From positions 1 through 64,000 of IMG/VR virus record IMGVR_UViG_3300028182_000001: DNA of 64,000 nt; one strand, written 5' to 3'. The notes beneath the pieces were generated by a model, which saw only the letters and a list, made by a program, of their open reading frames with translations, was not told where the DNA came from and did not search any database. Shown here piece after piece: positions 1 to 64,000 of the stretch. The DNA is from a virus. The translations under genes were made by a program, and so were the position numbers. How positions within the stretch are numbered: the stretch's first letter is position 1; every line of letters begins with the position of its first letter.

Positions 1-151
1 ATCGGGCTACTGCGGAGAATACACAGTGGTTAAGACAGGTGCTACATACTCGTTTGATGGTGCAGGTATGACTCGTAGGAAGATACTACAGAAGTTTTGG
101 GATCGGGCTAAGAAGATTGATCCCAGCATTTCAAACAAAGGGGTGAGATGA
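1..151 (+). CDS. 3' end of hypothetical protein (truncated by window start)
   Basis: Frame 2 open from base 2 to TGA 149-151, overlapping the next ATG (ATGA coupling). Confidence 0.6.
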   Translation, partial: SGYCGEYTVVKTGATYSFDGAGMTRRKILQKFWDRAKKIDPSISNKGVR

Positions 152-357
152 TGATATCATTCAAAGATAGACATACCGCCCACTTAATCTTCGTGGAACA
201 GCTAGACGGTCAGTTCGTAATTGATAAGGATAGCAGAGAACTGTTTGTAGTAAACAAAGCGGATCGTACGAATGTGGAGCACGCACTAAGAAACGGTCAA
301 CATCGTGTGATAGTATGGGATGTTGACGGTAACTTAAAAGCTAAAAACTATCTATAA
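148..357 (+). CDS. hypothetical protein
   Basis: 69-aa ORF, GGGGTGAG RBS, coupled to upstream stop. Confidence 0.7.
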   Translation: MMISFKDRHTAHLIFVEQLDGQFVIDKDSRELFVVNKADRTNVEHALRNGQHRVIVWDVDGNLKAKNYL

Positions 358-372
358 TAGGAGGAAGTTAAA

Positions 373-1080
373 ATGACAAAAACATACAAAGGGTTTGAAG
401 CGTTAAAAAGAATGATGGACGGTTGGATTCAGAAGGAGAAGGAACCATATAACAAGTATACGTTTGAAGATGGAGTTGTTAAGGCTAAGAACCTAGTGAC
501 AGATCGTTATATAGATGTAAACATTAATATTAACCTGTTCTTCAATAATACATTCGTAGACTATGTAGAGCCGTTAGTAGCTGGTGACACAGTTAAAACT
601 ACAATAATGGCTGGTACTCTATATGGTGAAGTAGAAGCAGTATTTGCAGAATTTGGTACAACCTGCTTCCGCTTCAAAGGTAACCACACTCCTTATAATG
701 TGGACAATGCGGTCCGTATCGAGAAATCGGAATTGGACTTGCTAAAGAGAGAAGCTACATTTAAAGAAGCAGGTCGCCAATTGGACGAGTTCCAGTGTGG
801 GGATATTGTACAGTTTACGATCCGTGGTTGTGTGTATGAAGCTAGAGTGATGCAACAAGGTAAAGGTGATCGTAAAATGGTCACGTTTAGTAATGTATAT
901 GCAGGAGGTGTACCTGCTAAAGATATTACACCAGTTAAGTTCGTTACATATGTTGAAGCTACTCATCCTGACTATGTTAAAGTCGATCCAGTAGCTCCCT
1001 GCACTGCTCCAATGATGCCAGGTATGGCAGCACAATTTAACTCACCACTATCGTACGTACAAAGGGAGGAACAACTATAA
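373..1080 (+). CDS. hypothetical protein (possible SH3/KOW-like beta modules)
   Basis: 235 aa, AGGAGG RBS; GDTV/GDIV segments typical of small beta-barrels. Confidence 0.7.
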   Translation: MTKTYKGFEALKRMMDGWIQKEKEPYNKYTFEDGVVKAKNLVTDRYIDVNININLFFNNTFVDYVEPLVAGDTVKTTIMAGTLYGEVEAVFAEFGTTCFRFKGNHTPYNVDNAVRIEKSELDLLKREATFKEAGRQLDEFQCGDIVQFTIRGCVYEARVMQQGKGDRKMVTFSNVYAGGVPAKDITPVKFVTYVEATHPDYVKVDPVAPCTAPMMPGMAAQFNSPLSYVQREEQL

Positions 1081-1310
1081 TGGCTAAGAAACCTTTTGCC
1101 TGGGACACTGAAGAATTGATTAAGGAGTTCAATACACACGAGAAAGTAAAGCATGAAGTATATAAGTGTACGTTAGCAGGATCGTCTTACGTTGTTATCC
1201 TTACTTATAAACTTACTAATGAAGGTTGGAAGTTTAAGAAGAATAATACTATGTTGAAAGAAGTATTTGATATAGCAGCCGATGCAGTAGCTGGTTCAGA
1301 CATATGGTAA
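1080..1310 (+). CDS. putative PC4/YdbC-like ssDNA-binding protein
   Basis: 76 aa, GGAGG RBS; EVYKCTLAGSSYVVILTYKLTNEGWKFKK resembles the PC4 pattern. Confidence 0.45.
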   Translation: MAKKPFAWDTEELIKEFNTHEKVKHEVYKCTLAGSSYVVILTYKLTNEGWKFKKNNTMLKEVFDIAADAVAGSDIW

Positions 1311-1411
1311 CTACTATATCTGAAGGTGCATTTGTTGGTTTCATCATGGGTGCTCTCGTATGTTGTATACTATATGGTATTAGTATTATAAAAGATAGCT
1401 ATAAACGTTAG
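1304..1411 (+). CDS. small membrane protein (35 aa, not in ORF track)
   Basis: MVTTISEGAFVGFIMGALVCCILYGISIIKDSYKR, overlaps upstream stop, one hydrophobic helix. Confidence 0.5.
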   Translation: MVTTISEGAFVGFIMGALVCCILYGISIIKDSYKR

Positions 1412-1558
1412 TAGCTCCCTGCACCGCCTAATAGAATAGAAGACTAGTAGCTCACTGTGCAGCCGATACTATATCCTATGCAGTGAGTTTTTCTATTATG
1501 TCAATTACTTAGTAGCTCCCTGCACCAAGTGGTAAAACGTTAGTAGCTCCCTGCACCA
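1403..1558. repeat. direct repeats TTAGTAGCTCCCTGCACC (3 copies plus 1 variant)
   Basis: Copies at 1408-1425, 1509-1526 and 1540-1557; variant at 1445; core AGTAGCTCCCTGCAC also at 990-1004. Confidence 0.9.
1449..1492 (+). terminator. possible intrinsic terminator
   Basis: CTCACTG...CAGTGAG stem followed by TTTTT; loop is long. Confidence 0.45.
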
Positions 1559-1677
1559 TCAATTCGTTTGGAGGATCGGCCGCAGGATGGCAGAATATTC
1601 AGACTATTCATACTTTGCAGCATTCAGGTATTTAAATGTACTGACTATTCAGAATTGTTTTTCGGATCGGATGTTCT

Positions 1678-1697
1678 GTCAAGTAAATTTACTTTAC
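1678..1697. repeat. palindromic element copy 1 (GTCAAGTAAATTTACTTTAC)
   Basis: One mismatch from the perfect 20-bp palindrome GTCAAGTAAATTTACTTGAC. Confidence 0.9.
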
Positions 1698-1781
1698 ATA
1701 TACGTTTGATCCTGTTTTGAAATAGATTTAAATTCCCTATAATAGAAGGAAAAGTTTTTTAAATTAATTTTGGTTATATTG

Positions 1782-1810
1782 TTGACTTTTGGGCAATATA
1801 TCTTTAGTAT
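1782..1810 (+). promoter_or_regulatory. sigma-A early promoter
   Basis: TTGACT-17-TAGTAT with AT-rich UP region. Confidence 0.8.
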
Positions 1811-1851
1811 AGGTATCAAGCAATACAACAACTTAAAAGGACGTGTGATAT

Positions 1852-2400
1852 ATGAATCAATTTAAAGAAGCTAATTTTACTATTTGTGGTGAAGGTATTC
1901 AATTAAAAGGTTATGCAACGATTGAAAGAGTTTTATATAGTGGTGGTTGGGAACTTCCTTACTTCCCTAAAGAGTCAGTGGAATTATTTATGCAAGATAA
2001 TTACAGTGTAGGTATTAAGTCATGGTATATAGAAGAAAATGACACTTATGTATTAGCAAGCACTTTTGATAAGGATATAGAAGAACATGAAACATTTTGG
2101 TGGACTGGTGAAGAAATAGAACATAACGGAGAAACAATTCACGTATACTGTTTAGACGGTTTAACGTGGGAACGAACGGAGGAGAAGGAAATGGAAAACA
2201 ATAACGTATCATTAGAAGAGTTTAAAGCACACATGGACACTACTGTAAATGAAATAATGGATTTACTGCATGAAGGGAAAGACATACAAGGTTATAACGT
2301 TACTATATCATTAAACGGGAAGTCAATTGAAATAGACATGAATGCAGACTTATACGCAAACCTAGAAAACATTATTGATGATGAAATTGCAGGTATTTAA
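1852..2400 (+). CDS. acidic early protein; N-domain paralogous to 3080..3607
   Basis: 182 aa; AAAAGGACGTG RBS cassette; shared GW..PYF.KE, WY.EEN.TY and WW.G.E motifs. Confidence 0.8.
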   Translation: MNQFKEANFTICGEGIQLKGYATIERVLYSGGWELPYFPKESVELFMQDNYSVGIKSWYIEENDTYVLASTFDKDIEEHETFWWTGEEIEHNGETIHVYCLDGLTWERTEEKEMENNNVSLEEFKAHMDTTVNEIMDLLHEGKDIQGYNVTISLNGKSIEIDMNADLYANLENIIDDEIAGI

Positions 2401-2418
2401 AAAAGTTTTAAAATGTTG

Positions 2419-2447
2419 TTGACTTTAAGACAACAAAGAATTACAAT
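2419..2447 (+). promoter_or_regulatory. sigma-A early promoter with TTGTTG-N9-CAACAA dyad
   Basis: TTGACT-17-TACAAT; dyad 2416-2436. Confidence 0.85.
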
Positions 2448-2486
2448 GAAGGTAGCTTAAAAATAACTTAAAAGGACGTGTCAATT

Positions 2487-3080
2487 ATGGAAGAAAGAAT
2501 AGTTTTTGTTTATCAATATGATGAGTTAACAGTAAGTGCAAAGGATAATGCCGTTAAGTGGTTTCAAGAAATTTTAAATGAAGAGTTCACGGAGGAAAGT
2601 GAAAACATCACTCAAGATTTAACTGGTACGCTTGAAAATAAAGGTTATGAAGGTATGGACGTTCATTGGTCTTTAAGTCATTCTCAAGGTGACGGAGTGG
2701 CATTCTATGGAAGACTAACTACTGATGAACTAGTTAACCTGTCAGAACGCTTGTTATCTAATAAGGAGTATCAACGATTGAAATTGGTCGGAGAACTAGC
2801 AGATTTCGAAATTGAAATAAGTTCTACTAACCATCATTATAATCATTACAATACAATGAGAGTCGATTTAGATGATATGCAGAGTCTAGAAGACTTCCCT
2901 AAAATTTGGGAACTGCTACAAAAGTTAAAAGAAGCAATCCACAACGATATAAGGGGAATCAGTCGAGAACTAGAAGAACAAGGCTATAAACAGATTGATT
3001 ATTACTATTCAAAAGAATATGCAATAGATTCAATTAAAGCAAACGAATATGAGTTTGATGTGAACGGAGGTAGAATTTAA
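2487..3080 (+). CDS. acidic early protein
   Basis: ATG 2487 after RBS cassette; YQYDEL and SQGDGVAF motifs seen in phage early proteins. Confidence 0.8.
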   Translation: MEERIVFVYQYDELTVSAKDNAVKWFQEILNEEFTEESENITQDLTGTLENKGYEGMDVHWSLSHSQGDGVAFYGRLTTDELVNLSERLLSNKEYQRLKLVGELADFEIEISSTNHHYNHYNTMRVDLDDMQSLEDFPKIWELLQKLKEAIHNDIRGISRELEEQGYKQIDYYYSKEYAIDSIKANEYEFDVNGGRI

Positions 3081-3607
3081 TGACTACAAATATAAATCTT
3101 AAAAAGGCAGTTTTCACAATTGATGGTATCGAAGGAGAAGAGTTTGCAGGTTTTACAAGTGGTATGTCGTGGAATGGGTGGGCTTGTCCTTACTTCACTA
3201 AAGAGGTAGCAGAAAGAATTATGGATAAAATTTGTGAGTGGGGAAATACAAAGGCGTGGTATGTAGAGGAAAACAATACGTACTATACTAACTTAAATTG
3301 TGATAGTGGTTATTGTGAAGAAGAAGATACAGAGTGGTGGGAAGGTGACGAGTATATTATAAATGGGGAATCAGTTGTATTGTATTGTGTCGGTGGTGGC
3401 TCGTGGTGTTGGGATGAAGAGGTTAAAGAGTTAACCGAGTATCAAAGAAATATATTAAGGGAACTATCTTTTGCACTACACAAGATAAGTGAAGAGTGTG
3501 GGGATAGTGAGTTCTTTCATAATGATATCATTTGTGAGTTAAACGGTTTTAATAAATCTATAGATGAGTTAGCGTGTGAAGTTAGAAGCATAGCAGAAGG
3601 GGAATAA
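3080..3607 (+). CDS. acidic early protein (paralog of 1852 N-domain; C-domain like 6326..6538)
   Basis: 175 aa, GGAGG RBS, internal similarity to two neighbours. Confidence 0.8.
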   Translation: MTTNINLKKAVFTIDGIEGEEFAGFTSGMSWNGWACPYFTKEVAERIMDKICEWGNTKAWYVEENNTYYTNLNCDSGYCEEEDTEWWEGDEYIINGESVVLYCVGGGSWCWDEEVKELTEYQRNILRELSFALHKISEECGDSEFFHNDIICELNGFNKSIDELACEVRSIAEGE

Positions 3608-3639
3608 TTTTCCCCTCTGCATTTTAGGATCAAGATTTT

Positions 3640-3661
3640 TGTCAAGTAAATTTACTTGACA
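3640..3661. repeat. palindromic element copy 2
   Basis: Perfect 22-bp TGTCAAGTAAATTTACTTGACA, preceded by ATTTTAGGATC. Confidence 0.95.
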
Positions 3662-3692
3662 GTACATAGCAAAAATTCTTTTTAAAATGTTG

Positions 3693-3721
3693 TTGACTTT
3701 AAAGCAACAAGATGAGATAAT
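3693..3721 (+). promoter_or_regulatory. sigma-A early promoter with dyad
   Basis: TTGACT-17-GATAAT, TG extension; dyad 3690-3710. Confidence 0.8.
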
Positions 3722-3759
3722 GATTACAGAAACAAATAACTTATAAGGACGTGTGATAT

Positions 3760-4491
3760 ATGGAAACAGTTGAACAGATTAATAAATATGCTTTTCTTAT
3801 CGTTGAAAGTGCAGGAGATGACTTTCACATGGTAGCGCAATTAGGGGAAAATTGTGAAGAGGTTAAACATTATGTAAAACGTTCTTTAGCACCTAATTGG
3901 TCTATCGTGGAAGATGTTGAAGTAATTAAAGCGTTCATTGAAAAGGAAAATAAAGAACGTTATGAAATTCCACAAACTGCATGGTTTTATGAATTATTGG
4001 ATTTATTAGAAAAACAACTAAATGAAAAGGACGTGTCAATTATGACAAACGCAATGATGAACGTACAATTAACAGTAGCTTTAGGAGAAGAACAAGAAGA
4101 ACGCTTATATACTTTCTTACAAGAAGAATTATCTCATGAGGAGTTCGTTGTACTTGATGAAATTACAGTGGACACATATTTACTTGAAACACAAAAGGAA
4201 AACTTATTTGCTTACAATGTTAGTCATGTTATGAATCACTTAAAGTGGGAAGTTGCAAAAGATTTAATTAATGATAACACGGGGTGGGAAGAGTTGAGAA
4301 AGTCTATCCTACATGCACAAGAAAACTTATGTGAGTCTGCAAATGGATTGATTCAAGCACTTACAGACTGGAAAGCACTTATTTTAAGAGGTGCAGAGAT
4401 TGACGGAAACGGGCATTTTATTTCTCCTTATGACGGAGAAGAACACGAAATAAAGTTCGAAGGTTTAGACTTGTTAGTCTATAAGGCATAG
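3760..4491 (+). CDS. acidic early protein with in-frame internal start at 4042
   Basis: 243 aa; a second complete RBS cassette AAAAGGACGTGTCAATTATG lies at 4025-4044. Confidence 0.8.
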   Translation: METVEQINKYAFLIVESAGDDFHMVAQLGENCEEVKHYVKRSLAPNWSIVEDVEVIKAFIEKENKERYEIPQTAWFYELLDLLEKQLNEKDVSIMTNAMMNVQLTVALGEEQEERLYTFLQEELSHEEFVVLDEITVDTYLLETQKENLFAYNVSHVMNHLKWEVAKDLINDNTGWEELRKSILHAQENLCESANGLIQALTDWKALILRGAEIDGNGHFISPYDGEEHEIKFEGLDLLVYKA

Positions 4492-4514
4492 TGGAGGGTT
4501 TTCCCTCTGCTACT

Positions 4515-4534
4515 GTCAAGTAAATTTACTTTAC
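4515..4534. repeat. palindromic element copy 3
   Basis: GTCAAGTAAATTTACTTTAC. Confidence 0.9.
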
Positions 4535-4601
4535 ACCAATTGCTGCTATATCGCCGATCCTAAATATAGTTTAAAGAAATAAAATTCTTTTTAAAATGTT
4601 G

Positions 4602-4630
4602 TTGACTTTAAGACAACAATGAATTATACT
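4602..4630 (+). promoter_or_regulatory. sigma-A early promoter with dyad
   Basis: TTGACT-17-TATACT; dyad 4599-4619. Confidence 0.85.
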
Positions 4631-4677
4631 GAGTATAGAAATTAAAAAACAAATTAAACGAAAAGGACGTGTCAATT

Positions 4678-5352
4678 ATGACAGAATTAAATTGTAATGA
4701 GGTTGTAAGTCAGTGGGGAAATTTTGGGGATAATAACCCTATTGAATACGGTACTAAGTTTGTAAAGGCAGATACAGAAAATGAAGGATGTTACTACTTC
4801 ATTCAAGTTATCAATTTAGAATGGACTATAGGTGAAGACGGTTGGTTTTTAGTCAAAGGATATGTTGACTTAAACGATGATTGGATTGATTGGAAAGCAA
4901 TTAAAGAGTTTGCAGGATTCGACAATACTTGTCAAGATACAGAAAAAGAATACATGGTTTCTGCACTAGTCGAATATTATGGTTATCATGAGTTCGGAGG
5001 AGAGCCACTGTCTAATGAGTTCGGCGTGGACTTTAACGGAGTTGTAAATGAAGTGAAGAAAGAAGCAGAGGTTATTACACTATTAAATGAATACGGAATC
5101 TTGTTAGAACGTAAAGAGGAGGTATTGAAAACAACTGTTATCTATCACAATGAAAGTGAGTTCTTTTATACTCTGAAAGATGACGTGGAAGGTATTAGCG
5201 AGACAGTGGACGGGGAAGGAGTTATCCATTTAGGACAGTACAAACATGATAGAATTGTTGTTAGTGAGAGTTTAGAACAACTTCAAACAATGCTAGAAGG
5301 TTATGACGTTGAAGTCATGACAGAGGAAGAGGAGGAAGAAGACAATGAGTAA
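4678..5352 (+). CDS. acidic early protein
   Basis: ATG after RBS cassette at 4661; poly-E C-terminus. Confidence 0.8.
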   Translation: MTELNCNEVVSQWGNFGDNNPIEYGTKFVKADTENEGCYYFIQVINLEWTIGEDGWFLVKGYVDLNDDWIDWKAIKEFAGFDNTCQDTEKEYMVSALVEYYGYHEFGGEPLSNEFGVDFNGVVNEVKKEAEVITLLNEYGILLERKEEVLKTTVIYHNESEFFYTLKDDVEGISETVDGEGVIHLGQYKHDRIVVSESLEQLQTMLEGYDVEVMTEEEEEEDNE

Positions 5353-5533
5353 AACTATACCTCTTCATGAAATTGAAAACTTAATATCTCAACTAGAAGA
5401 ACATGCAGAGAATGACAGAGAACTACTGTCAAAAGTCAAAGAGCCTACACTACATTCTAGACTAGAAGCAAAGGTAATGACATATGATTATACTATCAAG
5501 AAACTAGAATTGATTGTGGGAAGGAGTTTATAA
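5345..5533 (+). CDS. hypothetical protein
   Basis: 62 aa, GAGGA RBS, overlaps upstream stop. Confidence 0.7.
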   Translation: MSKTIPLHEIENLISQLEEHAENDRELLSKVKEPTLHSRLEAKVMTYDYTIKKLELIVGRSL

Positions 5534-5534
5534 T

Positions 5535-5783
5535 ATGTATAGCGTTCGAGTGTATTTCATGCACCCTAGAAAAGGTTTAACCGTTCGTTATCTCACGTAT
5601 GACACTTATACAATGGCAATGGATAGCTACTACACGTTAACAGGTGAAAGAGAAAGTAAAACGTACCCTAAAAGCTTATATTTCAATATCGCTACTATCT
5701 CTCATTCTGCATTAGGTGAGCTATTCAATGAAACTTCTATAGAGTGTGATTTATTATCAGAATATCTAGACAAAACTATTTAA
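5535..5783 (+). CDS. hypothetical protein
   Basis: ATG 5535 after AAGGAG. Confidence 0.7.
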   Translation: MYSVRVYFMHPRKGLTVRYLTYDTYTMAMDSYYTLTGERESKTYPKSLYFNIATISHSALGELFNETSIECDLLSEYLDKTI

Positions 5784-5803
5784 TCATTTTAGGATCTTGA
5801 TTG

Positions 5804-5827
5804 GTGTCAAGTAAATTTACTTGACAC
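5804..5827. repeat. palindromic element copy 4
   Basis: Perfect 24-bp GTGTCAAGTAAATTTACTTGACAC. Confidence 0.95.
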
Positions 5828-5860
5828 TGATTACCCTAAAAAATTCTTTTTAAAATGTTG

Positions 5861-5889
5861 TTGACTTTAAGACAACAAGATGAGATAAT
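5861..5889 (+). promoter_or_regulatory. sigma-A early promoter with dyad
   Basis: TTGACT-17-GATAAT; dyad 5858-5878. Confidence 0.8.
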
Positions 5890-5937
5890 GATTACAGAAA
5901 TAAAAAACAAATAACTTATGAAAAGGTGGAAATTAAA

Positions 5938-6297
5938 ATGACAAACACAAATACTTATAACGGTTGGGCAAACAGAGAAACTTGGTTAGTTAACTTACAT
6001 TTTGGGGAAACATTATCATCTTATATCGTAGAACAAGCAACGGACGGAGCAATTGATTTAACAGAAGATGAGGGAACAATTAGAACGGAAATAGAAGGTA
6101 ATTGCTCTGAATACCTTGATATGATTCTAGAAGAGGAGTTAAACGGTTTAGGAAGTTTCCTTACTGACTACCTAGATTTAGGAAGAATTGAATGGGATGA
6201 AATTGCAGAGGTTATTTATAGCGATGACATCAAGCCTATGATTGCAGAACTAGAAGCAGAAGAAAATGAAGAGGAAGGAGAAGGGGAAGAGGAATAA
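5938..6297 (+). CDS. very acidic early protein
   Basis: AAGGTGG RBS; YNGWANRETWLVNL motif of a recurrent phage family; E/D-rich. Confidence 0.8.
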   Translation: MTNTNTYNGWANRETWLVNLHFGETLSSYIVEQATDGAIDLTEDEGTIRTEIEGNCSEYLDMILEEELNGLGSFLTDYLDLGRIEWDEIAEVIYSDDIKPMIAELEAEENEEEGEGEEE

Positions 6298-6325
6298 TCC
6301 TCTTCCACCTTCAAAGGTGGTTATC

Positions 6326-6538
6326 ATGACAAATCCGATGACATGGAAACAACAACAATTATTAAATCAATTGGGGAATGTGTTAAACGATTTAGCAGAA
6401 GAGTGTATGAAGGATGACAACTTTCATGAAATTATGATTGACAATAACGATATTATCCCGATGTCTTTAGATGAGTTAGCTAGTGAGTGGTTTGCAGTAT
6501 CAAACGGAGAGAAGCGAGAAAGGATTGATAAGCAATGA
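6326..6538 (+). CDS. hypothetical protein (homologous to C-domain of 3080..3607)
   Basis: AAAGGTGG RBS; QQLLNQL...LAEEC...FH...SLDELA. Confidence 0.7.
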   Translation: MTNPMTWKQQQLLNQLGNVLNDLAEECMKDDNFHEIMIDNNDIIPMSLDELASEWFAVSNGEKRERIDKQ

Positions 6539-6636
6539 AGGAAGCCTTTAGAGGTAGTTTAAAAGTGTTGGTATATGGTGCTATTGGTTACTTATTAATG
6601 GTTTTATATTCTATCTTGATTGTGAAAGGGATGTAA
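6535..6636 (+). CDS. small membrane protein (33 aa, not in ORF track)
   Basis: MKEAFRGSLKVLVYGAIGYLLMVLYSILIVKGM; AAAGGA RBS; ATGA overlap. Confidence 0.55.
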   Translation: MKEAFRGSLKVLVYGAIGYLLMVLYSILIVKGM

Positions 6637-6640
6637 GGCA

Positions 6641-6823
6641 ATGGAAGACAGAGATAAGTTGTATAAAGCGTTGCTAAATGACTTAGAAAGTGAACGTGCT
6701 CATGCTTATATGGATTTAAACTATACTAAGGATAGGGAAGAGGAAAGAGTCATAAACGATTTTATTGATAAGCTAGAAAGCGAGATAGAAGCAATAAATA
6801 AAGTTAAAAGAATGTATGATTAA
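6641..6823 (+). CDS. hypothetical protein
   Basis: 60 aa, AAAGGG RBS. Confidence 0.7.
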   Translation: MEDRDKLYKALLNDLESERAHAYMDLNYTKDREEERVINDFIDKLESEIEAINKVKRMYD

Positions 6824-6849
6824 AACTAAATGAAAAGGACGTGTATATT

Positions 6850-7134
6850 ATGTTAGCATTATCAGAGTGGAAAGACGTATTAAGAAACCTATCAGAGGAA
6901 GGGGAAGAGGTGGAAATAGTATGGCTTGAAAGCACTGATGAATACGTACTATGTCATGAGTCAGAACTATATGAAGATGGATTCAAGACAGAAGCAGAAG
7001 CAAATGCAAGACTAGAAGACATATATAAGCAACTAGAAGAGAGTGAAGAGTTTAAAGCATATGACAATGCAAACTATAATAGATATGAAGAGATGATGAA
7101 AGAAGCAGGACACAAAGAAATTGATTTCCTATGA
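6850..7134 (+). CDS. acidic early protein
   Basis: ATG after RBS cassette at 6833. Confidence 0.75.
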   Translation: MLALSEWKDVLRNLSEEGEEVEIVWLESTDEYVLCHESELYEDGFKTEAEANARLEDIYKQLEESEEFKAYDNANYNRYEEMMKEAGHKEIDFL

Positions 7135-7178
7135 TATTAGGAAGTCTTTTTTTTTATTCATTTTAGGATCAAGATTTC

Positions 7179-7200
7179 TGTCAAGTAAATTTACTTGACA
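7179..7200. repeat. palindromic element copy 5
   Basis: Perfect TGTCAAGTAAATTTACTTGACA preceded by ATTTTAGGATCAAGATTT. Confidence 0.95.
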
Positions 7201-7334
7201 CTCCAAGCTGCATCTTTCGACAATTCGACCTATTCATACTATTCTGAATTGTCTGACTATTACCCCACCCCGTGTTGATCCGACCATACGTTCGTGTATG
7301 CGACCCAACCACCCTAACCCCAGGCTCGAATTTT

Positions 7335-7594
7335 TCCGAAAAAAATTTTTTGGTTCTAATATTGGACGTATCTTAAACGGACTTGAAAGGTTCCGATCCG
7401 ATGCCCCTATTAAAGCCCCTGAGTCATGCCCCCTAACTATAGCCCCCGTTTAAGCCCCCTAGAAGCCCCCACACGAAGCCCCATAGTAAGGTAATGTAAT
7501 TGTACTAATAAGACACTCCCCGTCCGTATACGGAGGTCTCAGCAGCCCAGCTATGCCCGATAAGTAAGTTGTAAAAAATCCGAAAAAAATTTTT
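7335..7594. repeat. GCCCC array (7 copies) between two TCCGAAAAAAATTTTT direct repeats
   Basis: GCCCC at 7403, 7415, 7428, 7442, 7454, 7465, 7478; 16-bp repeats at 7335 and 7579. Confidence 0.85.
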
Positions 7595-7643
7595 CTTGTG
7601 AGGGTAGTACTAGCTTCCATAATTTACCAGTTAAGCAGCAAAC

Positions 7644-7670
7644 AAAAAGGACTCTAATTAAAGAGTCCCC
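7644..7670 (-). terminator. intrinsic terminator of the leftward arm
   Basis: GGGACTC/GAGTCCC stem, T-tract on minus strand. Confidence 0.7.
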
Positions 7671-7896
7671 TGAATGCCGATACGATCCTGTTCTTACGTG
7701 CCGATAGCTCATGCTTCTTTCTCATGTCCATCTCCATTGCCCGTATCTCTCTCCATGTACTGCCTAAAGGGTGGAAGCTTCGATACATGTCACTGCATCT
7801 CCACTCCTCTCCTAAAGGTATATGTAACGGCACACCGTACTTGGTTAACCTAGCGGCCTTAATCTTCGTGTCTAGGGTTATAGACGAGTCTGCCAT
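7654..7896 (-). CDS. hypothetical protein
   Basis: 80-aa ORF, coupled to upstream stop. Confidence 0.65.
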   Translation of the reverse strand: MADSSITLDTKIKAARLTKYGVPLHIPLGEEWRCSDMYRSFHPLGSTWREIRAMEMDMRKKHELSARKNRIVSAFRGLFN

Positions 7897-8825
7897 TACT
7901 TAGTCGCCAATCTATTGAACATAAAGTCGATTATCTTTAATACTTCTTCTCGTGACTTAAAGTCTAGAGCGAACATGCCAATCTTACCGTTAGCTGTACG
8001 TTCATGACCAAAACCTGTACGGATCGTAGAGTGTCTGTTATACTGGTTCGGTTCTACGTACCATACGTCTTTAGACTTCCCTACTAAGCGTCTGAATTGC
8101 GTAATAGCTCGTGTGTTATCCGATGTTAAGTTGTCCCCGTCTGACAGGAATAGTACGTGGATGTCGTCTTTACCTGTGTAGTCGTACTCATCTGCGATTG
8201 TGTTTAATAGTTTACCAGCAGTGGATACAATTGTACCACCATGTTCGTAACCTTTGTAGAACTCGTCTCTCTCCACTTCTTTAGCTTCTGTATGGAAGTT
8301 TACGTATCGTACGATTACTCGTTGACCGTACTTACGTGATAACATCTCCTCTGTCCATGTAGCGATGCACTCTGACATGTACTTCTCCCAAATTCCCATT
8401 GATCCCGAACAATCTTTTGCGATGAGTAATACTGGTCGGTGTCCTGGTTGCGTTGTACCTTCCTTCTTGTCTAGACCGATTGCCTTATACAATCTATCCG
8501 AAGTCTCGTTGAAGTAAAGGTCTTGTGTACACTCATCTAAATCCCCTTCACGGAATAAGTCTTCGTCCGTAAGCGCAAGTTTTAGTACCTTCTTTGGAAT
8601 AACTGGCTCTAGTAACGATTTTGGCATTTGAGTGGGCAGTGATTCTAGGAACTTTACTCGTTCTTCCAATCTCGTTACCTTACCTTTTAATTCGTCATTC
8701 TCCGTTCGCAGCTGCTCGTTCTCTGTCATAACTTTGCTTAGGTCTTTATAAATCTCACGTTTCGCATCCGAATGTGCTCTGTTCATAATCTGCATTACGT
8801 TGTCTCTCATGTTAATTGTACTCAT
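7896..8825 (-). CDS. YhbH/YeaH (DUF444)-like vWA-domain protein with N-terminal coiled coil
   Basis: DCSGSMGIWEKYM, HTEAKEV, GGTIVS and SDGDNLTSDN match the C-terminal MIDAS/vWA part of Bacillus sporulation protein YhbH. Confidence 0.8.
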   Translation of the reverse strand: MSTINMRDNVMQIMNRAHSDAKREIYKDLSKVMTENEQLRTENDELKGKVTRLEERVKFLESLPTQMPKSLLEPVIPKKVLKLALTDEDLFREGDLDECTQDLYFNETSDRLYKAIGLDKKEGTTQPGHRPVLLIAKDCSGSMGIWEKYMSECIATWTEEMLSRKYGQRVIVRYVNFHTEAKEVERDEFYKGYEHGGTIVSTAGKLLNTIADEYDYTGKDDIHVLFLSDGDNLTSDNTRAITQFRRLVGKSKDVWYVEPNQYNRHSTIRTGFGHERTANGKIGMFALDFKSREEVLKIIDFMFNRLATK

Positions 8826-9025
8826 TATTGGTTTCTCCCCTTATTCGTTTTATTTGGCTCAAAATGACCTTTTAGATATTCATATAACTCTTTAGCGTGT
8901 CTTGTTGGTACTTCATAATTATGTGATCCCTCTCCTGCCTTGAATGACTCTTTATCGCAAAGGTTGAGCAGGAAACCCTGCCCGTCCTTTAACTTTCCGA
9001 CTTGAAATGCGTACACTTTAATCAT
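8825..9025 (-). CDS. hypothetical protein
   Basis: 66 aa, GGGGGA RBS. Confidence 0.65.
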   Translation of the reverse strand: MIKVYAFQVGKLKDGQGFLLNLCDKESFKAGEGSHNYEVPTRHAKELYEYLKGHFEPNKTNKGRNQ

Positions 9026-9036
9026 ATGTATCCCCC

Positions 9037-9399
9037 TTAATTTTCCTCTAGGAATGTTTTTAGTAGGTATTGGTATGTAACGCTCTCTGAGATGAACTCT
9101 GCTAGGATCATATACGCTTTATACTGCCCTGATTCTGTCCAGTCCTCCTCACTTACGACCGCATACGGGATTGGTTCTCCGCTATTACCGCAGTCGTGTA
9201 CATAGTGGGATGCCCACATTGACTCAGGACTAGTATCGTTCTCCCACAGGTTCATCTGCTCGATAGTGATATACCCCTTACCTCTACACCACATCATGAA
9301 GCTTCCAGGAGTTAGACTACTATCGAAGTAGTCTAAGAAGTCCTCTCCTGCTTCCATCTGCCATGCTACAATTTTGTCATAGATTTCTTGTTTATTCAT
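9037..9399 (-). CDS. hypothetical protein
   Basis: Start moved to MNKQ after GAGAGG. Confidence 0.65.
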   Translation of the reverse strand: MNKQEIYDKIVAWQMEAGEDFLDYFDSSLTPGSFMMWCRGKGYITIEQMNLWENDTSPESMWASHYVHDCGNSGEPIPYAVVSEEDWTESGQYKAYMILAEFISESVTYQYLLKTFLEEN

Positions 9400-9400
9400 A

Positions 9401-9619
9401 TTACCTCTCCTCACTTTCTTGGAACATCACAATGTCGGTGTATCTGACAAACTTTCTACCTACCCAAAGGAAGTCACCCGTTCGGATGAGTTCCCCGTTA
9501 GCGTCTTTACCGTGATTCTTTGCGTCCATTAAAGCTCTCGCAAAGTCATCTATATTGTTATACCTTCTTGAGTCGTGTACAAATTTCGTACGATTCATTA
9601 AGTAGACATCAACTTTCAT
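9401..9619 (-). CDS. hypothetical protein
   Basis: 72 aa, GGAGGG RBS. Confidence 0.65.
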   Translation of the reverse strand: MKVDVYLMNRTKFVHDSRRYNNIDDFARALMDAKNHGKDANGELIRTGDFLWVGRKFVRYTDIVMFQESEER

Positions 9620-9630
9620 AGTGTCCCTCC

Positions 9631-10818
9631 TTAGTTAGCTTTGAAATTGTAAAGTGGTTTAATCGTATGTACGATGTCCATTGTATCTTTCGTGTTCTCA
9701 ACAATCTCATCCATTGGTTTGTATGCCATTGGTGCCTCGTCAATCGTGCTAGTACCTACAGAAGTTGTCCACACGTCTTTCATTGTGTTCTCGAAGTCTT
9801 CTAGTTTGATATTCTCTTTAGCTTTCGTACGGCTCATAAGTCGTCCTGCTCCGTGCGGTGCTGAGAAGTTCCAGTCTGCGTTACCTTTACCTACTGCGAT
9901 AAGAGAACCGTCACGCATATTGATTGGTACAATTATACGTTCTCCTTTTAAAGCAGATACAGCACCTTTACGTAGTACAGAGTACTCCATGTCGATGTAG
10001 TTATGGATCGTTGTAAATTGGTCAGTAATTAACCATCCCATATGAGACACGATTTCATCTACCATTGCTCTACGGTTTTGGGCCGCATAGAACTGAGCAA
10101 TCTTCATATCATGCATATAGTTCTTGAAAGCTTGTCCTTCAACGAATGCGAGTTCTTTCTTGATTTTAGGTTTCTTGATACCACGTAGGGCCGCATGAAT
10201 CTCTAGTTGTCTACCTTCACGTTTTAGTTGTTCAACTAGCTCCTGCTTCGCATCTTTAACGCTCATAAGCTCGTTGTACGCTACACGTTGGTAATGCTCT
10301 GCTACCTGCTTCCCTAGATTACGAGAACCTGAGTGGATGACGATGTATACTTTACCATCTGTATCTTCATTTAATTCAATGAAGTGATTTCCTCCACCAA
10401 GAGTCCCGATGCTTTTCTCTGCACGATCCGTGTTGAATGGTGCAATTACATCTTTTAAGTTTACTAGTTTAGAGAATCGGTGTGCTTTATCACGGATGTC
10501 GTAACCGCTTGGTACGAACTTACGGATTACATCATCCAGTTTATCGAAGTTAATTTCGTCTTTACGCTTGTTGATTACTGCAACCTCCATCCCACAGCCG
10601 ATGTCAACCCCTACGAGATTTGGCACTATCTTGTCTGTAATTGTCATTGTAGTTCCGATTACACAACCTGCACCAGCATGTGTATCAGGCATGATACGTA
10701 TTTTGTTTCCTTCTGTGAACCCTTGGTTACATAGTTCGATTATCTGTCCTACTGTAACATCGTCTACGTTGTCTGTAAATACTTTTGCTTGGTTAAATTT
10801 ACCTTGTAGTTCTATCAT
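9631..10818 (-). CDS. rtcB: RtcB family RNA ligase
   Basis: IMPDTH, GVDIGCG, GTLGGGNHFIE, HSGSR, HNY, RKGA, HGAGR and DEAPMAYK motifs; ATG 10818 after GGAGG. Confidence 0.95.
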   Translation of the reverse strand: MIELQGKFNQAKVFTDNVDDVTVGQIIELCNQGFTEGNKIRIMPDTHAGAGCVIGTTMTITDKIVPNLVGVDIGCGMEVAVINKRKDEINFDKLDDVIRKFVPSGYDIRDKAHRFSKLVNLKDVIAPFNTDRAEKSIGTLGGGNHFIELNEDTDGKVYIVIHSGSRNLGKQVAEHYQRVAYNELMSVKDAKQELVEQLKREGRQLEIHAALRGIKKPKIKKELAFVEGQAFKNYMHDMKIAQFYAAQNRRAMVDEIVSHMGWLITDQFTTIHNYIDMEYSVLRKGAVSALKGERIIVPINMRDGSLIAVGKGNADWNFSAPHGAGRLMSRTKAKENIKLEDFENTMKDVWTTSVGTSTIDEAPMAYKPMDEIVENTKDTMDIVHTIKPLYNFKAN

Positions 10819-10988
10819 TATGATTCCTCCCGTTTCTCTATTGTTCTCATTTCTGTTTTTCCGCACTTATTACAAGCCATAATAATTGTTCGCGATCCGT
10901 CTTCATTCACCTTGTCGTATTCTTTATCGCAGAAACAACATGTATGTTCGAATAAACTCATTAGTCTCGCTATGATAAGACTAGCCAT
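10818..10988 (-). CDS. small Cys-rich Zn-ribbon protein (56 aa, not in ORF track)
   Basis: MASLII...CCFC...CNKCG; AAGGA RBS; TAATG coupling to rtcB. Confidence 0.55.
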   Translation of the reverse strand: MASLIIARLMSLFEHTCCFCDKEYDKVNEDGSRTIIMACNKCGKTEMRTIEKREES

Positions 10989-11125
10989 TAGTTATCATCC
11001 TTCTTAGATGATGCTAAACAGATTAGTATAGCCAACGTCCAGTAGTTACGAGTTAAATAGAATACGAACGCAGTTAGTGCAATGACTCCTAAATTATGTA
11101 GTAGGATCGTTACCCATTTGTTCAT
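10988..11125 (-). CDS. small membrane protein
   Basis: MNKWVTILLHNLG..., two hydrophobic segments, AAAGGA RBS. Confidence 0.6.
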   Translation of the reverse strand: MNKWVTILLHNLGVIALTAFVFYLTRNYWTLAILICLASSKKDDN

Positions 11126-11321
11126 TCCTTTCTCTCTCCCTTCGTCTTTCACAGATTCTACATTTTTCTTTATCAACAATATGAATCCCCTTCTTCCCCC
11201 CGTTACTTGTATAGTTTAGGTGTAGTATAAAGGTCTCGTTTGCGTGCCTACGACATAAATCAACAAACTCCACTATATCACCCCCTAAAGCTCCAAAAGA
11301 AGTCGGCTTTTCCACACTCAC
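11094..11321 (-). CDS. hypothetical protein
   Basis: ORF in a dense leftward run; start uncertain. Confidence 0.5.
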   Translation of the reverse strand: MSVEKPTSFGALGGDIVEFVDLCRRHANETFILHLNYTSNGGKKGIHIVDKEKCRICERRRERERNEQMGNDPTT

Positions 11322-11523
11322 GGCAGAACTTGATGATTATACCTGACGTTCTTTTATGTGAGCAAATGTCCTGAATCCTACGGTTATTTAGTTGTAACTT
11401 CGCAATCGTGTTGTCTAACTCGACTTGCTTTATCGCTTTCACCATCTCTAGCTGGTCCTGTTCTTCCCTAAGCTCATCTATTGTCATGTTAATCCATCTC
11501 CGATCCACATGTGCGACATACAT
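11278..11523 (-). CDS. hypothetical protein (coiled coil plus CxH/CxxC)
   Basis: ORF in run; likely start MTID. Confidence 0.55.
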   Translation of the reverse strand: MYVAHVDRRWINMTIDELREEQDQLEMVKAIKQVELDNTIAKLQLNNRRIQDICSHKRTSGIIIKFCRECGKADFFWSFRG

Positions 11524-11791
11524 TTAATTCTATGGAACAATCAATACAGTACTTCGGTGTACGTGAATTATGATGCATACAATCCTTTTTACAATAACCA
11601 CACGAATACTCCGTGAACGCTTGAAGTGCTAAACCGTTTCGTAAGTAGAAGCAAGTCTTACACTCTTGACTGCGAGTACGTACTTCTTTGCGTGGGTCGT
11701 TCTCGTAATTATCTATCTCTTGTTTTCTGTGCTTGTAGTACTGATTAGCCCAGTGTGTATCCAGTTTAATCGTTTCTTTAACGTCTTTCAT
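11489..11791 (-). CDS. Cys-rich Zn-binding protein
   Basis: Four CxxC pairs. Confidence 0.65.
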   Translation of the reverse strand: MKDVKETIKLDTHWANQYYKHRKQEIDNYENDPRKEVRTRSQECKTCFYLRNGLALQAFTEYSCGYCKKDCMHHNSRTPKYCIDCSIELNVCRTCGSEMD

Positions 11792-11793
11792 AG

Positions 11794-12054
11794 CTATTCC
11801 CCCTCTACATCTTTACGTGTAACTTCCCACGACTCACGATCCTCTAAGCAATCACCATAACCAACTTCGTCTCCTGGTTCGTAGTAATCATTCATATACT
11901 GGATACATGTGTCACAGTAGTATGTCGATGTTACAGTACCCTCATCTGCGGCCTTAACGCATTGTAGGGTGCTTCCTTTCTTAAAACCTCGTGTACATCC
12001 CCAACATTTACGATCCTTACGAATCTTGACGTGCTTATCTAGTAAAATATCCAT
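11794..12054 (-). CDS. Zn-finger protein
   Basis: RKDRKCWGC...YCDTC. Confidence 0.65.
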   Translation of the reverse strand: MDILLDKHVKIRKDRKCWGCTRGFKKGSTLQCVKAADEGTVTSTYYCDTCIQYMNDYYEPGDEVGYGDCLEDRESWEVTRKDVEGE

Positions 12055-12064
12055 AATTCACTCC

Positions 12065-12262
12065 CTAATACATAGATTTAAATGGTTCGTTAGACCCTTC
12101 TTTAAGGAAAGAAGGTAAGACCTCTTCTGCCCAGTCTTTCTGTAGCTTACTGCTTGTCTTACCTTTCTCGTCTACTTCCCGATAATGGATCATACCGTCC
12201 TTAGAAGTTCTAATTACAACCAGTCTCTTCTTACCGTTTGACCAAAATCCGTTGTACTTCAT
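12065..12262 (-). CDS. hypothetical protein
   Basis: 65 aa, AAGGTG RBS. Confidence 0.6.
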   Translation of the reverse strand: MKYNGFWSNGKKRLVVIRTSKDGMIHYREVDEKGKTSSKLQKDWAEEVLPSFLKEGSNEPFKSMY

Positions 12263-12280
12263 TGTTGCACCTTCTAGTTG

Positions 12281-12859
12281 TTATTTTTCGTTCTGTGCCG
12301 AAGCTGCTTCTTGGAATGCTTCTTGTAAAGCAGTCAGTCTTCGTGGGTGGTACGCTCGTTTCTTATGTACTTCTAGTTGTTGTTCTACCTGCTTCAGACA
12401 ATTCTGCAAGTCCTTGGCTAGTTTCGGGTTACTTGCGACTAACATTTTAATAGGTGTGGCTATTTCTGTAAAGTTCTTCGCTTGTCGTCTCTGTCTTTGT
12501 AAGGTTATGAGGTCTTCCGTATACTTCACCTTGTCATCGACCGATTCATCGAATAACTCTAACGCATGTAACAGGTCTAACTGCATCTCGTTCATACGTT
12601 TCACATCTTCTGCGGCCAAGTTATACGTTTTAGCGTGTGCAAATATGTTGATAGCGCTCTGTAGGTCTGATATTAGATTAGTAGTGTCATAAGCAGACGG
12701 TGTTAATCCTAGTTCCTCTGCTCGTACTCTCTCTTTATCTTCCTCAGCTACCACACGTAACATATCGTACGCTTCCTGGATATCTGCTTTAACCTTTACT
12801 GTCATTTTTCCTGCTTCTATTACACCTTCGATTAGTTCTGTAGCTCTTACTAAGCTCAT
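12281..12859 (-). CDS. hypothetical coiled-coil protein
   Basis: 192 aa, AGAGG RBS. Confidence 0.7.
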   Translation of the reverse strand: MSLVRATELIEGVIEAGKMTVKVKADIQEAYDMLRVVAEEDKERVRAEELGLTPSAYDTTNLISDLQSAINIFAHAKTYNLAAEDVKRMNEMQLDLLHALELFDESVDDKVKYTEDLITLQRQRRQAKNFTEIATPIKMLVASNPKLAKDLQNCLKQVEQQLEVHKKRAYHPRRLTALQEAFQEAASAQNEK

Positions 12860-12892
12860 AATTATACCTCTTTCCGTATTTTTATTAGTTTT

Positions 12893-13165
12893 TTATTCAA
12901 CTAGTGTCCAGTCATTTGCATCTCTATCTCTATCTGAAGGTTGGTACCCCATACATAGAGTGTTTAGTGCGGTCCTTATAACTACTGTTCCTTCGAATCG
13001 TGGCTCTCCAATGTACTCTCCGTACCCATACTTTAAAGAAGCCGACAACTCATGACCTGGTATGTAGTACAAAAACACATCTTTATGCCAAGACTCTCTT
13101 CTAAATTTCTTACCCTCTTCTAATAGAGGGAGAACATTATCATAGTAGTGACAATTCATGACCAT
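12893..13165 (-). CDS. DUF2829 / Tad2-like protein (putative anti-Thoeris sponge)
   Basis: L..GKKFRRESW...FLY and YQPS..D..ANDW.LVE match the DUF2829 pattern. Confidence 0.65.
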   Translation of the reverse strand: MVMNCHYYDNVLPLLEEGKKFRRESWHKDVFLYYIPGHELSASLKYGYGEYIGEPRFEGTVVIRTALNTLCMGYQPSDRDRDANDWTLVE

Positions 13166-13166
13166 A

Positions 13167-13418
13167 TTACTTACCGTCCTTCAACCACGTAATACACGCT
13201 ACTGGGTTGATTCGGTAAAACTCTTTTGCGTGCTGTTCTTCAAAAAGACCACCCATATTGAATCCTGTTAAAAAAGCACTTTCTAGTAGCTCTTTAATGT
13301 CTCTAGGAAGTCGTGCTTCTTCTAACTTAACTTCCTCTTTCCACATCTTTAAAGCTGCTTGTTCTTGTTTGCCTAACATCTCTTCTACTTTTGCGTGTAG
13401 TTCTTTTTCTTCCATCAC
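13167..13418 (-). CDS. hypothetical protein
   Basis: 83 aa, AGGAG RBS. Confidence 0.6.
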   Translation of the reverse strand: MMEEKELHAKVEEMLGKQEQAALKMWKEEVKLEEARLPRDIKELLESAFLTGFNMGGLFEEQHAKEFYRINPVACITWLKDGK

Positions 13419-13678
13419 TTCTTCACTCCTGCCATGATTTCTAATTTTGTATCCTTAATCAGGATCATCAACTCTTTAACACTAGTTACTTCACTATCTA
13501 TTAACTTCTTGTCCAACAAACCAACGCACGCTCTCTCTACGTTAGCGTAGTAACCAACCTCTTTGAAGCCGAATTGAGGTGGTTCTCCCTCTTTCGTTTT
13601 CTTTTTGTACTTTTGATTGATAATCACGTTATTCGTATCGGACGTAAGCTTATAATCTTCACCAATATAGATTTCCAT
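13415..13678 (-). CDS. hypothetical protein
   Basis: 87 aa, AGGAGG RBS. Confidence 0.7.
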   Translation of the reverse strand: MEIYIGEDYKLTSDTNNVIINQKYKKKTKEGEPPQFGFKEVGYYANVERACVGLLDKKLIDSEVTSVKELMILIKDTKLEIMAGVKK

Positions 13679-13689
13679 GATTGTTCCTC

Positions 13690-13893
13690 CTATCTAATAT
13701 ATTTAGGTCTCTGTGTAACAATGATGGTCTCTGTGTTGACGTGTCCCAGTTGCTTAATCATTCCATCTCCGAACCAATGTTGGTCGTAACGTTTGATAAG
13801 TATTTGGTCTTTCCATTGTTGCGCTAAACCGTTGTGAACCTCGTCACAGTATCTAATCTTCTGCACATAACCCGTTTGCGTAGGCTCTAACAT
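13690..13893 (-). CDS. hypothetical protein
   Basis: 67 aa, AGGAGG RBS. Confidence 0.65.
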   Translation of the reverse strand: MLEPTQTGYVQKIRYCDEVHNGLAQQWKDQILIKRYDQHWFGDGMIKQLGHVNTETIIVTQRPKYIR

Positions 13894-14132
13894 TACTTAC
13901 CCTCCTTGAGTTGGGCTTCGTATTCTTCTGTTGTCGCATCGGTGTAGTTAATTCGTAAATCATCATCCCATTCAAACTCTTTTGATGACTCTACCGAAGC
14001 TACGTGACTCATAGTATCTAATTGAACGTCTATAGCGATTTTAACCTCTTCATTGATCTCTTCTTCAGTGTAGTTGTCGTACTCTCCATTCGCATCCACA
14101 ACATACAATGTAACTTTATGAACTTTTGCCAT
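13893..14132 (-). CDS. acidic hypothetical protein
   Basis: 79 aa, AGGAGG RBS. Confidence 0.7.
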   Translation of the reverse strand: MAKVHKVTLYVVDANGEYDNYTEEEINEEVKIAIDVQLDTMSHVASVESSKEFEWDDDLRINYTDATTEEYEAQLKEGK

Positions 14133-14641
14133 TATTGACCCTCCTTGCTTAATTTTTTACGGTATACTTTGAACTCGTACTTGAATCCTACGTCCTGTGT
14201 TCCTTCTTCTCCGAAACACTCTCGATAGTCCTCTTTCACAAAACTAGGGAAGAAACTATCTGCTTCAAACTCTTTTTCTAGTTCAGTTAGGTATAATCTG
14301 TTAGCAAAGGGCATAAACTGCTTGTATACGTTTGCACCACCGATAATCATAACCTCTCTGTACTTTTTTAGTTCACTAAACACTGCGGCCACACTAGGTA
14401 GCACAAGTACGGATGGGTGAGGACTATAACTCTCGTCTCTGCTCAGTACAATGTTGATCCGACCTTCAAGTGGTTTACCGATGCTCTCATATGTCTTTCT
14501 ACCCATTACTACAGGTTTGTTATATGTATGCTTCTTAAACCAATCAAAGTCTTCCTTACAACGCCACAGTAACTTATTATCTAACCCTATTTCGTTGTTC
14601 TTTCCGATAGCTGCTATTAACGATATCTCCATGTTGTTCAC
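14132..14641 (-). CDS. folA: dihydrofolate reductase
   Basis: IAA..N.EIG..N.L.W...D..WFK, VVMGRKTYESIGKPLEGR.NIVLSR, IIGG, D.FFP; true start probably ATG 14632. Confidence 0.95.
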   Translation of the reverse strand: MNNMEISLIAAIGKNNEIGLDNKLLWRCKEDFDWFKKHTYNKPVVMGRKTYESIGKPLEGRINIVLSRDESYSPHPSVLVLPSVAAVFSELKKYREVMIIGGANVYKQFMPFANRLYLTELEKEFEADSFFPSFVKEDYRECFGEEGTQDVGFKYEFKVYRKKLSKEGQ

Positions 14642-14664
14642 CTCCTGTTGTTGTATCTGTACTT

Positions 14665-14694
14665 AGTATATATCCATTGTTGTATTATAGTCAA
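14665..14694 (-). promoter_or_regulatory. sigma-A promoter with TTGTTG-N9-CAACAA dyad
   Basis: Minus strand TTGACT-18-TATACT; dyad 14677-14697. Confidence 0.75.
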
Positions 14695-14715
14695 CAACTT
14701 TTTTAAAAGTTACAG

Positions 14716-14749
14716 AAAAAAAAATAACTAGGTATCATAACCTAGTTAT
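14716..14749 (-). terminator. intrinsic terminator
   Basis: ATAACTAGGT/ACCTAGTTAT stem with long T-tract on minus strand. Confidence 0.75.
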
Positions 14750-15038
14750 CTTCTGCATACTTTAGTTCTGTAGCTTGGCTCCAAAGACGTTCTCCCTCTT
14801 CCTTGTTTATCAGGATCGGTATAGATGATCCGTCCATAGCGTGGAAATAGAGACCTTCTTCAGTCTTGATGATGATTTCTCCGTTATCCATTCTTCTCAT
14901 CCATGATTTCTGTCTACCTAACTTCCACGCATCATATTTAATACGTAAGCTAGGGAAGAAGTACATCACTACAAGAGGGAGCGTTACAAAGACGTAGGAC
15001 ACGAGTAAAACGATAACAATATTATCCCATAAGAACAC
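14742..15038 (-). CDS. membrane-anchored hypothetical protein
   Basis: N-terminal hydrophobic helix; AGGAGG RBS. Confidence 0.65.
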   Translation of the reverse strand: MFLWDNIVIVLLVSYVFVTLPLVVMYFFPSLRIKYDAWKLGRQKSWMRRMDNGEIIIKTEEGLYFHAMDGSSIPILINKEEGERLWSQATELKYAEDN

Positions 15039-15664
15039 TACTTAGACCTCCTTACGTTGTAGAAAGACTGTATCTGACTTGCTACGGTACCAGGATTAAC
15101 TACAGACATAATGTAATCAACCTCTGCATATAAATCTTCTATAGTCCCGTTATTCATGATTGTAAAGTCTGTATCCATCTCTCTAACATAGACTTCAGTT
15201 TCATGTTGTAACTCTTCTTCTGAGAAAGAGTCTCCTTCGTCCTTGGCACGTTGTACACGTACCGATTTAGGTGCTAGTACCTTAATGATATGGTACCCTT
15301 CTTCCCGACAACGTTCTAGCTCGTTATGTTGGCGCAAATCAGTAATGACAGGTTTAAATTTTACTTGTATGTCCGTAAGAATGTTATATCCTATAGCGGC
15401 CTGTCTAATGACTTCTATTCTATTGAAGCACTTGTTAATCCAGTAGTCCTCGCCATGCACGTAACGCATAAGTTGTCCGTATAGCTGGTACCCTTTACGT
15501 GGCTTTGGAACCATCGGTATATCGGGGTACGCTTTATGGAAGTCACATTTTAATTCATCTGCGAACGCAAACTGTGCCATACCGTACCTCTTATCTAAGT
15601 AATCTGCTACGGTAGACTTACCTGAACGGAACTCTCCTGCAATCGCAATTTTAAGTTCTTTCAC
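15038..15664 (-). CDS. deoxynucleoside monophosphate kinase
   Basis: P-loop GEFRSGKST, FADELK, ITDLR..NE and H.TE motifs. Confidence 0.85.
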   Translation of the reverse strand: MKELKIAIAGEFRSGKSTVADYLDKRYGMAQFAFADELKCDFHKAYPDIPMVPKPRKGYQLYGQLMRYVHGEDYWINKCFNRIEVIRQAAIGYNILTDIQVKFKPVITDLRQHNELERCREEGYHIIKVLAPKSVRVQRAKDEGDSFSEEELQHETEVYVREMDTDFTIMNNGTIEDLYAEVDYIMSVVNPGTVASQIQSFYNVRRSK

Positions 15665-15699
15665 GACTAATCTCCTCCTATGGAGACCTCTGTAGACCT

Positions 15700-16569
15700 T
15701 TATAGACCTACAGAGACCTTTCCTTTAATGGTTGGATGGGGGTCATAACCTTCTAACTCGAAGTCATCTATCGTATAGTCCTCGATATTCTCATGGACTG
15801 TTTTAACCGTTAACTTAGGTAGTAAGCGTGGTTCACGTTGTAACTGCTCTTTAACCTGTTCGATATGGTTTAGATATACATGTGCGTCACCTGCTGAGTA
15901 AACAAGTTCTCCCACTTCAAGTCCTGTCATCTTTGCAATGATGTGTACCAATAGTGCATAACTAGCGATGTTAAAGGGTAAACCTAAGAAAATGTCGTTA
16001 CTTCTCATTGTAAACATTAAGCTTAACTTACCTTCTGCTACATATAACTGAACTGCATAATGACATGGTGGTAATGCTACCTTATCAAGTACAGAAGGAT
16101 TAAACGCAATCATTAACATACGTCTTGAATCAGGGTTTGTTTTGACCTGTTCAATTAAATCTTTCAACTGGTCAATGTTCTCACCATTCCAGTTACGCCA
16201 CTGTGCTCCGTAGATATCACCTAACTCGAAACCACGTAATTGTACTGCTTTCAAGAACTCATCTTTATCCATACGACCGTGATTGTCTCGGTACCAACGA
16301 TAAGCGTCATCATCCCAAATGTGTACGTTATTATCTAATAAGTACTTTAAGTCCGTGCTCCCTTTAACAAACCACAATAGCTCTTGTGCCACGATACGGA
16401 AAGGGACTCTTTTCGTTGTAAGTAACGGGAACCCTTCCGATAAGTCGAAACGCATCTGAGCACCGAATACGGACATTGTACCTGTTCCCGTACGATCCCC
16501 TTTCTGTACTCCCTTTGTGATAACTCTTTCTGCTAACGCTAAATACTGCTCGTCCACGCTATTAATCAT
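15700..16569 (-). CDS. thyA: thymidylate synthase
   Basis: DRTGTGT, FPLLTTK, ELLWF, YGAQWR, DSRR, LPPCH, RSND.FLGLPFN, HVY.NH. Confidence 0.97.
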   Translation of the reverse strand: MINSVDEQYLALAERVITKGVQKGDRTGTGTMSVFGAQMRFDLSEGFPLLTTKRVPFRIVAQELLWFVKGSTDLKYLLDNNVHIWDDDAYRWYRDNHGRMDKDEFLKAVQLRGFELGDIYGAQWRNWNGENIDQLKDLIEQVKTNPDSRRMLMIAFNPSVLDKVALPPCHYAVQLYVAEGKLSLMFTMRSNDIFLGLPFNIASYALLVHIIAKMTGLEVGELVYSAGDAHVYLNHIEQVKEQLQREPRLLPKLTVKTVHENIEDYTIDDFELEGYDPHPTIKGKVSVGL

Positions 16570-16807
16570 TTACTTCTACGCCCTCCTGCTCTGACTGCCA
16601 TTCTTTTAACCATTTCGGTACGAATGCGTCTTCCTTCACTTCTTTATGTGCGGTCGTATTAATGCACTTAAAACAGTACATGTGCTTAATATGATCCTTT
16701 TCTTTTAATCTACTTTTCTTTCTATGTATCTGAGTGGTATTGCCGCACTCTGTACACTCTAAGTATGTTGACGCTGTTTTTGTTCTGCTTCCTGAAGCCA
16801 TTATCAC
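16562..16807 (-). CDS. Zn-ribbon protein (L33-like fold)
   Basis: LECTECG...MYCFKC...HKEVK. Confidence 0.6.
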   Translation of the reverse strand: MIMASGSRTKTASTYLECTECGNTTQIHRKKSRLKEKDHIKHMYCFKCINTTAHKEVKEDAFVPKWLKEWQSEQEGVEVND

Positions 16808-16852
16808 CCACCTCCTATAGTTTCTATTATACCATGATTCTATGGCTCTATC

Positions 16853-18274
16853 TTATATGTAACTTGTAGTCTCTAATTCATGTCGTTTTGCGAACATCCG
16901 TAACGCTTCTCTCTCATCCTCATCGGGTTTACGGTTCGCAAATCCCCTAGCTTGTACAATCTTTTTACCTCGAATTTCTACCGTTACGAGTGGAGACTCT
17001 AGTTCATCCTTTTGACGAAGGAACACGACTGCCGAGTTTCCGTCTGCGATACGCTTGACGTAGGACGCTACGCAGTGTTGTAATGAGTTACCTTCTGTGA
17101 CCAATTCCTTCGGTTCTTTCGGTATAACAACCTTGTAACCTTTTAAACGATCCGAAGCTAGGTCTTGGTGCTTGTCCATTTGTTCTCGGAACTTCTTAGC
17201 AGTTACTGAGTCTACTGCTGACTTGTAGTTACGACTTACGATATCATGTTGTGTTCGTAAGTACTTCGGATACTTGTCGAACCTTGCGTACTCTAGGTCT
17301 ACACACATCTTGTAGTAATCCTTGTACTCACTGAATGCGGCCGAGAACTCTAACCCCTGACTGAAGTAGCACTCGAATAACAGGTACTCTATCATTTTGA
17401 GCACGTTAGGGTGTTGTTGCTGTGCTACATAACCCCAAAACCAGTAGTCATCGGGTCTACGATCCTTGTCATTCTTTCTAGCCATTTGCTCTACATATGT
17501 ACGTACAGACGCTGAACCTCGGAAAACAGGTAGTCTTGAATCGTCTAGGTATTTCTCTCCTAGCTTCTTGACGTATGTTATGTACCCTCGATACTCGTCC
17601 ATGTCCTTCTGTGTTAAGTGAGCCATGTCTTTTGCGTACACTATGATGTCTTTAGCACTAAACCCGTGCTCTTGCATGAACTTATACTGGGACTTCGTTA
17701 GTCCGAATATCTCATGTAGCTTCCTAACATCTCTTTTACCTGCATCTACAACTAACTGACGTAGTTCCCTTGAACTATTTTGGATGCTGATACCTGCTTT
17801 GTAAATAAGCTCTAGCTTATTATACTCTGTAATCAGTCGAATCAGTGCTCGGGATGTCATATTAACTCGTTCTTCCCCAAATGCTCCGATAGCCTTTAAC
17901 ATTGCATCGTACATTCCCTTGTTGTCCTCCACTGATACCATCGTGAAGAATTTTGCTACATTCTCGGCTGCCGTACGATCACGGGAGTAACTGTAACTAT
18001 CCTTCTCCCTCGGTATAACGATGTCTAGGTTCGGAATATTAAACCGTACCTCTTTCCCGTTACGCTTAATGAAGTACTTCTTGTTACGTAGGTCGTATAG
18101 CACCTCTGATAACGCTTCCTTGCCATTGTGCGTGTGTACTGCGTAGAAGTGGAACGAGTAACCCGTCTTCTCTATCATGTAGTATTTTACATGGTCAATC
18201 GTGTCGGCTAGTTCCATTTCACCATCTCTCAGCTCATCTAAGATAGTTTTAAACGTTTTTTCCAAATCTATCAT
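16853..18274 (-). CDS. PcfJ-domain protein
   Basis: HD...P....EL..EG..L.HCVASY...VFLR...P..T.EI....I.Q..G..N. Confidence 0.8.
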   Translation of the reverse strand: MIDLEKTFKTILDELRDGEMELADTIDHVKYYMIEKTGYSFHFYAVHTHNGKEALSEVLYDLRNKKYFIKRNGKEVRFNIPNLDIVIPREKDSYSYSRDRTAAENVAKFFTMVSVEDNKGMYDAMLKAIGAFGEERVNMTSRALIRLITEYNKLELIYKAGISIQNSSRELRQLVVDAGKRDVRKLHEIFGLTKSQYKFMQEHGFSAKDIIVYAKDMAHLTQKDMDEYRGYITYVKKLGEKYLDDSRLPVFRGSASVRTYVEQMARKNDKDRRPDDYWFWGYVAQQQHPNVLKMIEYLLFECYFSQGLEFSAAFSEYKDYYKMCVDLEYARFDKYPKYLRTQHDIVSRNYKSAVDSVTAKKFREQMDKHQDLASDRLKGYKVVIPKEPKELVTEGNSLQHCVASYVKRIADGNSAVVFLRQKDELESPLVTVEIRGKKIVQARGFANRKPDEDEREALRMFAKRHELETTSYI

Positions 18275-18310
18275 CTCCTCTAATTAGTCTGTATTGCTAT
18301 GTGTAACTCT

Positions 18311-18340
18311 ACTATATCATAGACACAAAAAAGCAGTCAA
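18311..18340 (-). promoter_or_regulatory. sigma-A promoter overlapping upstream terminator
   Basis: TTGACT-18-TATAGT with TG; -35 lies in hairpin AAAGCAGTCAA/TTGACTGCTTT (18330-18358). Confidence 0.7.
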
Positions 18341-18369
18341 CAAGAAATTGACTGCTTTTTACAAATTAT

Positions 18370-19161
18370 TTATCTAATTTTACCGATAAGGTACATGTGA
18401 GCATTCCATGCTAGGTGTAATCCACGATCCGATAATGCGTCTACTTCATGGACAGAAGTGTTAGGGTTCTGCTTTAAGTAGTAACGTACTAACGCATAGT
18501 CCTCAGTAGAGAACTCTGTCTTGTATTGTAACTCATCCTCGATTAGTTGGAGATGTAACAGAATACCGTTAGTTGCACTATCGTCTTGGCTCTGAATGTA
18601 GTCTAGTAACGTCATCTCGTCACGGCAAAATGCTATGCAACCACAGTTGTCACACGGAGATTCTTCTTCCTCCCAACGATCCTCATTATCTTCTTCGTTA
18701 TCATCTTCTTCCACTTCTGCACTAGCTACGTTATCGTTCTTTTCGAACAAGAACTCGTTGCCACCTTCCGTGAAAGTGATAAGGCTACTAGATACAGATA
18801 ACCTACCTTCTAAAATACCTTCTACAGTGGGGATGTGACATCCTGCGTATCCACGACGACTCTCTAATGTTTGGATAGCCATTCCTAAGCTAACTACCCA
18901 CATATCTTTGATAGTCTCGTGAGCAAATTCGTACGAGTCTGCTACACGTTGGATGAACTCTTCTAACGTTTCTTTCTTCTCTTTAACTGGTTCTTCTGAA
19001 CGTTCAGCTGCTACTAATACTTTGCTCAATTGTTCAATGGCATACTTGATATTACCTACAACATAGTCACTTTCTAAGTTCGTGGCACTTGTTGCTAAGT
19101 CATTGTGGACATCCTGCAATGTAGCCGATGCGTCATAAAGTATTGTTAAGATGTTTTTCAT
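18370..19161 (-). CDS. acidic hypothetical protein
   Basis: 263 aa, AGGAGG RBS. Confidence 0.75.
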   Translation of the reverse strand: MKNILTILYDASATLQDVHNDLATSATNLESDYVVGNIKYAIEQLSKVLVAAERSEEPVKEKKETLEEFIQRVADSYEFAHETIKDMWVVSLGMAIQTLESRRGYAGCHIPTVEGILEGRLSVSSSLITFTEGGNEFLFEKNDNVASAEVEEDDNEEDNEDRWEEEESPCDNCGCIAFCRDEMTLLDYIQSQDDSATNGILLHLQLIEDELQYKTEFSTEDYALVRYYLKQNPNTSVHEVDALSDRGLHLAWNAHMYLIGKIR

Positions 19162-19184
19162 ATGTAATTCCTCCTAATTATATC

Positions 19185-19904
19185 TTAATAGTTTAGTAAA
19201 CCTTTTTCTTCCAACTTAACGAATGATGGATGAACCTCACTTTGAGGAACCATGATTCCTTCTACTAAGTCGGCAATCTCTCCACGCTCACCTTTTGTTA
19301 AGTGAACATGTGTAAACATATCTGTTCTTCCGCTTGCATGTAGACCTTTTAGTAGCTTGTAGAATCCGTTGTTATCAGGGTTCTTTAGCTTGTCCACATC
19401 AATCTGTGCGAAGTTTCCTAGTAATATTAATTTACTACCTAAAGCTAATCGAGTACCGATAGCAGTCATCGTAGCGTTATCTAAGTTCTGCGCTTCGTCA
19501 ACCACTAAATATGTATCATGGTATGTTCCTCCACGGATCGTTTGAATGTGGTCGAGAACGATTTTACCATTATCTATGTAGTTCTTCATGTAATCTCCTT
19601 TATCCAATAACGTTAAGTTATCGAAGAAAGGTCGGAAGTATGGATTAGATTTTTCACCTAAGTCACCAGGTAGGAAACCAACTTCTTTACCTACATCTAC
19701 TTGAAGACGAGTGTAAACGAACTTTCCTGTGCTAGTGCTCCATCTTTTCTCCTCAAAAACTGTGTCAAAACCTACTGCCTGTGCAATTAGTGACTTACCT
19801 GTTCCTGCTCTACCTGTACCGATAATAATAGGTACTCGTGATTTACAAGCTTCTGCTAATGCTTTCTGACCAACGTTTCTTGCAGTGATCCCAAAGAACG
19901 ACAT
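19185..19904 (-). CDS. phoH: PhoH-like ATPase
   Basis: GRAGTGKS, GFLPG...K..PY, IRG, DEAQN, LLGN..Q.D. Confidence 0.92.
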   Translation of the reverse strand: MSFFGITARNVGQKALAEACKSRVPIIIGTGRAGTGKSLIAQAVGFDTVFEEKRWSTSTGKFVYTRLQVDVGKEVGFLPGDLGEKSNPYFRPFFDNLTLLDKGDYMKNYIDNGKIVLDHIQTIRGGTYHDTYLVVDEAQNLDNATMTAIGTRLALGSKLILLGNFAQIDVDKLKNPDNNGFYKLLKGLHASGRTDMFTHVHLTKGERGEIADLVEGIMVPQSEVHPSFVKLEEKGLLNY

Positions 19905-20036
19905 ATGTATTCTCCTTTGCTATAGGTATTTTTTCAACCTTTACACTAATTATACCACACGCTACACCATCCCCTTGTCTTCTAGCTCCGTCAATATCAA
20001 CGCTCTATGTTATATGCTACCTGCTAGATTACTTAT

Positions 20037-20066
20037 AGTATAGCTTGTACATATTCTATATGTCAA
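20037..20066 (-). promoter_or_regulatory. sigma-A promoter
   Basis: TTGACA-18-TATACT. Confidence 0.7.
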
Positions 20067-20080
20067 CAATAAATTAAAAG

Positions 20081-20107
20081 AAAAAGAGACTACTAAATGT
20101 AGTCTCT
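20081..20107 (-). terminator. intrinsic terminator
   Basis: AGAGACTAC/GTAGTCTCT stem plus T-tract on minus strand. Confidence 0.7.
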
Positions 20108-20420
20108 AAATCTTGTCCGAGATATAGTCCATAATAGCGACATAATCTGTATCCGTTTGGAAGCTAAATACGAACTCTACACCTGCGGTTTTAACGATGT
20201 TAACTTGTTCGGCCGCTACTGGACAACGCCATGCAGGTTGTCGTCCGATGTGTCGAGCTACATGGATGAACTCTGCCGTTTCTCCTTCTTTCTCAAGCAT
20301 GAGTTTGGAAGGAATGAAGATAGAGTGCTCCGTCTTCATTTTCCCTACCGTTTTACGATCCTTGAAAAACGCTACCGTATCTTTTAACTGAGCCGTTAGA
20401 GTCTTACGAGTCGTCTCCAT
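20106..20420 (-). CDS. hypothetical protein
   Basis: 104 aa, coupled to upstream gene. Confidence 0.7.
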   Translation of the reverse strand: METTRKTLTAQLKDTVAFFKDRKTVGKMKTEHSIFIPSKLMLEKEGETAEFIHVARHIGRQPAWRCPVAAEQVNIVKTAGVEFVFSFQTDTDYVAIMDYISDKI

Positions 20421-21208
20421 TATTCCTCATCCTTTTTAGGGAACGTATTCTCTTTCCATGAATCATAGTTCTTCTCTTGGATGAATCCAAAGATGAACGC
20501 AATCTCTGTCCCTTCTAGACCGTTTGTAATAGGTGATACACCTGTAGGACATTGACCTGTTCCATCCTCTAACAGGATTTTCATGCCCTCTCCTAATGGT
20601 AGTACGTTTCCTTCTGAAACATGGTATGCGAACCGTCTAGAAAGCTCTGCACTATCTAAACCGTATTCTACACCTTTACTGAAGATTAACTTGTGTGTAT
20701 ACGGGTCATCCTCATATTTGCTAACAACCTGTACAAAGTTGTAGTCCTTTGTTTCGTCATCGGACTTAGCGATGTAGAACTTGAAGTCAGTGAACGTCTT
20801 TTTAGCGAGTTCTGCTAGTAACTCGACAACTTCTGTATAGTTATCGTATGTAGGTTTACGTGTAACTAAGTCTTTTAGTGTCAACGTATTTTTAATTTCA
20901 GGTTTGATTAGTGGCATCAAGAACCCTCCTTGTGTTGTCCCGTCTACCCAAAGACTGCTCTCTGCTTCAAACGGCTTACGCTTATCCACCATGTTAGTTT
21001 CTGTCATATTATCTTCTCCTCTTTCGATTGTATTTTTTACTTCCTCAAAGATATCTTTTACCAATATTCTAATGTTCTCTTCTGTCTCCGCTTCCTCTCG
21101 GACTCGTTCGACTGCCTTTATATACCCTATGAATAGTATTACCGTATACAGGAGTACCCCTGATAATCCTAATATGGCAACTGTAATATTATGATCTGCT
21201 TCCGTCAT
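20420..21208 (-). CDS. membrane-anchored conserved phage protein
   Basis: 262 aa, N-terminal TM; possible internal start at 21008 (AGGAG). Confidence 0.7.
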   Translation of the reverse strand: MTEADHNITVAILGLSGVLLYTVILFIGYIKAVERVREEAETEENIRILVKDIFEEVKNTIERGEDNMTETNMVDKRKPFEAESSLWVDGTTQGGFLMPLIKPEIKNTLTLKDLVTRKPTYDNYTEVVELLAELAKKTFTDFKFYIAKSDDETKDYNFVQVVSKYEDDPYTHKLIFSKGVEYGLDSAELSRRFAYHVSEGNVLPLGEGMKILLEDGTGQCPTGVSPITNGLEGTEIAFIFGFIQEKNYDSWKENTFPKKDEE

Positions 21209-21225
21209 TGTGCATTACCTCGCTT

Positions 21226-21405
21226 CTAGCGATCCCTAATCCCCTCTATTAAACTCCTTACGATTAGATAAGGGTACAATAGTATGACTAGGTACCAAAA
21301 ATGTAGGATTAACCCACCCCAGTTAGACGTTGTTACTGCATAAATCAGTAGACCAACACCAATCAATAGATACAACACAATACCGATAAGTATGTACGAT
21401 AACAT
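21226..21405 (-). CDS. small membrane protein (59 aa, not in ORF track)
   Basis: MLSYILIGIVLYLLIGVGLL..., AGGAGG RBS, two hydrophobic helices. Confidence 0.6.
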   Translation of the reverse strand: MLSYILIGIVLYLLIGVGLLIYAVTTSNWGGLILHFWYLVILLYPYLIVRSLIEGIRDR

Positions 21406-21581
21406 TAACTACCCTCCTTGTTCGGTGTAAAAAGAGGTTCCCCATTGTAGTCTTCTTTCTTCGTAATGTCCAGTAAAGCTGCTCTATCTAATTCAACACC
21501 TAACTCTTGTGCCCTCTTAGCCAAACGCATCATCAACTCACGAGTTGCATCGGGAGATAGCTTGTACTTCTCTCTCTTCAC
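21405..21581 (-). CDS. hypothetical protein (58 aa, not in ORF track)
   Basis: GTG start after GGTGGTG; TAATG coupling. Confidence 0.55.
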   Translation of the reverse strand: MKREKYKLSPDATRELMMRLAKRAQELGVELDRAALLDITKKEDYNGEPLFTPNKEGS

Positions 21582-21640
21582 CTATATCACCACCTGTATT
21601 TATTATAACATATTCACACTAGTTACTGGGTCTTATAAAC

Positions 21641-21666
21641 AAAAAAAAGAGTAGCAATTGCTACTC
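21641..21666 (-). terminator. intrinsic terminator
   Basis: GAGTAGC/GCTACTC stem plus T8. Confidence 0.75.
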
Positions 21667-22231
21667 ACGTTACAGGTGCGCCTGTTCCATCTACCCAACC
21701 GTTGTTAGTTGCGTTACGGTATAATGGTTTATTCAATGTTGTATCGAAGAAGTATTGACCTGCTACCGTACCAGTCGAAGGACGTTGTGTAGTCGTTCCT
21801 GAAGGGAATAGGTTGATTGTAACGTTACCGTTTGCGTCAGGAGCCACGTTGTTTACTTTCTTCACGAATCCTGCTGTACTAGGGATAGTAATTGTTACGT
21901 TTCCATTTGCGTCAGGTAAGTTACTGTTAACTGATTTTACCATTCCTGCGGTACTCGGGATTGTTATTGTAACGTTACCATTCGCATCGGGAACAGTATT
22001 ATTAACCTTCTTAACAAGACCAGTTAGTGTTACGTTACCATTTGTGTCAGGGTTAGTACTGTTAACCTGCTTAACCATACCTTGGATATCTTCTTTTGTT
22101 GCGTAGTCTCCTGTATTTCCTGCGCCCAACTCTTTAATTGCTAAGTCTAGCTCACCAATCTTCCCTAGTACGTCAGGGTTGTTTTGGTATACACCATTAC
22201 GGATCATTGGCATATTATTATCCATTGTCAT
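21665..22231 (-). CDS. repeat-containing fibre-like virion protein
   Basis: Four VKxVNxxxPDxNGNVT repeats; C-terminal GQYFFDTTLNKP...W motif. Confidence 0.7.
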   Translation of the reverse strand: MTMDNNMPMIRNGVYQNNPDVLGKIGELDLAIKELGAGNTGDYATKEDIQGMVKQVNSTNPDTNGNVTLTGLVKKVNNTVPDANGNVTITIPSTAGMVKSVNSNLPDANGNVTITIPSTAGFVKKVNNVAPDANGNVTINLFPSGTTTQRPSTGTVAGQYFFDTTLNKPLYRNATNNGWVDGTGAPVT

Positions 22232-22291
22232 CTTCCTTTCCTATTTCTTAAAAAAGAAAACCGACCCTATTTAGAGTCGGCTTCTGTGTAA

Positions 22292-23110
22292 TTACTGGAA
22301 TGTTCCCCAGTAAGAGATACGTTTACCATCACGAGTTTCACCAGTCGCAAGGTATGTACCATCTACGCCTTTGATCCAAACGTAACCGTCTCTCTCCATT
22401 CCGAATGAACTGTATGTGTACGATTTTCCACTTTCTAAAGTTCGAATGTGTTCAGCGTTTACACTTGGCTCACTTCTAACTTTGATTGTAGTATTAGCTG
22501 TGAATACACCGTTTTGTGGTGTGAACCAACTAGAGTCGTATCCACCTCCACCAGTGCTCCCACCAGTAGAACCTCCACCTGTGTTTCCACCTGAACCTGT
22601 ACGTTGACCTGTGATAGCGTAGCAGATAGAATCTGCGATTTTATCTACGTTCCACTTAGCCATGTCGCTCTCGTTGTCGATGAATCCTAATTCGATTAAG
22701 ATAGCAGGTGCGCTAGTAGTGTTTAACACGTAAAGGTCTGTACGTACTTTAGCTCCACGGTTAGACCAGCCAATGTCATCAGACAGTTGTTTAGAAACTT
22801 TAGCAGCTAGAGCTTGTTGGTCGTAGTAGCAAACCTCAACCCCGTTAGCAGAACCGTTGAATGCGTTTAAGTGCAACGAGATGTCTAAGTCTACTCGATG
22901 AGCGTTACATTTAGCTACGATGTTACGTAGGTTAGCAGACTGTGTAGAGCCTGTTTCATCTGTGCAATCGTATACTGTATGTCCTAGACTACGAAGCTTG
23001 CTGATTAAAGCGTCTTTTACTTGGCGGTCCATGATGTGCTCTTTACGATTTCCGTAGTTAGCTCCCTGGACGATGCCATTGTGCCCTCCGTGTACGTTAT
23101 AAGTTCCCAT
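22292..23110 (-). CDS. endolysin, N-acetylmuramoyl-L-alanine amidase (Amidase_3) plus SH3 cell-wall-binding domain
   Basis: HGGH...E, ISLHLNA, PAILIELGFIDN, Gly linker, SH3b-like C-terminus. Confidence 0.93.
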   Translation of the reverse strand: MGTYNVHGGHNGIVQGANYGNRKEHIMDRQVKDALISKLRSLGHTVYDCTDETGSTQSANLRNIVAKCNAHRVDLDISLHLNAFNGSANGVEVCYYDQQALAAKVSKQLSDDIGWSNRGAKVRTDLYVLNTTSAPAILIELGFIDNESDMAKWNVDKIADSICYAITGQRTGSGGNTGGGSTGGSTGGGGYDSSWFTPQNGVFTANTTIKVRSEPSVNAEHIRTLESGKSYTYSSFGMERDGYVWIKGVDGTYLATGETRDGKRISYWGTFQ

Positions 23111-23175
23111 ACTAATTCCTCTCCTTTGTTATGTAGTCAATACCCACCATTAATATAACGGTTGGGATGGTAAAT

Positions 23176-24972
23176 CTAGTAACCTTTAGCGAAAATATCT
23201 GTAACTGCTGGTGCCATACTATCTACAGTCGTATACGCAAATGCGTTCTCCTGTGTTAGTGTGATGTACGGCTCTAGTACGTGCTCCATTCCGACCATAC
23301 TATACACCGATGATTGTGCGTAGTGGTCATCTCCACGATCCGTGATAATCTGATAAACTTCACCAGTCTTCTCATCTTCCTCGTCTCGGATAACTACGTT
23401 CTTCCAGTGGTGTAGGTATAACTCTAGGTCTCTATCTGTTTGTTGGTAGAATCCTAAGCGGCCCATCTTCATATCGGCAATGTGACGTTTGTTTTGTGTA
23501 AGCTTGTCCACTGTAACTCGTGATTGGCTTTCAGACCATGAAGGTTGAATCTGACCAGTTGAACGGGGGTTAGGGTTTACTTTCACACCGTATACTCGTC
23601 CTACTCCGAAGTGTTGGATAAGTTTCTCAACATAGTTACCACTGTCACCGATGTCGGCACAGATGATATCGGGATTGTACGGGATTAACTGATTGATGAT
23701 GTTCTCTAAGTCGGCTTCGATATTAGCTACCCCACGAGCACGCTCTACAGAGAATATACGAATCATATCAATCATACCGTTATCTCGGAATCCACGGACT
23801 GTAACCCAATGACGGTTCCCCCAGTCGATACCTACTGAAATGAATCGGTAATCTCCTCGGTTAAATAATGGTTCACGTAAGTGCTCACGCTTATTACCCA
23901 TTACGTCATTGTCTTGGACCGCTAACGCTACGTCCTGGTACGGGAATCCTAAAACGTAGTTGTAGAAATGCTGTTTCGATTTTGCTTTAAGCTCTTTACG
24001 TTTTAGCTCATCGGCACTAACCCATACTGCATTCATCTGTGTGATTAGGTATCCACGAGTACCTTGGTTGTTTTCCGTACGTGTCGGATATGCGGCTACC
24101 CATGATCCATTATACCATCTATCTAGCAATGCACCACAGTTAGAGCAAATAAATCTGAATGTTCCGTCTTTTACAGTTTTAGCTAGTACATCTACTCCTG
24201 CTTCGTCCGTACACTCGATATTCTTCTCGTAATCTAGTTGTTGTCTCATTCCACACTTGTCACATTTGTGCATGTACACTCGTTGGTCTGATTGGTTGTA
24301 CAATGCGTGAATACCGTAATCAGGTACTGTAGGTGTTGACCATCTTCGTAAAATTTTAAATTGTGAAGACGACATAGATTCCATCGCTGAAATCTCGGCA
24401 CTTGCAGTTACACGGTCATACTCATCCAGTGATAAGAAGTCGATATCCACACCCTCTACGGCTGCTCCTTTAGAAGATGAACGGAACAGAATGAAACTGT
24501 TACGAATCTTTTTCTTCTCCAAGGAATCCACTTTCGGATCGGAAATCGTAGAGTAGTATCCTGCTTCTAGTAACGGGTTAATACGTGTTGATACGAAATC
24601 TTTCATCTGACGGTTCGTAGGGAACGTATAAAGGCACTTAACACCTGCATAGGAGTGTTGGTCTGCGAAGTGAATCATCTCCCCTACGCCAATCTCTGAT
24701 AGCCCTAACTGACGGGACTTGATTACTGCTTTATCAGGGTGTGTATCGTTAATCATCTCAATCTGCCACGGACGGTGAGCCTGTGCCTTTGAAGAATCCA
24801 TTCCTCCGATGTGGAAGGTAATTGGATGGTTCTTAACCCTGTGATGTTTCAGCAAGTAAGAAGAACAGTTCAACATCGTCAGTACGTATGCTAGTTCTTC
24901 CTTCGTTAGGTCTGTACGACCGAATGTTTGTCTTGCAACGTTTGCAAGCATTTTTCCATCAAAATTATTCAT
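23176..24972 (-). CDS. terL: terminase large subunit
   Basis: KSRQLGLSE Walker A, LSLDEYD Walker B, STPT coupling motif, GIDWG nuclease motif, DDH. Confidence 0.93.
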   Translation of the reverse strand: MNNFDGKMLANVARQTFGRTDLTKEELAYVLTMLNCSSYLLKHHRVKNHPITFHIGGMDSSKAQAHRPWQIEMINDTHPDKAVIKSRQLGLSEIGVGEMIHFADQHSYAGVKCLYTFPTNRQMKDFVSTRINPLLEAGYYSTISDPKVDSLEKKKIRNSFILFRSSSKGAAVEGVDIDFLSLDEYDRVTASAEISAMESMSSSQFKILRRWSTPTVPDYGIHALYNQSDQRVYMHKCDKCGMRQQLDYEKNIECTDEAGVDVLAKTVKDGTFRFICSNCGALLDRWYNGSWVAAYPTRTENNQGTRGYLITQMNAVWVSADELKRKELKAKSKQHFYNYVLGFPYQDVALAVQDNDVMGNKREHLREPLFNRGDYRFISVGIDWGNRHWVTVRGFRDNGMIDMIRIFSVERARGVANIEADLENIINQLIPYNPDIICADIGDSGNYVEKLIQHFGVGRVYGVKVNPNPRSTGQIQPSWSESQSRVTVDKLTQNKRHIADMKMGRLGFYQQTDRDLELYLHHWKNVVIRDEEDEKTGEVYQIITDRGDDHYAQSSVYSMVGMEHVLEPYITLTQENAFAYTTVDSMAPAVTDIFAKGY

Positions 24973-25391
24973 TAGAATGCACCCTCGTTTTCTGCGTTCT
25001 GTGCGGTATCTAGTTTTCGGATTAGGTCTGCCATATCGTCTACGGACATGTCCATAACGTCCATACGACCTTCCTCATCGGCAGCAATCTTACCTTCCTG
25101 AATCTGATCCTTTAATACTTTATCTTGACGCATATTGATTTCAGGAAGCATACCTGTGTTACCTTGACCATCCATAACTTCTGTGATACCGTTAATCTCT
25201 TTGTACGCTCCGATTACACGAATGAAGTCGGAAATGTTATCAATTGGAATTTCCCCCGATTCCATTCGTTGGATAAATAGTTTAAGAGATTTTGATGCCG
25301 CAGAGTTAATTAACTCACGTAATTCTTGTTCACTTGAGAAGTCTTCCTTTTTCTTCTTCACGCCTTGCTTGATATTGTTTGACATCGACAT
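24972..25391 (-). CDS. putative terminase small subunit
   Basis: 139 aa, translationally coupled upstream of terL as in Herelleviridae. Confidence 0.5.
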   Translation of the reverse strand: MSMSNNIKQGVKKKKEDFSSEQELRELINSAASKSLKLFIQRMESGEIPIDNISDFIRVIGAYKEINGITEVMDGQGNTGMLPEINMRQDKVLKDQIQEGKIAADEEGRMDVMDMSVDDMADLIRKLDTAQNAENEGAF

Positions 25392-25668
25392 CCTCTTCCA
25401 ACTCCCCTTTCTGTTTTAATGTTCTGTAGCATGAGGTTATGTCTGTACATGCGTCCACGATAAATAGGTCATTTACGTGGTATCTCGTATGAGCCTGTAT
25501 AATTATGTATTTGTTCTCATTAATAATCAGAGAAGATAGAGGGCGGCCACAGACTACGCATATCTTCGGACTGTAGACCCTCTTGTCACCTTTCTTAAAT
25601 GAGACCTTTTTCTTCGCTAGGCTAACTAGCTTCTTCCTCTTTTCTACCACTTCTCTTTTTGTTACCAT
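25330..25668 (-). CDS. basic Cys-containing hypothetical protein
   Basis: CVVC...C....C; GAGGA RBS. Confidence 0.65.
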   Translation of the reverse strand: MVTKREVVEKRKKLVSLAKKKVSFKKGDKRVYSPKICVVCGRPLSSLIINENKYIIIQAHTRYHVNDLFIVDACTDITSCYRTLKQKGELEEDVDVKQYQARREEEKGRLLK

Positions 25669-26213
25669 TACTCCTCATCTTCCTCGTCCTCGTCATCATC
25701 ATCATCCTCTTCTTCTGCACCCATATTCTCTATGTACTCGTCATAAGCGTAGAGACGTTCTTCTATGAAGGCATCCCCATCGAATGATTCTTTGTCCTTA
25801 AAGGCTAGACTGTACAGGTAAGGTAGCTCTAGAATAATTTCCATTACAACCGTCTCGGCTACATTGGCAGAAGTTACGATCCCATAACGAATGAATTGGT
25901 TGATTACTTTTGTTTCGTACTTATCGTGAAGATACTTGATGATGTCCTCTTCTGTTTTCTCGATGTCGTCTTGGAGATGAGCGTAGTCGTAAGCCATATG
26001 TAGTGCATTCACCGTAAGCACAATCTCGATGTCTGTGACGAGCGTTTTAAATGAGGAAGTCACTGGGTAGTACTTACCGTCCTTCTCCACCAGCTCTACG
26101 ATTAACCCTGCACCGTGTACAATATCGGCCGCTAAGTCTCTAATTGCATACGTCTGTACTAAATCCTTGTAACGTTCCAATTCCTGCTCTGTAAATCCAA
26201 ACATTCTAAGCAC
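25668..26213 (-). CDS. hypothetical protein with acidic tail
   Basis: 181 aa. Confidence 0.7.
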   Translation of the reverse strand: MLRMFGFTEQELERYKDLVQTYAIRDLAADIVHGAGLIVELVEKDGKYYPVTSSFKTLVTDIEIVLTVNALHMAYDYAHLQDDIEKTEEDIIKYLHDKYETKVINQFIRYGIVTSANVAETVVMEIILELPYLYSLAFKDKESFDGDAFIEERLYAYDEYIENMGAEEEDDDDDEDEEDEE

Positions 26214-26227
26214 CTACCTTTTCTGAA

Positions 26228-26509
26228 TTATGGTCTATGGTCTCTGCCCTTCGGACTATATCGAAGCATCATAATATTGACCAAACTCTGACGCTCCTGT
26301 TGTGCTCTCTGTTCCCCTTTGCGAATGATATAGTCGTATGAGCCAACCACGATAAAAGCTAATAGAGCACCACATACAACGTAGGATAGTGTTGTGTGTT
26401 CAATCGGCATACCGTATTTTACTGCGAAATCTGTAATCGCAATGGCAAGAGCTTCTGCTAAGAGAATTAACATAACTTTCAGGTACACATGTTTACTATA
26501 TTTCTTCAT
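26228..26509 (-). CDS. membrane protein (2 TM)
   Basis: 93 aa, hydrophobic segments. Confidence 0.65.
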   Translation of the reverse strand: MKKYSKHVYLKVMLILLAEALAIAITDFAVKYGMPIEHTTLSYVVCGALLAFIVVGSYDYIIRKGEQRAQQERQSLVNIMMLRYSPKGRDHRP

Positions 26510-26627
26510 TTTCGATAACCCCCACTTGAGAAAATAATTTATACCTTTAATATAGAGGATTATCGAAAAAATACACTGTAAAGTCTTATATTAATAGGGA
26601 TTAATAAAGTGAAGAGGGTGTGAAGCC

Positions 26628-26933
26628 ATGATACTCCTAGTTACATCGCTTACTTTCACCCTTATCTTCTATATTATTACTTCGTATATTTCATATATAA
26701 CTGCGTCTATCCTACACAAGGGGATAATGTTTAAGCTACTGTTTCCGACAATTAAAGCTCTTGCATTCATCACACTAGTTTATATCTCTATTATATCAGA
26801 TACGATCCTATACAGGAGTGAGATGTACCAAACCATAACTATTAAAAACGGCTTACTACTTTTACTAGTTACGACTGCCCTTATGAATAATAGAGAACGA
26901 AAGGAGATTGAAGATGAACGTAGTAGGGAATAA
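26628..26933 (+). CDS. membrane protein (3 TM)
   Basis: 101 aa, hydrophobic; GAGGG RBS. Confidence 0.65.
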   Translation: MILLVTSLTFTLIFYIITSYISYITASILHKGIMFKLLFPTIKALAFITLVYISIISDTILYRSEMYQTITIKNGLLLLLVTTALMNNRERKEIEDERSRE

Positions 26934-27270
26934 ACATCAACCTAATTTAAAGGCAGAATTTCGTGACCTAGTAGGCAATATGATAAACAGTAACAGATCG
27001 AGCTACCATATGTACAGCATTCACAGGCTATTGTCATTAGGTCTCCTAATGGACTTTACCTTTAAATACATCGAAGCAGAACAGTCCGATTGGGTACGCA
27101 TTGAGTTGGACTTACGAGAGCATGGTAAGGTCGTGTTTGCGATTAATACGGACTCAGAATACGGACAGATAGAGGATGAGGATGGAAGAGAAGTACTGGT
27201 ACACTTTATGGAGAATTACGATACCGAGTGTGATAGGGTCGAAAAACGTAGAAGTATTTTTGGGATATAA
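26908..27270 (+). CDS. hypothetical protein
   Basis: AAGGAG RBS. Confidence 0.65.
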   Translation: MKMNVVGNKHQPNLKAEFRDLVGNMINSNRSSYHMYSIHRLLSLGLLMDFTFKYIEAEQSDWVRIELDLREHGKVVFAINTDSEYGQIEDEDGREVLVHFMENYDTECDRVEKRRSIFGI

Positions 27271-27288
27271 CAGAAAGGTGGGGTTTTA

Positions 27289-27609
27289 GTGAACAACCAA
27301 CAAGTACTCCTTAAACTACAGGAAATTGAGTCCACACTCCAAGACCAAGAACAAAGCACGGTAGAGCTTAAAACTGTTGTTGACGAACTTCGTGGGATCG
27401 TGAAGGATATCGACAAGAACATGGCTATCAGTGAAGAGAAACAGTCCCATCTTTTCTATCGAATCGAGCACCTAGAGCAGGAACTAGAGGAACTTGAGGA
27501 GAAAGGAGAGAAAGGAACGGATAGGCAGCAGAAGCTAATCGAGAATGCGCTAATGGTTATTCTTGGAGGACTTATTAGCTACATCTTCAGTTTAGCAAGT
27601 AAGCACTAA
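27289..27609 (+). CDS. coiled-coil protein with C-terminal TM (XhlA/holin-like)
   Basis: Heptad-rich N-terminus and single C-terminal hydrophobic helix. Confidence 0.55.
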   Translation: MNNQQVLLKLQEIESTLQDQEQSTVELKTVVDELRGIVKDIDKNMAISEEKQSHLFYRIEHLEQELEELEEKGEKGTDRQQKLIENALMVILGGLISYIFSLASKH

Positions 27610-27628
27610 TAAGAAAGGATGATAACAA

Positions 27629-27862
27629 GTGGCTAAGTTAAAAACAGTAGAACTAACAATGATTACAAGTGAAAAGGTGTACGTGTCAATGGATGAGTTC
27701 AATCTAGGTGGGGTACCTGAAACACCTGACTCAGTAATCGGTAACTACATCAAGGGCAGTCGAGCACCGATGTTACGAGTGTACGCTACAGTGGACTTGA
27801 CTGGTGCCTACTTCTTCGTCAATCCAAAGATGATTGTGAAGATGGTACCAACATACGCATAA
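27629..27862 (+). CDS. hypothetical protein
   Basis: 77 aa, AAAGGA RBS. Confidence 0.65.
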   Translation: MAKLKTVELTMITSEKVYVSMDEFNLGGVPETPDSVIGNYIKGSRAPMLRVYATVDLTGAYFFVNPKMIVKMVPTYA

Positions 27863-27863
27863 G

Positions 27864-27897
27864 AAAAAGGAGTGGGTTTCCCCTACTCCTTATTTTT
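27864..27897. terminator. bidirectional intrinsic terminator
   Basis: AAGGAGTGGG/CCTACTCCTT stem between convergent genes, flanked by A- and T-tracts. Confidence 0.75.
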
Positions 27898-28162
27898 AGT
27901 TCTTATTGTATCTACGTCTCTCTAACTCCGCAATCTGATCCTCAGGTAAGTCCTCGAATAAGTCTCTGTAGCTCACTCCGAACAAGTCTTCTAATTCCGT
28001 AATCTTATTTGGTCTCGGGTATTTATTTCCGTTCTCCCAGTTGCTAACAGTTGTGTAATCCACTCCTAATTTATCCGCTAAACTGTAAATCGTATGACCT
28101 GCATCCATTCTGAACTTCTTGAGCATTTTTGGTGTCTTCTTAGTTGTTTTCTTCGCTACCAT
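27896..28162 (-). CDS. XRE-family HTH transcriptional regulator
   Basis: LKKFR...G.T...LA..LGV...TVSNWENG...P......L..LFGV...DLF; GGGAGG RBS before ATG 28162. Confidence 0.9.
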   Translation of the reverse strand: MVAKKTTKKTPKMLKKFRMDAGHTIYSLADKLGVDYTTVSNWENGNKYPRPNKITELEDLFGVSYRDLFEDLPEDQIAELERRRYNKN

Positions 28163-28283
28163 TGTAATCATACCTCCCTTTGTATTTTTCTTATTTATTG
28201 TAGTAACTGTCATTTGACTCAACTCCTTCATGTGATTTTTATTTGACGTTCTCATTTGTATTGGTTTGTTTTATCTTGACTCC

Positions 28284-28312
28284 ATCGTAACACTTTGTTG
28301 ATTAACTGTCAA
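28284..28312 (-). promoter_or_regulatory. sigma-A promoter of XRE gene with TTGTTG-N9-CAACAA dyad
   Basis: TTGACA-17-TACGAT; dyad 28295-28315. Confidence 0.75.
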
Positions 28313-28329
28313 CAACATTTTAAATTTGA

Positions 28330-28860
28330 CCTTGCCTATTTTTATTCTTACCTACTTGATGAAAGTTATTCTGTCCTATTTATAATTTATGTCATATTTT
28401 AAACCCTTGCTATGACTGACTTTATAGACTACTTGAGTATATTTCTGTCCTATTTAAATTATAACTGGTCTGTATATATACTATTATATTTATTATTAAG
28501 TACTATTATTACTATTAAATATTATATAAAATTAAATAGGACATACGTTAAAATTTAAATAGGACATTTTTTCTCTATTTCTGACACATTTAAATAGTAC
28601 TAATTTGACTCTATCATCAAGTACATTTCTATTTGATGTTACTGTTAACCCTTGATACATATATACTTGAAGTATATTCAAGTTAGAACTACTTTATACT
28701 TGAACTGTTCAAAAAGTTATAATTTAAATAGGACATAAAATAGAGAGAACATGTACCATTATATTTATAAGTACACTGTATATATAATTATATTATTTAT
28801 ATTAAAATTTATATTAAAATTAATATTAAAGTATTTATAATAAAATTAATATTAAGATAG
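28330..28860. other. putative replication origin (iteron-like AAATAGGACA repeats plus AT-rich tract)
   Basis: Five 10-mers in both orientations, a 21-bp perfect inverted repeat, near-pure AT tract 28779-28855, no ORF, at the strand switch. Confidence 0.55.
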
Positions 28861-28934
28861 ACGATCCGAACGGAAAATCCATCTTCAAATAAAAAAGTTT
28901 AAAAAAAAAAGTTGAAAAAAGATGGTCTCTAGGG

Positions 28935-28963
28935 TTGTACTAGGTTATAGTCTGTGTTATACT
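28935..28963 (+). promoter_or_regulatory. sigma-A promoter of tRNA operon
   Basis: TTGTAC-17-TATACT with TG extension and upstream A-tracts. Confidence 0.7.
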
Positions 28964-29076
28964 GAGTACAGGCTTAGATATTTAGTAAGTAAACAACCAC
29001 TCCTTATTGGTTAGAGGGGCACATAACGATCCCGTGGAAAGGTGACTTATAATCCTGCTCCTTAAATTTTCTGTCT

Positions 29077-29124
29077 ACATAACCTATAGATGTTTCTCCT
29101 CCGATTTTCATTTATAGGTTATGT
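29077..29124 (+). ncRNA. leader hairpin with CUCCUCC loop
   Basis: 16-bp stem ACATAACCTATAGATG/CATTTATAGGTTATGT. Confidence 0.45.
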
Positions 29125-29137
29125 TACTTTTTAATAT

Positions 29138-29226
29138 GGAAGGGTACTCAAGTTGGTGAAGAGGTCAACCTGCTAAGTTGATAGTACCTATTGTAGGTAG
29201 CGAGGGTTCGAATCCCTTTCCTTCCT
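29138..29226 (+). tRNA. tRNA-Ser(GCT)
   Basis: Cloverleaf, long variable arm, TCAAC-CTGCTAA-GTTGA, TTCGAAT. Confidence 0.9.
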
Positions 29227-29235
29227 TACTCTTAT

Positions 29236-29308
29236 GAGGACGTACCGAAATGGTTAACGGGCTAGGTTGCAACCCTAGTATTCGCTGGTTCGAATCCAGT
29301 CGTTCTCT
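29236..29308 (+). tRNA. tRNA-Cys(GCA)
   Basis: CTAGG-TTGCAAC-CCTAG; U73. Confidence 0.9.
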
Positions 29309-29353
29309 TACGTATATGTTATGATGAATTTATGTTATAATATATTATATAAC

Positions 29354-29428
29354 GTGCCTGTAGCGTAGTGGTAGCGCAGTAGCCTGTTAAGCTATTGGTC
29401 GGTGGTTCGAATCCACCCAGGTACGCCA
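29354..29428 (+). tRNA. tRNA-Asn(GTT)
   Basis: GTAGC-CTGTTAA-GCTAT; encoded CCA. Confidence 0.92.
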
Positions 29429-29431
29429 TAA

Positions 29432-29614
29432 TGTGCAGCTTAGTAAAACTGGTTTATACGTTGCAACTTAGTATACTTATGTATCTGAAGGCATAAGTGA
29501 AGAGTAAAGATGTACGGTAAAACTGGTGATGCTCTCCTATAGTAAAGAAACACCTAAGTCAGATTAGGTTTGTATAGGAAGAAGGATTGGGTGCAACTCC
29601 CACCGTGTACACTA
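29432..29614 (+). ncRNA. tRNA-like RNA with long internal domain
   Basis: Paired ends TGTGCA/TGTACA, T-arm-like TGGG-TGCAACT-CCCA, internal hairpins, fills a tRNA slot exactly. Confidence 0.55.
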
Positions 29615-29617
29615 TAC

Positions 29618-29693
29618 GGGGCATTAGTATATCGGTTAATTATTCCTGGCTTCCAACCAGGGGAGGTCGGTTCGATTCCGACATGTCCCTCCA
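29618..29693 (+). tRNA. tRNA-Gly(TCC)
   Basis: CCTGG-CTTCCAA-CCAGG; TCCA end. Confidence 0.92.
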
Positions 29694-29697
29694 ATTT

Positions 29698-29774
29698 GCC
29701 TTCTTAGCTCAGTTGGTTAGAGCGACTGCCTTGTAAGCAGTAGGTCAGGGGTTCGAGTCCTCTAGTCGGCACCA
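29698..29774 (+). tRNA. tRNA-Thr(TGT)
   Basis: ACTGC-CTTGTAA-GCAGT; ACCA; two acceptor mismatches. Confidence 0.85.
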
Positions 29775-29779
29775 TTTAT

Positions 29780-29852
29780 GCTTGGATAGTTCAGTGGCAG
29801 AACACTTACCGTAGGTAAAGTAGCATGGGTTCGATTCCCATTCCTCGCTCCT
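29780..29852 (+). pseudogene. pseudo-tRNA (collapsed anticodon loop)
   Basis: Normal D and T arms, but TTACC-GTA-GGTAA 3-nt loop, two acceptor mismatches, CCT end. Confidence 0.7.
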
Positions 29853-29857
29853 ATTAT

Positions 29858-29934
29858 GTCGCATTGGTGAAATTGGCTAACACACTCGGCTTTCTACCGA
29901 GCATTCAGGGGTTCGAATCCCCTATGCGATACCA
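29858..29934 (+). tRNA. tRNA-Glu(TTC)
   Basis: CTCGG-CTTTCTA-CCGAG; ACCA. Confidence 0.92.
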
Positions 29935-29938
29935 ACTT

Positions 29939-30010
29939 GGGGATATAGTGTAGTGGTTAACACGCACGGCTGTCTACCGTGAAGCACGGGTTCGAATCCC
30001 GTTATCCTCG
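29939..30010 (+). tRNA. tRNA-Asp(GTC)
   Basis: CACGG-CTGTCTA-CCGTG; G73. Confidence 0.92.
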
Positions 30011-30012
30011 TA

Positions 30013-30085
30013 ATCCCTTTAGCCAAGCGGTTAAGGCAGTAGGATTATGTCCTACGTATCGGGAGTTCGAACCTCCCAAGGGGCG
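30013..30085 (+). tRNA. tRNA with anticodon TAT (nominally Ile, atypical)
   Basis: GTAGG-ATTATGT-CCTAC; A1-C72 mismatch. Confidence 0.65.
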
Positions 30086-30096
30086 CACAATGGTTG

Positions 30097-30202
30097 CCTG
30101 TGTATCCGTGCCCAAAACAGGAATTTTCACCTAGCTATTCGAGTTAGGTTATGGACGTATGAGCCATGCGTTGTGACGGGGCAACGATAAAACCCGTCTT
30201 TT
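30097..30202 (+). ncRNA. structured spacer RNA ending in an H-type pseudoknot
   Basis: Three hairpins, then CGTTG/CAACG crossed by GACGGG/CCCGTC. Confidence 0.45.
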
Positions 30203-30206
30203 CTTT

Positions 30207-30280
30207 ACCCCTTTAGCCAAGTGGACTAAGGCAACGGGCTTCTATCCCGTGGATCGTGGGTTCGATTCCTACAGGGGGTG
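30207..30280 (+). tRNA. tRNA-Arg(TCT)
   Basis: ACGGG-CTTCTAT-CCCGT. Confidence 0.9.
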
Positions 30281-30338
30281 TTACAGGAACTTACCACGCT
30301 TCCTCATTTAATGATAGCGGACCAGGTAAGTCTTTTTT

Positions 30339-30427
30339 CGGGGAATACTCAAGTGGATAAAAGAGGTTAGTCTTGAAAACTAATAGGCGTGTGAAAGCGT
30401 GCGGGGGTTCGAATCCCTCTTCCTCGG
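30339..30427 (+). tRNA. tRNA-Ser(TGA)
   Basis: TTAGT-CTTGAAA-ACTAA, long variable arm, G73. Confidence 0.9.
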
Positions 30428-30461
30428 CTTAAAAAAAAATTAAAAAACTTTAATTATATGC

Positions 30462-30490
30462 TTGCATCAAGTTACAGACTATGATACAAT
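30462..30490 (+). promoter_or_regulatory. second sigma-A promoter in tRNA cluster
   Basis: TTGCAT-17-TACAAT with TG; upstream A-tracts. Confidence 0.75.
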
Positions 30491-30506
30491 GTGTATAAGT
30501 TATTAT

Positions 30507-30580
30507 TTCGGAGTGGACAAACTGGTAAAGTCGCTTGGCTTTGACCCAAGAGCGTGAAGGTTCGACCCCTTCCTCCGAAG
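30507..30580 (+). tRNA. tRNA-Gln(TTG)
   Basis: CTTGG-CTTTGAC-CCAAG; U1-A72. Confidence 0.9.
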
Positions 30581-30658
30581 TCTACCCAAGGTCACACCTT
30601 GGAAACTAAGCCTAATAGCCTACAATGGTTAACGTGACCACTTATTAGACTTAGTTTC

Positions 30659-30732
30659 CAGTGTGTGGTGAAGTGGCTTAACACGGACGACTGTGGATCG
30701 TCTATTCGCTGGTTCGAATCCAGTCATGCTGA
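30659..30732 (+). tRNA. tRNA-His(GTG), lacking G-1:C73
   Basis: GACGA-CTGTGGA-TCGTC; acceptor CAGTGTG/CATGCTG; A73. Confidence 0.8.
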
Positions 30733-30740
30733 TATATCAT

Positions 30741-30812
30741 ACGGGTGTAGGCTAGAGGTCAGTCACTGCGTTTGGGGCGCAGATCACGTTGGTTCGATCC
30801 CAACCACTCGTA
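30741..30812 (+). tRNA. tRNA-Pro(TGG)
   Basis: CTGCG-TTTGGGG-CGCAG. Confidence 0.88.
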
Positions 30813-30928
30813 CTTTGTTTATGTTTAGGTTTTTCACACACCTCCTACAGGGTTACGACCCGTGTCAATCGAAGTAGGTTAAAACTTTGGATATCCGAGT
30901 AAACAGGTTCAAGATATCCCTCTATTAT

Positions 30929-31001
30929 GGACAGGTAGCTCAGTTGGTAGAGCATACGGTTGAAACCCGTAGTGTCGTTGGTTCGACCCCAACCTTGTCC
31001 A
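30929..31001 (+). tRNA. tRNA-Phe(GAA)
   Basis: TACGG-TTGAAAC-CCGTA. Confidence 0.92.
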
Positions 31002-31010
31002 CTTTAATAT

Positions 31011-31093
31011 GTGTCAGTCGCATAGTGGCAATTGCAGGAGACTGTAAATCTCCCCCGAAAGGTACGTTGGTTCGAGTCCAACCTGGCACACCA
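31011..31093 (+). tRNA. tRNA-Tyr(GTA)
   Basis: GGAGA-CTGTAAA-TCTCC, variable arm, ACCA. Confidence 0.92.
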
Positions 31094-31164
31094 AAAAATT
31101 TATAATATGTTGTTGTCTTTTTATTTACTTACCTTCTTTGCGGAAACAGAGAAGGTACAACTAT

Positions 31165-31252
31165 ATCGGAATGTTGGAATTGGTAGACATAACGCACTTA
31201 AAATGCGTTGCTCCTTGGGGCGTGGTGGGTTCGAGTCCCCCTTCCGATACCA
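31165..31252 (+). tRNA. tRNA-Leu(TAA)
   Basis: ACGCA-CTTAAAA-TGCGT, long variable arm, ACCA. Confidence 0.9.
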
Positions 31253-31253
31253 T

Positions 31254-31330
31254 ACTAGTGTAGCGCAGTCAGGTAGCGCAGTGTCTTGATAAGGCATTGG
31301 TCACAGGTTCGAATCCTGTCACTAGTACCA
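31254..31330 (+). tRNA. tRNA-Ile(GAT)
   Basis: GTGTC-TTGATAA-GGCAT; ACCA. Confidence 0.92.
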
Positions 31331-31335
31331 TTTAT

Positions 31336-31413
31336 GCCGAGGTAATCCAATCAGGTAGAGATCGTGGTCTTAGAAGCCATCCAGTGAGGGTTCGAATCCC
31401 TCTCTCGGTACCA
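31336..31413 (+). tRNA. tRNA-Leu(TAG) with short variable loop
   Basis: GTGGT-CTTAGAA-GCCAT; 5-nt variable loop; ACCA. Confidence 0.85.
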
Positions 31414-31419
31414 TATTAT

Positions 31420-31503
31420 GGGGGAGAGAAACTTAAAGGCAAGAGGTAAGCCAGTGGTCTCCAAAACCACCGTTAAGAGGTTCGATTCCTCCCTCCCCTG
31501 CCA
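31420..31503 (+). tRNA. tRNA-Trp(CCA) with enlarged D region
   Basis: GTGGT-CTCCAAA-ACCAC; GCCA end. Confidence 0.8.
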
Positions 31504-31507
31504 ACGT

Positions 31508-31579
31508 AGGAGTATAGCTCAGTGGTAGAGCGTGGGTCTCATACGCCCGAAGTCGATGGTTCGATCCCATCTATTCCTA
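31508..31579 (+). tRNA. tRNA-CAT (Met or lysidine-Ile2)
   Basis: TGGGT-CTCATAC-GCCCG. Confidence 0.88.
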
Positions 31580-31625
31580 TCGCTTTAGTATGTTCAAAAT
31601 TGATAATTTAATAGGGGGAATTGAA

Positions 31626-32255
31626 ATGGAACAAATGTCAGTTCAACGTGGTTTAATGGAGTTAAAGACTTTAGGTAATCGTATCACTCGTGCCACTCAA
31701 CAATCTTTCGTGAATTTCTACGTAGGTGACAAGGGTGCTCCACAAGGATTCAAAACACCTGATGAGTTTGCTTCATATGCTCAAGGTCGTTACGACTCTG
31801 CTACGGACTTGATTAAACGCAGAAACGCAATTAAAGCTGCTATTATCCAGTCTAACGCAGTAACTACGGTTACTGTAGCAGGTAAGCAGATGACAGTTGC
31901 AGAAGCAATTGACCGTAAGGATTCAATTGTACACGAGAAAGTTCTTTTACAACAACTGCAATCGCAGTTTAGTGAGATTACTAGACGTGTAGCCGCTCAA
32001 CAACAAGTGTTAGACGCTCGAATTGATAAGGTTTTAGAAGAGGAAGGTGGCAAAGACCGTAAGGTTGATGACGCTGACCACGCTCGCATCGTAAAAAATG
32101 CAGAGTCTCGCTACAAACCAAATCTTGTCGATCCTATTGGTATCCGTAAGGTTATCAATCAGATGGAAGAAGATATCAATTCGTTCGAGTTAGATGTGGA
32201 TGCTTCATTATCCGAAATCAACGCTCGTACGGATATCGAGTTCGAAGTCAAATAG
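31626..32255 (+). CDS. helical coiled-coil protein (DIP1984/DUF6847-like, from memory)
   Basis: AGGGGG RBS; MSV.RGL.ELK.L..RI, IK.AI..SNA.T.V.V.G..MTVAEAI.RK, LVDP, .D..LSE.NA.T. Confidence 0.75.
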   Translation: MEQMSVQRGLMELKTLGNRITRATQQSFVNFYVGDKGAPQGFKTPDEFASYAQGRYDSATDLIKRRNAIKAAIIQSNAVTTVTVAGKQMTVAEAIDRKDSIVHEKVLLQQLQSQFSEITRRVAAQQQVLDARIDKVLEEEGGKDRKVDDADHARIVKNAESRYKPNLVDPIGIRKVINQMEEDINSFELDVDASLSEINARTDIEFEVK

Positions 32256-32289
32256 TAGGTTGACTCCCTCTCTCTGAGAGGGACAAGCC

Positions 32290-32652
32290 TTTGCTAACAC
32301 ACCGACACTTACCAACCAAATGCGTCCCTTACTAACGATATAGTGAGAACAAGATACTTTTGACAGATTAGTCAAAACTAAGCGGTAGCCAAATTGGGCT
32401 AATACATATATGATAGTACCCCCGAGGAAGCGGGGTACAAACAGGTGTAAGAAGCTCAAAGCTAAGTGTTCAAAGGTTGACAAGTTAAAAGTTCTTATGC
32501 GTTCAAAGGTAATAGTTGTACAGGTCAAAGAGGGCAAGATGAGTCTCCAAAAGAGAGACTAGCCCGTAAAGGTCGATAAAATCCACTGTAAAAGGTTTGC
32601 GAGAGTTCATTTGTGGTCTCCGTAGGTGCCTAGTGGCTGGTGTGGTGGCAAA
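32290..32652 (+). ncRNA. large structured ncRNA downstream of the coiled-coil gene
   Basis: ~18-bp long-range closing stem 32290-32309/32632-32652, at least five internal hairpins, repeated GNTCAAAG motifs, followed by a terminator. Confidence 0.7.
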
Positions 32653-32662
32653 TAATAGATGT

Positions 32663-32698
32663 AAAAGACTCCTCGTCTCCTTTCGAGGGGTCTTTTTT
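32663..32698 (+). terminator. intrinsic terminator
   Basis: AAGACTCCTCG/CGAGGGGTCTT plus T-tract. Confidence 0.85.
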
Positions 32699-32754
32699 CG
32701 TATGTAGAAGTCCTATATTACACTGGTAAGACCAAATGTGAAAGGTGGGACTCT

Positions 32755-33594
32755 ATGCTACAAGTTAAATCATTTAGTGGAGCAACACATGCAGAACAGA
32801 TTCAAAACGCAATCAATGCTGCAAGTGTAAGCACAACAGACAAGACTGTACAACTAGAAGAGTTTAAAGACTACTACATCACTGCACCTATCATCATTAA
32901 GAAGAACGTGGAACTACTATTTGGCTATGGTACAAAACTAGTTATTGGTAGTAACGTACGTGTACTAGAATTAGAGACGAACGCATCCGTGACAAATCCG
33001 TACATCGCTATTGACGATCCGTCATTTGATTCTGCGGTCTTCTACTTGGATGGTAAGAATAAGTTTTATAACACATGGAACAGAACATCTATTAAGAACG
33101 GTGTCATCGTTAACTGGGCAGGTTCTTACAAAGGCGTAGGTATCTCATGCTTTGCAGGTGGAACTGGTCACGAAGTATCATTCGTAAACTTCTTCGACAT
33201 CAAGATTAGTGGTCTACGAAGAGGGTTAGAGCTACGAGCAGCTAAACCATATACAGGTATGGCTTGGGTGAATGCGAATAGATTTAAAGACATCTCATTA
33301 GATGATTGTATTGAAATGATTGTAATTGAATCTTCTGAAACGATCCCGAACGAATGTAGTGGAAATATGTTCACTGGACTTCAAATACAACCTTCTGCTA
33401 TGACAACAACAGTACTACGTGTGAACGGGCAACAGAACCGATTCGAGGGTATGCTTTGGGATACTCACTTGATTTCAACTCCTAGTGCATTCGTTCACTT
33501 TACGAATACAAGCTCGTACAACAAGATAGATTTTAACGGATCGGTGCCGACTGCAAAAGTATCCGATGCAGGTGCATTCAATAAAGTACTTTAA
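32755..33594 (+). CDS. pectin-lyase-like beta-helix protein
   Basis: IQNAINAA...TV.L....YYI..PIIIK.NV.L start and repeated N-rich beta turns. Confidence 0.65.
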   Translation: MLQVKSFSGATHAEQIQNAINAASVSTTDKTVQLEEFKDYYITAPIIIKKNVELLFGYGTKLVIGSNVRVLELETNASVTNPYIAIDDPSFDSAVFYLDGKNKFYNTWNRTSIKNGVIVNWAGSYKGVGISCFAGGTGHEVSFVNFFDIKISGLRRGLELRAAKPYTGMAWVNANRFKDISLDDCIEMIVIESSETIPNECSGNMFTGLQIQPSAMTTTVLRVNGQQNRFEGMLWDTHLISTPSAFVHFTNTSSYNKIDFNGSVPTAKVSDAGAFNKVL

Positions 33595-33618
33595 GAACTC
33601 CTTAGTGAGTTCTTTTTC
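33594..33618 (+). terminator. intrinsic terminator
   Basis: AAGAACTC/GAGTTCTT plus T-tract. Confidence 0.75.
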
Positions 33619-33737
33619 TTTTTGTAACGGTCTCTAGCACGGGTCGTATCTAACTACTGTGATATAATTAAGATACACATTACGTACTCCGTATTCACTA
33701 AATTACTACTATGTAGTCTTATATTATATCTAAGGGC

Positions 33738-34046
33738 GTGAGCTATGTGAGTTTATTCAGCAAAGATACGAAATGGAAGAAAGCTAAACAACTTCTGAAC
33801 CACAACTACACATGGTTGGAAGTCATTAGCTACTATAAGTCACTAGGTGGTACCAATGTGTCCGTTTACTCTGTTATCGAAGGTGATAAACGGTTGATTG
33901 TAGATTTAACCGATGATGACCAAGTGCTTCTAGTAAACAAGCATAACGAGTTAGTCAAAGATACTTATGATAACGTATTGAACAGTCGTAAAGTATTTGA
34001 GTACCACGAAGACAACTCACGAAACCCCGTTGAATACAAAACATAA
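33738..34046 (+). CDS. conserved hypothetical protein upstream of portal
   Basis: 102 aa after TATATTA late-type motif. Confidence 0.7.
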   Translation: MSYVSLFSKDTKWKKAKQLLNHNYTWLEVISYYKSLGGTNVSVYSVIEGDKRLIVDLTDDDQVLLVNKHNELVKDTYDNVLNSRKVFEYHEDNSRNPVEYKT

Positions 34047-34072
34047 CTTGTAAATAAACTGAGGTGACATGA

Positions 34073-35749
34073 ATGAGTGTATTAGACTGGTTCAATAATC
34101 GAAGTAATGATATGCCACCTGAGAATATCAGAAAGGTAGACGACAACCTTCTACTGGCTATCAAACACTTAGAAGATGAACAGATACAGAAAAGTAAATC
34201 AAGCGGCCAAGGACGGGCTAAGGCATATGAGGAACCTCTTTTAGGTAGTATGTCGATGAACCCTGATTACAAAGAAGCTCCTTCGTCAAGAGGGAATCAT
34301 AACTTACTAGAGACATTGAAGTTATGGTCAAGAAAGAATATTATACTTAACGCAATTATTAATACTCGTGTAAACCAAGTATCGTTATTCTGTACTCCTG
34401 CTAGACATAGTGATAGAGGGATCGGATACGAGGTTCGATTAAAGAACCCGTTAGATAAACCAACTTCACATGACATTGCGAAGATGGAACGTATTGAAGA
34501 CTTCCTGCAACATACAGGTAAGAGTCACGATGATTTCACGAGAGATAATCTCCGAGCATTTGTAAAGAAACTTGTTCGAGATAGATTGGTATATGACAAG
34601 ATTAACTTCGAGCTTATCTACGATACAAAAGGTGAGTTAAACCGATTCAAAGCGGTCGATGCGTCTACTATCTATGTAGCCGTAGATGAGAAAGGTCATG
34701 AACCTAAAGGAAAGAATGTTGCCAAGTACGTACAGATTCTAGAGCGTAGAAAGGTAGCAGAATTTAAAGCAAAAGAAATGGCTTGGGAGGTACACAATCC
34801 GAGAACCGATATTACAGTCGGTCGCTACGGATATTCCGAGTTAGAGGTTGCTATGAACCACTTACAGTACCACGAAAATACAGAGCTATTCAATGCTAGG
34901 TACTTCGCACAAGGTGGTACTACACGAGGTCTATTACATATCAAAACTGGACAAGACCAATCAAACCAAGCGTTACAGGCATTTAGACGTGAATGGACCG
35001 CAATGTTCAGTGGGATCAATGGAGCTTGGAAGATTCCTGTAATCTCTGCCGAGGATGTTAATTTCGTTAACATGACTCAATCATCTAGAGATATGGAATT
35101 TGAGAAGTGGTTGAACTATTTAATTAACGTATGTTGCTCTATCTATGCTATTGACCCATCGGAGATTAACTTCCCTAACCGTGGGGGAGCTACAGGTAGT
35201 AGCGGTAACTCTCTAAACGAAGGTAGCACGAAAGAGAAACATCGTAGCTCTAAAGATAAAGGGTTAGAGCCTTTACTGAAGTTTATCGAAGATGCAATCA
35301 ACAAATATATCGTTGCACAATTTGGGGATCGTTACTTATTTAGTTTCGTTGGTGGGGATGTTCAAACAGAACGTGAGATTATCGAGATACTAGCAGCTAA
35401 AGCAGAAATCGGTCTAACAATTAACGATGTTCGTAATGAACTAGGTTTACCTCCTATCGAAGGTGGAGACATCATTCTAAATGGTGTTCACGTACAACGT
35501 CTAGGTCAAATCATGCAAGAAGAGATGATGAAACAACAAATGGCTATGACACCTAACGGACAAGTTCCAGGTAACAAGAAAGAGCAGACACCGAAGGAAG
35601 AGAAGTCCCAAGCAGAGCAAAAAGGGATGAACGGTAACTCTAGTAATGTTAACGGTAAAGGAACCCACAACAAAGGGGTAGGCAAAGACGGACAGGTTAA
35701 AGGTGCGAAGAATACAAACGCTTCAAAACAAGGCGGTAAAGGTAAATAA
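34073..35749 (+). CDS. portal protein
   Basis: 558 aa; YG.S.LE, F..GG..RGLL, DMEF, IDPSEINF; position before protease. Confidence 0.92.
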   Translation: MSVLDWFNNRSNDMPPENIRKVDDNLLLAIKHLEDEQIQKSKSSGQGRAKAYEEPLLGSMSMNPDYKEAPSSRGNHNLLETLKLWSRKNIILNAIINTRVNQVSLFCTPARHSDRGIGYEVRLKNPLDKPTSHDIAKMERIEDFLQHTGKSHDDFTRDNLRAFVKKLVRDRLVYDKINFELIYDTKGELNRFKAVDASTIYVAVDEKGHEPKGKNVAKYVQILERRKVAEFKAKEMAWEVHNPRTDITVGRYGYSELEVAMNHLQYHENTELFNARYFAQGGTTRGLLHIKTGQDQSNQALQAFRREWTAMFSGINGAWKIPVISAEDVNFVNMTQSSRDMEFEKWLNYLINVCCSIYAIDPSEINFPNRGGATGSSGNSLNEGSTKEKHRSSKDKGLEPLLKFIEDAINKYIVAQFGDRYLFSFVGGDVQTEREIIEILAAKAEIGLTINDVRNELGLPPIEGGDIILNGVHVQRLGQIMQEEMMKQQMAMTPNGQVPGNKKEQTPKEEKSQAEQKGMNGNSSNVNGKGTHNKGVGKDGQVKGAKNTNASKQGGKGK

Positions 35750-35770
35750 TCCTCAATTAAGTGGTACTTC

Positions 35771-35780
35771 TGTTATATTA
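35771..35780 (+). promoter_or_regulatory. late promoter core TGTTATATTA
   Basis: Matches the late motif known from Twort/K-like Herelleviridae. Confidence 0.65.
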
Positions 35781-35852
35781 ATAGCATCAAAACGTGCTTG
35801 TAAGGTCGGTATACTTTACAGGCGCATACCACTTAGAGGGGAGGATACCTAG

Positions 35853-36656
35853 ATGCAAGCTGTTAACCCCATAACAGGTAAAGTTAATTTATTCGTTCCT
35901 ATCGACATCGAAGAGTCTATCAGTAAGAGTAACGAAGACACAAGTAGTAAATCATGGTGCCTGAGAGGTTACGCTACAACGCCTGACCTTGACTTACAAG
36001 ACGACATTATTGATCCGAGAGGAATTGATATTAGTCATTTCATCACTCATGGGTATCTAAATTACGAACACTTCCAAGGTGAAGAATACAAGGTTGGTGT
36101 TCCTACTGAAGGTACACATGTAGATGATGTTGGTTTATTCGTAGAGGGTAAGCTATACAAAGATAATCCATATGCGAAGAGTATTTGGAATCTAGCTAAC
36201 AGTATTCAAAAATCAGGTATTGATAGAAAGATTGGATTCTCTATCGAAGGTTTTGCTAAATCTAGAGACAAAGCTGATCCACGGATTATTAAAAGTACAT
36301 ATATCACAAATGTGGCGGTTACAACAAGTCCTGCCAACCCGAATGCAGTATGGGATGCTTTCATGAAGAGTTGGCAAGTTGGGTACGCAATTACACCTGA
36401 AGAGAGTGTAGGAGTTGCTGCTATTAGTCCTGATAGTCTAGCACGAAGCTTATACAACTTATCTTGGTCATTGAAAGAAGAAGATGAATCTAAGTTTAAG
36501 GATGTATGGGGAGAAGTTGGTAACTACTTAGATGCAATGGAAAGATACACACCTGAGAGTGCGATCCTATTCTTACAGATTTCAAAAGGATACTCAAGGT
36601 CAGAAGCTAAAGAGAAGTTAGAACAACTATCTCAACAAGCTAAACAAAACATTTAA
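35853..36656 (+). CDS. prohead protease
   Basis: GYATT.DLD.Q.D, NYEH, GFSIEG, VAVT..PANP. Confidence 0.9.
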   Translation: MQAVNPITGKVNLFVPIDIEESISKSNEDTSSKSWCLRGYATTPDLDLQDDIIDPRGIDISHFITHGYLNYEHFQGEEYKVGVPTEGTHVDDVGLFVEGKLYKDNPYAKSIWNLANSIQKSGIDRKIGFSIEGFAKSRDKADPRIIKSTYITNVAVTTSPANPNAVWDAFMKSWQVGYAITPEESVGVAAISPDSLARSLYNLSWSLKEEDESKFKDVWGEVGNYLDAMERYTPESAILFLQISKGYSRSEAKEKLEQLSQQAKQNI

Positions 36657-36675
36657 ACTGAAGGGAGTTTAACTA

Positions 36676-37527
36676 ATGAGTGCGAAACAAACTTTTGCTA
36701 AATTAACTGAAGACTTGGAACAATTAGAAAAGTCTGACAAAGAAAAAGAGGTTACAATCGAGGAGCCGAAAGCACCTATCGAAGAACCTGAAGTGGTTGA
36801 ACCTGCTAAAGAGGAGCCAGTAGTGGAAGCACCTGTTAAAGAGGAAGAACCAAAAGAGGAGCCAAAGGAAGAACCAAAAGCTGAAGAACCTGTAAAAGAG
36901 GAACCTAAAGCTGAGGAGCCTAAAGAAGAACCAAAGGTTGAGCTAGTAGCAGAGCCTGTAGTAGAGGAGCCAAAAGAGGAGCCAGTTGCGAAATCTGAAG
37001 AAGGTATCGACACAGGTGACATCTTAAAAGCATTCCAAGCGATCCATAAATCGTTAGGTACTTTACCAAGTGAGCTTGCTGAAATTAAGGCATCTCTAGC
37101 TAGTGTTATTGAAGTGGTTAACTCTCTAGTTCAGGAAGAACAAGTTTCTAAATCTGAGCAACCTGCGGAAGAACCTACTACTGAAGAAGCAGAGGTTACT
37201 GAAGTTGAAGAAGAGGTAGCTAAATCTGAACAACCTGTAGAAGAGGAAGAAGAGTTAGAAGGTAAAGCAGTTGAGTTCGTTTCTAAGTCTAATGGTGTTC
37301 CTGAAGTACAAGTTACAGAGGAAGCAGAAGAAGAGGTAGAGGCAGAACCATTCAACCCACAAAACCACGTAGACGAGATTACACGCTATTACGCAGAGAA
37401 GTCTAGCACTCTATCACCAGGGGCTAAAGACAACTTACGTAGTGCCGTTCACCGTATAAAACGTGGACAACCTACTGATAACGATGTAAAACTTGCTGAA
37501 CAAATCGTTAATTTTTACGGAAATTAA
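36676..37527 (+). CDS. acidic scaffold-like protein (EEPK repeats)
   Basis: E/P/K-rich, repeated (V/A)KS sites, between protease and capsid. Confidence 0.7.
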   Translation: MSAKQTFAKLTEDLEQLEKSDKEKEVTIEEPKAPIEEPEVVEPAKEEPVVEAPVKEEEPKEEPKEEPKAEEPVKEEPKAEEPKEEPKVELVAEPVVEEPKEEPVAKSEEGIDTGDILKAFQAIHKSLGTLPSELAEIKASLASVIEVVNSLVQEEQVSKSEQPAEEPTTEEAEVTEVEEEVAKSEQPVEEEEELEGKAVEFVSKSNGVPEVQVTEEAEEEVEAEPFNPQNHVDEITRYYAEKSSTLSPGAKDNLRSAVHRIKRGQPTDNDVKLAEQIVNFYGN

Positions 37528-37544
37528 GAAAAGTAAGTATGAAG

Positions 37545-37554
37545 TGTTATATTA
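37545..37554 (+). promoter_or_regulatory. late promoter core TGTTATATTA
   Basis: Upstream of major capsid gene. Confidence 0.7.
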
Positions 37555-37691
37555 ACAACATGAAAGCCGAATAGAGCTTTTAACATAGACGGGTTCCTCC
37601 TCCTAGCCCGTCTGTGTTTATCCTTTTAGGTGGACAAACATAGGTAACTATTAAACTAAAAATAGATAAAACGAGAAAGGAAGATACATAC

Positions 37692-39134
37692 ATGGGTGCT
37701 GAATTAAATAAAGACAAACAAGTACAAGCAGAGCCTGAAGTACGTAAATTACCTCAAGCGGCTGAAGACAAAATTGCAGACTTACAAAAATCGTTTACGA
37801 CAGGAGTAGGCATCACACCTGATACACAGCTTGACGCTGCGGCTTTAAGACGTGAATACCTTGAAGACGAAGTTAAGATGTTAACTTGGGATAACTCAGA
37901 CTTCACGATTTACCCATTAATTGCTAAACAACAAATCTCTAACACAGTTGCAAAGTATGCAGTGTTCAACCAACACGGACGTACAGGGCATAGTCGTTTC
38001 GTTAGTGAGATTGGGGTAGCAAGCATCAACGATCCTAACATCCGTCAAAAGACTGTACAAATGAAGTTCATCTCAGACACTAAGCAACAATCTATCGCTG
38101 CTGGTCTAGTGAACAACATCTCTGACCCTATGACTATCCTTACAGAAGATGCTATCTCTGTAATTGCTAAGTCTATCGAGTGGGCAATTTTTTACGGAGA
38201 TGCGTCTCTATCTGCTGAAACAGATCAACAATCAGGTATCGAGTTCGATGGTTTACACAAACTTATCGACCAAAAAACGAACATCATTGACTTAAAAGGT
38301 CAGTCTCTATCTGAAGCAGTGCTTAACAAAGCGGCTGTAATCGTAGGTAAAGGTTACGGTAAAGCTACAGATGCGTTTATGCCGATTGGGGTGCAAGCAG
38401 AGTTCACGAATAACCTATTAGACCGTCAACGTGTAATTCAACCGTCTAACGCAGGTGGATTCTCAACTGGTTTCACTATCAACCAATTCTTATCAGCTCG
38501 TGGTGCTATCAACTTACACGGTTCTACTATCATGGAGAACGACAACGTATTAGTTGAAAACCGCTTACCGCAAGCAAACGCTCCACTTCCAGTTAAAACA
38601 CTTAAAGCAACTGTTAAAGCTGCTGACAAAGGTGGATTCACAACTGAAGATAAGAGCCTATCGTACAAAGTAGTAGTATTCTCTAACGAAGCTGAGTCTG
38701 TAGCTTCAGATGCTGTAACTGCGGCTCTAACTGATGCAACAAGTTCTGTAACGTTAGAAATCGAGTTACAACCTATCTACCAAGCTCAACCACAATTCGT
38801 AGTAGTTTACCGTCAAGGTGCTCAAACTGGACACTACTTCCAAATTGCACGTATCCCAGTGGCTAAAGCTAGTGACTTAAACGTAATCACATTCGTGGAT
38901 CGTAACGAAATCATCCCTGAAACAACTGATGTATTCGTTGGAGAAATGAACCAAAACGTTCTTAGCTTACTAGAGTTAATGCCAATGATGCGTCTACCAT
39001 TGGCGCAAATGAACGCTACATACACGTTCTCAGTACTATGGTACGGTGCTCTAGCATTATACGCTCCTAAAAAATGGGTACGTATCAAGAACGTTAAATA
39101 CATCCCTGCATTAGCAGCTGATGTGACTCTATAG
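37692..39134 (+). CDS. major capsid protein
   Basis: KS/FTTG.GITPDTQ..AAALRREYL typical of K/A511/Bastille capsids. Confidence 0.95.
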   Translation: MGAELNKDKQVQAEPEVRKLPQAAEDKIADLQKSFTTGVGITPDTQLDAAALRREYLEDEVKMLTWDNSDFTIYPLIAKQQISNTVAKYAVFNQHGRTGHSRFVSEIGVASINDPNIRQKTVQMKFISDTKQQSIAAGLVNNISDPMTILTEDAISVIAKSIEWAIFYGDASLSAETDQQSGIEFDGLHKLIDQKTNIIDLKGQSLSEAVLNKAAVIVGKGYGKATDAFMPIGVQAEFTNNLLDRQRVIQPSNAGGFSTGFTINQFLSARGAINLHGSTIMENDNVLVENRLPQANAPLPVKTLKATVKAADKGGFTTEDKSLSYKVVVFSNEAESVASDAVTAALTDATSSVTLEIELQPIYQAQPQFVVVYRQGAQTGHYFQIARIPVAKASDLNVITFVDRNEIIPETTDVFVGEMNQNVLSLLELMPMMRLPLAQMNATYTFSVLWYGALALYAPKKWVRIKNVKYIPALAADVTL

Positions 39135-39169
39135 TAGTTAGTACTACGAAAACTGAATAGAAAACTGAA

Positions 39170-39199
39170 TAGGGACAGACGAAAATTCTGTCCCTTTTT
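39170..39199 (+). terminator. intrinsic terminator
   Basis: AGGGACAGA/TCTGTCCCT plus T-tract. Confidence 0.85.
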
Positions 39200-39224
39200 A
39201 TTTTATTAGAATAGGAGAGATAGA

Positions 39225-39431
39225 ATGTTAACACATGATTATTTTAAAAACCACAAGGTAGCTACAGTCTACGGAGACATTAACTTCGATGAGAAGGGTG
39301 AGTCAGAAGACTTAACGTTAGAGCAACAAAAAGAGTTCGAATCACACCCAGGATTCAACTTCGTAGAGCCAAAGAAAGAAGTAAAGAAAGCTCCTGCAAA
39401 GGCTAAAGCTACGATTAAAAAAGAAGAATAG
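39225..39431 (+). CDS. hypothetical virion-associated protein
   Basis: 68 aa after capsid gene; K-rich tail. Confidence 0.7.
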   Translation: MLTHDYFKNHKVATVYGDINFDEKGESEDLTLEQQKEFESHPGFNFVEPKKEVKKAPAKAKATIKKEE

Positions 39432-39451
39432 AAAGGTAAAGGTGATTGGGT

Positions 39452-40327
39452 ATGATTAATAACCCATACGAAGGTAATCAGTATCAACACAACAACGAGA
39501 AGCTGATAGACCTTGACAAAGTAGATAGTTATAAACTAGCAGACTATGGTTTAACTGTAGACGCAGTAAAGATTAACCACTTTGGTATTGACGTTACAGA
39601 CCCACGAACTGGTGAATATCTACCTGACGCATTCTATATGGCTAAGATAGAGCAAGCGGTCGCACAGGTAGAGAAGCAGTTAGATATTGTTATCCTTCCT
39701 CGATTCGTAAAAGAACATCATGACTTCCATCGTAATGACTTCGAGAGCTTTATGTTCGTACAAGCTCATCGTAGACCGATCCTACAGATGGAAAAAATCG
39801 TACTAGAATATGGTGGAGGAACAATCTTTAACTACCCTACAAAGTGGTGGAGAGTTAATAAACTTCCTGGGCATATTGAAATGTTACCTACTCTTATGTC
39901 GTCCGATATGGGGCAAGGGTTAAACCTTTCTCACGCTTACTCAGGATACCCGATGATTACAGGTATTCCGAACTTAGCAGGAAACAATAACTACGCTCCT
40001 CAAATGTTCCATGTGGAATATATTGCAGGACTATTACCACCTAAGCGTAGTGGGGTAGCCGAGCCGTGGGAACTACACCCTGACTTATGGACACTAATCA
40101 TTAAGCACGCTCTAAAAGAAGTATTCCAACAGTGGGGCCGCCTAATCATTGGTGCAGGTATTGCGAACATGTCCATCTCTATTGATGGTGTATCGCAAAG
40201 TATTGATACAACTCAGTCTGCTATGTATGGTGGGGCTTCTGCCGATATCCTACAAATCGACCGAGACATCGAGGAACTAACAAAAGGCTTACGAGCTTAC
40301 TACGGAATGAACTTAGGAATTATTTAA
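39452..40327 (+). CDS. head completion/neck protein
   Basis: GRLIIGAGIA...IDG.S.S..TTQSAMYGGASA; synteny. Confidence 0.7.
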   Translation: MINNPYEGNQYQHNNEKLIDLDKVDSYKLADYGLTVDAVKINHFGIDVTDPRTGEYLPDAFYMAKIEQAVAQVEKQLDIVILPRFVKEHHDFHRNDFESFMFVQAHRRPILQMEKIVLEYGGGTIFNYPTKWWRVNKLPGHIEMLPTLMSSDMGQGLNLSHAYSGYPMITGIPNLAGNNNYAPQMFHVEYIAGLLPPKRSGVAEPWELHPDLWTLIIKHALKEVFQQWGRLIIGAGIANMSISIDGVSQSIDTTQSAMYGGASADILQIDRDIEELTKGLRAYYGMNLGII

Positions 40328-40340
40328 GGAGGGATAGACA

Positions 40341-41135
40341 ATGGCAGAGAAACCATCTATGCTCCAAACGATGTCTACGGCCGCGATCCGTACAGAGATG
40401 TTAGACATCCACGTTGACTCTATGTCCCTTCCTGCTCTTTGGGAGAAGTCGTATCTATGCCCTTGCCGAGATAAAGCGACACGACAACCGAACCAATCAT
40501 GTAAGGTATGTCATGGTCGTGGGATTGCATACCTACCTGGAACAAAGATAGGTATTATCGTCCAATCTCAAGAGAAGGGTGTATTCAACGGAGACTTGGG
40601 ATTAATGGACTCAGGAACTGCCATTGGTACTCCTGACCGAGATTACCAAGTAGCTTTCCGAGATAGACTTACGATCCTAGCTCCTGATTCTACTATCTCC
40701 CAATCTTTTATTTTCGATGTAACGTCACGTAGGGTAAAGAACGGATTCTACATGGTATACGATGTCAAGTCTATCGAACTTGTTAGAACGATGGAAGATG
40801 AACTAGTAGAAGGTACAGACTACACGTTTGACCGTGCTAAGAACCTGTTCTACCCTAAGGAACACTTAATGGGACAGAACGTATCTATGAACATTAAAAC
40901 GACTCTACGGTACCTTGTAGCCGACCTATTGAAGGAACATCGTTACGCAAGGGACACAGGTGGAAAGTTACAACGTCTACCACAGAAGCTATTGCTAAAA
41001 CGTGAGGACGTATTCATTGATAAGGAAGCATTCGAAATTGGAGTAGATAATAAAGAGCTTAGTCTAGAGATTGATGCGAAGAGTAAACCGAACCCTGATG
41101 GTCTGAACGGATTCTTTAGGAAGCGTGAAGGCTAA
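40341..41135 (+). CDS. neck protein
   Basis: LWEKS.LCPC...C..C.GRG; synteny. Confidence 0.65.
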   Translation: MAEKPSMLQTMSTAAIRTEMLDIHVDSMSLPALWEKSYLCPCRDKATRQPNQSCKVCHGRGIAYLPGTKIGIIVQSQEKGVFNGDLGLMDSGTAIGTPDRDYQVAFRDRLTILAPDSTISQSFIFDVTSRRVKNGFYMVYDVKSIELVRTMEDELVEGTDYTFDRAKNLFYPKEHLMGQNVSMNIKTTLRYLVADLLKEHRYARDTGGKLQRLPQKLLLKREDVFIDKEAFEIGVDNKELSLEIDAKSKPNPDGLNGFFRKREG

Positions 41136-41764
41136 TGGTTAGGAAGGCAAGACGACCTAGGTTATTTAAGAGTAACAACGCTATCAAAACAGCAATGACT
41201 AACCTAGGTGACAACCTTGCTCAAGACGTGTTAGACACAGGTATGAAAGCAGTTATAGATAGTAAACCGAAAAATGTTTCTGCTAAACGTATGCCGAAGT
41301 ACCTGCAACTAACAGAGGAACGGTTAGAAAAGTTAGAGGTCATCGACCTTAAACCATACTTCGCAAAAAGCTCTAAACGTAAGACAAAGAAAGACGGTGG
41401 ATGGTACTTAACGGTACCGATTAGACGTAAGGCTAGAGGGATGTCTAGACGGATGTATGAACAACTACGTGCAGTCGATATCGGTGATAGTCCTAAACAA
41501 ACAGTTGTATCGGATTATCTATACGACCGCAGAAGACAGTCTGACGCTTCTCTACTGAATTACACACCGAAGTCTAATAACATCACGAAGATGAAATCGG
41601 GAAGTAATAGACACGATTACGTAGCTTTCAGGACAGTCTCGGATAAGTCACCAGCAGGAAGTTGGATCATCAATCGTGACAAGGTTAACAAGGACGATAC
41701 GTCCAAAACATTCATTGCAAACGTTAACCGATTAATGAAGTGGAAGATGAAAAATGGTATGTAG
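41135..41764 (+). CDS. basic virion assembly protein
   Basis: GGWYL.VP, Y..FRTVS..S...SW; synteny. Confidence 0.65.
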   Translation: MVRKARRPRLFKSNNAIKTAMTNLGDNLAQDVLDTGMKAVIDSKPKNVSAKRMPKYLQLTEERLEKLEVIDLKPYFAKSSKRKTKKDGGWYLTVPIRRKARGMSRRMYEQLRAVDIGDSPKQTVVSDYLYDRRRQSDASLLNYTPKSNNITKMKSGSNRHDYVAFRTVSDKSPAGSWIINRDKVNKDDTSKTFIANVNRLMKWKMKNGM

Positions 41765-41790
41765 AAAGTTAGGAGGTGGACTACAATATG

Positions 41791-42645
41791 ATGCCTAGTA
41801 TCGACTCTTATTTATATAACGAAATAGAGGAGAAATTAAAAATTTTCCTTACGAACCGTTATATTATAGAGGAAATCTTAAAAGATATACAACCTCGTGT
41901 AGCAAATAACTTCATGAGAACGTATGCAGGGGATGACCCAGTTAGGGAGATTCCGATTGTATATACGATGCCACAAGATAAACAGACACAACAAGGAGCT
42001 ATCTATATCGGTCTACGAGAAGGAGTAGAATCGGACACAAGTATTGGTAATACCGAAGACACTTACTTGTTTAAAGAGGGAGCTTTAATCGAAGACGAGT
42101 CGTTAATCCACGTATCGGATGACAAGACACGACTGTACTTCGAAGTATCGAAACCGATTGGTGAGTTAGAAGTTGTGAGGGGCTTCGAGTTCTCCCGAGA
42201 AGACAACGTTACAGTCGAGGGTAACAGAGTATATTTTGACTACGATCCTGAACTTGCTAATATCCTAGACCCTTTTAAGGTAGTCTACATAGCCACAACA
42301 GGTGAAGAGGTTGGGTTAAAGCAAGGTTTCACTGCTACAGAGCAATATTCGGTGTTAGTTGTATCTACGAACATGGATACAGTAAGGTGCTTAGACATAG
42401 TGATTAAAGCTATCTTAATCCTAATGCGTAGTAACCCTGAAGAGTTAACGAACAACCTTCTACAAAGACTGCAATTCGGTCAGATAGAAGAAGTTAACTT
42501 AGGTAGGGAGAATGGCACTAACCCTGAGATTCTATACGGCAGAGAGACAATTGTAACATACAAAACTTCTTATAACCTAGATGCTCCGCTATTAGACAAG
42601 CTAGAGAAAATCATGGTTAACATGAAGGTAAAAGGAGGGAAATAG
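41791..42645 (+). CDS. tail completion/terminator-like protein
   Basis: AGGAGG RBS; synteny before sheath. Confidence 0.6.
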   Translation: MPSIDSYLYNEIEEKLKIFLTNRYIIEEILKDIQPRVANNFMRTYAGDDPVREIPIVYTMPQDKQTQQGAIYIGLREGVESDTSIGNTEDTYLFKEGALIEDESLIHVSDDKTRLYFEVSKPIGELEVVRGFEFSREDNVTVEGNRVYFDYDPELANILDPFKVVYIATTGEEVGLKQGFTATEQYSVLVVSTNMDTVRCLDIVIKAILILMRSNPEELTNNLLQRLQFGQIEEVNLGRENGTNPEILYGRETIVTYKTSYNLDAPLLDKLEKIMVNMKVKGGK

Positions 42646-42647
42646 CA

Positions 42648-42863
42648 ATGACTAAGGTTGAAAAAGAGGTTAAAAAAGCAACAGAGGTAGAACCAATTAA
42701 ACCGTATGTGCATGTAGACACATTCCTACAGAGTGCAGTCCCAATGTTTGGTATGAATAGTATGCAAGCAGCAGGATTCAAAGCTCTAATGAATGGTCGC
42801 CACTATCAAACGGACGAGACAGTTTTCCTCAATGAGCTTAAACAATATTTAGGTTTAGAATAA
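42648..42863 (+). CDS. hypothetical protein
   Basis: 71 aa before sheath. Confidence 0.7.
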   Translation: MTKVEKEVKKATEVEPIKPYVHVDTFLQSAVPMFGMNSMQAAGFKALMNGRHYQTDETVFLNELKQYLGLE

Positions 42864-42892
42864 CGCTAAAATAGAAAGGAAGATAAAACGCT

Positions 42893-44599
42893 ATGGTATC
42901 ATACGGACACGACAGAAAGCGTCCTCACACTGAGATTACTCTTAACGCTAGTGGTCTAGGATCAGCTAACGCAAGAAGTGAAAAACCTCTTGTACTAATC
43001 GGTTCTGCAACTGGTGGACAACCAAAAGTTCCAGTAGAATTAACGAACTTTGCACAGGCTAGAGACTTCTTCCGTGGTGGGGAACTATTAGACGCAATCG
43101 AGATGGCTTGGAACCCATCACCTAATACTCGTGGAGCAGGTAAAATCTACGCTATTCGAGCAGACGATGCAAAACAAGGAACAAAAACAAGCGGAGGATT
43201 AACAGTTACTTCTAAACTTTACGGTGCAGATGCAAACGAAATCCAGTACGCATTAGATGACAATACACTAACGCAATCTAAACGTTTTAGCGTGTACTTC
43301 ACAAAAGAACGTTACGAGCAAGTGTATGACAACATCGGTAACATTTTCTCTATCAAGTACAAAGGGGCACAGGCTTACGCTGGGGTTGAGGTTAAAGTAG
43401 ACGCTACATCTAAACTTGCAACACAGTTGATTTTAAAAGCAGGTGCAGATGCACAGGGTGCTACTGTAGTTCGTACTTATACGTTAGGAACTGGTGTATA
43501 CCAAAATGTTAACGTACTAATCAATGACATTAGTAACCTACCTGACTTTGAAGTAGTTACAAACTCTCTAGGTGGTAACAAAAACGTAGAGACTCAATTC
43601 TTAGACGTACTAACAGAGACTCCTATCAAGGCAACTGCTAAAATGTTAACTGCTATCGGGGCAGACCTAGTTAACCAAACTGACACTGACCCATACGTGA
43701 AGTTATCATACGATCCGAAAACTGCAATCCCTGCTACAATTCCAGTTACAAACTTAGCTGGTGGATCAACAACTGTACCTGGGGAATCTTGGGCAGAGTT
43801 ATTCACGGCAGTAGCAGACCTAGGAGCGTACTACATTGTACCTCTAACTGACAAAGAAGCTATTCACGGTGAACTATCTCAGTTCTTACGTGATGAGTCA
43901 GGCGCAGGAAACCAACTACGAGGATTCGTAGGTGGAGGTCTAAAAGATACATTCGACAAATTGAAAGCTCGTCAAGCAGGATTACGTAACCCTCGTGTTA
44001 GCTTAGTTGGTAACTCAGGAACTCGTAGAATGTCAGACGGTCGAGTATACAACTACCCTGCATACATGGGTGCTGCTCTAATCGGTGGTATCGCAAGTGG
44101 TATCGCAGTAGGGGAACCAGTTACATACAAGAAGTTAAATGTGGAAGCATTAGACATCAAGTTCACTGGCGACCAGTTAGACCAGTTAGACGGAGCAGGA
44201 GTAGTAATGGTAGAGTTCGTTCGTACTCGTGCAAGCTCTTACTTCCGTATCGTAAGTGACCCAACTACTTACAACACTGCTTCAGAGCCTGTACAAAACC
44301 GTGTATCTTTAGGAGAGGTTAGTGACTTCCTAACTACTGAGTTACGTACAATGTTAGACGAACAGTTCATCGGAACTCGTATCCGTAACACGTCTGCATC
44401 TATCATCAAGAACGCAGTTGAGTCTTTCCTAGACAACCAAAAGAATGTAGATGGTCTAATCGTAGACTACAACCCTGACGATGTACAAGTTGTTATCACA
44501 GGTAACTCTGCTCGTATCAACATCACTGTACAACCAGCTCGTGGTCTAGACGACATCACAGTAGGTATCAACTACGTAGACAACAAGATAACTGCTTAA
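42893..44599 (+). CDS. tail sheath protein
   Basis: 568 aa; RPH, F..GELLDAIE.AWNP, IK..VESFL; Herelleviridae sheath. Confidence 0.93.
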   Translation: MVSYGHDRKRPHTEITLNASGLGSANARSEKPLVLIGSATGGQPKVPVELTNFAQARDFFRGGELLDAIEMAWNPSPNTRGAGKIYAIRADDAKQGTKTSGGLTVTSKLYGADANEIQYALDDNTLTQSKRFSVYFTKERYEQVYDNIGNIFSIKYKGAQAYAGVEVKVDATSKLATQLILKAGADAQGATVVRTYTLGTGVYQNVNVLINDISNLPDFEVVTNSLGGNKNVETQFLDVLTETPIKATAKMLTAIGADLVNQTDTDPYVKLSYDPKTAIPATIPVTNLAGGSTTVPGESWAELFTAVADLGAYYIVPLTDKEAIHGELSQFLRDESGAGNQLRGFVGGGLKDTFDKLKARQAGLRNPRVSLVGNSGTRRMSDGRVYNYPAYMGAALIGGIASGIAVGEPVTYKKLNVEALDIKFTGDQLDQLDGAGVVMVEFVRTRASSYFRIVSDPTTYNTASEPVQNRVSLGEVSDFLTTELRTMLDEQFIGTRIRNTSASIIKNAVESFLDNQKNVDGLIVDYNPDDVQVVITGNSARINITVQPARGLDDITVGINYVDNKITA

Positions 44600-44653
44600 T
44601 AGAAGGGGATCGCTCCCCTTCTATAAATAATAAAGAACAGGAGTGAACTACAC

Positions 44654-45082
44654 ATGGCATCTGTAACTAACCAAACGGTACAGACTGGTAATACAGTATA
44701 CTTCATGATTAAAAACGTACCGATTGCTCGTGCTCAGTCTATCTCAGCAGAGCGTAGCTTTGGTACAACTGGGGTATACCAAATCGGTTCTATCATGCCA
44801 CAAGAACACGTTTACTTAAAGTACGAAGGTTCTGTAACAGTAGAACGTTTCCGTATGAAGAAAGAGAACTTAGCGACTCTTGGCTTCGCTGCTTTAGGTG
44901 AAGAAGTGCTTCAAATGGACATCCTTGATATCGTGTTGTACGATAACTACACACAAGAAGTTATCATCGCATACCGTGGATGCTCAATTGATACATACAG
45001 TGAAGATGTTAAAGCGAACGAAATCACTTCAGAGAGTGCTCGTTTCTACTTCCTAACATCTGCAAACGTACGAAGCGTATAA
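44654..45082 (+). CDS. tail tube protein
   Basis: MAS...QTV.TGNTV...GVYQIGSIMP.EHV.L.YEG. Confidence 0.9.
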   Translation: MASVTNQTVQTGNTVYFMIKNVPIARAQSISAERSFGTTGVYQIGSIMPQEHVYLKYEGSVTVERFRMKKENLATLGFAALGEEVLQMDILDIVLYDNYTQEVIIAYRGCSIDTYSEDVKANEITSESARFYFLTSANVRSV

Positions 45083-45093
45083 TAGAACGAATG

Positions 45094-45115
45094 AAAGACC
45101 CGAGAGGGTCTTTTT
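45094..45115 (+). terminator. intrinsic terminator
   Basis: AAAGACCC-GAGA-GGGTCTTT. Confidence 0.85.
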
Positions 45116-45162
45116 ATTTAGCTTAAAATCCTATCAATAGTTAGAAGGGAAGGTACCCTGTT

Positions 45163-47496
45163 ATGACATTCCTAGGTGATAAGTTTAGAGACAACATGTA
45201 TATGCATCCTGAAAGAAAGCTAGGGGAGTTAGAGCTAGAGCTTAGACAAACTGGTAAGATGATTAGCGCATTAAAACTGGATAGCCTGTTAAACGTGGAT
45301 ACGGTCGCACCTGGTAATGACGATGTATTAACATACGAAGCAGTATCAGGAAAGTGGAAACCTAAACCACCAACAGGAGGAGGGGCTAATAGCAGTTCTC
45401 CAATCTATCTTGTGGAGTTATCGAAGTGGGGTATCAAGAACAACGGAACGAGTGCAGTCGCAACTACAAAAGGACTAAATGACGCAATGCTATGGGCCGC
45501 ACAGAACGGATACATGGAAGTAGTACTACCAAAAGGTACGTACCTTATTGATAAGGATAGTCAGATAAGACCGCAAAGTTTCCAAGTACTTAACCTAAAC
45601 GGCTCCACTTTACAAAAGGAAACAAACGGATACACAGGATATAGCGTTATCAGCTTCAGAGATAACCAAGTGTACTCAAGAGTTACAAATGGTATTATCA
45701 AAGGTGATAGACTAACACACGACTTCAGTAGCGGTGGTTCTCATGAAGGTGGTTACGGTATTGAGGTAGGTAACTTCTCTCCTCCTGCAAACGGAGGTAA
45801 CAACTGCCGATTCATCTTTATTGACAAACTAGAGATATTCGATTTCACAGGAGACTCTATCACTATCAATAGTTCCTTTGGACAGATTTCACCTGTACCT
45901 ACGGCATTAGCTAGTTCATGGGAGCAGGGAGCTATTAGCGTTACAGACGGTTCCCTAGTAACAACTACATCTAAGATACGTTCTAAATTACAATTTGATA
46001 TGACACAACCTGCTATCGTAAAATACGGATATTTCGGATTATATGGTAATGGTTATGGAGGTTTAGGATCGGACATTACATGCGACTACTACGATGTTAT
46101 TTTCTACAACGCTAGTAATACTTTTGTAGCATCTTCTACAAACGTACAATTCTTTGACGAAGTGGAAGTTCCTACAGGAGCTACGTACGCAAAAGTAGTG
46201 CTACACCAATCTACTGTACCTCTAGCAGCTAACTGTCTTATTAACGTTCGTGTACCTTCTTTCGCACAATATGTATACATTAAGAAGTGTAACCTACACC
46301 ACAACCGTAGACAAGGTGTATCGGTGTGTGGAGGGAAGAACGTACACATAACAGGAAACGTAATTCATCACATCTCAGGAGCAGACCCTCAATCAGGAAT
46401 AGACATCGAGGATGGTTACGACCTTAACCAAATGATATATATTAACAACAACATGTTCTACAAGAACGAGAAGTACAATATTATCGTGGTTAACGGGAAG
46501 AACATCTACATCAACGGAAACACATTACTACCTCCTGTAAACAGTGGTTACGTGAGTCTAGCAGTAAATGGTGGAGCCGACAAAGTAGTTGTAACTGGAA
46601 ATACGATCCGACACAACAAAGTATCGCTATCAGGAGAGACTATATTCGCAAACAACTACGTATACGGAGCACAAGTAGTAACTAACGGAGCTTACGCAAC
46701 GAGACAGATTAAGCTAGTAGGGTGTACATTCCACAACTGTAAATATGTTTCGGATACACCGTTCCCGTATGTTGTAACAGTAGACGATTGCTCATTCCTG
46801 AATGATGCCGATAAGACCAACTCCCTTTCAACTGTCCTGCAATGGACGATAGAGGTAAAGCAAGAGCCACAGACATTCGTAAACTGTACGTTCCAAGGTC
46901 AAGATGTCAACTACCTAACTTACGTGGCTAGTCTTGCAACATTCAAGCAAGGATGGGTATTCCAAAACTGTAGATTTAAGAATACGAAGACTCCTTCTCT
47001 ATTCGCAGGTAAGTACATTAACTGTGAGTTTACAGAGCTAACTACTTCTTTAGGGGTAAGTCGAAACAACGATGGTACTAACTCATTAGAACTAGTAAAC
47101 TGTAAATTCGTATCTACGGATGCAAATAACAGTATGCTTACAGTTAGCTCACTGAAGAACTTCATTATGAAGGACTGTGCAGTGGAGAAGACAAGTGGCT
47201 ATATCTTAACTGTACAGAACGTGAATGACGAAGTAATTATAGTAGACAACGCATTCAAACAAACGAACGATGCACTACCGAGAGCGCTAGTAACTCTTGA
47301 AGCAAGTTTCACAGGATCGTTAGTAAACATAAAAGATAACTACTTCAAAGCAACAAACAACTCACAAGTAGCTATTAACGACCTTACAACAAATACTCCT
47401 GTAGTTGTTATACAGAACAACATCCTGAAGAAAACAACAATCTCAAGTTCAAGTACATTAAAACTAAACAACATTGTGAACGGTGTTTTACAGTAG
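45163..47496 (+). CDS. right-handed parallel beta-helix protein (tailspike/depolymerase-like)
   Basis: LPKGTYLID, HEGGYGI, HHNRRQGVSV, GIDIEDG, many NC.F repeats. Confidence 0.75.
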   Translation: MTFLGDKFRDNMYMHPERKLGELELELRQTGKMISALKLDSLLNVDTVAPGNDDVLTYEAVSGKWKPKPPTGGGANSSSPIYLVELSKWGIKNNGTSAVATTKGLNDAMLWAAQNGYMEVVLPKGTYLIDKDSQIRPQSFQVLNLNGSTLQKETNGYTGYSVISFRDNQVYSRVTNGIIKGDRLTHDFSSGGSHEGGYGIEVGNFSPPANGGNNCRFIFIDKLEIFDFTGDSITINSSFGQISPVPTALASSWEQGAISVTDGSLVTTTSKIRSKLQFDMTQPAIVKYGYFGLYGNGYGGLGSDITCDYYDVIFYNASNTFVASSTNVQFFDEVEVPTGATYAKVVLHQSTVPLAANCLINVRVPSFAQYVYIKKCNLHHNRRQGVSVCGGKNVHITGNVIHHISGADPQSGIDIEDGYDLNQMIYINNNMFYKNEKYNIIVVNGKNIYINGNTLLPPVNSGYVSLAVNGGADKVVVTGNTIRHNKVSLSGETIFANNYVYGAQVVTNGAYATRQIKLVGCTFHNCKYVSDTPFPYVVTVDDCSFLNDADKTNSLSTVLQWTIEVKQEPQTFVNCTFQGQDVNYLTYVASLATFKQGWVFQNCRFKNTKTPSLFAGKYINCEFTELTTSLGVSRNNDGTNSLELVNCKFVSTDANNSMLTVSSLKNFIMKDCAVEKTSGYILTVQNVNDEVIIVDNAFKQTNDALPRALVTLEASFTGSLVNIKDNYFKATNNSQVAINDLTTNTPVVVIQNNILKKTTISSSSTLKLNNIVNGVLQ

Positions 47497-47502
47497 TTAA
47501 AG

Positions 47503-47534
47503 CAGTACCCTCTATCCACTCTGAGGGTACTTTT
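47503..47534 (+). terminator. intrinsic terminator
   Basis: AGTACCCTC/GAGGGTACT plus TTT. Confidence 0.75.
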
Positions 47535-47538
47535 CTAT

Positions 47539-47566
47539 TTTACAATCATGTTACAGTTCAGTTACA
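47539..47566 (-). promoter_or_regulatory. triple WalR-type box
   Basis: Minus strand TGTAAC-N5-TGTAAC-N5-TGTAAA fits TGTWAH-N5-TGTWAH. Confidence 0.6.
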
Positions 47567-47631
47567 ACGGGGAATTTAGGGTATAAATGTGTTACATTAG
47601 GTACTACACCAAAAAAGAAAGGATGATATGT

Positions 47632-48294
47632 ATGAAGTTGAAAGCATTAATCACAGTAGGTGCTTTGTCGGCAGGTCTTTTCTTGTTTGGACAAGGTACA
47701 GCGTCAGCCAGTGAGGTTGATACGGACAGGAGTATTGTAGACTACCTGTACCACAGTAATGAGGATCATAGCTTTGAGCATCGTAAACAATTGTCAGAAA
47801 CTTACGGTATCGTAGGTTACACGGGCACAGAAGAACAGAACACACGATTACTTACCATGCTTAAAGCGGATAGGGGCGCAGTAACTCCTAAAGAGGGGCA
47901 AACATTAGTGAAAGAATCTACGCAAGCTAATACGAAGCCACAGACCCCTCAGACGAAGCCACAGGAGCAGTCACAACCACAAGGTAGAACTATCACAGTG
48001 GAAGCAACTGCATATACACCACACCCAAGTGAGAATGGTGGTACATACGGTGGACAAGTACTAACGGCTACAGGATTCAACTTGAGTAAGAACCCTAACG
48101 CTCGAATCATCGCAGTAGACCCACGAGTAATTCCATTAGGAACGAAAGTTCATGTCGAAGGATACGGAGAAGCGACTGCGCTAGATACAGGTGGCGCTAT
48201 CAAGGGTAATCGTATTGACGTACTATTACCAACCGACTCACAAGCAAATGCGTGGGGTCGAAAACAAGTGAAAGTTACGATATTAGGTAAGTAA
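47632..48294 (+). CDS. secreted 3D-domain (YocH-like) cell-wall protein
   Basis: Signal peptide ending ASA; VEATAY, IAVDP.VIPLGTKV.VEGYG.A.A.DTGGAIKGNRID. Confidence 0.88.
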   Translation: MKLKALITVGALSAGLFLFGQGTASASEVDTDRSIVDYLYHSNEDHSFEHRKQLSETYGIVGYTGTEEQNTRLLTMLKADRGAVTPKEGQTLVKESTQANTKPQTPQTKPQEQSQPQGRTITVEATAYTPHPSENGGTYGGQVLTATGFNLSKNPNARIIAVDPRVIPLGTKVHVEGYGEATALDTGGAIKGNRIDVLLPTDSQANAWGRKQVKVTILGK

Positions 48295-48302
48295 TCATCG
48301 AG

Positions 48303-48342
48303 TAGACACGGATAATAAAAATTCGTGTCTATTTTTTTTTTT
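48303..48342 (+). terminator. intrinsic terminator
   Basis: TAGACACGGAT/ATTCGTGTCTA plus T11. Confidence 0.8.
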
Positions 48343-48351
48343 ATTTTATTG

Positions 48352-48380
48352 TTGACTATTGGAAAACCTTATAATATACT
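48352..48380 (+). promoter_or_regulatory. sigma-A early promoter
   Basis: TTGACT-17-TATACT. Confidence 0.8.
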
Positions 48381-48432
48381 AAGTATAGAAATTAAAAAAC
48401 AAACAAAAAATTAAATATGGGGGTTGTACAAA

Positions 48433-49338
48433 ATGTCAATCGTATTAACAGAAAGAATGGCTATTTTAAAGAAGATGGAGTATCTAGAAAAGGAGAGAGC
48501 TTCACTTCTAGCAAGCTATGATTCTTGTTTGGATCGTTTGAGAGAATTAGACGAGATTGATAGAATGAGTGCAGAAGCAGACCATGTTGCACAAGTAATG
48601 AAACAAGCTTACGCACCTGAACCTGAAAAGGAAGTTATTAAAGAGGTAAAGGTTGAGTATCCGAAGTTCACGAAAGAAGATTTCAAACGAATCGCAGAAC
48701 AGGTTAACTCAATACTTGAGGAGAGGTTAGCAGAACCGAAACCTGAGATTTTAATGGGTAGTGAACAACTTCGAGCTACACTAGCAGACAGAGAAAAAGC
48801 AGAAGACTTAGCTCATATGCTACATATTACTGGTGCAGAAATGAAGATTACAGATGATAGCATTCAAATGGTAAAAGTAGACAACAGTGATATTGTAGCA
48901 GGAGATACTGAACTAGACGACACGCAGGAACAAGAAGGAATTAACTTCCCAGTTCACAGAGAGGGGCAATCTCTCCAAGAATACTTTGAGGAAAACAAAG
49001 AGGTTCTAGCAGAAATGGGAGAAACGGTTGAAGTAAAAGAGGACAAGCCTAAAGAGGAAACTGAGAAAGCTCCTGTAGGTGAAGCTTCTAAACTACTTCA
49101 AATGAAAAAGTCCTTTATGAGAGGTACAACAAACGACAATCGAATCATTGCTCAGTTTGCAAAAACTATTCTAAAAGACTACGGTGTACCTATCAAAGCA
49201 AAAGTATTGCTTCAAAAATTAAGAGATGCAGGAGTTTCGATGAAATCACCATACGAAACATTAGCACAAATAAAGGGATACGAACCTAGTATCCAACGAG
49301 CAGGTCACGGATACTATCAATACGTCCCAACCCGTTAA
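48433..49338 (+). CDS. hypothetical early protein (possible C-terminal winged HTH)
   Basis: Own promoter and terminator; C-terminal ILKDYG.P....LL..L...G.GYY. Confidence 0.65.
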   Translation: MSIVLTERMAILKKMEYLEKERASLLASYDSCLDRLRELDEIDRMSAEADHVAQVMKQAYAPEPEKEVIKEVKVEYPKFTKEDFKRIAEQVNSILEERLAEPKPEILMGSEQLRATLADREKAEDLAHMLHITGAEMKITDDSIQMVKVDNSDIVAGDTELDDTQEQEGINFPVHREGQSLQEYFEENKEVLAEMGETVEVKEDKPKEETEKAPVGEASKLLQMKKSFMRGTTNDNRIIAQFAKTILKDYGVPIKAKVLLQKLRDAGVSMKSPYETLAQIKGYEPSIQRAGHGYYQYVPTR

Positions 49339-49342
49339 TATA

Positions 49343-49370
49343 AGGCTACCACACCAAGTGGTAGCTTTTT
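49343..49370 (+). terminator. intrinsic terminator
   Basis: GCTACCAC/GTGGTAGC plus T-tract. Confidence 0.8.
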
Positions 49371-49446
49371 CTATGCTATAATTAAAATAAGTAGACAAGT
49401 TACTGCTATATTATTAGTGATAAACAAATTTAGGAGGTACATAACA

Positions 49447-49866
49447 ATGGCTGAAGATTTACAGAAAGATATCGTACACTTACAGGAAGCATCGCCTGAG
49501 AGAGTAGAGTTAGAGAAGAAAGCAGAAGAACGACAAGTGGTGGACCGCATCATTCGTGGTGTCAATGACGTATTCGACAAGGACTATGACTTACCTGAAT
49601 ATGGACTGAAGTTCACGATTAAGATTAAGGCACCTAACGCAATTGATACAGGGAAGATACACGCTAGAACGGCTGCTTATCTAAGTGGCATGAATAATTA
49701 TGCGAGTGAGTATATTTACCTTGTATACCAAACGCTATCTGCGATCCGAGTTAATGGTGTAGAGACTCCTGACTTCTTAGCGAAGGACGAAGAAATCTAT
49801 AACCTGGACGTACTATACATAATTGGACGTGATTACACGGACTGGTTAAGTTCCTTTCGAAGATAA
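49447..49866 (+). CDS. tail assembly chaperone
   Basis: AGGAGG RBS; synteny before tape measure. Confidence 0.75.
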   Translation: MAEDLQKDIVHLQEASPERVELEKKAEERQVVDRIIRGVNDVFDKDYDLPEYGLKFTIKIKAPNAIDTGKIHARTAAYLSGMNNYASEYIYLVYQTLSAIRVNGVETPDFLAKDEEIYNLDVLYIIGRDYTDWLSSFRR

Positions 49867-50485
49867 GGTAAAGAAATTTGGCGGTCTGAAACAGTTAGCC
49901 CGTACTACATATATGAGAAACCTTTGGGCACTAATGACGAAGTTTAACGTTCTACCTACGAACGAAGATTTCAGAAAATTGTCACATGCCCAAATTGACT
50001 TAATGATTTACTCAATGGAAGAGGATCATAGACAAGCAGAACTTGCTAGAAAAGGTCTTCAAGTTGACTCTGAGCATTACGATAATTCATTCGATGAGGA
50101 AGTATGGAGCAAAGATGTCGGTGACTGGGAAGTTGTCAAAGAAGGTCACGATCCTGATAAGATTGCGAAGCAAGTTGAAGCTCTTACAAGAGCCGAAGAC
50201 CTCAAGAACCTTAGCACGAAATTCGAAGGTCTTGATGAGTACAATGCACATCTTGAAGCAGGAGGTAAGAACGCTAGAGAGACTGCCGTTGAACAAGTCA
50301 TCAATAAAAACATTGCTGAAGCATACGAGAAAGCACAACGTATCGCCAAAGCAGGGAAAAGTACTCTCGTTGATGATGCTTACATTGCAGGGGAATCGGA
50401 GGAGAATACAGACCTCGACAAAGAAGCTATGGACAAAGCTATCAGAATGTTCAATCAAGACGATGACGAGTATACAGAACTATAG
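49856..50485 (+). CDS. tail assembly chaperone C-terminal extension (+1 frame)
   Basis: Frame open from 49856 through ATG 49913, which has no RBS; TCC TTT CGA junction. Confidence 0.65.
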   Translation, partial: FEDKVKKFGGLKQLARTTYMRNLWALMTKFNVLPTNEDFRKLSHAQIDLMIYSMEEDHRQAELARKGLQVDSEHYDNSFDEEVWSKDVGDWEVVKEGHDPDKIAKQVEALTRAEDLKNLSTKFEGLDEYNAHLEAGGKNARETAVEQVINKNIAEAYEKAQRIAKAGKSTLVDDAYIAGESEENTDLDKEAMDKAIRMFNQDDDEYTEL

Positions 50486-50539
50486 AGGGGGAGAGGGAAA
50501 CCTCTTCTCCTATTTTTAAGAAAAGGGTGGTGAAGGTTA

Positions 50540-53500
50540 ATGGCAGGAAATAAACAAGATTATATTATTGAGTTGGACGCTAAGATAGATGGTGCCGTAG
50601 CTAAGTTAAATAAAATCCGTAAGATGATGGACGATATCGAACGTATTCGTGATAAAGGTGCAGACAATAACTACACTGCAAGCACACAAGATATCAACAA
50701 GAATATGCGTGTCATGAAGTTACTTACACAACAGTATAACCAAGCAAACGAGGAACTTAAAAAGTTACAGAGCCAAATCAATAAAACTCCTAAAGGTGAC
50801 AAACGTAACGAGCAACATAAACGTGTACGTGAGGAGCAGAAAGCGATCCGTAGAGAGTACGATAGTACGTTAGGTAAGTTCCGTGAGATTGCTTCCTTCC
50901 AACAAAAATACTCTAAAAACTTCAACGCTACAGTCGGACAAATCAACCTTCCTACGAAAGACTTCGAGAGAACAAAAGAAGTAATTACACAGATGGTAGA
51001 AGAGTCTAACAAGGCGAAGAATAAGTTAGACGAAGTTGTAATGAAGATTCGTGAAGTAAATAAACTTGACAGACGTTCTGAAAGTCTATCACGTAGAGCA
51101 AGTGCATCTAAGTATATGTCATTCCAACAATCTTCTAACTTCAAGAAGGATCGTAACACAGTAGACGGTTATCATCAAGAGAAAGCAGATAACATTCGTA
51201 GAATGACAGAGATGTCAACTTCTGTAACATCCCTAATGAAACAGATTAAAAAGATTGAAGAGAAACCTCAAGCAACAAAAGCCGAGATGGATCGTAAACT
51301 TGAGATGCAAAGAACTATCGAGTCTATGGACAAAGAGTTCGAATCTCGTACTGAATTAAACCGTGTACTAGAACGTACCATTGCCAACATGGAAAGATAC
51401 AACAGTACAGTACAAGGTGTAACAGTTAAGCCTGAACGTGGAACATTTAAAGGTATGGCTTACGAGCGTGCTCCTGCTATCGGTTTAGCAATCACTGGTG
51501 CCGTGGCCGCTGCTCTAGGAAGTCTGTATCACCAAGGGGCTTCTATCGACAAAGGTATGCGACAAGATGAAATCTCTATCGGTCAACGTATCGGTATGGA
51601 CGGATCGCAGTGGAGAGAGGACATCCGTAACAACGCTCTTAACTCAGGTCTGAAAGATAAACTAGGTATGTCAGGTCAAGAGATGATTGGATTCCAAGAG
51701 AATTATCTATCTAAACGTGGCTTCAGTGGTATGCAAGATATGAATGATGCTATGCAAAACCAAGCTATCTTTAGCCGTGTAAGTGGTATCGGTACAGAAG
51801 ATACGAAGTCATTCTATAACACTGTATACGGTGCTGGTCCTGTTAACGGTAAACAAACGAAGGAAATCCAAAACGCATTCCTTGGGGCTATCAAACGTAG
51901 TGGTATGGAAGGTCGAGAAAAAGACCAACTAAAAGCGTTAGATGGTATCTTATCAGGTATGTCTGATGGTCGTTCTATGACGAACGATGAAATCATGAAC
52001 ACAATGGGTCTACAATCCGCTTTAGCTCAAACTGGAAACCGTTCTCTACAAGGAGAAAAAGGTGGAAAGATGTTACAGAGCTTAGACCAAGGTATTCGTA
52101 ACGGTATTGACAATCCGATGGTACGTATGGTATTCGGTCAAGGTACTAAGTATCAAGGGCTATCAGGTCGTTGGGAGCTTACTAAGCGATTGGAAAAAGG
52201 TATCTCGGATATAGACAACGTTAGAGACATCGCATCATTTGCACAGTCTCAAGGTGCTACAAAAGAGGATCAGAACATGAACTTCCACGCCTTTGCTCGT
52301 AATAGCTTAGGTGCCGACATTACCGCTCAACAAGCCGAAGCATTCATGGACGCTTATCGTAAGGGAGACCTGAATGATAAGAACATCCAAGATATCCTGA
52401 AAGAGGATGCAAGTGTCGGTAATAAAGTTTCTAAAGACAAAATGGAAGAGTACAAAAAGTCCAGTGCGGCTACTAACAACCAAAGCGATGCTACTACAGA
52501 GAAACAGGCCGCAGGTATTTATGATATGGGTGAAGCAGTCCGAAAAGCTAATGGTGCATTAAGTGGGATACACCCTGCCGCTTATGCGGCTATTGCGGCT
52601 CTAGGTGCTCTAACTATAGCATTTGCCGCAGCTGCAACGTCATTCGCAATCTCCTCAGGTGTCCGTTCCCTAGCTTCTAGTTCGTTCGGAGGTAAAGGTA
52701 AACGAGGAGGAAGAGGTGGAGGACGAGGTGGCGGTGGAGGAGGAGTAACCCCTCCTATCGTTGGTGGTGGAAGTGGACGTACTTCTACTGGTGGATCGGG
52801 TAGCGGTCCTGTAGCATGGAGACGAAATGCAACAACACCTGGAGCTTCTTCGGCACCTAAGCAAAACTTCTTTAGCAGAATGTTCGGTGGAGGTTCAGGC
52901 GCTTCCTCAGGTGCAGTTGCAGGTGGTACTGTAGCAGGTGCTTCTAGTGGGGGAGGATTCCTTAAAGGAGCAGGTAAAGTTGCAGGTAAGGCTATGTTAC
53001 CAATAGCGGCCATAATGGGTATTAACGAGATTATGAGCGCACCGAAAGAGAAGAAAGGGGAAACTACTGGTTCAGTTGCAGGAGGTATCCTTGGAGGTAT
53101 CGGTGGAGGTATGGCCGCAGGTGCCCTAGCAGGTTCGGTTGTTCCAGGAGCAGGTAACGTAGTCGGAGCTATCATCGGTGGTGTCGGTGGACTTATTGGT
53201 GGTATCGCAGGTGCTTTCGGTGGAGGAAAAATCGGTAGTTGGTTTGACTCTGATTCCGATAAAGAGAAAAAGAAGAAAGAGGAAGCAAAGGCTAAAGCTA
53301 AAGCGAAGGAAGAAAAGGCTAAGGCAGAAGCTAAAGCGACTAGTTCATCTAGCATCACAGGGTTCGGACAACAAGGCGGTACTGTAGCAGGTTACACTGC
53401 AACTGGTATGGCGATGGGTACAACGGCAGGTGTAATGGCTAGTAACCTTGACCCAGGACTAACTAACCAAGTTGTAACTCCTGAAGTAGGTAACGGTGTC

Positions 53501-54391
53501 AACTCTACAAACACGCAAGTAGATAGAGAGAACACAAACACGAAACAACGTACGGAAGTTACAAAGACTGACAACCTTTCTTACGAGCGTGAGAACCTTA
53601 ACATCTACGAAAGAGCGTTAATGAAAGCAGAACAACTTCTAGCTCAAGCTCGTTCTCAAAACGGTATCTTTGGTAACGGTAATGGTGCAGGAGGTGCTGG
53701 TGGCGCAGGTGGAGGAATGGGAGTTACAGGTGGAGGTAAACTGCAAGTATTATCCGCAGGTCAGAAGTGGCAGAACGCAAGTAACCTGCAACAAAGTGAT
53801 TTAGGATATACTGAAGCTACTCTAACTGCGGCCGACCTAGACAACTGGATTAACTCTAAAGCTCCTGAAGGTTCTATGATGCGTGGAATGGGTGCGACAT
53901 TCCTAAAAGCAGGTCAGGAATACGGGTTAGACCCTCGTTACCTAGTTGCCCACGCTGCCGAAGAGTCTGCATGGGGTACATCACGTATAGCCAAGGATAA
54001 AGGAAACTTCTTCGGGATCGGAGCGTTTGATAACAGCCCGTACTCTAGTGCCTACGAGTTCAAAGACGGTGGAGGTACTGCGGCCGAGAAAGGTATCATG
54101 GGTGGAGCTAAGTGGATTTCTGAGAAGTACTATGGTAAAGGTCGTACAACTCTAGACAAGATGCACCAAGCAGGATACGCAACGAACAGTGACTGGGCTT
54201 CTAACATTGCTTCTATCATGGGTGGAGCACCGAAAGGTACAGGTCAAGCAGTTAACGCCACTATCAACGTAAATGTTAAAGGTGACGAGTCTGTATCTAA
54301 GAAGATTAACAACAGTAGTGAAATGAAAAAAGTCGGCAATAACATTGCAGACATGCTCGGGTTCTACTCTAAAGAGATGGTGATGACGTAA
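50540..54391 (+). CDS. tape measure protein with C-terminal glucosaminidase (GH73-like) domain
   Basis: 1283 aa helical and Gly-rich; YGLDP.YLVAHA.EES.WGTS, NFFGIGA.D, YAT..W. Confidence 0.85.
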   Translation: MAGNKQDYIIELDAKIDGAVAKLNKIRKMMDDIERIRDKGADNNYTASTQDINKNMRVMKLLTQQYNQANEELKKLQSQINKTPKGDKRNEQHKRVREEQKAIRREYDSTLGKFREIASFQQKYSKNFNATVGQINLPTKDFERTKEVITQMVEESNKAKNKLDEVVMKIREVNKLDRRSESLSRRASASKYMSFQQSSNFKKDRNTVDGYHQEKADNIRRMTEMSTSVTSLMKQIKKIEEKPQATKAEMDRKLEMQRTIESMDKEFESRTELNRVLERTIANMERYNSTVQGVTVKPERGTFKGMAYERAPAIGLAITGAVAAALGSLYHQGASIDKGMRQDEISIGQRIGMDGSQWREDIRNNALNSGLKDKLGMSGQEMIGFQENYLSKRGFSGMQDMNDAMQNQAIFSRVSGIGTEDTKSFYNTVYGAGPVNGKQTKEIQNAFLGAIKRSGMEGREKDQLKALDGILSGMSDGRSMTNDEIMNTMGLQSALAQTGNRSLQGEKGGKMLQSLDQGIRNGIDNPMVRMVFGQGTKYQGLSGRWELTKRLEKGISDIDNVRDIASFAQSQGATKEDQNMNFHAFARNSLGADITAQQAEAFMDAYRKGDLNDKNIQDILKEDASVGNKVSKDKMEEYKKSSAATNNQSDATTEKQAAGIYDMGEAVRKANGALSGIHPAAYAAIAALGALTIAFAAAATSFAISSGVRSLASSSFGGKGKRGGRGGGRGGGGGGVTPPIVGGGSGRTSTGGSGSGPVAWRRNATTPGASSAPKQNFFSRMFGGGSGASSGAVAGGTVAGASSGGGFLKGAGKVAGKAMLPIAAIMGINEIMSAPKEKKGETTGSVAGGILGGIGGGMAAGALAGSVVPGAGNVVGAIIGGVGGLIGGIAGAFGGGKIGSWFDSDSDKEKKKKEEAKAKAKAKEEKAKAEAKATSSSSITGFGQQGGTVAGYTATGMAMGTTAGVMASNLDPGLTNQVVTPEVGNGVNSTNTQVDRENTNTKQRTEVTKTDNLSYERENLNIYERALMKAEQLLAQARSQNGIFGNGNGAGGAGGAGGGMGVTGGGKLQVLSAGQKWQNASNLQQSDLGYTEATLTAADLDNWINSKAPEGSMMRGMGATFLKAGQEYGLDPRYLVAHAAEESAWGTSRIAKDKGNFFGIGAFDNSPYSSAYEFKDGGGTAAEKGIMGGAKWISEKYYGKGRTTLDKMHQAGYATNSDWASNIASIMGGAPKGTGQAVNATINVNVKGDESVSKKINNSSEMKKVGNNIADMLGFYSKEMVMT

Positions 54392-54433
54392 TGTCATCCC
54401 TCTCTTCTTTTTAAATATAAGGAGATGATATAA

Positions 54434-56671
54434 TTGACAACGATTGTTAAACGCTATCCCACATTCGAGATAGAGTTAATCACACAAGACACACCTTATA
54501 TCTTGAAGTACGATACACAGAAACAAATCTCACAGAAGACATTTGAAGAAGCAATTATATCCTTCAGTGTTAAGAATGCTATGGCAGATGATAGTCCTGC
54601 ATTCTCTCTAGTAATCTCTTCTAAAGAGAAGTGGGATAAGATTGTAAATGCGAATGATTTAATCCGTATCAAAGTGTTCCCTGATGTTACAAAGGGTGCT
54701 CCTGATAATCCGTACATCATGGTCGGTATGATTTCCGACATTAAGAAAGAGGGAGAGTACGGTAACGGGACATTATTATACCGTGTAACTGGACAAGCTA
54801 TGACAAAGGCTCTAATCAACTTTGACGTAGGGGTTATCCAAGAAGTAGCGACTATCATTCCTACTATCGGTTGGCTTCCTGATGATGCGGCCAATGGACT
54901 AAAGTTCTCTGCTAACAATGCGGCAGGTATCGGTAACGAACTGATGGAACGATTCATTTATAAGTACGCAGAGTATAAGTTTGCTAACGGTAAAGGACTG
55001 AGAGATTACTTAACTCATAGTTTCTCTAGTTGGACGGAAGATGAAACTCTAGCTGATCCGTCACCATTCATTAACTACCAAGGTAGTTTACGACAATTCT
55101 TAACGGACGTAACGGCAAAACCATTCAACGAACTATTCTTTGAATACACAAAGAATGGACAGTGTGTAGCTCTAATGAGACCGACACCATTCGACCCTGA
55201 TAAATGGGGGCAATTACCTCTGTATCGTTTCACAAGTGATATCGTAGTTCAAGAATCATTCGGTAAAAATGATAATGAAATGTTCTCTGTATTCGTAGTA
55301 CAGGCTCCTAACGTTAACGAGTTCAACAGTATGGACTTAGGTGTATTCCCTAAATTCCATCCTGAGCTAGTTAAACGATATGGCTATAAGCGTTTAGACG
55401 CTCAGAACCGTTATCTACTAACGGCAGGTGTCGCAGGTACCCAACAACCAGGAACGAACGCAGGAACGGGTACAGGGACTACTACACCGTCAGGAAATGG
55501 AACTGGAACAACAAATCCTACACCTGCGGTCCGAACAGAACCTGCAACTGCACAACCTAACTACGAGGAAGTAATTACATTCATTACACAGAATAAACTA
55601 CAAGACCCTGAGATGCTTAGACTTAAAAAGACTGAAGTGTACTCTCAGTTGGTAGGTCAGTTCCCATCAATGGCTCCTAGTCTAGTAAACGGTATTATCG
55701 ACTCATTGAAAGATGGTAAGTTTAGCCGAGAAATCTACACACAACTTGTAACTTCGGCAGGTGGAGGTAACAACGCTGAAGCCGCTAAAGAGAAGGGTGT
55801 AGCCAACGAAAAACTAAACAAGTACACACAAAGACTATTTAACTGGTACTGTGAGAACGCTAACTTCTATGCAGGAGATATTCGTGTATTAGGGAACCCT
55901 GCATATCGTGTGGGATCGCGAGTAATGTACGATGACTTTGAACAGGAGACTGTATGGGAGTTCTATCTAGAGTCTGTACAACATGAATTTAGTTTCCAAG
56001 GTGGCTATACTACTATATTAGGAGTAACAAGAGGTTTACCCGACCAAGGTGCAAAACGATTCAATAACCTATGGGGACAATCACAAGAGTTCAAAGGTGG
56101 ATACTTAGGTGAGAAATCGTTAGAGCAGTTAATCGAAGCAGGTAAAGCTGCTAACCCACCAGGAGGTACAGGTGGAACAGGCGGTACTGGTGGAGGAAAC
56201 TGGGGTGGTGGCTCAGGAAGTGGAGTTGCAATGCAAGCTCTAGCTACTGCACGAGAGATGACTTCTAAACCATCTGTATACGTGTTCGGTGGAGGTCGTT
56301 CAGGTAACAACCCATTCTTAAATTCCCCAATCAAAATTGACTGTTCATCATTCGTATGGTGGTGCTATAACGTACATGGTGTCCAGTTAAAAGGTGGAGC
56401 TACAGGGATGACTACAGACACGATTAAAACCGATCCGAGACTGCAACAAATTAGTGGTCGAGGTTCCGATAAAAAGCAAGCTATGAGTATGATACAGACT
56501 GGTGACATCATCTATTTCGATACGTATAAGCAGGATGGACATGTCGGAATCTATTCAGGTAACGGTAAGTTCATCGGTTCCCAAAGTACCCCAGGTATTC
56601 ATGAAGAGGATTTAAGTACGAGCTATTGGCAAAAAGTTTTTAATGGTCACGTACGTAGGTTTACAGGATAA
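54434..56671 (+). CDS. baseplate hub/tail lysin with NlpC/P60 domain
   Basis: YVFGG, IDCSSFV.W.Y, GDIIYF, GHVGIY. Confidence 0.85.
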   Translation: MTTIVKRYPTFEIELITQDTPYILKYDTQKQISQKTFEEAIISFSVKNAMADDSPAFSLVISSKEKWDKIVNANDLIRIKVFPDVTKGAPDNPYIMVGMISDIKKEGEYGNGTLLYRVTGQAMTKALINFDVGVIQEVATIIPTIGWLPDDAANGLKFSANNAAGIGNELMERFIYKYAEYKFANGKGLRDYLTHSFSSWTEDETLADPSPFINYQGSLRQFLTDVTAKPFNELFFEYTKNGQCVALMRPTPFDPDKWGQLPLYRFTSDIVVQESFGKNDNEMFSVFVVQAPNVNEFNSMDLGVFPKFHPELVKRYGYKRLDAQNRYLLTAGVAGTQQPGTNAGTGTGTTTPSGNGTGTTNPTPAVRTEPATAQPNYEEVITFITQNKLQDPEMLRLKKTEVYSQLVGQFPSMAPSLVNGIIDSLKDGKFSREIYTQLVTSAGGGNNAEAAKEKGVANEKLNKYTQRLFNWYCENANFYAGDIRVLGNPAYRVGSRVMYDDFEQETVWEFYLESVQHEFSFQGGYTTILGVTRGLPDQGAKRFNNLWGQSQEFKGGYLGEKSLEQLIEAGKAANPPGGTGGTGGTGGGNWGGGSGSGVAMQALATAREMTSKPSVYVFGGGRSGNNPFLNSPIKIDCSSFVWWCYNVHGVQLKGGATGMTTDTIKTDPRLQQISGRGSDKKQAMSMIQTGDIIYFDTYKQDGHVGIYSGNGKFIGSQSTPGIHEEDLSTSYWQKVFNGHVRRFTG

Positions 56672-56710
56672 AAATGTTATAATATAAAGGAAAGGTGGTA
56701 GAATTATATC

Positions 56711-58747
56711 GTGGAAGATTTTGACTACACACCACTGTCCTCTATGAGGTTTCAGGCTCAACTAGGATCAGAAGTTAAACGTATGTACAAAGAGGGGGAG
56801 AGCGTAATTAAGCTCTCTCTTGCTAGGGTTACAAAAGTTAACTACAAATACAATACAGTCGAAGTTATGACAACATTACATAAAAACTCAACAGCAAAAA
56901 ACCCGAGTGATAACGGAAGATACTCTGCTAGATTACCAGTTGTGTTCGGTGGACAAACACCTGACGGAAAAGTATACGGTTCTAATACAATCGTTACAGT
57001 CGGATCGTTAGTCTTAATTGGGTTCCTAGAAGGTAACAAAGACCACCCGATTGTTCTAAACATCTATGGTGATGCAGACAATCAATCTATGTTAACACGT
57101 ACAACGATGACAGGTGGAGACGAGTCGGACGAAGCAGTACAACGTGAACTATGGCAGTTATTCACTCTATACCCTTCTATGACATATCAGAACATTGATG
57201 GTCGAGGGAATAAAGAAGTAACGTTCTCAGGTAAATCGTTTTTATACATTACAGATACAGACCCTGGAAACGAATACGTTCAAGATGGACAGTTCGATTA
57301 CATGGACTTACCTAGCTCCCGTTATGCGAACGGTGAATTAATCGAACCAGTATCTCCTCAGTCTCCTACTGTATTATACGTCCATCAAGGGGTGTATGAC
57401 AACCACAGAGTTACATTCTTCTTAAAATCGGATGGAACTCTTCGTGTAGGTAGTAGACATAGAAACGGTAAAGGGATTACATACCAAGAAATGAAAACTG
57501 ACGGATCGTTCTCTATTGTGCAGAAGCACGATACAACAGACCCTGAAGAGATTTCTAAAAAGTTTTCTAAGTTTGAAATTTCAGAAAACGGTGACGTTAC
57601 GATCCAATCTATCGACCACAAGTTAAGCATCACAAAAGATGGTGTCTTAATTGACGGGAAACCAATCGGTTCAGGTGGTGGAGGGGGAGACCTTGAAATC
57701 ATTAAAGACCTACAAGAAAAAGTAGAGGGCGTAACCACTCAGGTAACAATGGTAAACGGTAAGCTAGAGTTCAAGATTGATAAGGTTGAAATCGAGATAG
57801 ACTTGGATAGTTTGCGACAAGAGCAAGAGAAGATGCTAGACAGTATTCGTGAGAAGCTAGATGGACTTACTAGTGCTTTAGCAGCTATGAAAGACTATAC
57901 GATTCCTGCATTCGAGGACGGTACCGTTACTACAGATGAGAAGAACAAAGTTAACAGTCTTCTAGCTACTGTAAAAAACGAGAAAGCGAAGCTAGATGAA
58001 AAATATAGTCAAGTTATTTCTGACCCGTTCCTACCAGCTACATATAAAGACTTACTGGGCATAGCAAAAGGTAACTTAGATAGTAGACACCAAGCGCTAT
58101 TAAATACGATAGAGATTGTTATGTTAGATGGGGTTATCACTCCTGATGAACGTATAGCAGTTGCTCAAGCATTCGATGGGTATAACCAGTCTATCGAAGC
58201 AATGGACGTAGCTTTTAAACAAGCAATGGACTCTATCTTAGAAGCTCGTATTAGAGAAGCACAAGAGAATGCTATGAAGTACCGAGATACAGAGATGCGT
58301 AAAATCGGTTCACAGATTACGCAACTAGCAGACTCTATTACGGCTAAGGTAAGCTCGGAACAATTGTCAAAAGAGATAGAAGACGTTCGTTCTGAAATGG
58401 CTACAAAGGAAGAACAGAAAGAAATTAAGGACACATTGGAACAAGCACAGAAGGACATTGACGAAGCCGTAACAAACCTTCCGTATCGAATTGAGTTGGG
58501 TAGCACCAACGGACTTATCTTCAAGAACAATAGTGTCGATACAGTCCTATACGCAAAGGTATACAAAGGTAAAGAGGAAATTACATCGCAGATTGAAAAA
58601 TCACAATTTATTTGGCAACGTGTATCGGAAGAAGGTACAGGTGATGACGAATGGAATGCGGCCCACAGAGGTATAGGTAGTTCCTTTAAGGCTACACAAG
58701 ATGATGTCCCGAAGAGGGCAACATTCTCATGTGACTTGGACATTTAA
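56711..58747 (+). CDS. baseplate/tail spike-like protein
   Basis: LARVTKVNY...TVEV, G..VLIGFLEG....PIVL OB-like N-terminus; coiled-coil C-terminus. Confidence 0.65.
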   Translation: MEDFDYTPLSSMRFQAQLGSEVKRMYKEGESVIKLSLARVTKVNYKYNTVEVMTTLHKNSTAKNPSDNGRYSARLPVVFGGQTPDGKVYGSNTIVTVGSLVLIGFLEGNKDHPIVLNIYGDADNQSMLTRTTMTGGDESDEAVQRELWQLFTLYPSMTYQNIDGRGNKEVTFSGKSFLYITDTDPGNEYVQDGQFDYMDLPSSRYANGELIEPVSPQSPTVLYVHQGVYDNHRVTFFLKSDGTLRVGSRHRNGKGITYQEMKTDGSFSIVQKHDTTDPEEISKKFSKFEISENGDVTIQSIDHKLSITKDGVLIDGKPIGSGGGGGDLEIIKDLQEKVEGVTTQVTMVNGKLEFKIDKVEIEIDLDSLRQEQEKMLDSIREKLDGLTSALAAMKDYTIPAFEDGTVTTDEKNKVNSLLATVKNEKAKLDEKYSQVISDPFLPATYKDLLGIAKGNLDSRHQALLNTIEIVMLDGVITPDERIAVAQAFDGYNQSIEAMDVAFKQAMDSILEARIREAQENAMKYRDTEMRKIGSQITQLADSITAKVSSEQLSKEIEDVRSEMATKEEQKEIKDTLEQAQKDIDEAVTNLPYRIELGSTNGLIFKNNSVDTVLYAKVYKGKEEITSQIEKSQFIWQRVSEEGTGDDEWNAAHRGIGSSFKATQDDVPKRATFSCDLDI

Positions 58748-58767
58748 ACAGGAGAGGGAGAGATTGA

Positions 58768-60177
58768 ATGGTAGTTAGAGCAACAGGTCAGATAACCCTT
58801 ACTGACGTAAACGATGCTAAACAGTTAGTCTTATATTTAAACAGTAATTACAAAACACAGATTTACGATCCAAACGGAGCAACATCATATACACCACACT
58901 TCCCAACTTCTAACCTAGTAATGACTCCTGAGTTATACGTAGCAGGTGGTAATGGTGGTAACATGCTACCATCGGCAGCAATCAAGTCACTATTTTGGTA
59001 TGAAGGTTCCCAAACGGTTACACCTTTAGCCGAGACAGGTTCAGGGACAACACCTAGTGGTTTAACTTACTCACTACCAACAGGGGCAGTAGGGACGACT
59101 GCAAAGCCGTTAACGATTAAGTCTAACCTAGGTTCTTCAACAACTTCACAATTATTTACATGTGTGGTTACATACCTAGACCCTGACTTACAGATGGAAA
59201 CAACGCTAAAAGCTAGTATTGACATCATCAAAATCGTAAACGGTACGGCAGGTTCTAACGGGGTTGACTCTTACTACCTAAACCTTTGGGCACCAGGTGG
59301 AGATGCTATCCGTAACAGTAATGGTAACTTAACATTAAAGGCTGATATGTACAAAGGTGCAGGTGCAGTTACACCTACTGCTTACCAGTGGTATATCCAA
59401 GACCCTACGGCTACAGTCGGTGGAGGAGGAGACGCAGACGGTGGAGCAGGTTGGAGACGTATTAACAACGTTGCAGACCCAACTGCGGCCCCAACGTTAG
59501 CACTAGTTGCTAATGCAAGTTCACAACTAGCACCTGCAACGTACTTCGTTAAGTACACATGGTGTGGGCTATCAGGGGAAACAATCGGATCGGCACAAGC
59601 TCAGTTAGCCGTAACCGCAGGTAACGATTTAAGAGTTACAATCCCTGCTTTCGCAACGAACGTTACAATGGCTAAAGTGTATATCGGTACTGTATCAGGA
59701 ACTCTATTCTACGCAGGAGATATTACAACAAGTGCAGGTAACTTAGTCGTTAAACGTTACGACAACACGGCTGAACCGATTCCAACTTCTTCTAGTACGA
59801 GTATGAACGTGGCACAAATCACGATCCGTAACTGGGCTATCCCAGGTGTTAAAGGATTCAAGTGTGTAACTACTGTAGCAGGTACAAGTACGAAGTTCAC
59901 GGCAGTTATTGTTGTACGTGACTTCCAAGACCCGTTAGTAGTTAACATCATCGGTACAAACGTATTCAAGAACGGACAAGGCTCTCTAACAATGAATGCA
60001 CAATTGATTCAATCGGGTCTAGTAATCTCGAATACAGGTTACACATTCGGATGGTCGTTGTACAAGCCTGATGGTAACTTAATCAAGACGTACCCTGCTG
60101 TAACAGGAGACCAAATTACAGTACCAAGTACAGATGTAGACGCTACGGCTAACTTAGTAGTGGACGCATCTAAGTAG
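58768..60177 (+). CDS. tail-associated Ig-like beta protein
   Basis: ATGQITLTDVND start; T/G/A-rich beta composition. Confidence 0.65.
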   Translation: MVVRATGQITLTDVNDAKQLVLYLNSNYKTQIYDPNGATSYTPHFPTSNLVMTPELYVAGGNGGNMLPSAAIKSLFWYEGSQTVTPLAETGSGTTPSGLTYSLPTGAVGTTAKPLTIKSNLGSSTTSQLFTCVVTYLDPDLQMETTLKASIDIIKIVNGTAGSNGVDSYYLNLWAPGGDAIRNSNGNLTLKADMYKGAGAVTPTAYQWYIQDPTATVGGGGDADGGAGWRRINNVADPTAAPTLALVANASSQLAPATYFVKYTWCGLSGETIGSAQAQLAVTAGNDLRVTIPAFATNVTMAKVYIGTVSGTLFYAGDITTSAGNLVVKRYDNTAEPIPTSSSTSMNVAQITIRNWAIPGVKGFKCVTTVAGTSTKFTAVIVVRDFQDPLVVNIIGTNVFKNGQGSLTMNAQLIQSGLVISNTGYTFGWSLYKPDGNLIKTYPAVTGDQITVPSTDVDATANLVVDASK

Positions 60178-60216
60178 TTAAGCTCGTATTATATTATAAT
60201 AGAGATAGGTAAGACA

Positions 60217-60248
60217 AAGGAACTTAGCGATAAGTTCCTTTTATTTTT
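60217..60248 (+). terminator. intrinsic terminator
   Basis: AAGGAACTTA-GCGA-TAAGTTCCTT plus T-tract. Confidence 0.8.
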
Positions 60249-60264
60249 AGAAGGATGTGATTAA

Positions 60265-63200
60265 ATGGCAAAGTACAAAGCTACAGGTCAGACGACTATT
60301 TATAATATGAACGATGTACTTGCATCGCTAACTCCACCACCGACACCTACAGAAGGTGCTCTATGGTTGAATGCAAAAGATAATCAATTATATGTTTACA
60401 TAAAAGGTTCTTGGGTAATTTCTGCCGATTACAAAAACTGGGTGAACTCTAAAGGGGATAACCTTGTATCTAACGGTGGAGGTTCTTTAGGAAATAACAC
60501 CAACTTCAGTGTGTTCGAATTTGACGGATCGGACTCTTATTCAGGAGGAGGTTCATTCAAGGATAGTGGGGCCGCAAGTCAGAAACTATCTGATGAGATT
60601 ATCCCTATCGACATGAGTAAAACGTACAAGCTATCTGTGTGGGCTAAAACGAACCCTAACGTAGGAGCTAAATATTACATTGGTGTGTTCGAACATGATA
60701 TGGATGGTCAACCTATTTATGCAGAGCATCATATGTACATTAAGAGTACATTCTCTTCATTAACGCAGGATTTAAAGAACGGGGATACAGTCGTATACCT
60801 AGACAATGTAACAAACTGGTTAAACACTGCGGCCATTCACCAAAGAAAACTAATCTTTTGGGACTACGTAAGTAATACGGGTTACAAATACCAACCATTA
60901 ACTTATTCTCGACACGTATCAATTCAAGACTTGTGGGCAGATGGCTCTATTAACACGACTAACAAAACGATTACATTGAAGGCTCCTTGGAACGGTGGTC
61001 TAGTTAAGTCAGGTACTAAGTTAAGTCAAGGTAGTAGTGGCTCAGGGTTCAAGTACATTGCGGCATCTAACGTAGTCATACCTGGTACTTGGACAAACTA
61101 CTCAGGTACTATCGGTAATTTAGATAACTCAGGAGATGCTGCAACAAATAGTTTCTCATGGGGTACTGCTGGTGTAAAAATCGGGTTCTTAAACAACCGT
61201 GACGTTACAGGAAGTACTGTATGGTACTCTAATATTAGTTTCGGTCTTAACGTTGCAGACCAAGGGCAAGTGGATCAGATTAGCGACTCTCTAGATGCGT
61301 TAGGTAGCGATGGTAAGATTACTCGTTTCGAACGTAGCTTAGTCCGTGGGTATATCGCAGATATTATTGGTAAATTCTTGAATCCTGCCGACTCTATGCC
61401 TACACTATTGGACATTGACAAGGATACATACAACGCAGGTAAACTGTATGCGATCCGTAGAACTGCACGTAAGATTGGGTTAAACCTAGCTACGAGTGCA
61501 AACTACAAACCAATGGGTGATGCGTATTCCGCTTTAGTAACATACTTGTCAGGACTATCTCCTAAACCTTGGGATACTAGCTCGACTGCAAACATCAACA
61601 TCGACAGAACCGTGTGGAACACGAAATGGAATGACTACTACAACCGTTACGCTCTATTCGAAATCGAGGTTCAGGATCGTCAGAAAGAGTACACGGAACA
61701 AAAAGTAGGAGAAATGAAAGACGAGACGATTGCGGCCATTAGTACGGCAGGTAATCACGATACTGTTAACTACACTAACCCTGTAACTGTTAAACCACCT
61801 ATTGCGACTTTGGGACTCCCTGAATTTGAGGGTAATCATACGGATAGTTGGGAATTACCTGGTCAAAACTTAATACCTAAGACAGACACAAAAGTTTACG
61901 GACTAGGTAACTTCATCACTAATGGTAGCCCGTTAAGTATAGACAACACAAAGGTGTACGATGGGAAACCGACAATAAAAATAGACACGACAACGAGTAT
62001 AGGGGGAATTAAATACAACGGTTTCATTCCGTTGAAACCTAACACTACCTATACTTATAGCGTTATGATGAATCCTACGGTTTCTCCTGTGACTAGCAGT
62101 AGTAGCCCTATGCACATGTGGTTAAGTCCAGATGGTATAAACTCAGGTCACTTAGAAACTATCGTAAAATACTCGACAACTATACCTGCAAATACGTGGA
62201 CACAGGTATACTCAACATTCAAAACACCTAATGGTTTACCTGTACTTTATTGGTGTCCATTCATTTACTTCTCAGGTAGCCCTGTAGGTGCTATAGTCAA
62301 TGTCTGTAATTTCAAGTTAGAGTTAGGAGACACTGCGAACTCTTGGGCACCTATGCCTAGCGAAATGTGGGCAGGGTCGGGAAACCGTATCCGTCCTGTA
62401 ACAAACCCGTTATTCACTAGCGGAACAGACCTTACTATTTGGGGTAAATTCTACGGGGATGGGACGAATAATGATAAGTTCTACTGGAACACAAATGGTG
62501 TAGCTATTAAAGAGAAAAAATGGATGGATGTTGCTCTTAATGATAAGCAGAACTGGGCGTTCTCTACCAACGGTCTATCGACTAACGGAGTCAACAGAAT
62601 CCTAAACTCTAGTTGTAACAACATGCAACCTTACATGTTTGACAATTCGAGTACAGGAGGTACAGTAGGTCGAGCTACAACAAGTTACGCAGGAGACTAT
62701 CTTGTGCTAACATCTACAGACGCAAGTGATAGTTTCTACCAAGTCGGTACATACGACATGAATTTACACATGTTCACTGTAGGGCAGACAGTTACATTCT
62801 CAGCAGATGTAAACTGTGAAATTGCAGGAGCGTATATTTCTGTTTGGCATAATGACGGAACAAACTGGATTGAGAACAAAGGGGACGCTAACTCTGTAGG
62901 ATCAGCTAACACATGGCAACGTCTGTATAAGACATTTACGATCCCAAGTAACGCAAAAGGGATGTTCGGACGTATTTACTTCCCTAGAGGTACGGCAGCT
63001 ACAGGTAAGAAAATGAACATCCGTAAACTACAGTTCGAGTCAGGAAGTACTGCAACACCTTGGGTTAACACGAGTCTTGTAAAAGTAACTCGTGTAAGAG
63101 CTGATGGTTTTGCGTATGCCAACGCAAACAGTAATTCACTAACAGTAGTTAAATCTGATGGGACGATATTAGATAAGGACGGGCAACTACACGCAAACAC

Positions 63201-64000
63201 ATACTCAACTAGTGGAACTCTTGATAAAATTTGGCTTTCTATTGACAACAACGATAGTGGTTGGGCTGAAGCGTATAGTCCTAGCAAGGAGGATATTAAT
63301 GCTTACTTCTTAGGTTGGAGAGTATGTAATGGTACCTTCGGAGGTCTGTATCCAGGCTCAGGAACTAAGCAGTGGTACCCAGTGGGAGACAAAGATTTAT
63401 CTCGTGCTACTGTAGCAGGTAACACGGCTCCAACAGAACCATCACCTTCAATCAGTGATAAGTCTATCAACTACTACCAAGTTGTCTACCAACTTGTGGA
63501 CGCAGTTCAGGAGACAGTTGATTTTGATGGTATACTAGAGTTATTGGCAAGTGACAACGTTGTAAGTACATACTTCCCTCAGTGGACTCCACCAATCACA
63601 AAAGGGACTATCAAGTATGGTACGAACTTAGCTACAGTCAACCAAGACACACGTTACATCATCCCGTCTATGGTAAAACGTATCTCTAATGCAGAGCAAA
63701 AGATTACAGATGACTCTATCACGAGTACCGTATTCAACTCAAGAGAATACACTCTAGCTCTGAAGAACAAAGCAAACGCTAGTGACTTAGGGAACCTTGC
63801 TACTAAAGACGAACTAGGGAACGTATCAGGTGCAGTAGATGGTAAGATTAAAGATGCTATGGACAAGCTAGACTTCACTCCGTACGCATTGAAATCTGAG
63901 TTGAAACAAACTGCTACAGACATCACGGCTAAGTTCTCTGCAACAGGCGGTATGAACTTACTTAAAAACTCTATCGGTTACAGTGACCTAGACTTTTGGA
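60265..64000 (+). CDS. large tail fibre/receptor-binding protein with carbohydrate-binding-like modules (runs past window end; absent from ORF track)
   Basis: ATG after AAGGATG; MAKYKATGQTTIYN...; same frame reads LKQTATDITAKF...GGMNLLKNS at 63901; KLELG..A..W.P and QFESGS.ATPW motifs. Confidence 0.8.
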   Translation, partial: MAKYKATGQTTIYNMNDVLASLTPPPTPTEGALWLNAKDNQLYVYIKGSWVISADYKNWVNSKGDNLVSNGGGSLGNNTNFSVFEFDGSDSYSGGGSFKDSGAASQKLSDEIIPIDMSKTYKLSVWAKTNPNVGAKYYIGVFEHDMDGQPIYAEHHMYIKSTFSSLTQDLKNGDTVVYLDNVTNWLNTAAIHQRKLIFWDYVSNTGYKYQPLTYSRHVSIQDLWADGSINTTNKTITLKAPWNGGLVKSGTKLSQGSSGSGFKYIAASNVVIPGTWTNYSGTIGNLDNSGDAATNSFSWGTAGVKIGFLNNRDVTGSTVWYSNISFGLNVADQGQVDQISDSLDALGSDGKITRFERSLVRGYIADIIGKFLNPADSMPTLLDIDKDTYNAGKLYAIRRTARKIGLNLATSANYKPMGDAYSALVTYLSGLSPKPWDTSSTANINIDRTVWNTKWNDYYNRYALFEIEVQDRQKEYTEQKVGEMKDETIAAISTAGNHDTVNYTNPVTVKPPIATLGLPEFEGNHTDSWELPGQNLIPKTDTKVYGLGNFITNGSPLSIDNTKVYDGKPTIKIDTTTSIGGIKYNGFIPLKPNTTYTYSVMMNPTVSPVTSSSSPMHMWLSPDGINSGHLETIVKYSTTIPANTWTQVYSTFKTPNGLPVLYWCPFIYFSGSPVGAIVNVCNFKLELGDTANSWAPMPSEMWAGSGNRIRPVTNPLFTSGTDLTIWGKFYGDGTNNDKFYWNTNGVAIKEKKWMDVALNDKQNWAFSTNGLSTNGVNRILNSSCNNMQPYMFDNSSTGGTVGRATTSYAGDYLVLTSTDASDSFYQVGTYDMNLHMFTVGQTVTFSADVNCEIAGAYISVWHNDGTNWIENKGDANSVGSANTWQRLYKTFTIPSNAKGMFGRIYFPRGTAATGKKMNIRKLQFESGSTATPWVNTSLVKVTRVRADGFAYANANSNSLTVVKSDGTILDKDGQLHANTYSTSGTLDKIWLSIDNNDSGWAEAYSPSKEDINAYFLGWRVCNGTFGGLYPGSGTKQWYPVGDKDLSRATVAGNTAPTEPSPSISDKSINYYQVVYQLVDAVQETVDFDGILELLASDNVVSTYFPQWTPPITKGTIKYGTNLATVNQDTRYIIPSMVKRISNAEQKITDDSITSTVFNSREYTLALKNKANASDLGNLATKDELGNVSGAVDGKIKDAMDKLDFTPYALKSELKQTATDITAKFSATGGMNLLKNSIGYSDLDFW

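Follow-up and report, generated by a model that had tools for sequence, protein, structure and literature searches.

GGCC, GGWCC and other avoided sites

The window, i.e. the whole 64-kb stretch of DNA analysed here, is the first part of IMGVR_UViG_3300028182_000001, the complete 158-kb genome of a Bcp1-like (Caeruleovirus) myovirus of the Bacillus cereus group. It contains 29 GGCC sites, every one of which lies within a GCGGCC or GGCCGC hexamer. Twelve are GGCCGC on the plus strand (1578..1583, 10081..10086, 10189..10194, 20211..20216, 26127..26132, 40136..40141, within 40379..40389, 45495..45500, 51505..51510, 52507..52512, 53113..53118 and 60570..60575), and 17 are GCGGCC, i.e. GGCCGC on the minus strand (7853..7858, 11948..11953, 12612..12617, 14385..14390, 15396..15401, 17337..17342, 23458..23463, 25543..25548, 34203..34208, 53006..53011, 53828..53833, 54080..54085, 54887..54892, 58658..58663, 59485..59490, 60829..60834 and 61732..61737). 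These exact counts bear out an earlier sequence-only reading of this DNA, which had placed about 29 GGCC sites at these positions, all flanked by GC. At 40379..40389 (plus strand, GGCCGCGATCC) the GGCCGC overlaps with GATCC and with a surviving CGCG (40382) that is covered on both strands.

The same rule holds for the whole genome (72 of 72 sites, hence none outside CCGC) and for four further Caeruleovirus genomes (59/59, 60/60, 51/51 and 63/63), adding up to 305 of 305 in the five-genome set. A null model in which synonymous codons were permuted while protein sequence and codon usage were kept (200 replicates) gives 71±8 GGCC sites per genome, with 6.4±2.1 in GC context and 65 outside it, where none is observed (P ~10^-76 for the genome, 10^-30 for the window). 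The null fraction of 0.089 (8.9%) also agrees with the earlier estimate that about a tenth of GGCC sites would be GC-flanked by chance. GCGGCC is the most over-represented hexamer of the genome (72 versus 6.5, z=25, about 11-fold), and is enriched in every reading frame and on both strands. Comparison of orthologs shows that the sites turn over between close relatives, and that the orthologous positions mostly carry GCWGCN in relatives and in the outgroup (G005, the nearest relative without methyltransferase (MTase) genes). The site at 14385 is kept in all five Caeruleovirus genomes; the one at 15396 is GCTGCT in the outgroup, and in relatives those at 40136, 53113 and 54080 are GGTCGC, AGCAGC or GGCAGC, and the Ala-Ala synonym GCTGCT, respectively.

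GGWCC follows the pattern less strictly, with GC flanks at 9 of 11 sites in the window and 20 of 26 in the genome. Eight of the nine are GGACCGC, located on the plus strand at 23916..23922, 34995..35001 and 49542..49548, and on the minus strand (as GCGGTCC) at 709..715, 12969..12975, 23024..23030, 52803..52809 and 55526..55532. The ninth, GCGGACC at 30317..30323 (GGTCCGC on the minus strand), is the sole GGTCCGC-type site of the genome. As the sequence-only reading had noted, there are two exceptions in the window, both GCTGGTCC. The GGTCC at 11454..11458 reads CAG-GAC-CAG (Q-D-Q) on the minus strand, and is thus not forced by the protein, while that at 51836..51840 (plus strand) lies in-frame in GCT-GGT-CCT-GTT (A-G-P-V) of a 1283-aa tail gene. 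The dipeptide Gly-Pro, which is necessarily spelled with GGNCC, occurs only 6 times in the proteome, versus 102 expected.

Other short palindromes are also scarce in the genome, as CCGG is absent, CGCG is found 5 times, and dozens of 6-bp palindromes have no copy. GCGC, with 92 sites in various flanks, has no protected or otherwise special status. Of the 292 GATC sites, 268 survive within GGATCR, and the C of GGATC rescues overlapping CGCG (30/36), NruI (9/9), ClaI (5/6) and CGACG (7/15) sites, which indicates that sites in this phage can be rescued through a shared, modified cytosine. Examples are the surviving CGCG sites in CGCGATCC (10891..10898, minus strand) and GGATCGCG (55913..55920, plus strand). 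GGATC is also over-dispersed, a hint at some role other than protection. Restriction systems documented in B. cereus recognize GCWGC, GGWCC and ACGGC (PMC3459991, PMC3526280).

Cytosine-C5 methyltransferase genes and their distribution

A search for C5 MTases beyond the window, as the sequence-only reading had called for, identified two adjacent orphan, phage-encoded genes with PF00145 matches at 98.6-100.3 kb in a profile search of the genome. Their neighbours encode an HU-like DNA-binding protein and a DNA polymerase, and there is no adjacent endonuclease gene. P0001 (340 aa) matches PF00145 over profile positions 2-324 of 324 (1.4e-51, 176 bits) and TIGR00675 with 165.9 bits. Of the catalytic motifs sought, i.e. 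I (FxGxG), IV (PC) and VI (ENV), it carries ELFAGYGS, FPCTD and ENV, and on this full-length profile match and these motifs it qualifies as a predicted PF00145 cytosine-C5 DNA methyltransferase. P0002 (221 aa) matches profile positions 1-113 only (3.2e-8, 33.8 bits, cut-off 22), with motifs ELFAGTRS, SPDCT (a family-invariant D is inserted before the C of motif IV) and ENP; its AlphaFold model matches M.HaeIII, DNMT1/3 and M.HhaI with probability 1.0. N4/N6 MTase and Vsr genes were sought in the genome and none were found.

Among 36 related full-length phages, the GGCC-context pattern is found only in the four with a P0001 ortholog. Most relatives lacking P0001 have no GGCC at all, GGCCGC included, and the rest have many GGCC sites without context bias; the outgroup has no GGCC, GGWCC, CCGG or CGCG. 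Since the phages with these MTases are a single clade, finding gene and pattern together counts as one evolutionary event. The distant carriers of P0001- or P0002-like genes that we examined show no matching signature.

The probable protected word and possible explanations

Alanine pairs are closely tied to the pattern, since 50 of the 70 coding GCGGCC/GGCCGC sites are Ala-Ala codon pairs. An origin in Ala-Ala codon pairs, which the sequence-only reading had itself named as an objection, is therefore correct as a description, but it does not explain the pattern, as the codon-aware null still yields the 65 out-of-context sites; the Ala-Ala pairs are a consequence of the GGCC pattern and not its cause. 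Ala-Ala pairs written GCW-GCN number 68 versus 112 expected, those written GCS-GCN out of context 22 versus about 24, and those in context 50 versus about 3.6, while Ala-Ala dipeptides in total are halved relative to the outgroup (140 versus 276). A G precedes GCC-GCN Ala-Ala pairs in 22 of 31 cases (p=3e-13), and GCG-GCC is favoured over GCG-GCA/T. Recoding of GCWGCN Ala-Ala pairs suffices to account for the whole GCGGCC enrichment. Every Ala-Ala spelling contains either CAGC/GCTG or CCGC/GCGG, both counter-selected in the MTase-bearing clade, so that the protected GCG-GCC or G|GCC-GCN looks like the only safe way of writing Ala-Ala; this would explain why GCGGCC is not just tolerated but present in 11-fold excess.

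The explanation that we consider rather probable is that a phage MTase marks a word of about six bases, GRCCGC, and that GGCC and GGWCC are purged outside this word and survive inside it. The hosts would carry many restriction systems, whose sites the phage genome would have purged. One MTase, most likely the HhaI-like P0001, would methylate the asymmetric 5'-G-R-C-C-G-C-3', with the CpG cytosine as the probable target base. A GGCC within GGCCGC, or a GGACC within GGACCGC, would then carry a methyl group on one strand and escape cleavage, provided that hemimethylation suffices for protection, while the same sites outside the word would be lethal and hence removed. The analysis shows the site statistics, the existence of the MTase genes and their confinement to the one clade with the pattern; methylation itself, the exact motif and base, and the responsible enzyme are what we infer. 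More tentatively, this virulent phage may combine an orphan C5 MTase of undescribed, asymmetric GRCCGC specificity with a second MTase acting at GGATC, and keep otherwise lethal four- and five-base sites only inside both words.

The sequence-only reading had instead proposed methylation of plain CCGC. Its first part holds, in that GGCC and GGWCC sites without overlap are purged and the survivors overlap with a predicted C5-MTase target, but the CCGC specificity was not upheld. An AciI-type MTase methylating every CCGC/GCGG, so that overlapping GGCC and GGWCC sites survive, is an unlikely explanation, even though all surviving GGCC and 20 of 26 GGWCC sites do overlap CCGC and C5 MTases are encoded in the genome. 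Such an enzyme should tolerate all CCGC flanks, whereas CCGC is depleted 2-10 fold relative to the outgroup in 14 of the 16 NNCCGC contexts, and only GGCCGC (72 observed, null 6.9, outgroup 0) and GACCGC (34 observed, null 12.6, outgroup 18) are enriched. HACCGC falls from 121 in the outgroup to about 40 while GACCGC rises (HGACCGC 15-23 versus 18). All sister clades have about twice the CCGC density of this one, and out-of-context CCGC is less conserved than random hexamers (28-34% versus 43-50%). For ACCGCH, AGCCGC and TGCCGC, the depletion is clear only against the outgroup, these being about neutral relative to the codon-shuffle null, as expected for a plain CCGC enzyme; the strong bias towards a G preceding GCC-GCN and a C following GCG-GC argues against equal methylation of AGCCGC, TGCCGC and GCGGCW. 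Equal rescue of GGACCGC and GGTCCGC was likewise not observed, with 19, 16, 16, 14 and 15 copies of the former in the five genomes versus 1, 0, 0, 0 and 1 of the latter, i.e. 80 versus 2 (null 1.2 and 3.3), although the lack of GGTCCGC could also reflect a separate hazard at GTCCGC, with no purine requirement, as GTCCGC (0-5 versus 36 in the outgroup) is more depleted than the remaining NTCCGC words and GTCCGA and GTCCGT occur at normal levels. Finally, the avoidance of CGCG extends to CCGCG, with 3 copies where 47 would be expected. The protected word is thus probably G-R-C-C-G-C. The methylated base may be its second (CpG) C and not the first, since GRC is enriched directly 5' of the surviving CGCG sites (4 of 24, p ~1e-3). 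Methylation of that C would give GGC(m5C), which is not known to block HaeIII, so that the host enzyme in question would need to be one other than HaeIII.

Two further explanations were weighed. Selection of GCGGCC for a function of its own, such as a protein-binding, recombination or packaging signal, with an independent purge of GGCC, would fit its rank as the top over-represented hexamer and the over-dispersion of the neighbouring GGATC motif; we consider it improbable, as the hexamer shows no strand bias (40 versus 32 overall, 36 versus 34 relative to the coding strand), its spacing resembles that of control words without significant regularity (CV 0.76-0.88 versus 0.98±0.12), its conservation is only slightly above that of random hexamers (47-55% versus 43-50%) with turnover among close relatives, Ala-Ala recoding fully covers its enrichment, and the escape of such sites from GGCC restriction would be left unexplained. 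It is very improbable that no methylation is involved, and that either the host enzymes fail to cut GC-flanked GGCC or a translational preference for the codon pair GCG-GCC is at work. The high share of Ala-Ala pairs among coding sites speaks for this reading, but GCGGCC enrichment is seen in every frame and on either strand, a G is needed at the third position of the codon before, and the codon-aware null predicts out-of-context sites; moreover, GGCC-avoiding relatives without the MTase also lack GGCCGC, and every flank occurs in relatives without GGCC avoidance.

Relation to known systems and implications

Orphan C5 MTases of Bacillus phages and prophages (SPR, phi3T, rho11, SPbeta; M.BceSV / BCE_0393 of B. 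cereus ATCC 10987) pre-empt host restriction at sites including GGCC, GCNGC and GGWCC (PMC3459991; review PMC12707154). P0001 and P0002 resemble the SPR/phi3T type in being orphan and phage-borne, without an adjacent endonuclease, and lie beside a DNA polymerase gene. Enzymes of the SPR/phi3T type are multispecific: they contain target-recognition domains in long arrays and place their methyl groups within the restriction sites, which leaves their phages no need to purge GGCC. P0001 and P0002, in contrast, are only 340 and 221 aa long, and the proposed target would be longer, asymmetric and cover a subset of GGCC sites, the remainder being purged. A tandem-domain enzyme of about 440-500 aa does not match P0001, which has a single HhaI-sized variable region, and the absence of GGCC outside GCGGCC indicates that GGCC as such is not protected. 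The alignment of P0001 with M.HhaI (GCGC) spans residues 4-325 (E=1.8e-30) and takes in the recognition domain's glycine-rich loop, but the upstream recognition loop of P0001 differs, and GCGC is not protected in this genome. As the putative target is asymmetric, only one strand would be methylated. We know of no restriction or modification enzyme with GRCCGC specificity.

Strong depletion of short palindromes is shared with phage restriction-site avoidance in general. Here, however, avoidance is conditional on the flanks, the permitted context being so over-represented that it can be read as an MTase footprint, and it reaches the proteome through Gly-Pro and Ala-Ala; our literature search found no paper describing flank-conditional, proteome-reaching site avoidance. 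A familiar nuisance in the laboratory is that overlapping dcm or CpG methylation blocks AvaII or Sau96I. This effect similarly involves a methyl group, placed by an enzyme of other specificity, on a shared cytosine, but in this phage it appears to have evolved into a genome-wide rule for which sites may exist.

Site avoidance and self-methylation are usually seen as alternative escapes of phages from restriction. In this phage they appear to be coupled, in that a methylase of long specificity would set small safe contexts around which synonymous, and even non-synonymous, choices are organised. If this is true, sequence alone suffices to deduce what an uncharacterised m5C methylase recognizes, a useful prospect given the difficulty of deriving m5C motifs from SMRT data, and the method would be applicable to any phage with context-dependent site survival. 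Restriction pressure would then also be able to nearly abolish Gly-Pro and halve Ala-Ala proteome-wide. For B. cereus-group phages of this kind, which are under consideration for biocontrol, the phage-limiting restriction activities predicted in the host group are directed at GGCC, GGNCC, GATC, CGCG, CCGG, CAGC-type and CCGC-type sites.

Survival of GGCC and GGWCC sites

The source record is a complete virus genome of 158,403 bp with direct terminal repeats and a G+C content of 40%, the window being its first 64 kb. Its structural module shows 87–91% identity to Bacillus phages Bcp1, JBP901, BCP8-2, Deep Blue and BC-VP, all of the genus Caeruleovirus (Herelleviridae). Exact counting identified 29 GGCC sites in the window, 17 as GCGGCC, 12 as GGCCGC and none in any other context, and reproduced the list drawn up by eye in the sequence-only reading (29/29). 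All GGCC sites are likewise in this context in the whole genome (72/72) and in four additional Caeruleovirus genomes (59/59, 60/60, 51/51 and 63/63), i.e. 305 of 305 in the five genomes. With synonymous codons permuted genome-wide, a null model that keeps protein sequences and codon usage, 71±8 GGCC sites are expected, 6.4±2.1 of them (fraction 0.089) in GC context. The GGCC context pattern is real and far beyond chance: out-of-context sites number 0 against 65 expected, in-context sites are 11-fold above expectation, and the probability of 72 of 72 in context at the null fraction is ~10^-76.

GGWCC sites follow the same tendency, being flanked by GC in 9 of 11 cases in the window, as had also been noted by eye, and in 20 of 26 in the genome. 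Of the two window exceptions, the site at 51836 encodes an in-frame Ala-Gly-Pro-Val, with Gly-Pro spelled GGT-CCT (51836–51841), and the site at 11454 is not required by the protein sequence. Six GGWCC sites in the genome are unprotected, and five of them (11454, 67102, 109071, 113837 and 138200) read GGACCAG/CTGGTCC or GGWCCTGG. Such overlap with CCAG/CCWGG-like words may point to another protective overlap or may have arisen by chance.

Methylase genes and their distribution among relatives

The best explanation is that GGCC survives where it overlaps the putative target of a phage-encoded methylase. The sequence-only reading had proposed a purge of sites except under an unseen, CCGC-specific C5 methyltransferase; overlap protection is retained here, CCGC specificity is not, the target probably being GRCCGC, and the enzyme need not be sought outside the phage. 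A whole-genome Pfam search for C5 methyltransferases, a check suggested by that reading, identified two adjacent genes outside the window, at 98,638–99,624 and ~99,650–100,315. Their products are P0001 (340 residues), which matches the family over its full length and among solved structures is closest to M.HhaI (E=1.8e-30), and P0002 (221 residues), with a match limited to motifs I–VI and a predicted structure consisting of the C5-methyltransferase core and a minimal recognition region. P0002 belongs to a very large family of highly conserved (70–84% identity) orphan genes of Firmicutes phages and prophages. Homology searches against Pfam, NCBIfam, PDB and 5.8 billion proteins returned only a generic "DNA cytosine methyltransferase" and no named specificity, and neither an N4/N6 methylase nor a Vsr endonuclease was found in the genome. 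Orphan phage methylases are a recognised anti-restriction device (PMC12707154). In B. cereus ATCC 10987, restriction systems for GCWGC, GGWCC and ACGGC have been documented, as well as a multispecific methylase, encoded by a prophage, whose targets include GGCC, CCGG and GGWCC (PMC3459991, PMC3526280). A literature search found no paper on Caeruleovirus methylases, conditional site survival or dipeptide purging.

The capsid protein served to recover 36 full-length relatives, of which only four encode an ortholog of P0001. GGCC occurs solely as GCGGCC in these four and in three near-identical metagenome contigs only; most of the remaining relatives have no GGCC at all, and a few have 10–23 sites per 20 kb without flank preference. 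In G005, the nearest methyltransferase-less genome, GGCC, GGWCC, CCGG and CGCG are all zero. As GGCC is absent or flank-neutral without P0001 and confined to GCGGCC with it, GGCC tolerance arose together with the methylase cassette; these carriers form one clade, so this is one evolutionary event. A phage first taken to show GC-context bias without a methyltransferase (G007, locus L020) simply does not avoid GGCC. More distant carriers show no such signature: neither GCGGCC nor GGATC bias was found in a faecal phage (P0002-like, 62%), a PinkBerry phage (47%) or Streptococcus phage Javan131 (P0001-like, 50%), and in 74 IMG/VR contigs with P0002-family genes the pooled count of GATC within GGATC was 1371 against 1485 expected.

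Methyltransferase cassettes vary among the relatives (98165–101530 in the present genome, outside the window). BC-VP has an additional C5 methyltransferase of 419 residues upstream, and JBP901-like and Hobo-like genomes have an additional one of 333 residues downstream, the Bcp1 copy of which is interrupted by TAG. The GGCC and GATC rules are the same in all of them. BC-VP was considered as a natural recognition-domain swap, but its extra enzyme is a third methyltransferase, as P0001 and P0002 both have orthologs there, and the pattern is unchanged.

The probable protected word and the alanine codons

Several features of the CCGC contexts point to GRCCGC, rather than CCGC, as the probable methylase target. 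GGCCGC (72; null 6.9, G005 0) and GACCGC (34; null 12.6, G005 18) are both enriched, whereas the other 14 NNCCGC contexts are depleted 2–10 fold relative to G005 in all five genomes, and CCGC density is below that of every sister clade. Rescue of GGWCC is asymmetric, with 19, 16, 16, 14 and 15 GGACCGC sites in the five genomes versus 1, 0, 0, 0 and 1 GGTCCGC. GACCGC without a preceding G is undiminished (15–23 vs 18 in G005), whereas AACCGC, CACCGC and TACCGC together number ~40 vs 121. Finally, G precedes GCC-GCN Ala-Ala pairs in 22 of 31 cases, whereas only 13% of comparable positions follow a codon ending in G (p=3e-13), and GCG-GCC occurs 28 times versus 1.3 expected, GCG-GCA 4 times versus 8. 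Taken together, the context counts, the asymmetry, the persistence of GACCGC and the Ala-Ala flanks favour G-R-C-C-G-C as the protected word. A separate hazard at GTCCGC could contribute to the asymmetry, since GTCCGC shows stronger depletion than the other words of the form NTCCGC, and GTCCGA and GTCCGT occur at normal levels. A GCNGC (Fnu4HI-type) methylase would leave the rescue of GCGGWCC unexplained, and outside Ala-Ala frames GCNGC shows no depletion relative to the null. GACCGC-specific avoidance in methyltransferase-less sister phages, which would indicate a GRCCGC endonuclease, was not seen.

Ala-Ala codon pairs had been named beforehand as a possible explanation of the bias, and Ala-Ala does account for 50 of the 70 coding GCGGCC sites; nevertheless, the null, with proteins and codon usage kept, expects 65 out-of-context GGCC sites. 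Each Ala-Ala spelling contains CAGC/GCTG or CCGC/GCGG. CAGC/GCTG is the most depleted tetramer, in all flanking contexts (321 vs null 761 and G005 880), and this depletion is confined to the Caeruleovirus clade and not found in its relatives; CCGC is depleted there too, and the two together read as C-M-G-C avoidance. We know of no four-base restriction specificity that accounts for the CAGC/GCTG depletion. GCW-GCN pairs number 68 vs 112 expected from codon usage, out-of-context GCS-GCN 22 vs ~24, and the in-context form 50 vs ~3.6. Ala-Ala dipeptides as such are halved (140 vs 276 in G005), and at the orthologous positions of GCGGCC sites the relatives and G005 mostly have GCWGCN. From this accounting and the orthologs, it is the protected word that gives rise to the Ala-Ala bias, which is no alternative explanation. 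GCGGCC is the most over-represented hexamer of the genome (z=25). It shows no sign of a separate function, with no strand bias and no significantly regular spacing, and it is barely more conserved than random hexamers are. The lack of strand bias argues against a Chi-like or otherwise oriented signal, and very-short-patch repair as the source of enrichment is contradicted by the absence of a Vsr gene and by undepleted GCGGTC.

GATC sites, the candidate modified cytosine and wider avoidance

A parallel rule applies to GATC, the 292 genomic sites of which survive almost entirely as GGATCG (185, null 66) or GGATCA (83), while hardly any BamHI, BglII, BclI, PvuI or BstYI forms occur. Survivors of purged sites in the five genomes overlap the C of GGATC in 30 of 36 cases for CGCG, 9 of 9 for NruI, 5 of 6 for ClaI, 7 of 15 for CGACG and 5 of 10 for CGCCG, which strongly, if indirectly, argues for a modified cytosine in GGATC. 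Several sister clades retain GATC with zero GGATC, which marks GGATC as one of the sites that restriction attacks in these hosts. GGATC spacing is more even than random (CV 0.62–0.70 vs 0.99).

Of the 24 distinct CGCG survivors that GGATC rescues, four have GRC directly 5' of the CGCG on the opposite strand (GRCCGCG), where ~2% is expected (p ~1e-3), and one more survivor has GGCCGCG only. Since CGCG includes the second (CpG) C of GRCCGC and not the first, these few sites make the second C the better candidate for the methylated base. This position would match GGWC(m5C), the modification reported for the GGWCC system of B. cereus (PMC3526280), unlike the GG(m5C)C that is canonical for HaeIII-type methylases and had initially been assumed. 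The resemblance of P0001 to M.HhaI through the recognition loops suggests a target of C followed by GC. Two protected words and two methylases fit together, GRC(C)GC tentatively with P0001 and GGATC tentatively with P0002; the latter link stays tentative because other carriers of the P0002 family lack the GGATC signature.

Avoidance of restriction sites is extreme in this genome and extends to many other words. CCGG is absent from the whole genome, CGCG occurs 5 times, some thirty 6-bp palindromes occur 0–3 times, and the non-palindromic CCAGA/TCTGG (1), GAGGC/GCCTC (3) and CGACG/CGTCG (3) are nearly gone, these three in G005 as well. Gly-Pro is nearly purged from the proteome (6 dipeptides vs 102 expected; 2–4 in four relatives), because GGN-CCN always spells GGNCC; G005, without any GGCC or GGWCC, has 0 vs 108 expected. 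Pro-Gly is normal (57–88). CCCGC has been eliminated in the Caeruleovirus clade only (6 vs 106), and GTCCGC (3 vs 36) is depleted far beyond neighbouring words. In sister phages (loci L011, L013, L018–L022, L039 and L067) the avoidance profile differs clade by clade, e.g. GATC kept with GGATC zero, GATC zero, or CCGG or CGCG zero, and each profile appears to record which restriction systems the hosts of that clade possess.

Follow-up and report, generated by a model that had tools for sequence, protein, structure and literature searches.

The locus lies at the end of a tRNA operon in the 158-kb genome of a Bacillus phage, of which a 64,000-nt stretch (the window) was analyzed. The last tRNA of the array is followed by a gene for a 209-aa protein, which is preceded by an AGGGGGA ribosome-binding site. 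As originally predicted, this gene stands close behind the tRNA (a 44-nt gap, from the tRNA-Met end at 31581 to the start of the open reading frame at 31626), and no promoter-like site was found between the two. An RNA element comes directly after the gene, and a portal gene is located a few kilobases downstream of this element. The features are as follows:

31507 to 31581, + strand: last tRNA (Met, CAT) of a 20-tRNA array
31626 to 32255, + strand: gene for the 209-aa all-helical partner protein (phrog_1491; acidic, with a putative, remotely DIP1984/3KDQ-like fold and a predicted symmetric homodimer)
32257 to 32289, + strand: spacer hairpin, lacking a U-tract, that separates the RNA from the stop codon
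32290 to 32304, + strand: 5' arm of P1, the closing helix, pairing with 32638 to 32652
32306 to 32312, + strand: 5' arm of P2 (CACUUAC), pairing with 32622 to 32628 across H1 and thereby forming a pseudoknot
32317 to 32322, + strand: 5' strand of PK (CAAAUG), pairing with 32608 to 32613 in the H2 hairpin loop
32328 to 32438, + strand: variable 5' region with four hairpins (32328 to 32347, 32358 to 32377, 32387 to 32400, and 32416 to 32438)
32447 to 32579, + strand: A-rich, 7-nt-periodic track (units such as UCAAAGN or AAAGUUC), interrupted by a hairpin at 32532 to 32565
32566 to 32639, + strand: conserved 3' domain (UAAAGGUCGAUAAAAUCC ... GGCUG), containing H1, H2, the PK partner, and the 3' arm of P2
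32583 to 32587 with 32632 to 32636, + strand: H1, within the conserved 3' domain
32601 to 32604 with 32617 to 32620, + strand: H2, within the conserved 3' domain
32638 to 32652, + strand: 3' arm of P1, pairing with 32290 to 32304; the RNA proper probably ends here
32663 to 32698, + strand: intrinsic terminator of the tRNA operon

The 363 nt from 32290 to 32652 (+ strand) are a conserved structured noncoding RNA, and a discrete, stable RNA species probably arises from them. The folding energy of 32256 to 32700 was far below that of shuffled sequences on the + strand (z = -5.2) and less so on the - strand (z = -2.6), and G-U pairs were tolerated on the + strand only. No conserved ORF was found in this interval. 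Its sole + strand ORF (32410 to 32562, 50 aa) was rejected as coding because stops interrupt it in phages 90 to 93% identical. The full structure model was 91.5% paired across 15 phages, compared with 37 to 45% when the partners were slid. An iterative nhmmer search joined 73 of 77 distinct downstream regions; neither the other parts of the loci nor 385 shuffles gave any match. Across the family, the RNA is 275 to 405 nt long.

The large structured RNA that had been proposed is real: compensatory changes were found in every core helix (58 to 63 distinct sequences), and the RNA lies behind homologous genes in both phage and bacterial loci. The core is double-pseudoknotted (P1, P2, PK, H1, and H2), with near-invariant nucleotides, and is built from the 5' 35 nt and the 3' 75 nt of the RNA. 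It closes a loop that holds the variable hairpins and the single-stranded, 7-nt-periodic track. P1, with 14 pairs over 15 positions, joins a 5' arm just past the stop codon to the sequence immediately 3' of GGCUG and was present in all 62 distinct members. Its pairing reached 85.5%, compared with 56.2% when the arms were exchanged between sequences. Positions 3 to 6 were 95 to 100% paired with four to five pair types, and the first pair was G-U in 59 of 63 sequences. For P2, pairing was 80.8% and both sides changed at all five pairs; for PK, the energy with a sequence's own partner was -6.95 kcal/mol, versus -3.51 kcal/mol with the partners of others. Both helices were 100% paired in 15 Bastillevirinae RNAs, with compensatory changes, and they covaried family-wide too. 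H1 was 96.6% paired, with AU/UA/CG/GC swaps at four of five pairs (MAFFT-only alignment) and a covariation score of 0.617 versus 0.203 in shuffles (0 of 500). Pairing of H2 was 68.5% and 78.9% in the domain alignments and 42% in the full-length MAFFT alignment, where this helix is misaligned.

These helices revise the fold first drawn for the region. The closing stem had been placed at 32290 to 32309 and 32632 to 32652; its outer part (32290 to 32304 with 32638 to 32652) stands, and its inner part is contradicted by covariation. The inner extension (32306 to 32309 with 32632 to 32635) was rejected because H1 covaries family-wide: 32632 to 32636 pair with 32583 to 32587 (H1), and 32306 to 32312 pair with 32622 to 32628 (P2). 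For the same reason, H1 was preferred to a local GCC/GGC hairpin (32628 to 32637) proposed by RNAalifold from 15 close phages. The same program and phages gave an AAAUC/GGUUU helix, both sides of which are invariant, hence with no covariation signal. The stretch folds as a pseudoknotted structure rather than one nested unit.

All five hairpins inside the closing stem exist, as does the separate one at 32257 to 32289, and their pairing is maintained in relatives. In the variable region (32328 to 32438), pairing was kept between phages despite changes in sequence and length; in two loci (L060 and L096), a tRNA is embedded there. The spacer hairpin is maintained by differing sequences among Tsarbombavirus relatives, and its equivalent is missing in most other families. 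The repeat tract is likewise real and has a period of 7: family-wide self-identity was 0.427 at lag 7 and 0.382 at lag 14, compared with about 0.24 at other lags. The window carries seven CAAAG/AAAAG-type units in 32455 to 32595, some at irregular spacing, and its heptads are less regular than the family consensus. Were heptad-like units to precede the ribosome-binding site of the gene, they would point to a heptad binder regulating its own synthesis. Tandem 7-nt units reach the Shine-Dalgarno sequence of the partner gene in some subfamilies only, and the family-wide lag-7 value of the gene's own leader was not significant (0.328 versus 0.318 ± 0.009); autoregulation through this leader is not supported.

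The association of the RNA with the gene was followed with R1, a covariance model of the 3' domain built from phage sequences only. On the window, R1 matched 32567 to 32639 (72.6 bits, E = 1.4e-12), which was its sole match in the 158-kb genome. Whole-genome searches likewise gave a single match per genome, at the protein locus. Each of 70 phage-derived loci had one match, always downstream and on the same strand, and of 71 bacterial loci, none of which had entered the R1 build, 69 showed a matching RNA following the gene. In every member with a match, the RNA lay directly behind the 209-aa-type gene. No R1 match was found in Brevibacillus fortis or in L024 (protein 35% identical); the L024 gap keeps a long closing stem, so its RNA may be a divergent form. 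Phage TsarBomba has neither gene nor RNA; its junction coincides exactly with the 3' end of P1. Thus, the gene and the RNA form an obligate pair that is lost jointly. Because TsarBomba keeps the terminator without the module, this terminator, present as predicted, is assigned to the tRNA operon rather than to the RNA. The RNA is probably cotranscribed with the protein gene, as had been proposed, since the 5' arm of P1, its first helix, begins 5 to 40 nt past the stop codon in most relatives.

The pair occurs in 15 Bastillevirinae, in T5-like, Pseudomonas, and Vibrio phages, and in phage G; homologues were found in T5 (behind T5.085) and in Bacillus and Lysinibacillus species. The region is conserved in 440 T5-like records, and an RNA annotation was absent from all 60 records listed. 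In phages, tRNAs lay within 1.2 kb at 37 of 70 loci, all 95 of them on the same strand and often starting about 5 to 16 nt from the RNA 3' end. In bacteria, no tRNA was nearby in 73 of 80 loci, and the pair stood alone between housekeeping genes. The proposed expression with phage tRNAs therefore agrees with the arrays in phages, but it is a phage-specific link.

The partner protein matched the phrog_1491 profile over residues 1 to 207 of 209 (E = 3.9e-80). This profile carries the label "tail fiber protein," for which no support was found, as the gene is located in tRNA regions, in early regions, and on bacterial chromosomes. The AlphaFold2 model (mean pLDDT, 92) is a predicted helical bundle. 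Multimer modeling, suggested with the original prediction, gave a homodimer with a score of 0.70 (best control, 0.00; partner pLDDT, 91) and at least 98% of contacts in agreement between runs; scores this high were obtained for 20 of 30 solved homodimers and 1 of 23 monomers. With a median pI of 5.6 and a net charge of -3, the family is mildly acidic, which is atypical for an RNA binder, and the invariant basic residues R66 and K70 are located in the predicted dimer interface. A resemblance to the DIP1984/DUF6847 family had been suggested from the sequence, and it survives as a putative remote likeness of fold only. The best PDB match was 3KDQ (Foldseek E = 2.6e-3; probability, 1.00; TM, 0.47/0.61; rmsd, about 10 to 11 Å), which is DIP1984 of Corynebacterium diphtheriae, a 153-aa protein 15% identical to the 209-aa partner. 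The nearest Pfam-bearing Atlas cluster (score, 0.88) has DUF6847 in 16% of its members, and one phage homologue is annotated "septicolysin like." At the sequence level, no Pfam or NCBIfam model of the DIP1984/DUF6847/septicolysin-like family matched at E ≤ 0.1, and the phmmer match to DIP1984 was weak (E = 0.43). The best Pfam match was DUF7867 (E = 0.039, below its cutoff), NCBIfam gave nothing at E ≤ 0.1, and no nuclease-like match emerged from profile and structure searches.

Taken together, we propose, with a probability of roughly 55%, that the heptad RNA and the helical-protein gene upstream form a two-part module in which protein dimers load on the heptads as a particle. The gene and the RNA would be transcribed jointly from the tRNA operon up to its terminator, and the RNA would then be freed by processing. 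Its core clamps a long excursion of variable hairpins and single-stranded, A-rich 7-nt units, onto which homodimeric partner copies may load by putative binding. The knotted core would serve as an end-protecting scaffold, giving a defined protein-RNA particle. The acidic family, the placement of R66 and K70 within the predicted dimer interface, and the irregular heptads of the window speak against such a particle. Since the pair also occurs alone in bacterial chromosomes, it probably acts generally, on cellular RNA or translation, in a role that phages have co-opted and express along with their tRNAs, rather than purely against defenses. More tentatively, the module may represent an undescribed, widespread ribonucleoprotein of bacteria and large phages, whose dimers polymerize on a 7-nt-register track held in a double-pseudoknot clamp and which phages ranging from Bacillus Bastillevirinae to coliphage T5 produce along with their tRNAs so as to target host RNA or translation.

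It is less probable, though still worth serious consideration, that the RNA acts alone, as ROOL, GOLLD, and raiA may, with the protein linked only functionally as a chaperone, processing factor, or regulatory factor, or that the element is a cis-acting 3' untranslated region setting mRNA stability or translation. The intricate core with its near-invariant nucleotides resembles self-sufficient structured RNAs, the partner is acidic, and the phage copies sit in tRNA arrays, like ROOL and GOLLD (PMC5737381). In phage BCP12, the annotation splits the protein gene in two and the RNA is intact, which would suit an RNA independent of the protein. However, adjacency is strictly 1:1, with fixed order and strand, in phages of Gram-positive and Gram-negative hosts and in bacterial chromosomes, and this constancy, with the joint loss in TsarBomba, exceeds what would usually be expected of a loose functional link. 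A stability element would, in turn, have no need for about 130 nt of periodic single strand and a double pseudoknot.

We consider it unlikely that the heptad track is a decoy for a host factor reading single-stranded A-rich sites (an endoribonuclease of the RNase Y or RNase E type, an enzyme recognizing tRNA loops, or a defense nuclease), with the protein helping or protecting the RNA and phage transcripts or tRNAs being shielded. Many evenly spaced single-stranded units are a sponge design, as in the known sponges CsrB and RsmZ. UUCAAAG may be shaped like a 7-nt tRNA loop, and both the same-strand tRNAs near 37 of 70 phage loci and the tRNAs inside the RNA of L060 and L096 would fit such a role. 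This explanation, however, names no host factor with such specificity and leaves the obligate partner protein unexplained, and the bacterial pairs that stand alone between housekeeping genes with no tRNA nearby (73 of 80 loci) fit poorly with a purely anti-host device.

A toxin-antitoxin-like pair of type III style, with the repeat RNA neutralizing a toxic protein, was among the roles originally suggested and is very improbable. A repeat RNA does share a transcription unit with an adjacent gene for a small protein, but ToxIN-like systems have tandem 34- to 36-nt repeats upstream of an endoribonuclease toxin. Here, the RNA lies downstream, its units are 7 nt long and sit within a knotted RNA of 280 to 400 nt instead of being processed repeats, and the protein is a predicted helical bundle with no nuclease-like match. 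Finally, a DNA-level element (iterons, or a packaging or replication site) would agree with the repeated short motifs and the portal gene a few kilobases downstream, but it can practically be dismissed, given that compensatory changes preserve Watson-Crick and G-U pairing solely on the + strand and that the element keeps a constant place and orientation next to the protein gene in bacteria as well as in unrelated phages whose genome layouts differ.

An elaborate RNA with an obligate partner gene is thus present in hundreds of sequenced phages and many Bacillota chromosomes, yet just an 86-nt fragment of it has been catalogued. RNAs doing sophisticated jobs are marked by complex pseudoknotted cores whose nucleotides are near-invariant, and the 7-nt register of the units suggests a new way for protein and RNA to assemble. 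In addition, a widespread "tail fiber protein" misannotation is corrected, and the recurrent "empty" gap in phage tRNA regions is explained by the heptad RNA.

The heptad-repeat RNA behind phrog_1491 genes is a new, almost uncatalogued family. Over 32256 to 32660, no match to Rfam 15 families (RNase P, tmRNA, 6S, SRP, group I and II introns, ROOL, GOLLD, Y RNA, and others) was obtained; the only entry in this interval, SpF11 sRNA over the terminator, scored 27.4 bits (gathering score, 54; E = 0.41). The homologous gaps of L024 to L030 had no Rfam match either. The original view that the element is not a tRNA, a tmRNA, or a CRISPR array and belongs to no named RNA class thus agrees with the scan, and a literature search found no paper on this RNA or its partner protein.

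The catalogued fragment is RAGATH-27 (RF03100), an orphan candidate sRNA of 86 positions without a recorded function or protein partner, which in one gut subfamily follows this protein gene directly. Its model (gathering score, 76.1 bits) matched homologous RNAs over their initial 86 nt in L094 (88 bits), L074 (85 bits), L087 (75.7 bits), and Ruminococcus L191 (92.9 bits), with no match in the other subfamilies scanned or, even at E ≤ 1, in positions 28500 to 33500 of the window. The motif covers only the 5' quarter of the RNA, without the heptad track, the 3' domain, or the long-range helices, and it is thus a fragment; the window RNA, which it does not match, is a relative rather than a member of the motif as modeled.

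ROOL and GOLLD are large, ornate orphan RNAs of bacteria and phages, often beside tRNAs, in prophages, and probably cotranscribed (PMC5737381), and they are reported to form RNA-only assemblies (10.1101/2024.12.08.627333). The heptad RNA is also large, ornate, orphan, and beside tRNAs in phages. Unlike them, it is smaller, carries a heptad track and an obligate adjacent protein gene, and shares no Rfam sequence or structure match with either.

By analogy, the short single-stranded units at fixed spacing, potentially readable by a protein oligomer, recall the TRAP-trp leader and HutP-hut RNA systems of Bacillus. In those systems, oligomeric proteins read evenly spaced short RNA repeats, with a period of 7 for the HutP sites. 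TRAP and HutP are beta-rich rings that act on mRNA leaders and control termination, whereas the partner here is a predicted alpha-helical dimer, and its putative binding would be to a separate knotted molecule downstream of its own gene.

The source phage record spans 158,403 bp with direct terminal repeats, and its nearest relatives are Bacillus cereus-group phages (Herelleviridae, Bastillevirinae, Caeruleovirus); in this region it is 91 to 93% identical to Hobo, BM15, and Bcp1. The region is organized as follows.

29138-31581, + strand: array of 20 tRNA genes (tRNA calling)
31626-32255, + strand: partner-protein ORF (209 aa), with an AGGGGGA ribosome-binding site, beginning 44 nt past the tRNA array
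Directly 3' of the partner ORF: stretch of ~440 nt without a conserved ORF
32663-32698: terminator
32755-33594: tail-spike-like gene (phrog_3783), after the terminator
33738-34046: small gene
34073: start of the portal gene

As originally noted, the terminator is present and no promoter-like site lies between the last tRNA and the partner ORF. In Deep Blue, Thurquoise, and BCP12, the tail-spike-like gene is missing and the small pre-portal gene comes next directly. Within the tRNA array, ARAGORN called a tRNA at 29780-29851 whose anticodon has four bases (gtag) and to which no amino acid is assigned (Rfam tRNA score, 43.3 bits); this could be an unusual or frameshift-suppressor-like tRNA, or else a misfolded call. 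A partial tRNA match (31437-31492; 29.5 bits, model positions 9 to 63) inside the 93-nt tRNA-Leu/tRNA-Met gap looks decayed, because Deep Blue and QCM8 carry tRNA-Trp at the equivalent place. The record MN364664.1, "Xanthomonas phage Xoo-sp15," shares 92% DNA and 98% protein identity with these Bacillus phages at 91308-92483, and its host label looks doubtful.

The stretch behind the partner gene folds at -140.3 kcal/mol on the + strand (32256-32700), with z = -5.2 versus dinucleotide shuffles; for the - strand, z is -2.6. An Rfam scan (E <= 1) recovered the array tRNAs and returned nothing for 32256-32660 but one sub-threshold match over the terminator, in line with the expectation that the RNA belongs to no named class. 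The stretch had been described as free of plus-strand ORFs; one of 50 aa does exist (32410-32562, the sole + strand ORF inside), but it carries stops or frameshifts in phages 90 to 93% identical and is therefore not a gene.

The same gene, followed by a gap of 445 to 558 nt, was found in 13 annotated Caeruleovirus/Tsarbombavirus phages. When these gaps were aligned, the 3' part was nearly invariant, and the hairpins varied in sequence yet still paired. The final model (72 pairs in 11 helices) was 91.5% paired on 15 full-length RNAs, compared with 37 to 45% when partners were slid by 1 to 3 columns, and both sides had changed at 13 pairs. TsarBomba lacks both gene and gap: tRNA-Met is followed by 83 nt and then the tail-spike-like gene, with the terminator and the 22 nt preceding it retained. 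A covariance model of the 3' domain of the RNA (R1; 73 positions, built from phage sequences only) found no match across the whole TsarBomba genome. The indel thus covers exactly the gene and the RNA, through the closing helix's 3' arm; the terminator, kept without the module, belongs to the tRNA operon. In Bacillus phage BCP12 (L006, 1618-2240), the partner gene is annotated in two pieces (1618-2004 and 2091-2240) and the downstream RNA is intact; the break is either an error of sequencing or a natural instance of the RNA lacking an intact partner protein.

The core of the RNA (32290-32652, + strand) is built from five helices.

P1, 32290-32304/32638-32652: closing helix, found in 62/62 distinct sequences
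P2, 32306-32312/32622-32628: 80.8% paired, both-side changes at 5/5 pairs
PK, 32317-32322/32608-32613: -6.95 kcal/mol with its own partner versus -3.51 with others
H1, 32583-32587/32632-32636: 96.6% paired in a MAFFT-only alignment of 59 3' domains
H2, 32601-32604/32617-32620: covaries

At one H1 position, the pairs were AU 20, UA 20, CG 8, and GC 4; at another, GC 16, CG 14, AU 13, and UA 10. The covariation score of the H1/H2 alignment was 0.617 versus 0.203 in shuffles (0/500 as high), and slid controls were only 35 to 46% paired. The P1 arms bound their own partners at -18.8 versus -10.5 kcal/mol for others', and were 85.5% paired versus 56.2 ± 1.6% when 3' arms were dealt to other sequences. 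The strand after P1 pairs with the 3' domain at two places: at P2, which is a pseudoknot because it crosses H1, and at PK, whose partner is the H2 loop and whose strands are as unlike as UAGCUUAG/CUAAGCUA and UUACAC/GUGUAA. Compensatory changes occur in all five core helices; the closing stem proposed originally was right for 32290-32304, and covariation of the helices overturned its inner four pairs. On the + strand, many pairs are G-U, including the first pair of P1 in 59/63 sequences; this settles the strand and excludes an element acting at the level of DNA.

An A-rich stretch separates the variable hairpins from the 3' domain, and its self-identity peaks at lags 7 (0.427) and 14 (0.382), with other lags at ~0.24; the same analysis of the partner-gene end gave codon periodicity only. 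The family consensus of this track is tandem AAAGnUn units. Clear CAAAG/AAAAG units occur in the window at ~32455, 32470, 32488, 32504, 32526, 32566, and 32590, interspersed with degenerate ones.

The partner protein matches phrog_1491 (E = 4e-80). Its relatives, more than 1,000 in number, are highly uniform in length, all but one having 200 to 226 aa. By tblastn it was found in 742 phage records, including T5-like Demerecviridae, Pseudomonas Otagovirus, Vibrio, Klebsiella, and Erwinia jumbo phages, phage G, Lactococcus 949, and C. difficile phiCD211. All six annotated distant phages examined have an unusually long gap behind the gene (at least ~260 nt). Iterative nhmmer seeded with Bastillevirinae RNAs linked 73 of 77 distinct downstream regions; the 73 matches of the final profile were all downstream and on the + strand, with 0 elsewhere and 0/385 in shuffled controls. 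R1 matched the source phage genome once, at 32567-32639, and once each in Deep Blue, phage G, DT571/2, and pSal-SNUABM-01. From 72 sources searched it gave 70 matches, every one downstream on the + strand, including three loci outside the seed (L106, L109, and L030). In bacterial and archaeal assemblies, 181 loci encode a relative of the protein; of the 71 tested with R1, 69 have the RNA directly downstream of it. In four whole genomes (3.1 to 4.8 Mb), the sole R1 match among the 150 first-look candidates scored per genome lay at the protein locus. Taken together, the RNA is conserved, strand specific, and double-pseudoknotted, carries a heptad track, and is genetically tied to a single protein gene.

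Across 440 T5-like records, identity in the homologous region is 80% or higher (90% or higher in 432), and none of the 60 records listed annotates an RNA there. In Salmonella phages bobsandoy (NC_092683, 77152-78132) and 1586 (PP438655, 63252-64232), an HNH/homing endonuclease gene splits the T5-type RNA region in two.

For viral contigs, a tRNA lies within 1.2 kb at 37/70 loci, all 95 such tRNAs being on the same strand and many beginning ~5 to 16 nt past the RNA 3' end. This placement would fit co-transcription and release of the RNA by tRNA processing enzymes. Only 7/80 bacterial loci have a tRNA nearby; thus, the tRNA link is a phage habit rather than a defining trait. Full tRNA genes also occur within the RNA variable region, between the P1 arms (L060, 1904-1976; L096, 1913-1986), and alignment shows T-arm-like GGTTCGAATCC hairpins in that region at L065, L088, and L089.

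AlphaFold2 gave a confident all-helical model of the partner protein (mean pLDDT, 92) with long helices at residues 45-79, 91-141, and 173-201. Its close viral matches are all uncharacterised, the best solved-structure match is a C. diphtheriae protein of unknown function (3KDQ; E = 2.6e-3), and genomic context gives no support to a "tail fiber protein" annotation. Modelling supports a symmetric homodimer: the score was 0.70 (best control, 0.00; partner pLDDT, 91), runs shared at least 98% of contacts, and the score mark, which expresses model confidence and not measurement, was reached by 20/30 solved homodimers and 1/23 monomers.

We consider it somewhat probable (roughly 0.55) that gene and RNA are co-transcribed, that the RNA is processed to a stable species, and that partner-protein dimers load on the heptad track to form a particle. 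The family is acidic (median pI, 5.6), which speaks against simple RNA binding; the remaining weight is shared by an RNA that functions on its own, a host-factor sponge, and minor alternatives. The module is not confined to phages. Its neighbours in B. altitudinis and Lysinibacillus fusiformis are a permease or MFS transporter gene on one side and Ig-domain or AhpC-family genes on the other, so the pair is a stand-alone unit of the chromosome and does not belong to a prophage. These copies point to a general role in the cell that phages borrow.

No paper on this RNA or its partner protein was found. Several orphan motifs from a single 2017 survey lie near the module: skipping-rope (RF02924) adjoins it in Brevibacillus phage SecTim467 (L028, 3125-3202, between stop codon and RNA) and Paenibacillus xylaniclasticus (L118, 2519-2647, just past the RNA), and within 1 kb there are FuFi-1 upstream (L074, 854-1026; L087, 855-1027; minus strand) and drum downstream (L083, 2607-2714). 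SecTim467 also has a BsrG match (3660-3934), and one viral contig a sub-threshold group I intron match upstream (L068, 127-354; 36.2 bits, gathering score 50). As for the RNA itself, the orphan Rfam motif RAGATH-27 (RF03100) corresponds to its first 86 nt in L094, L074, L087, and one Ruminococcus locus, and has no match in the window or in the other subfamilies.
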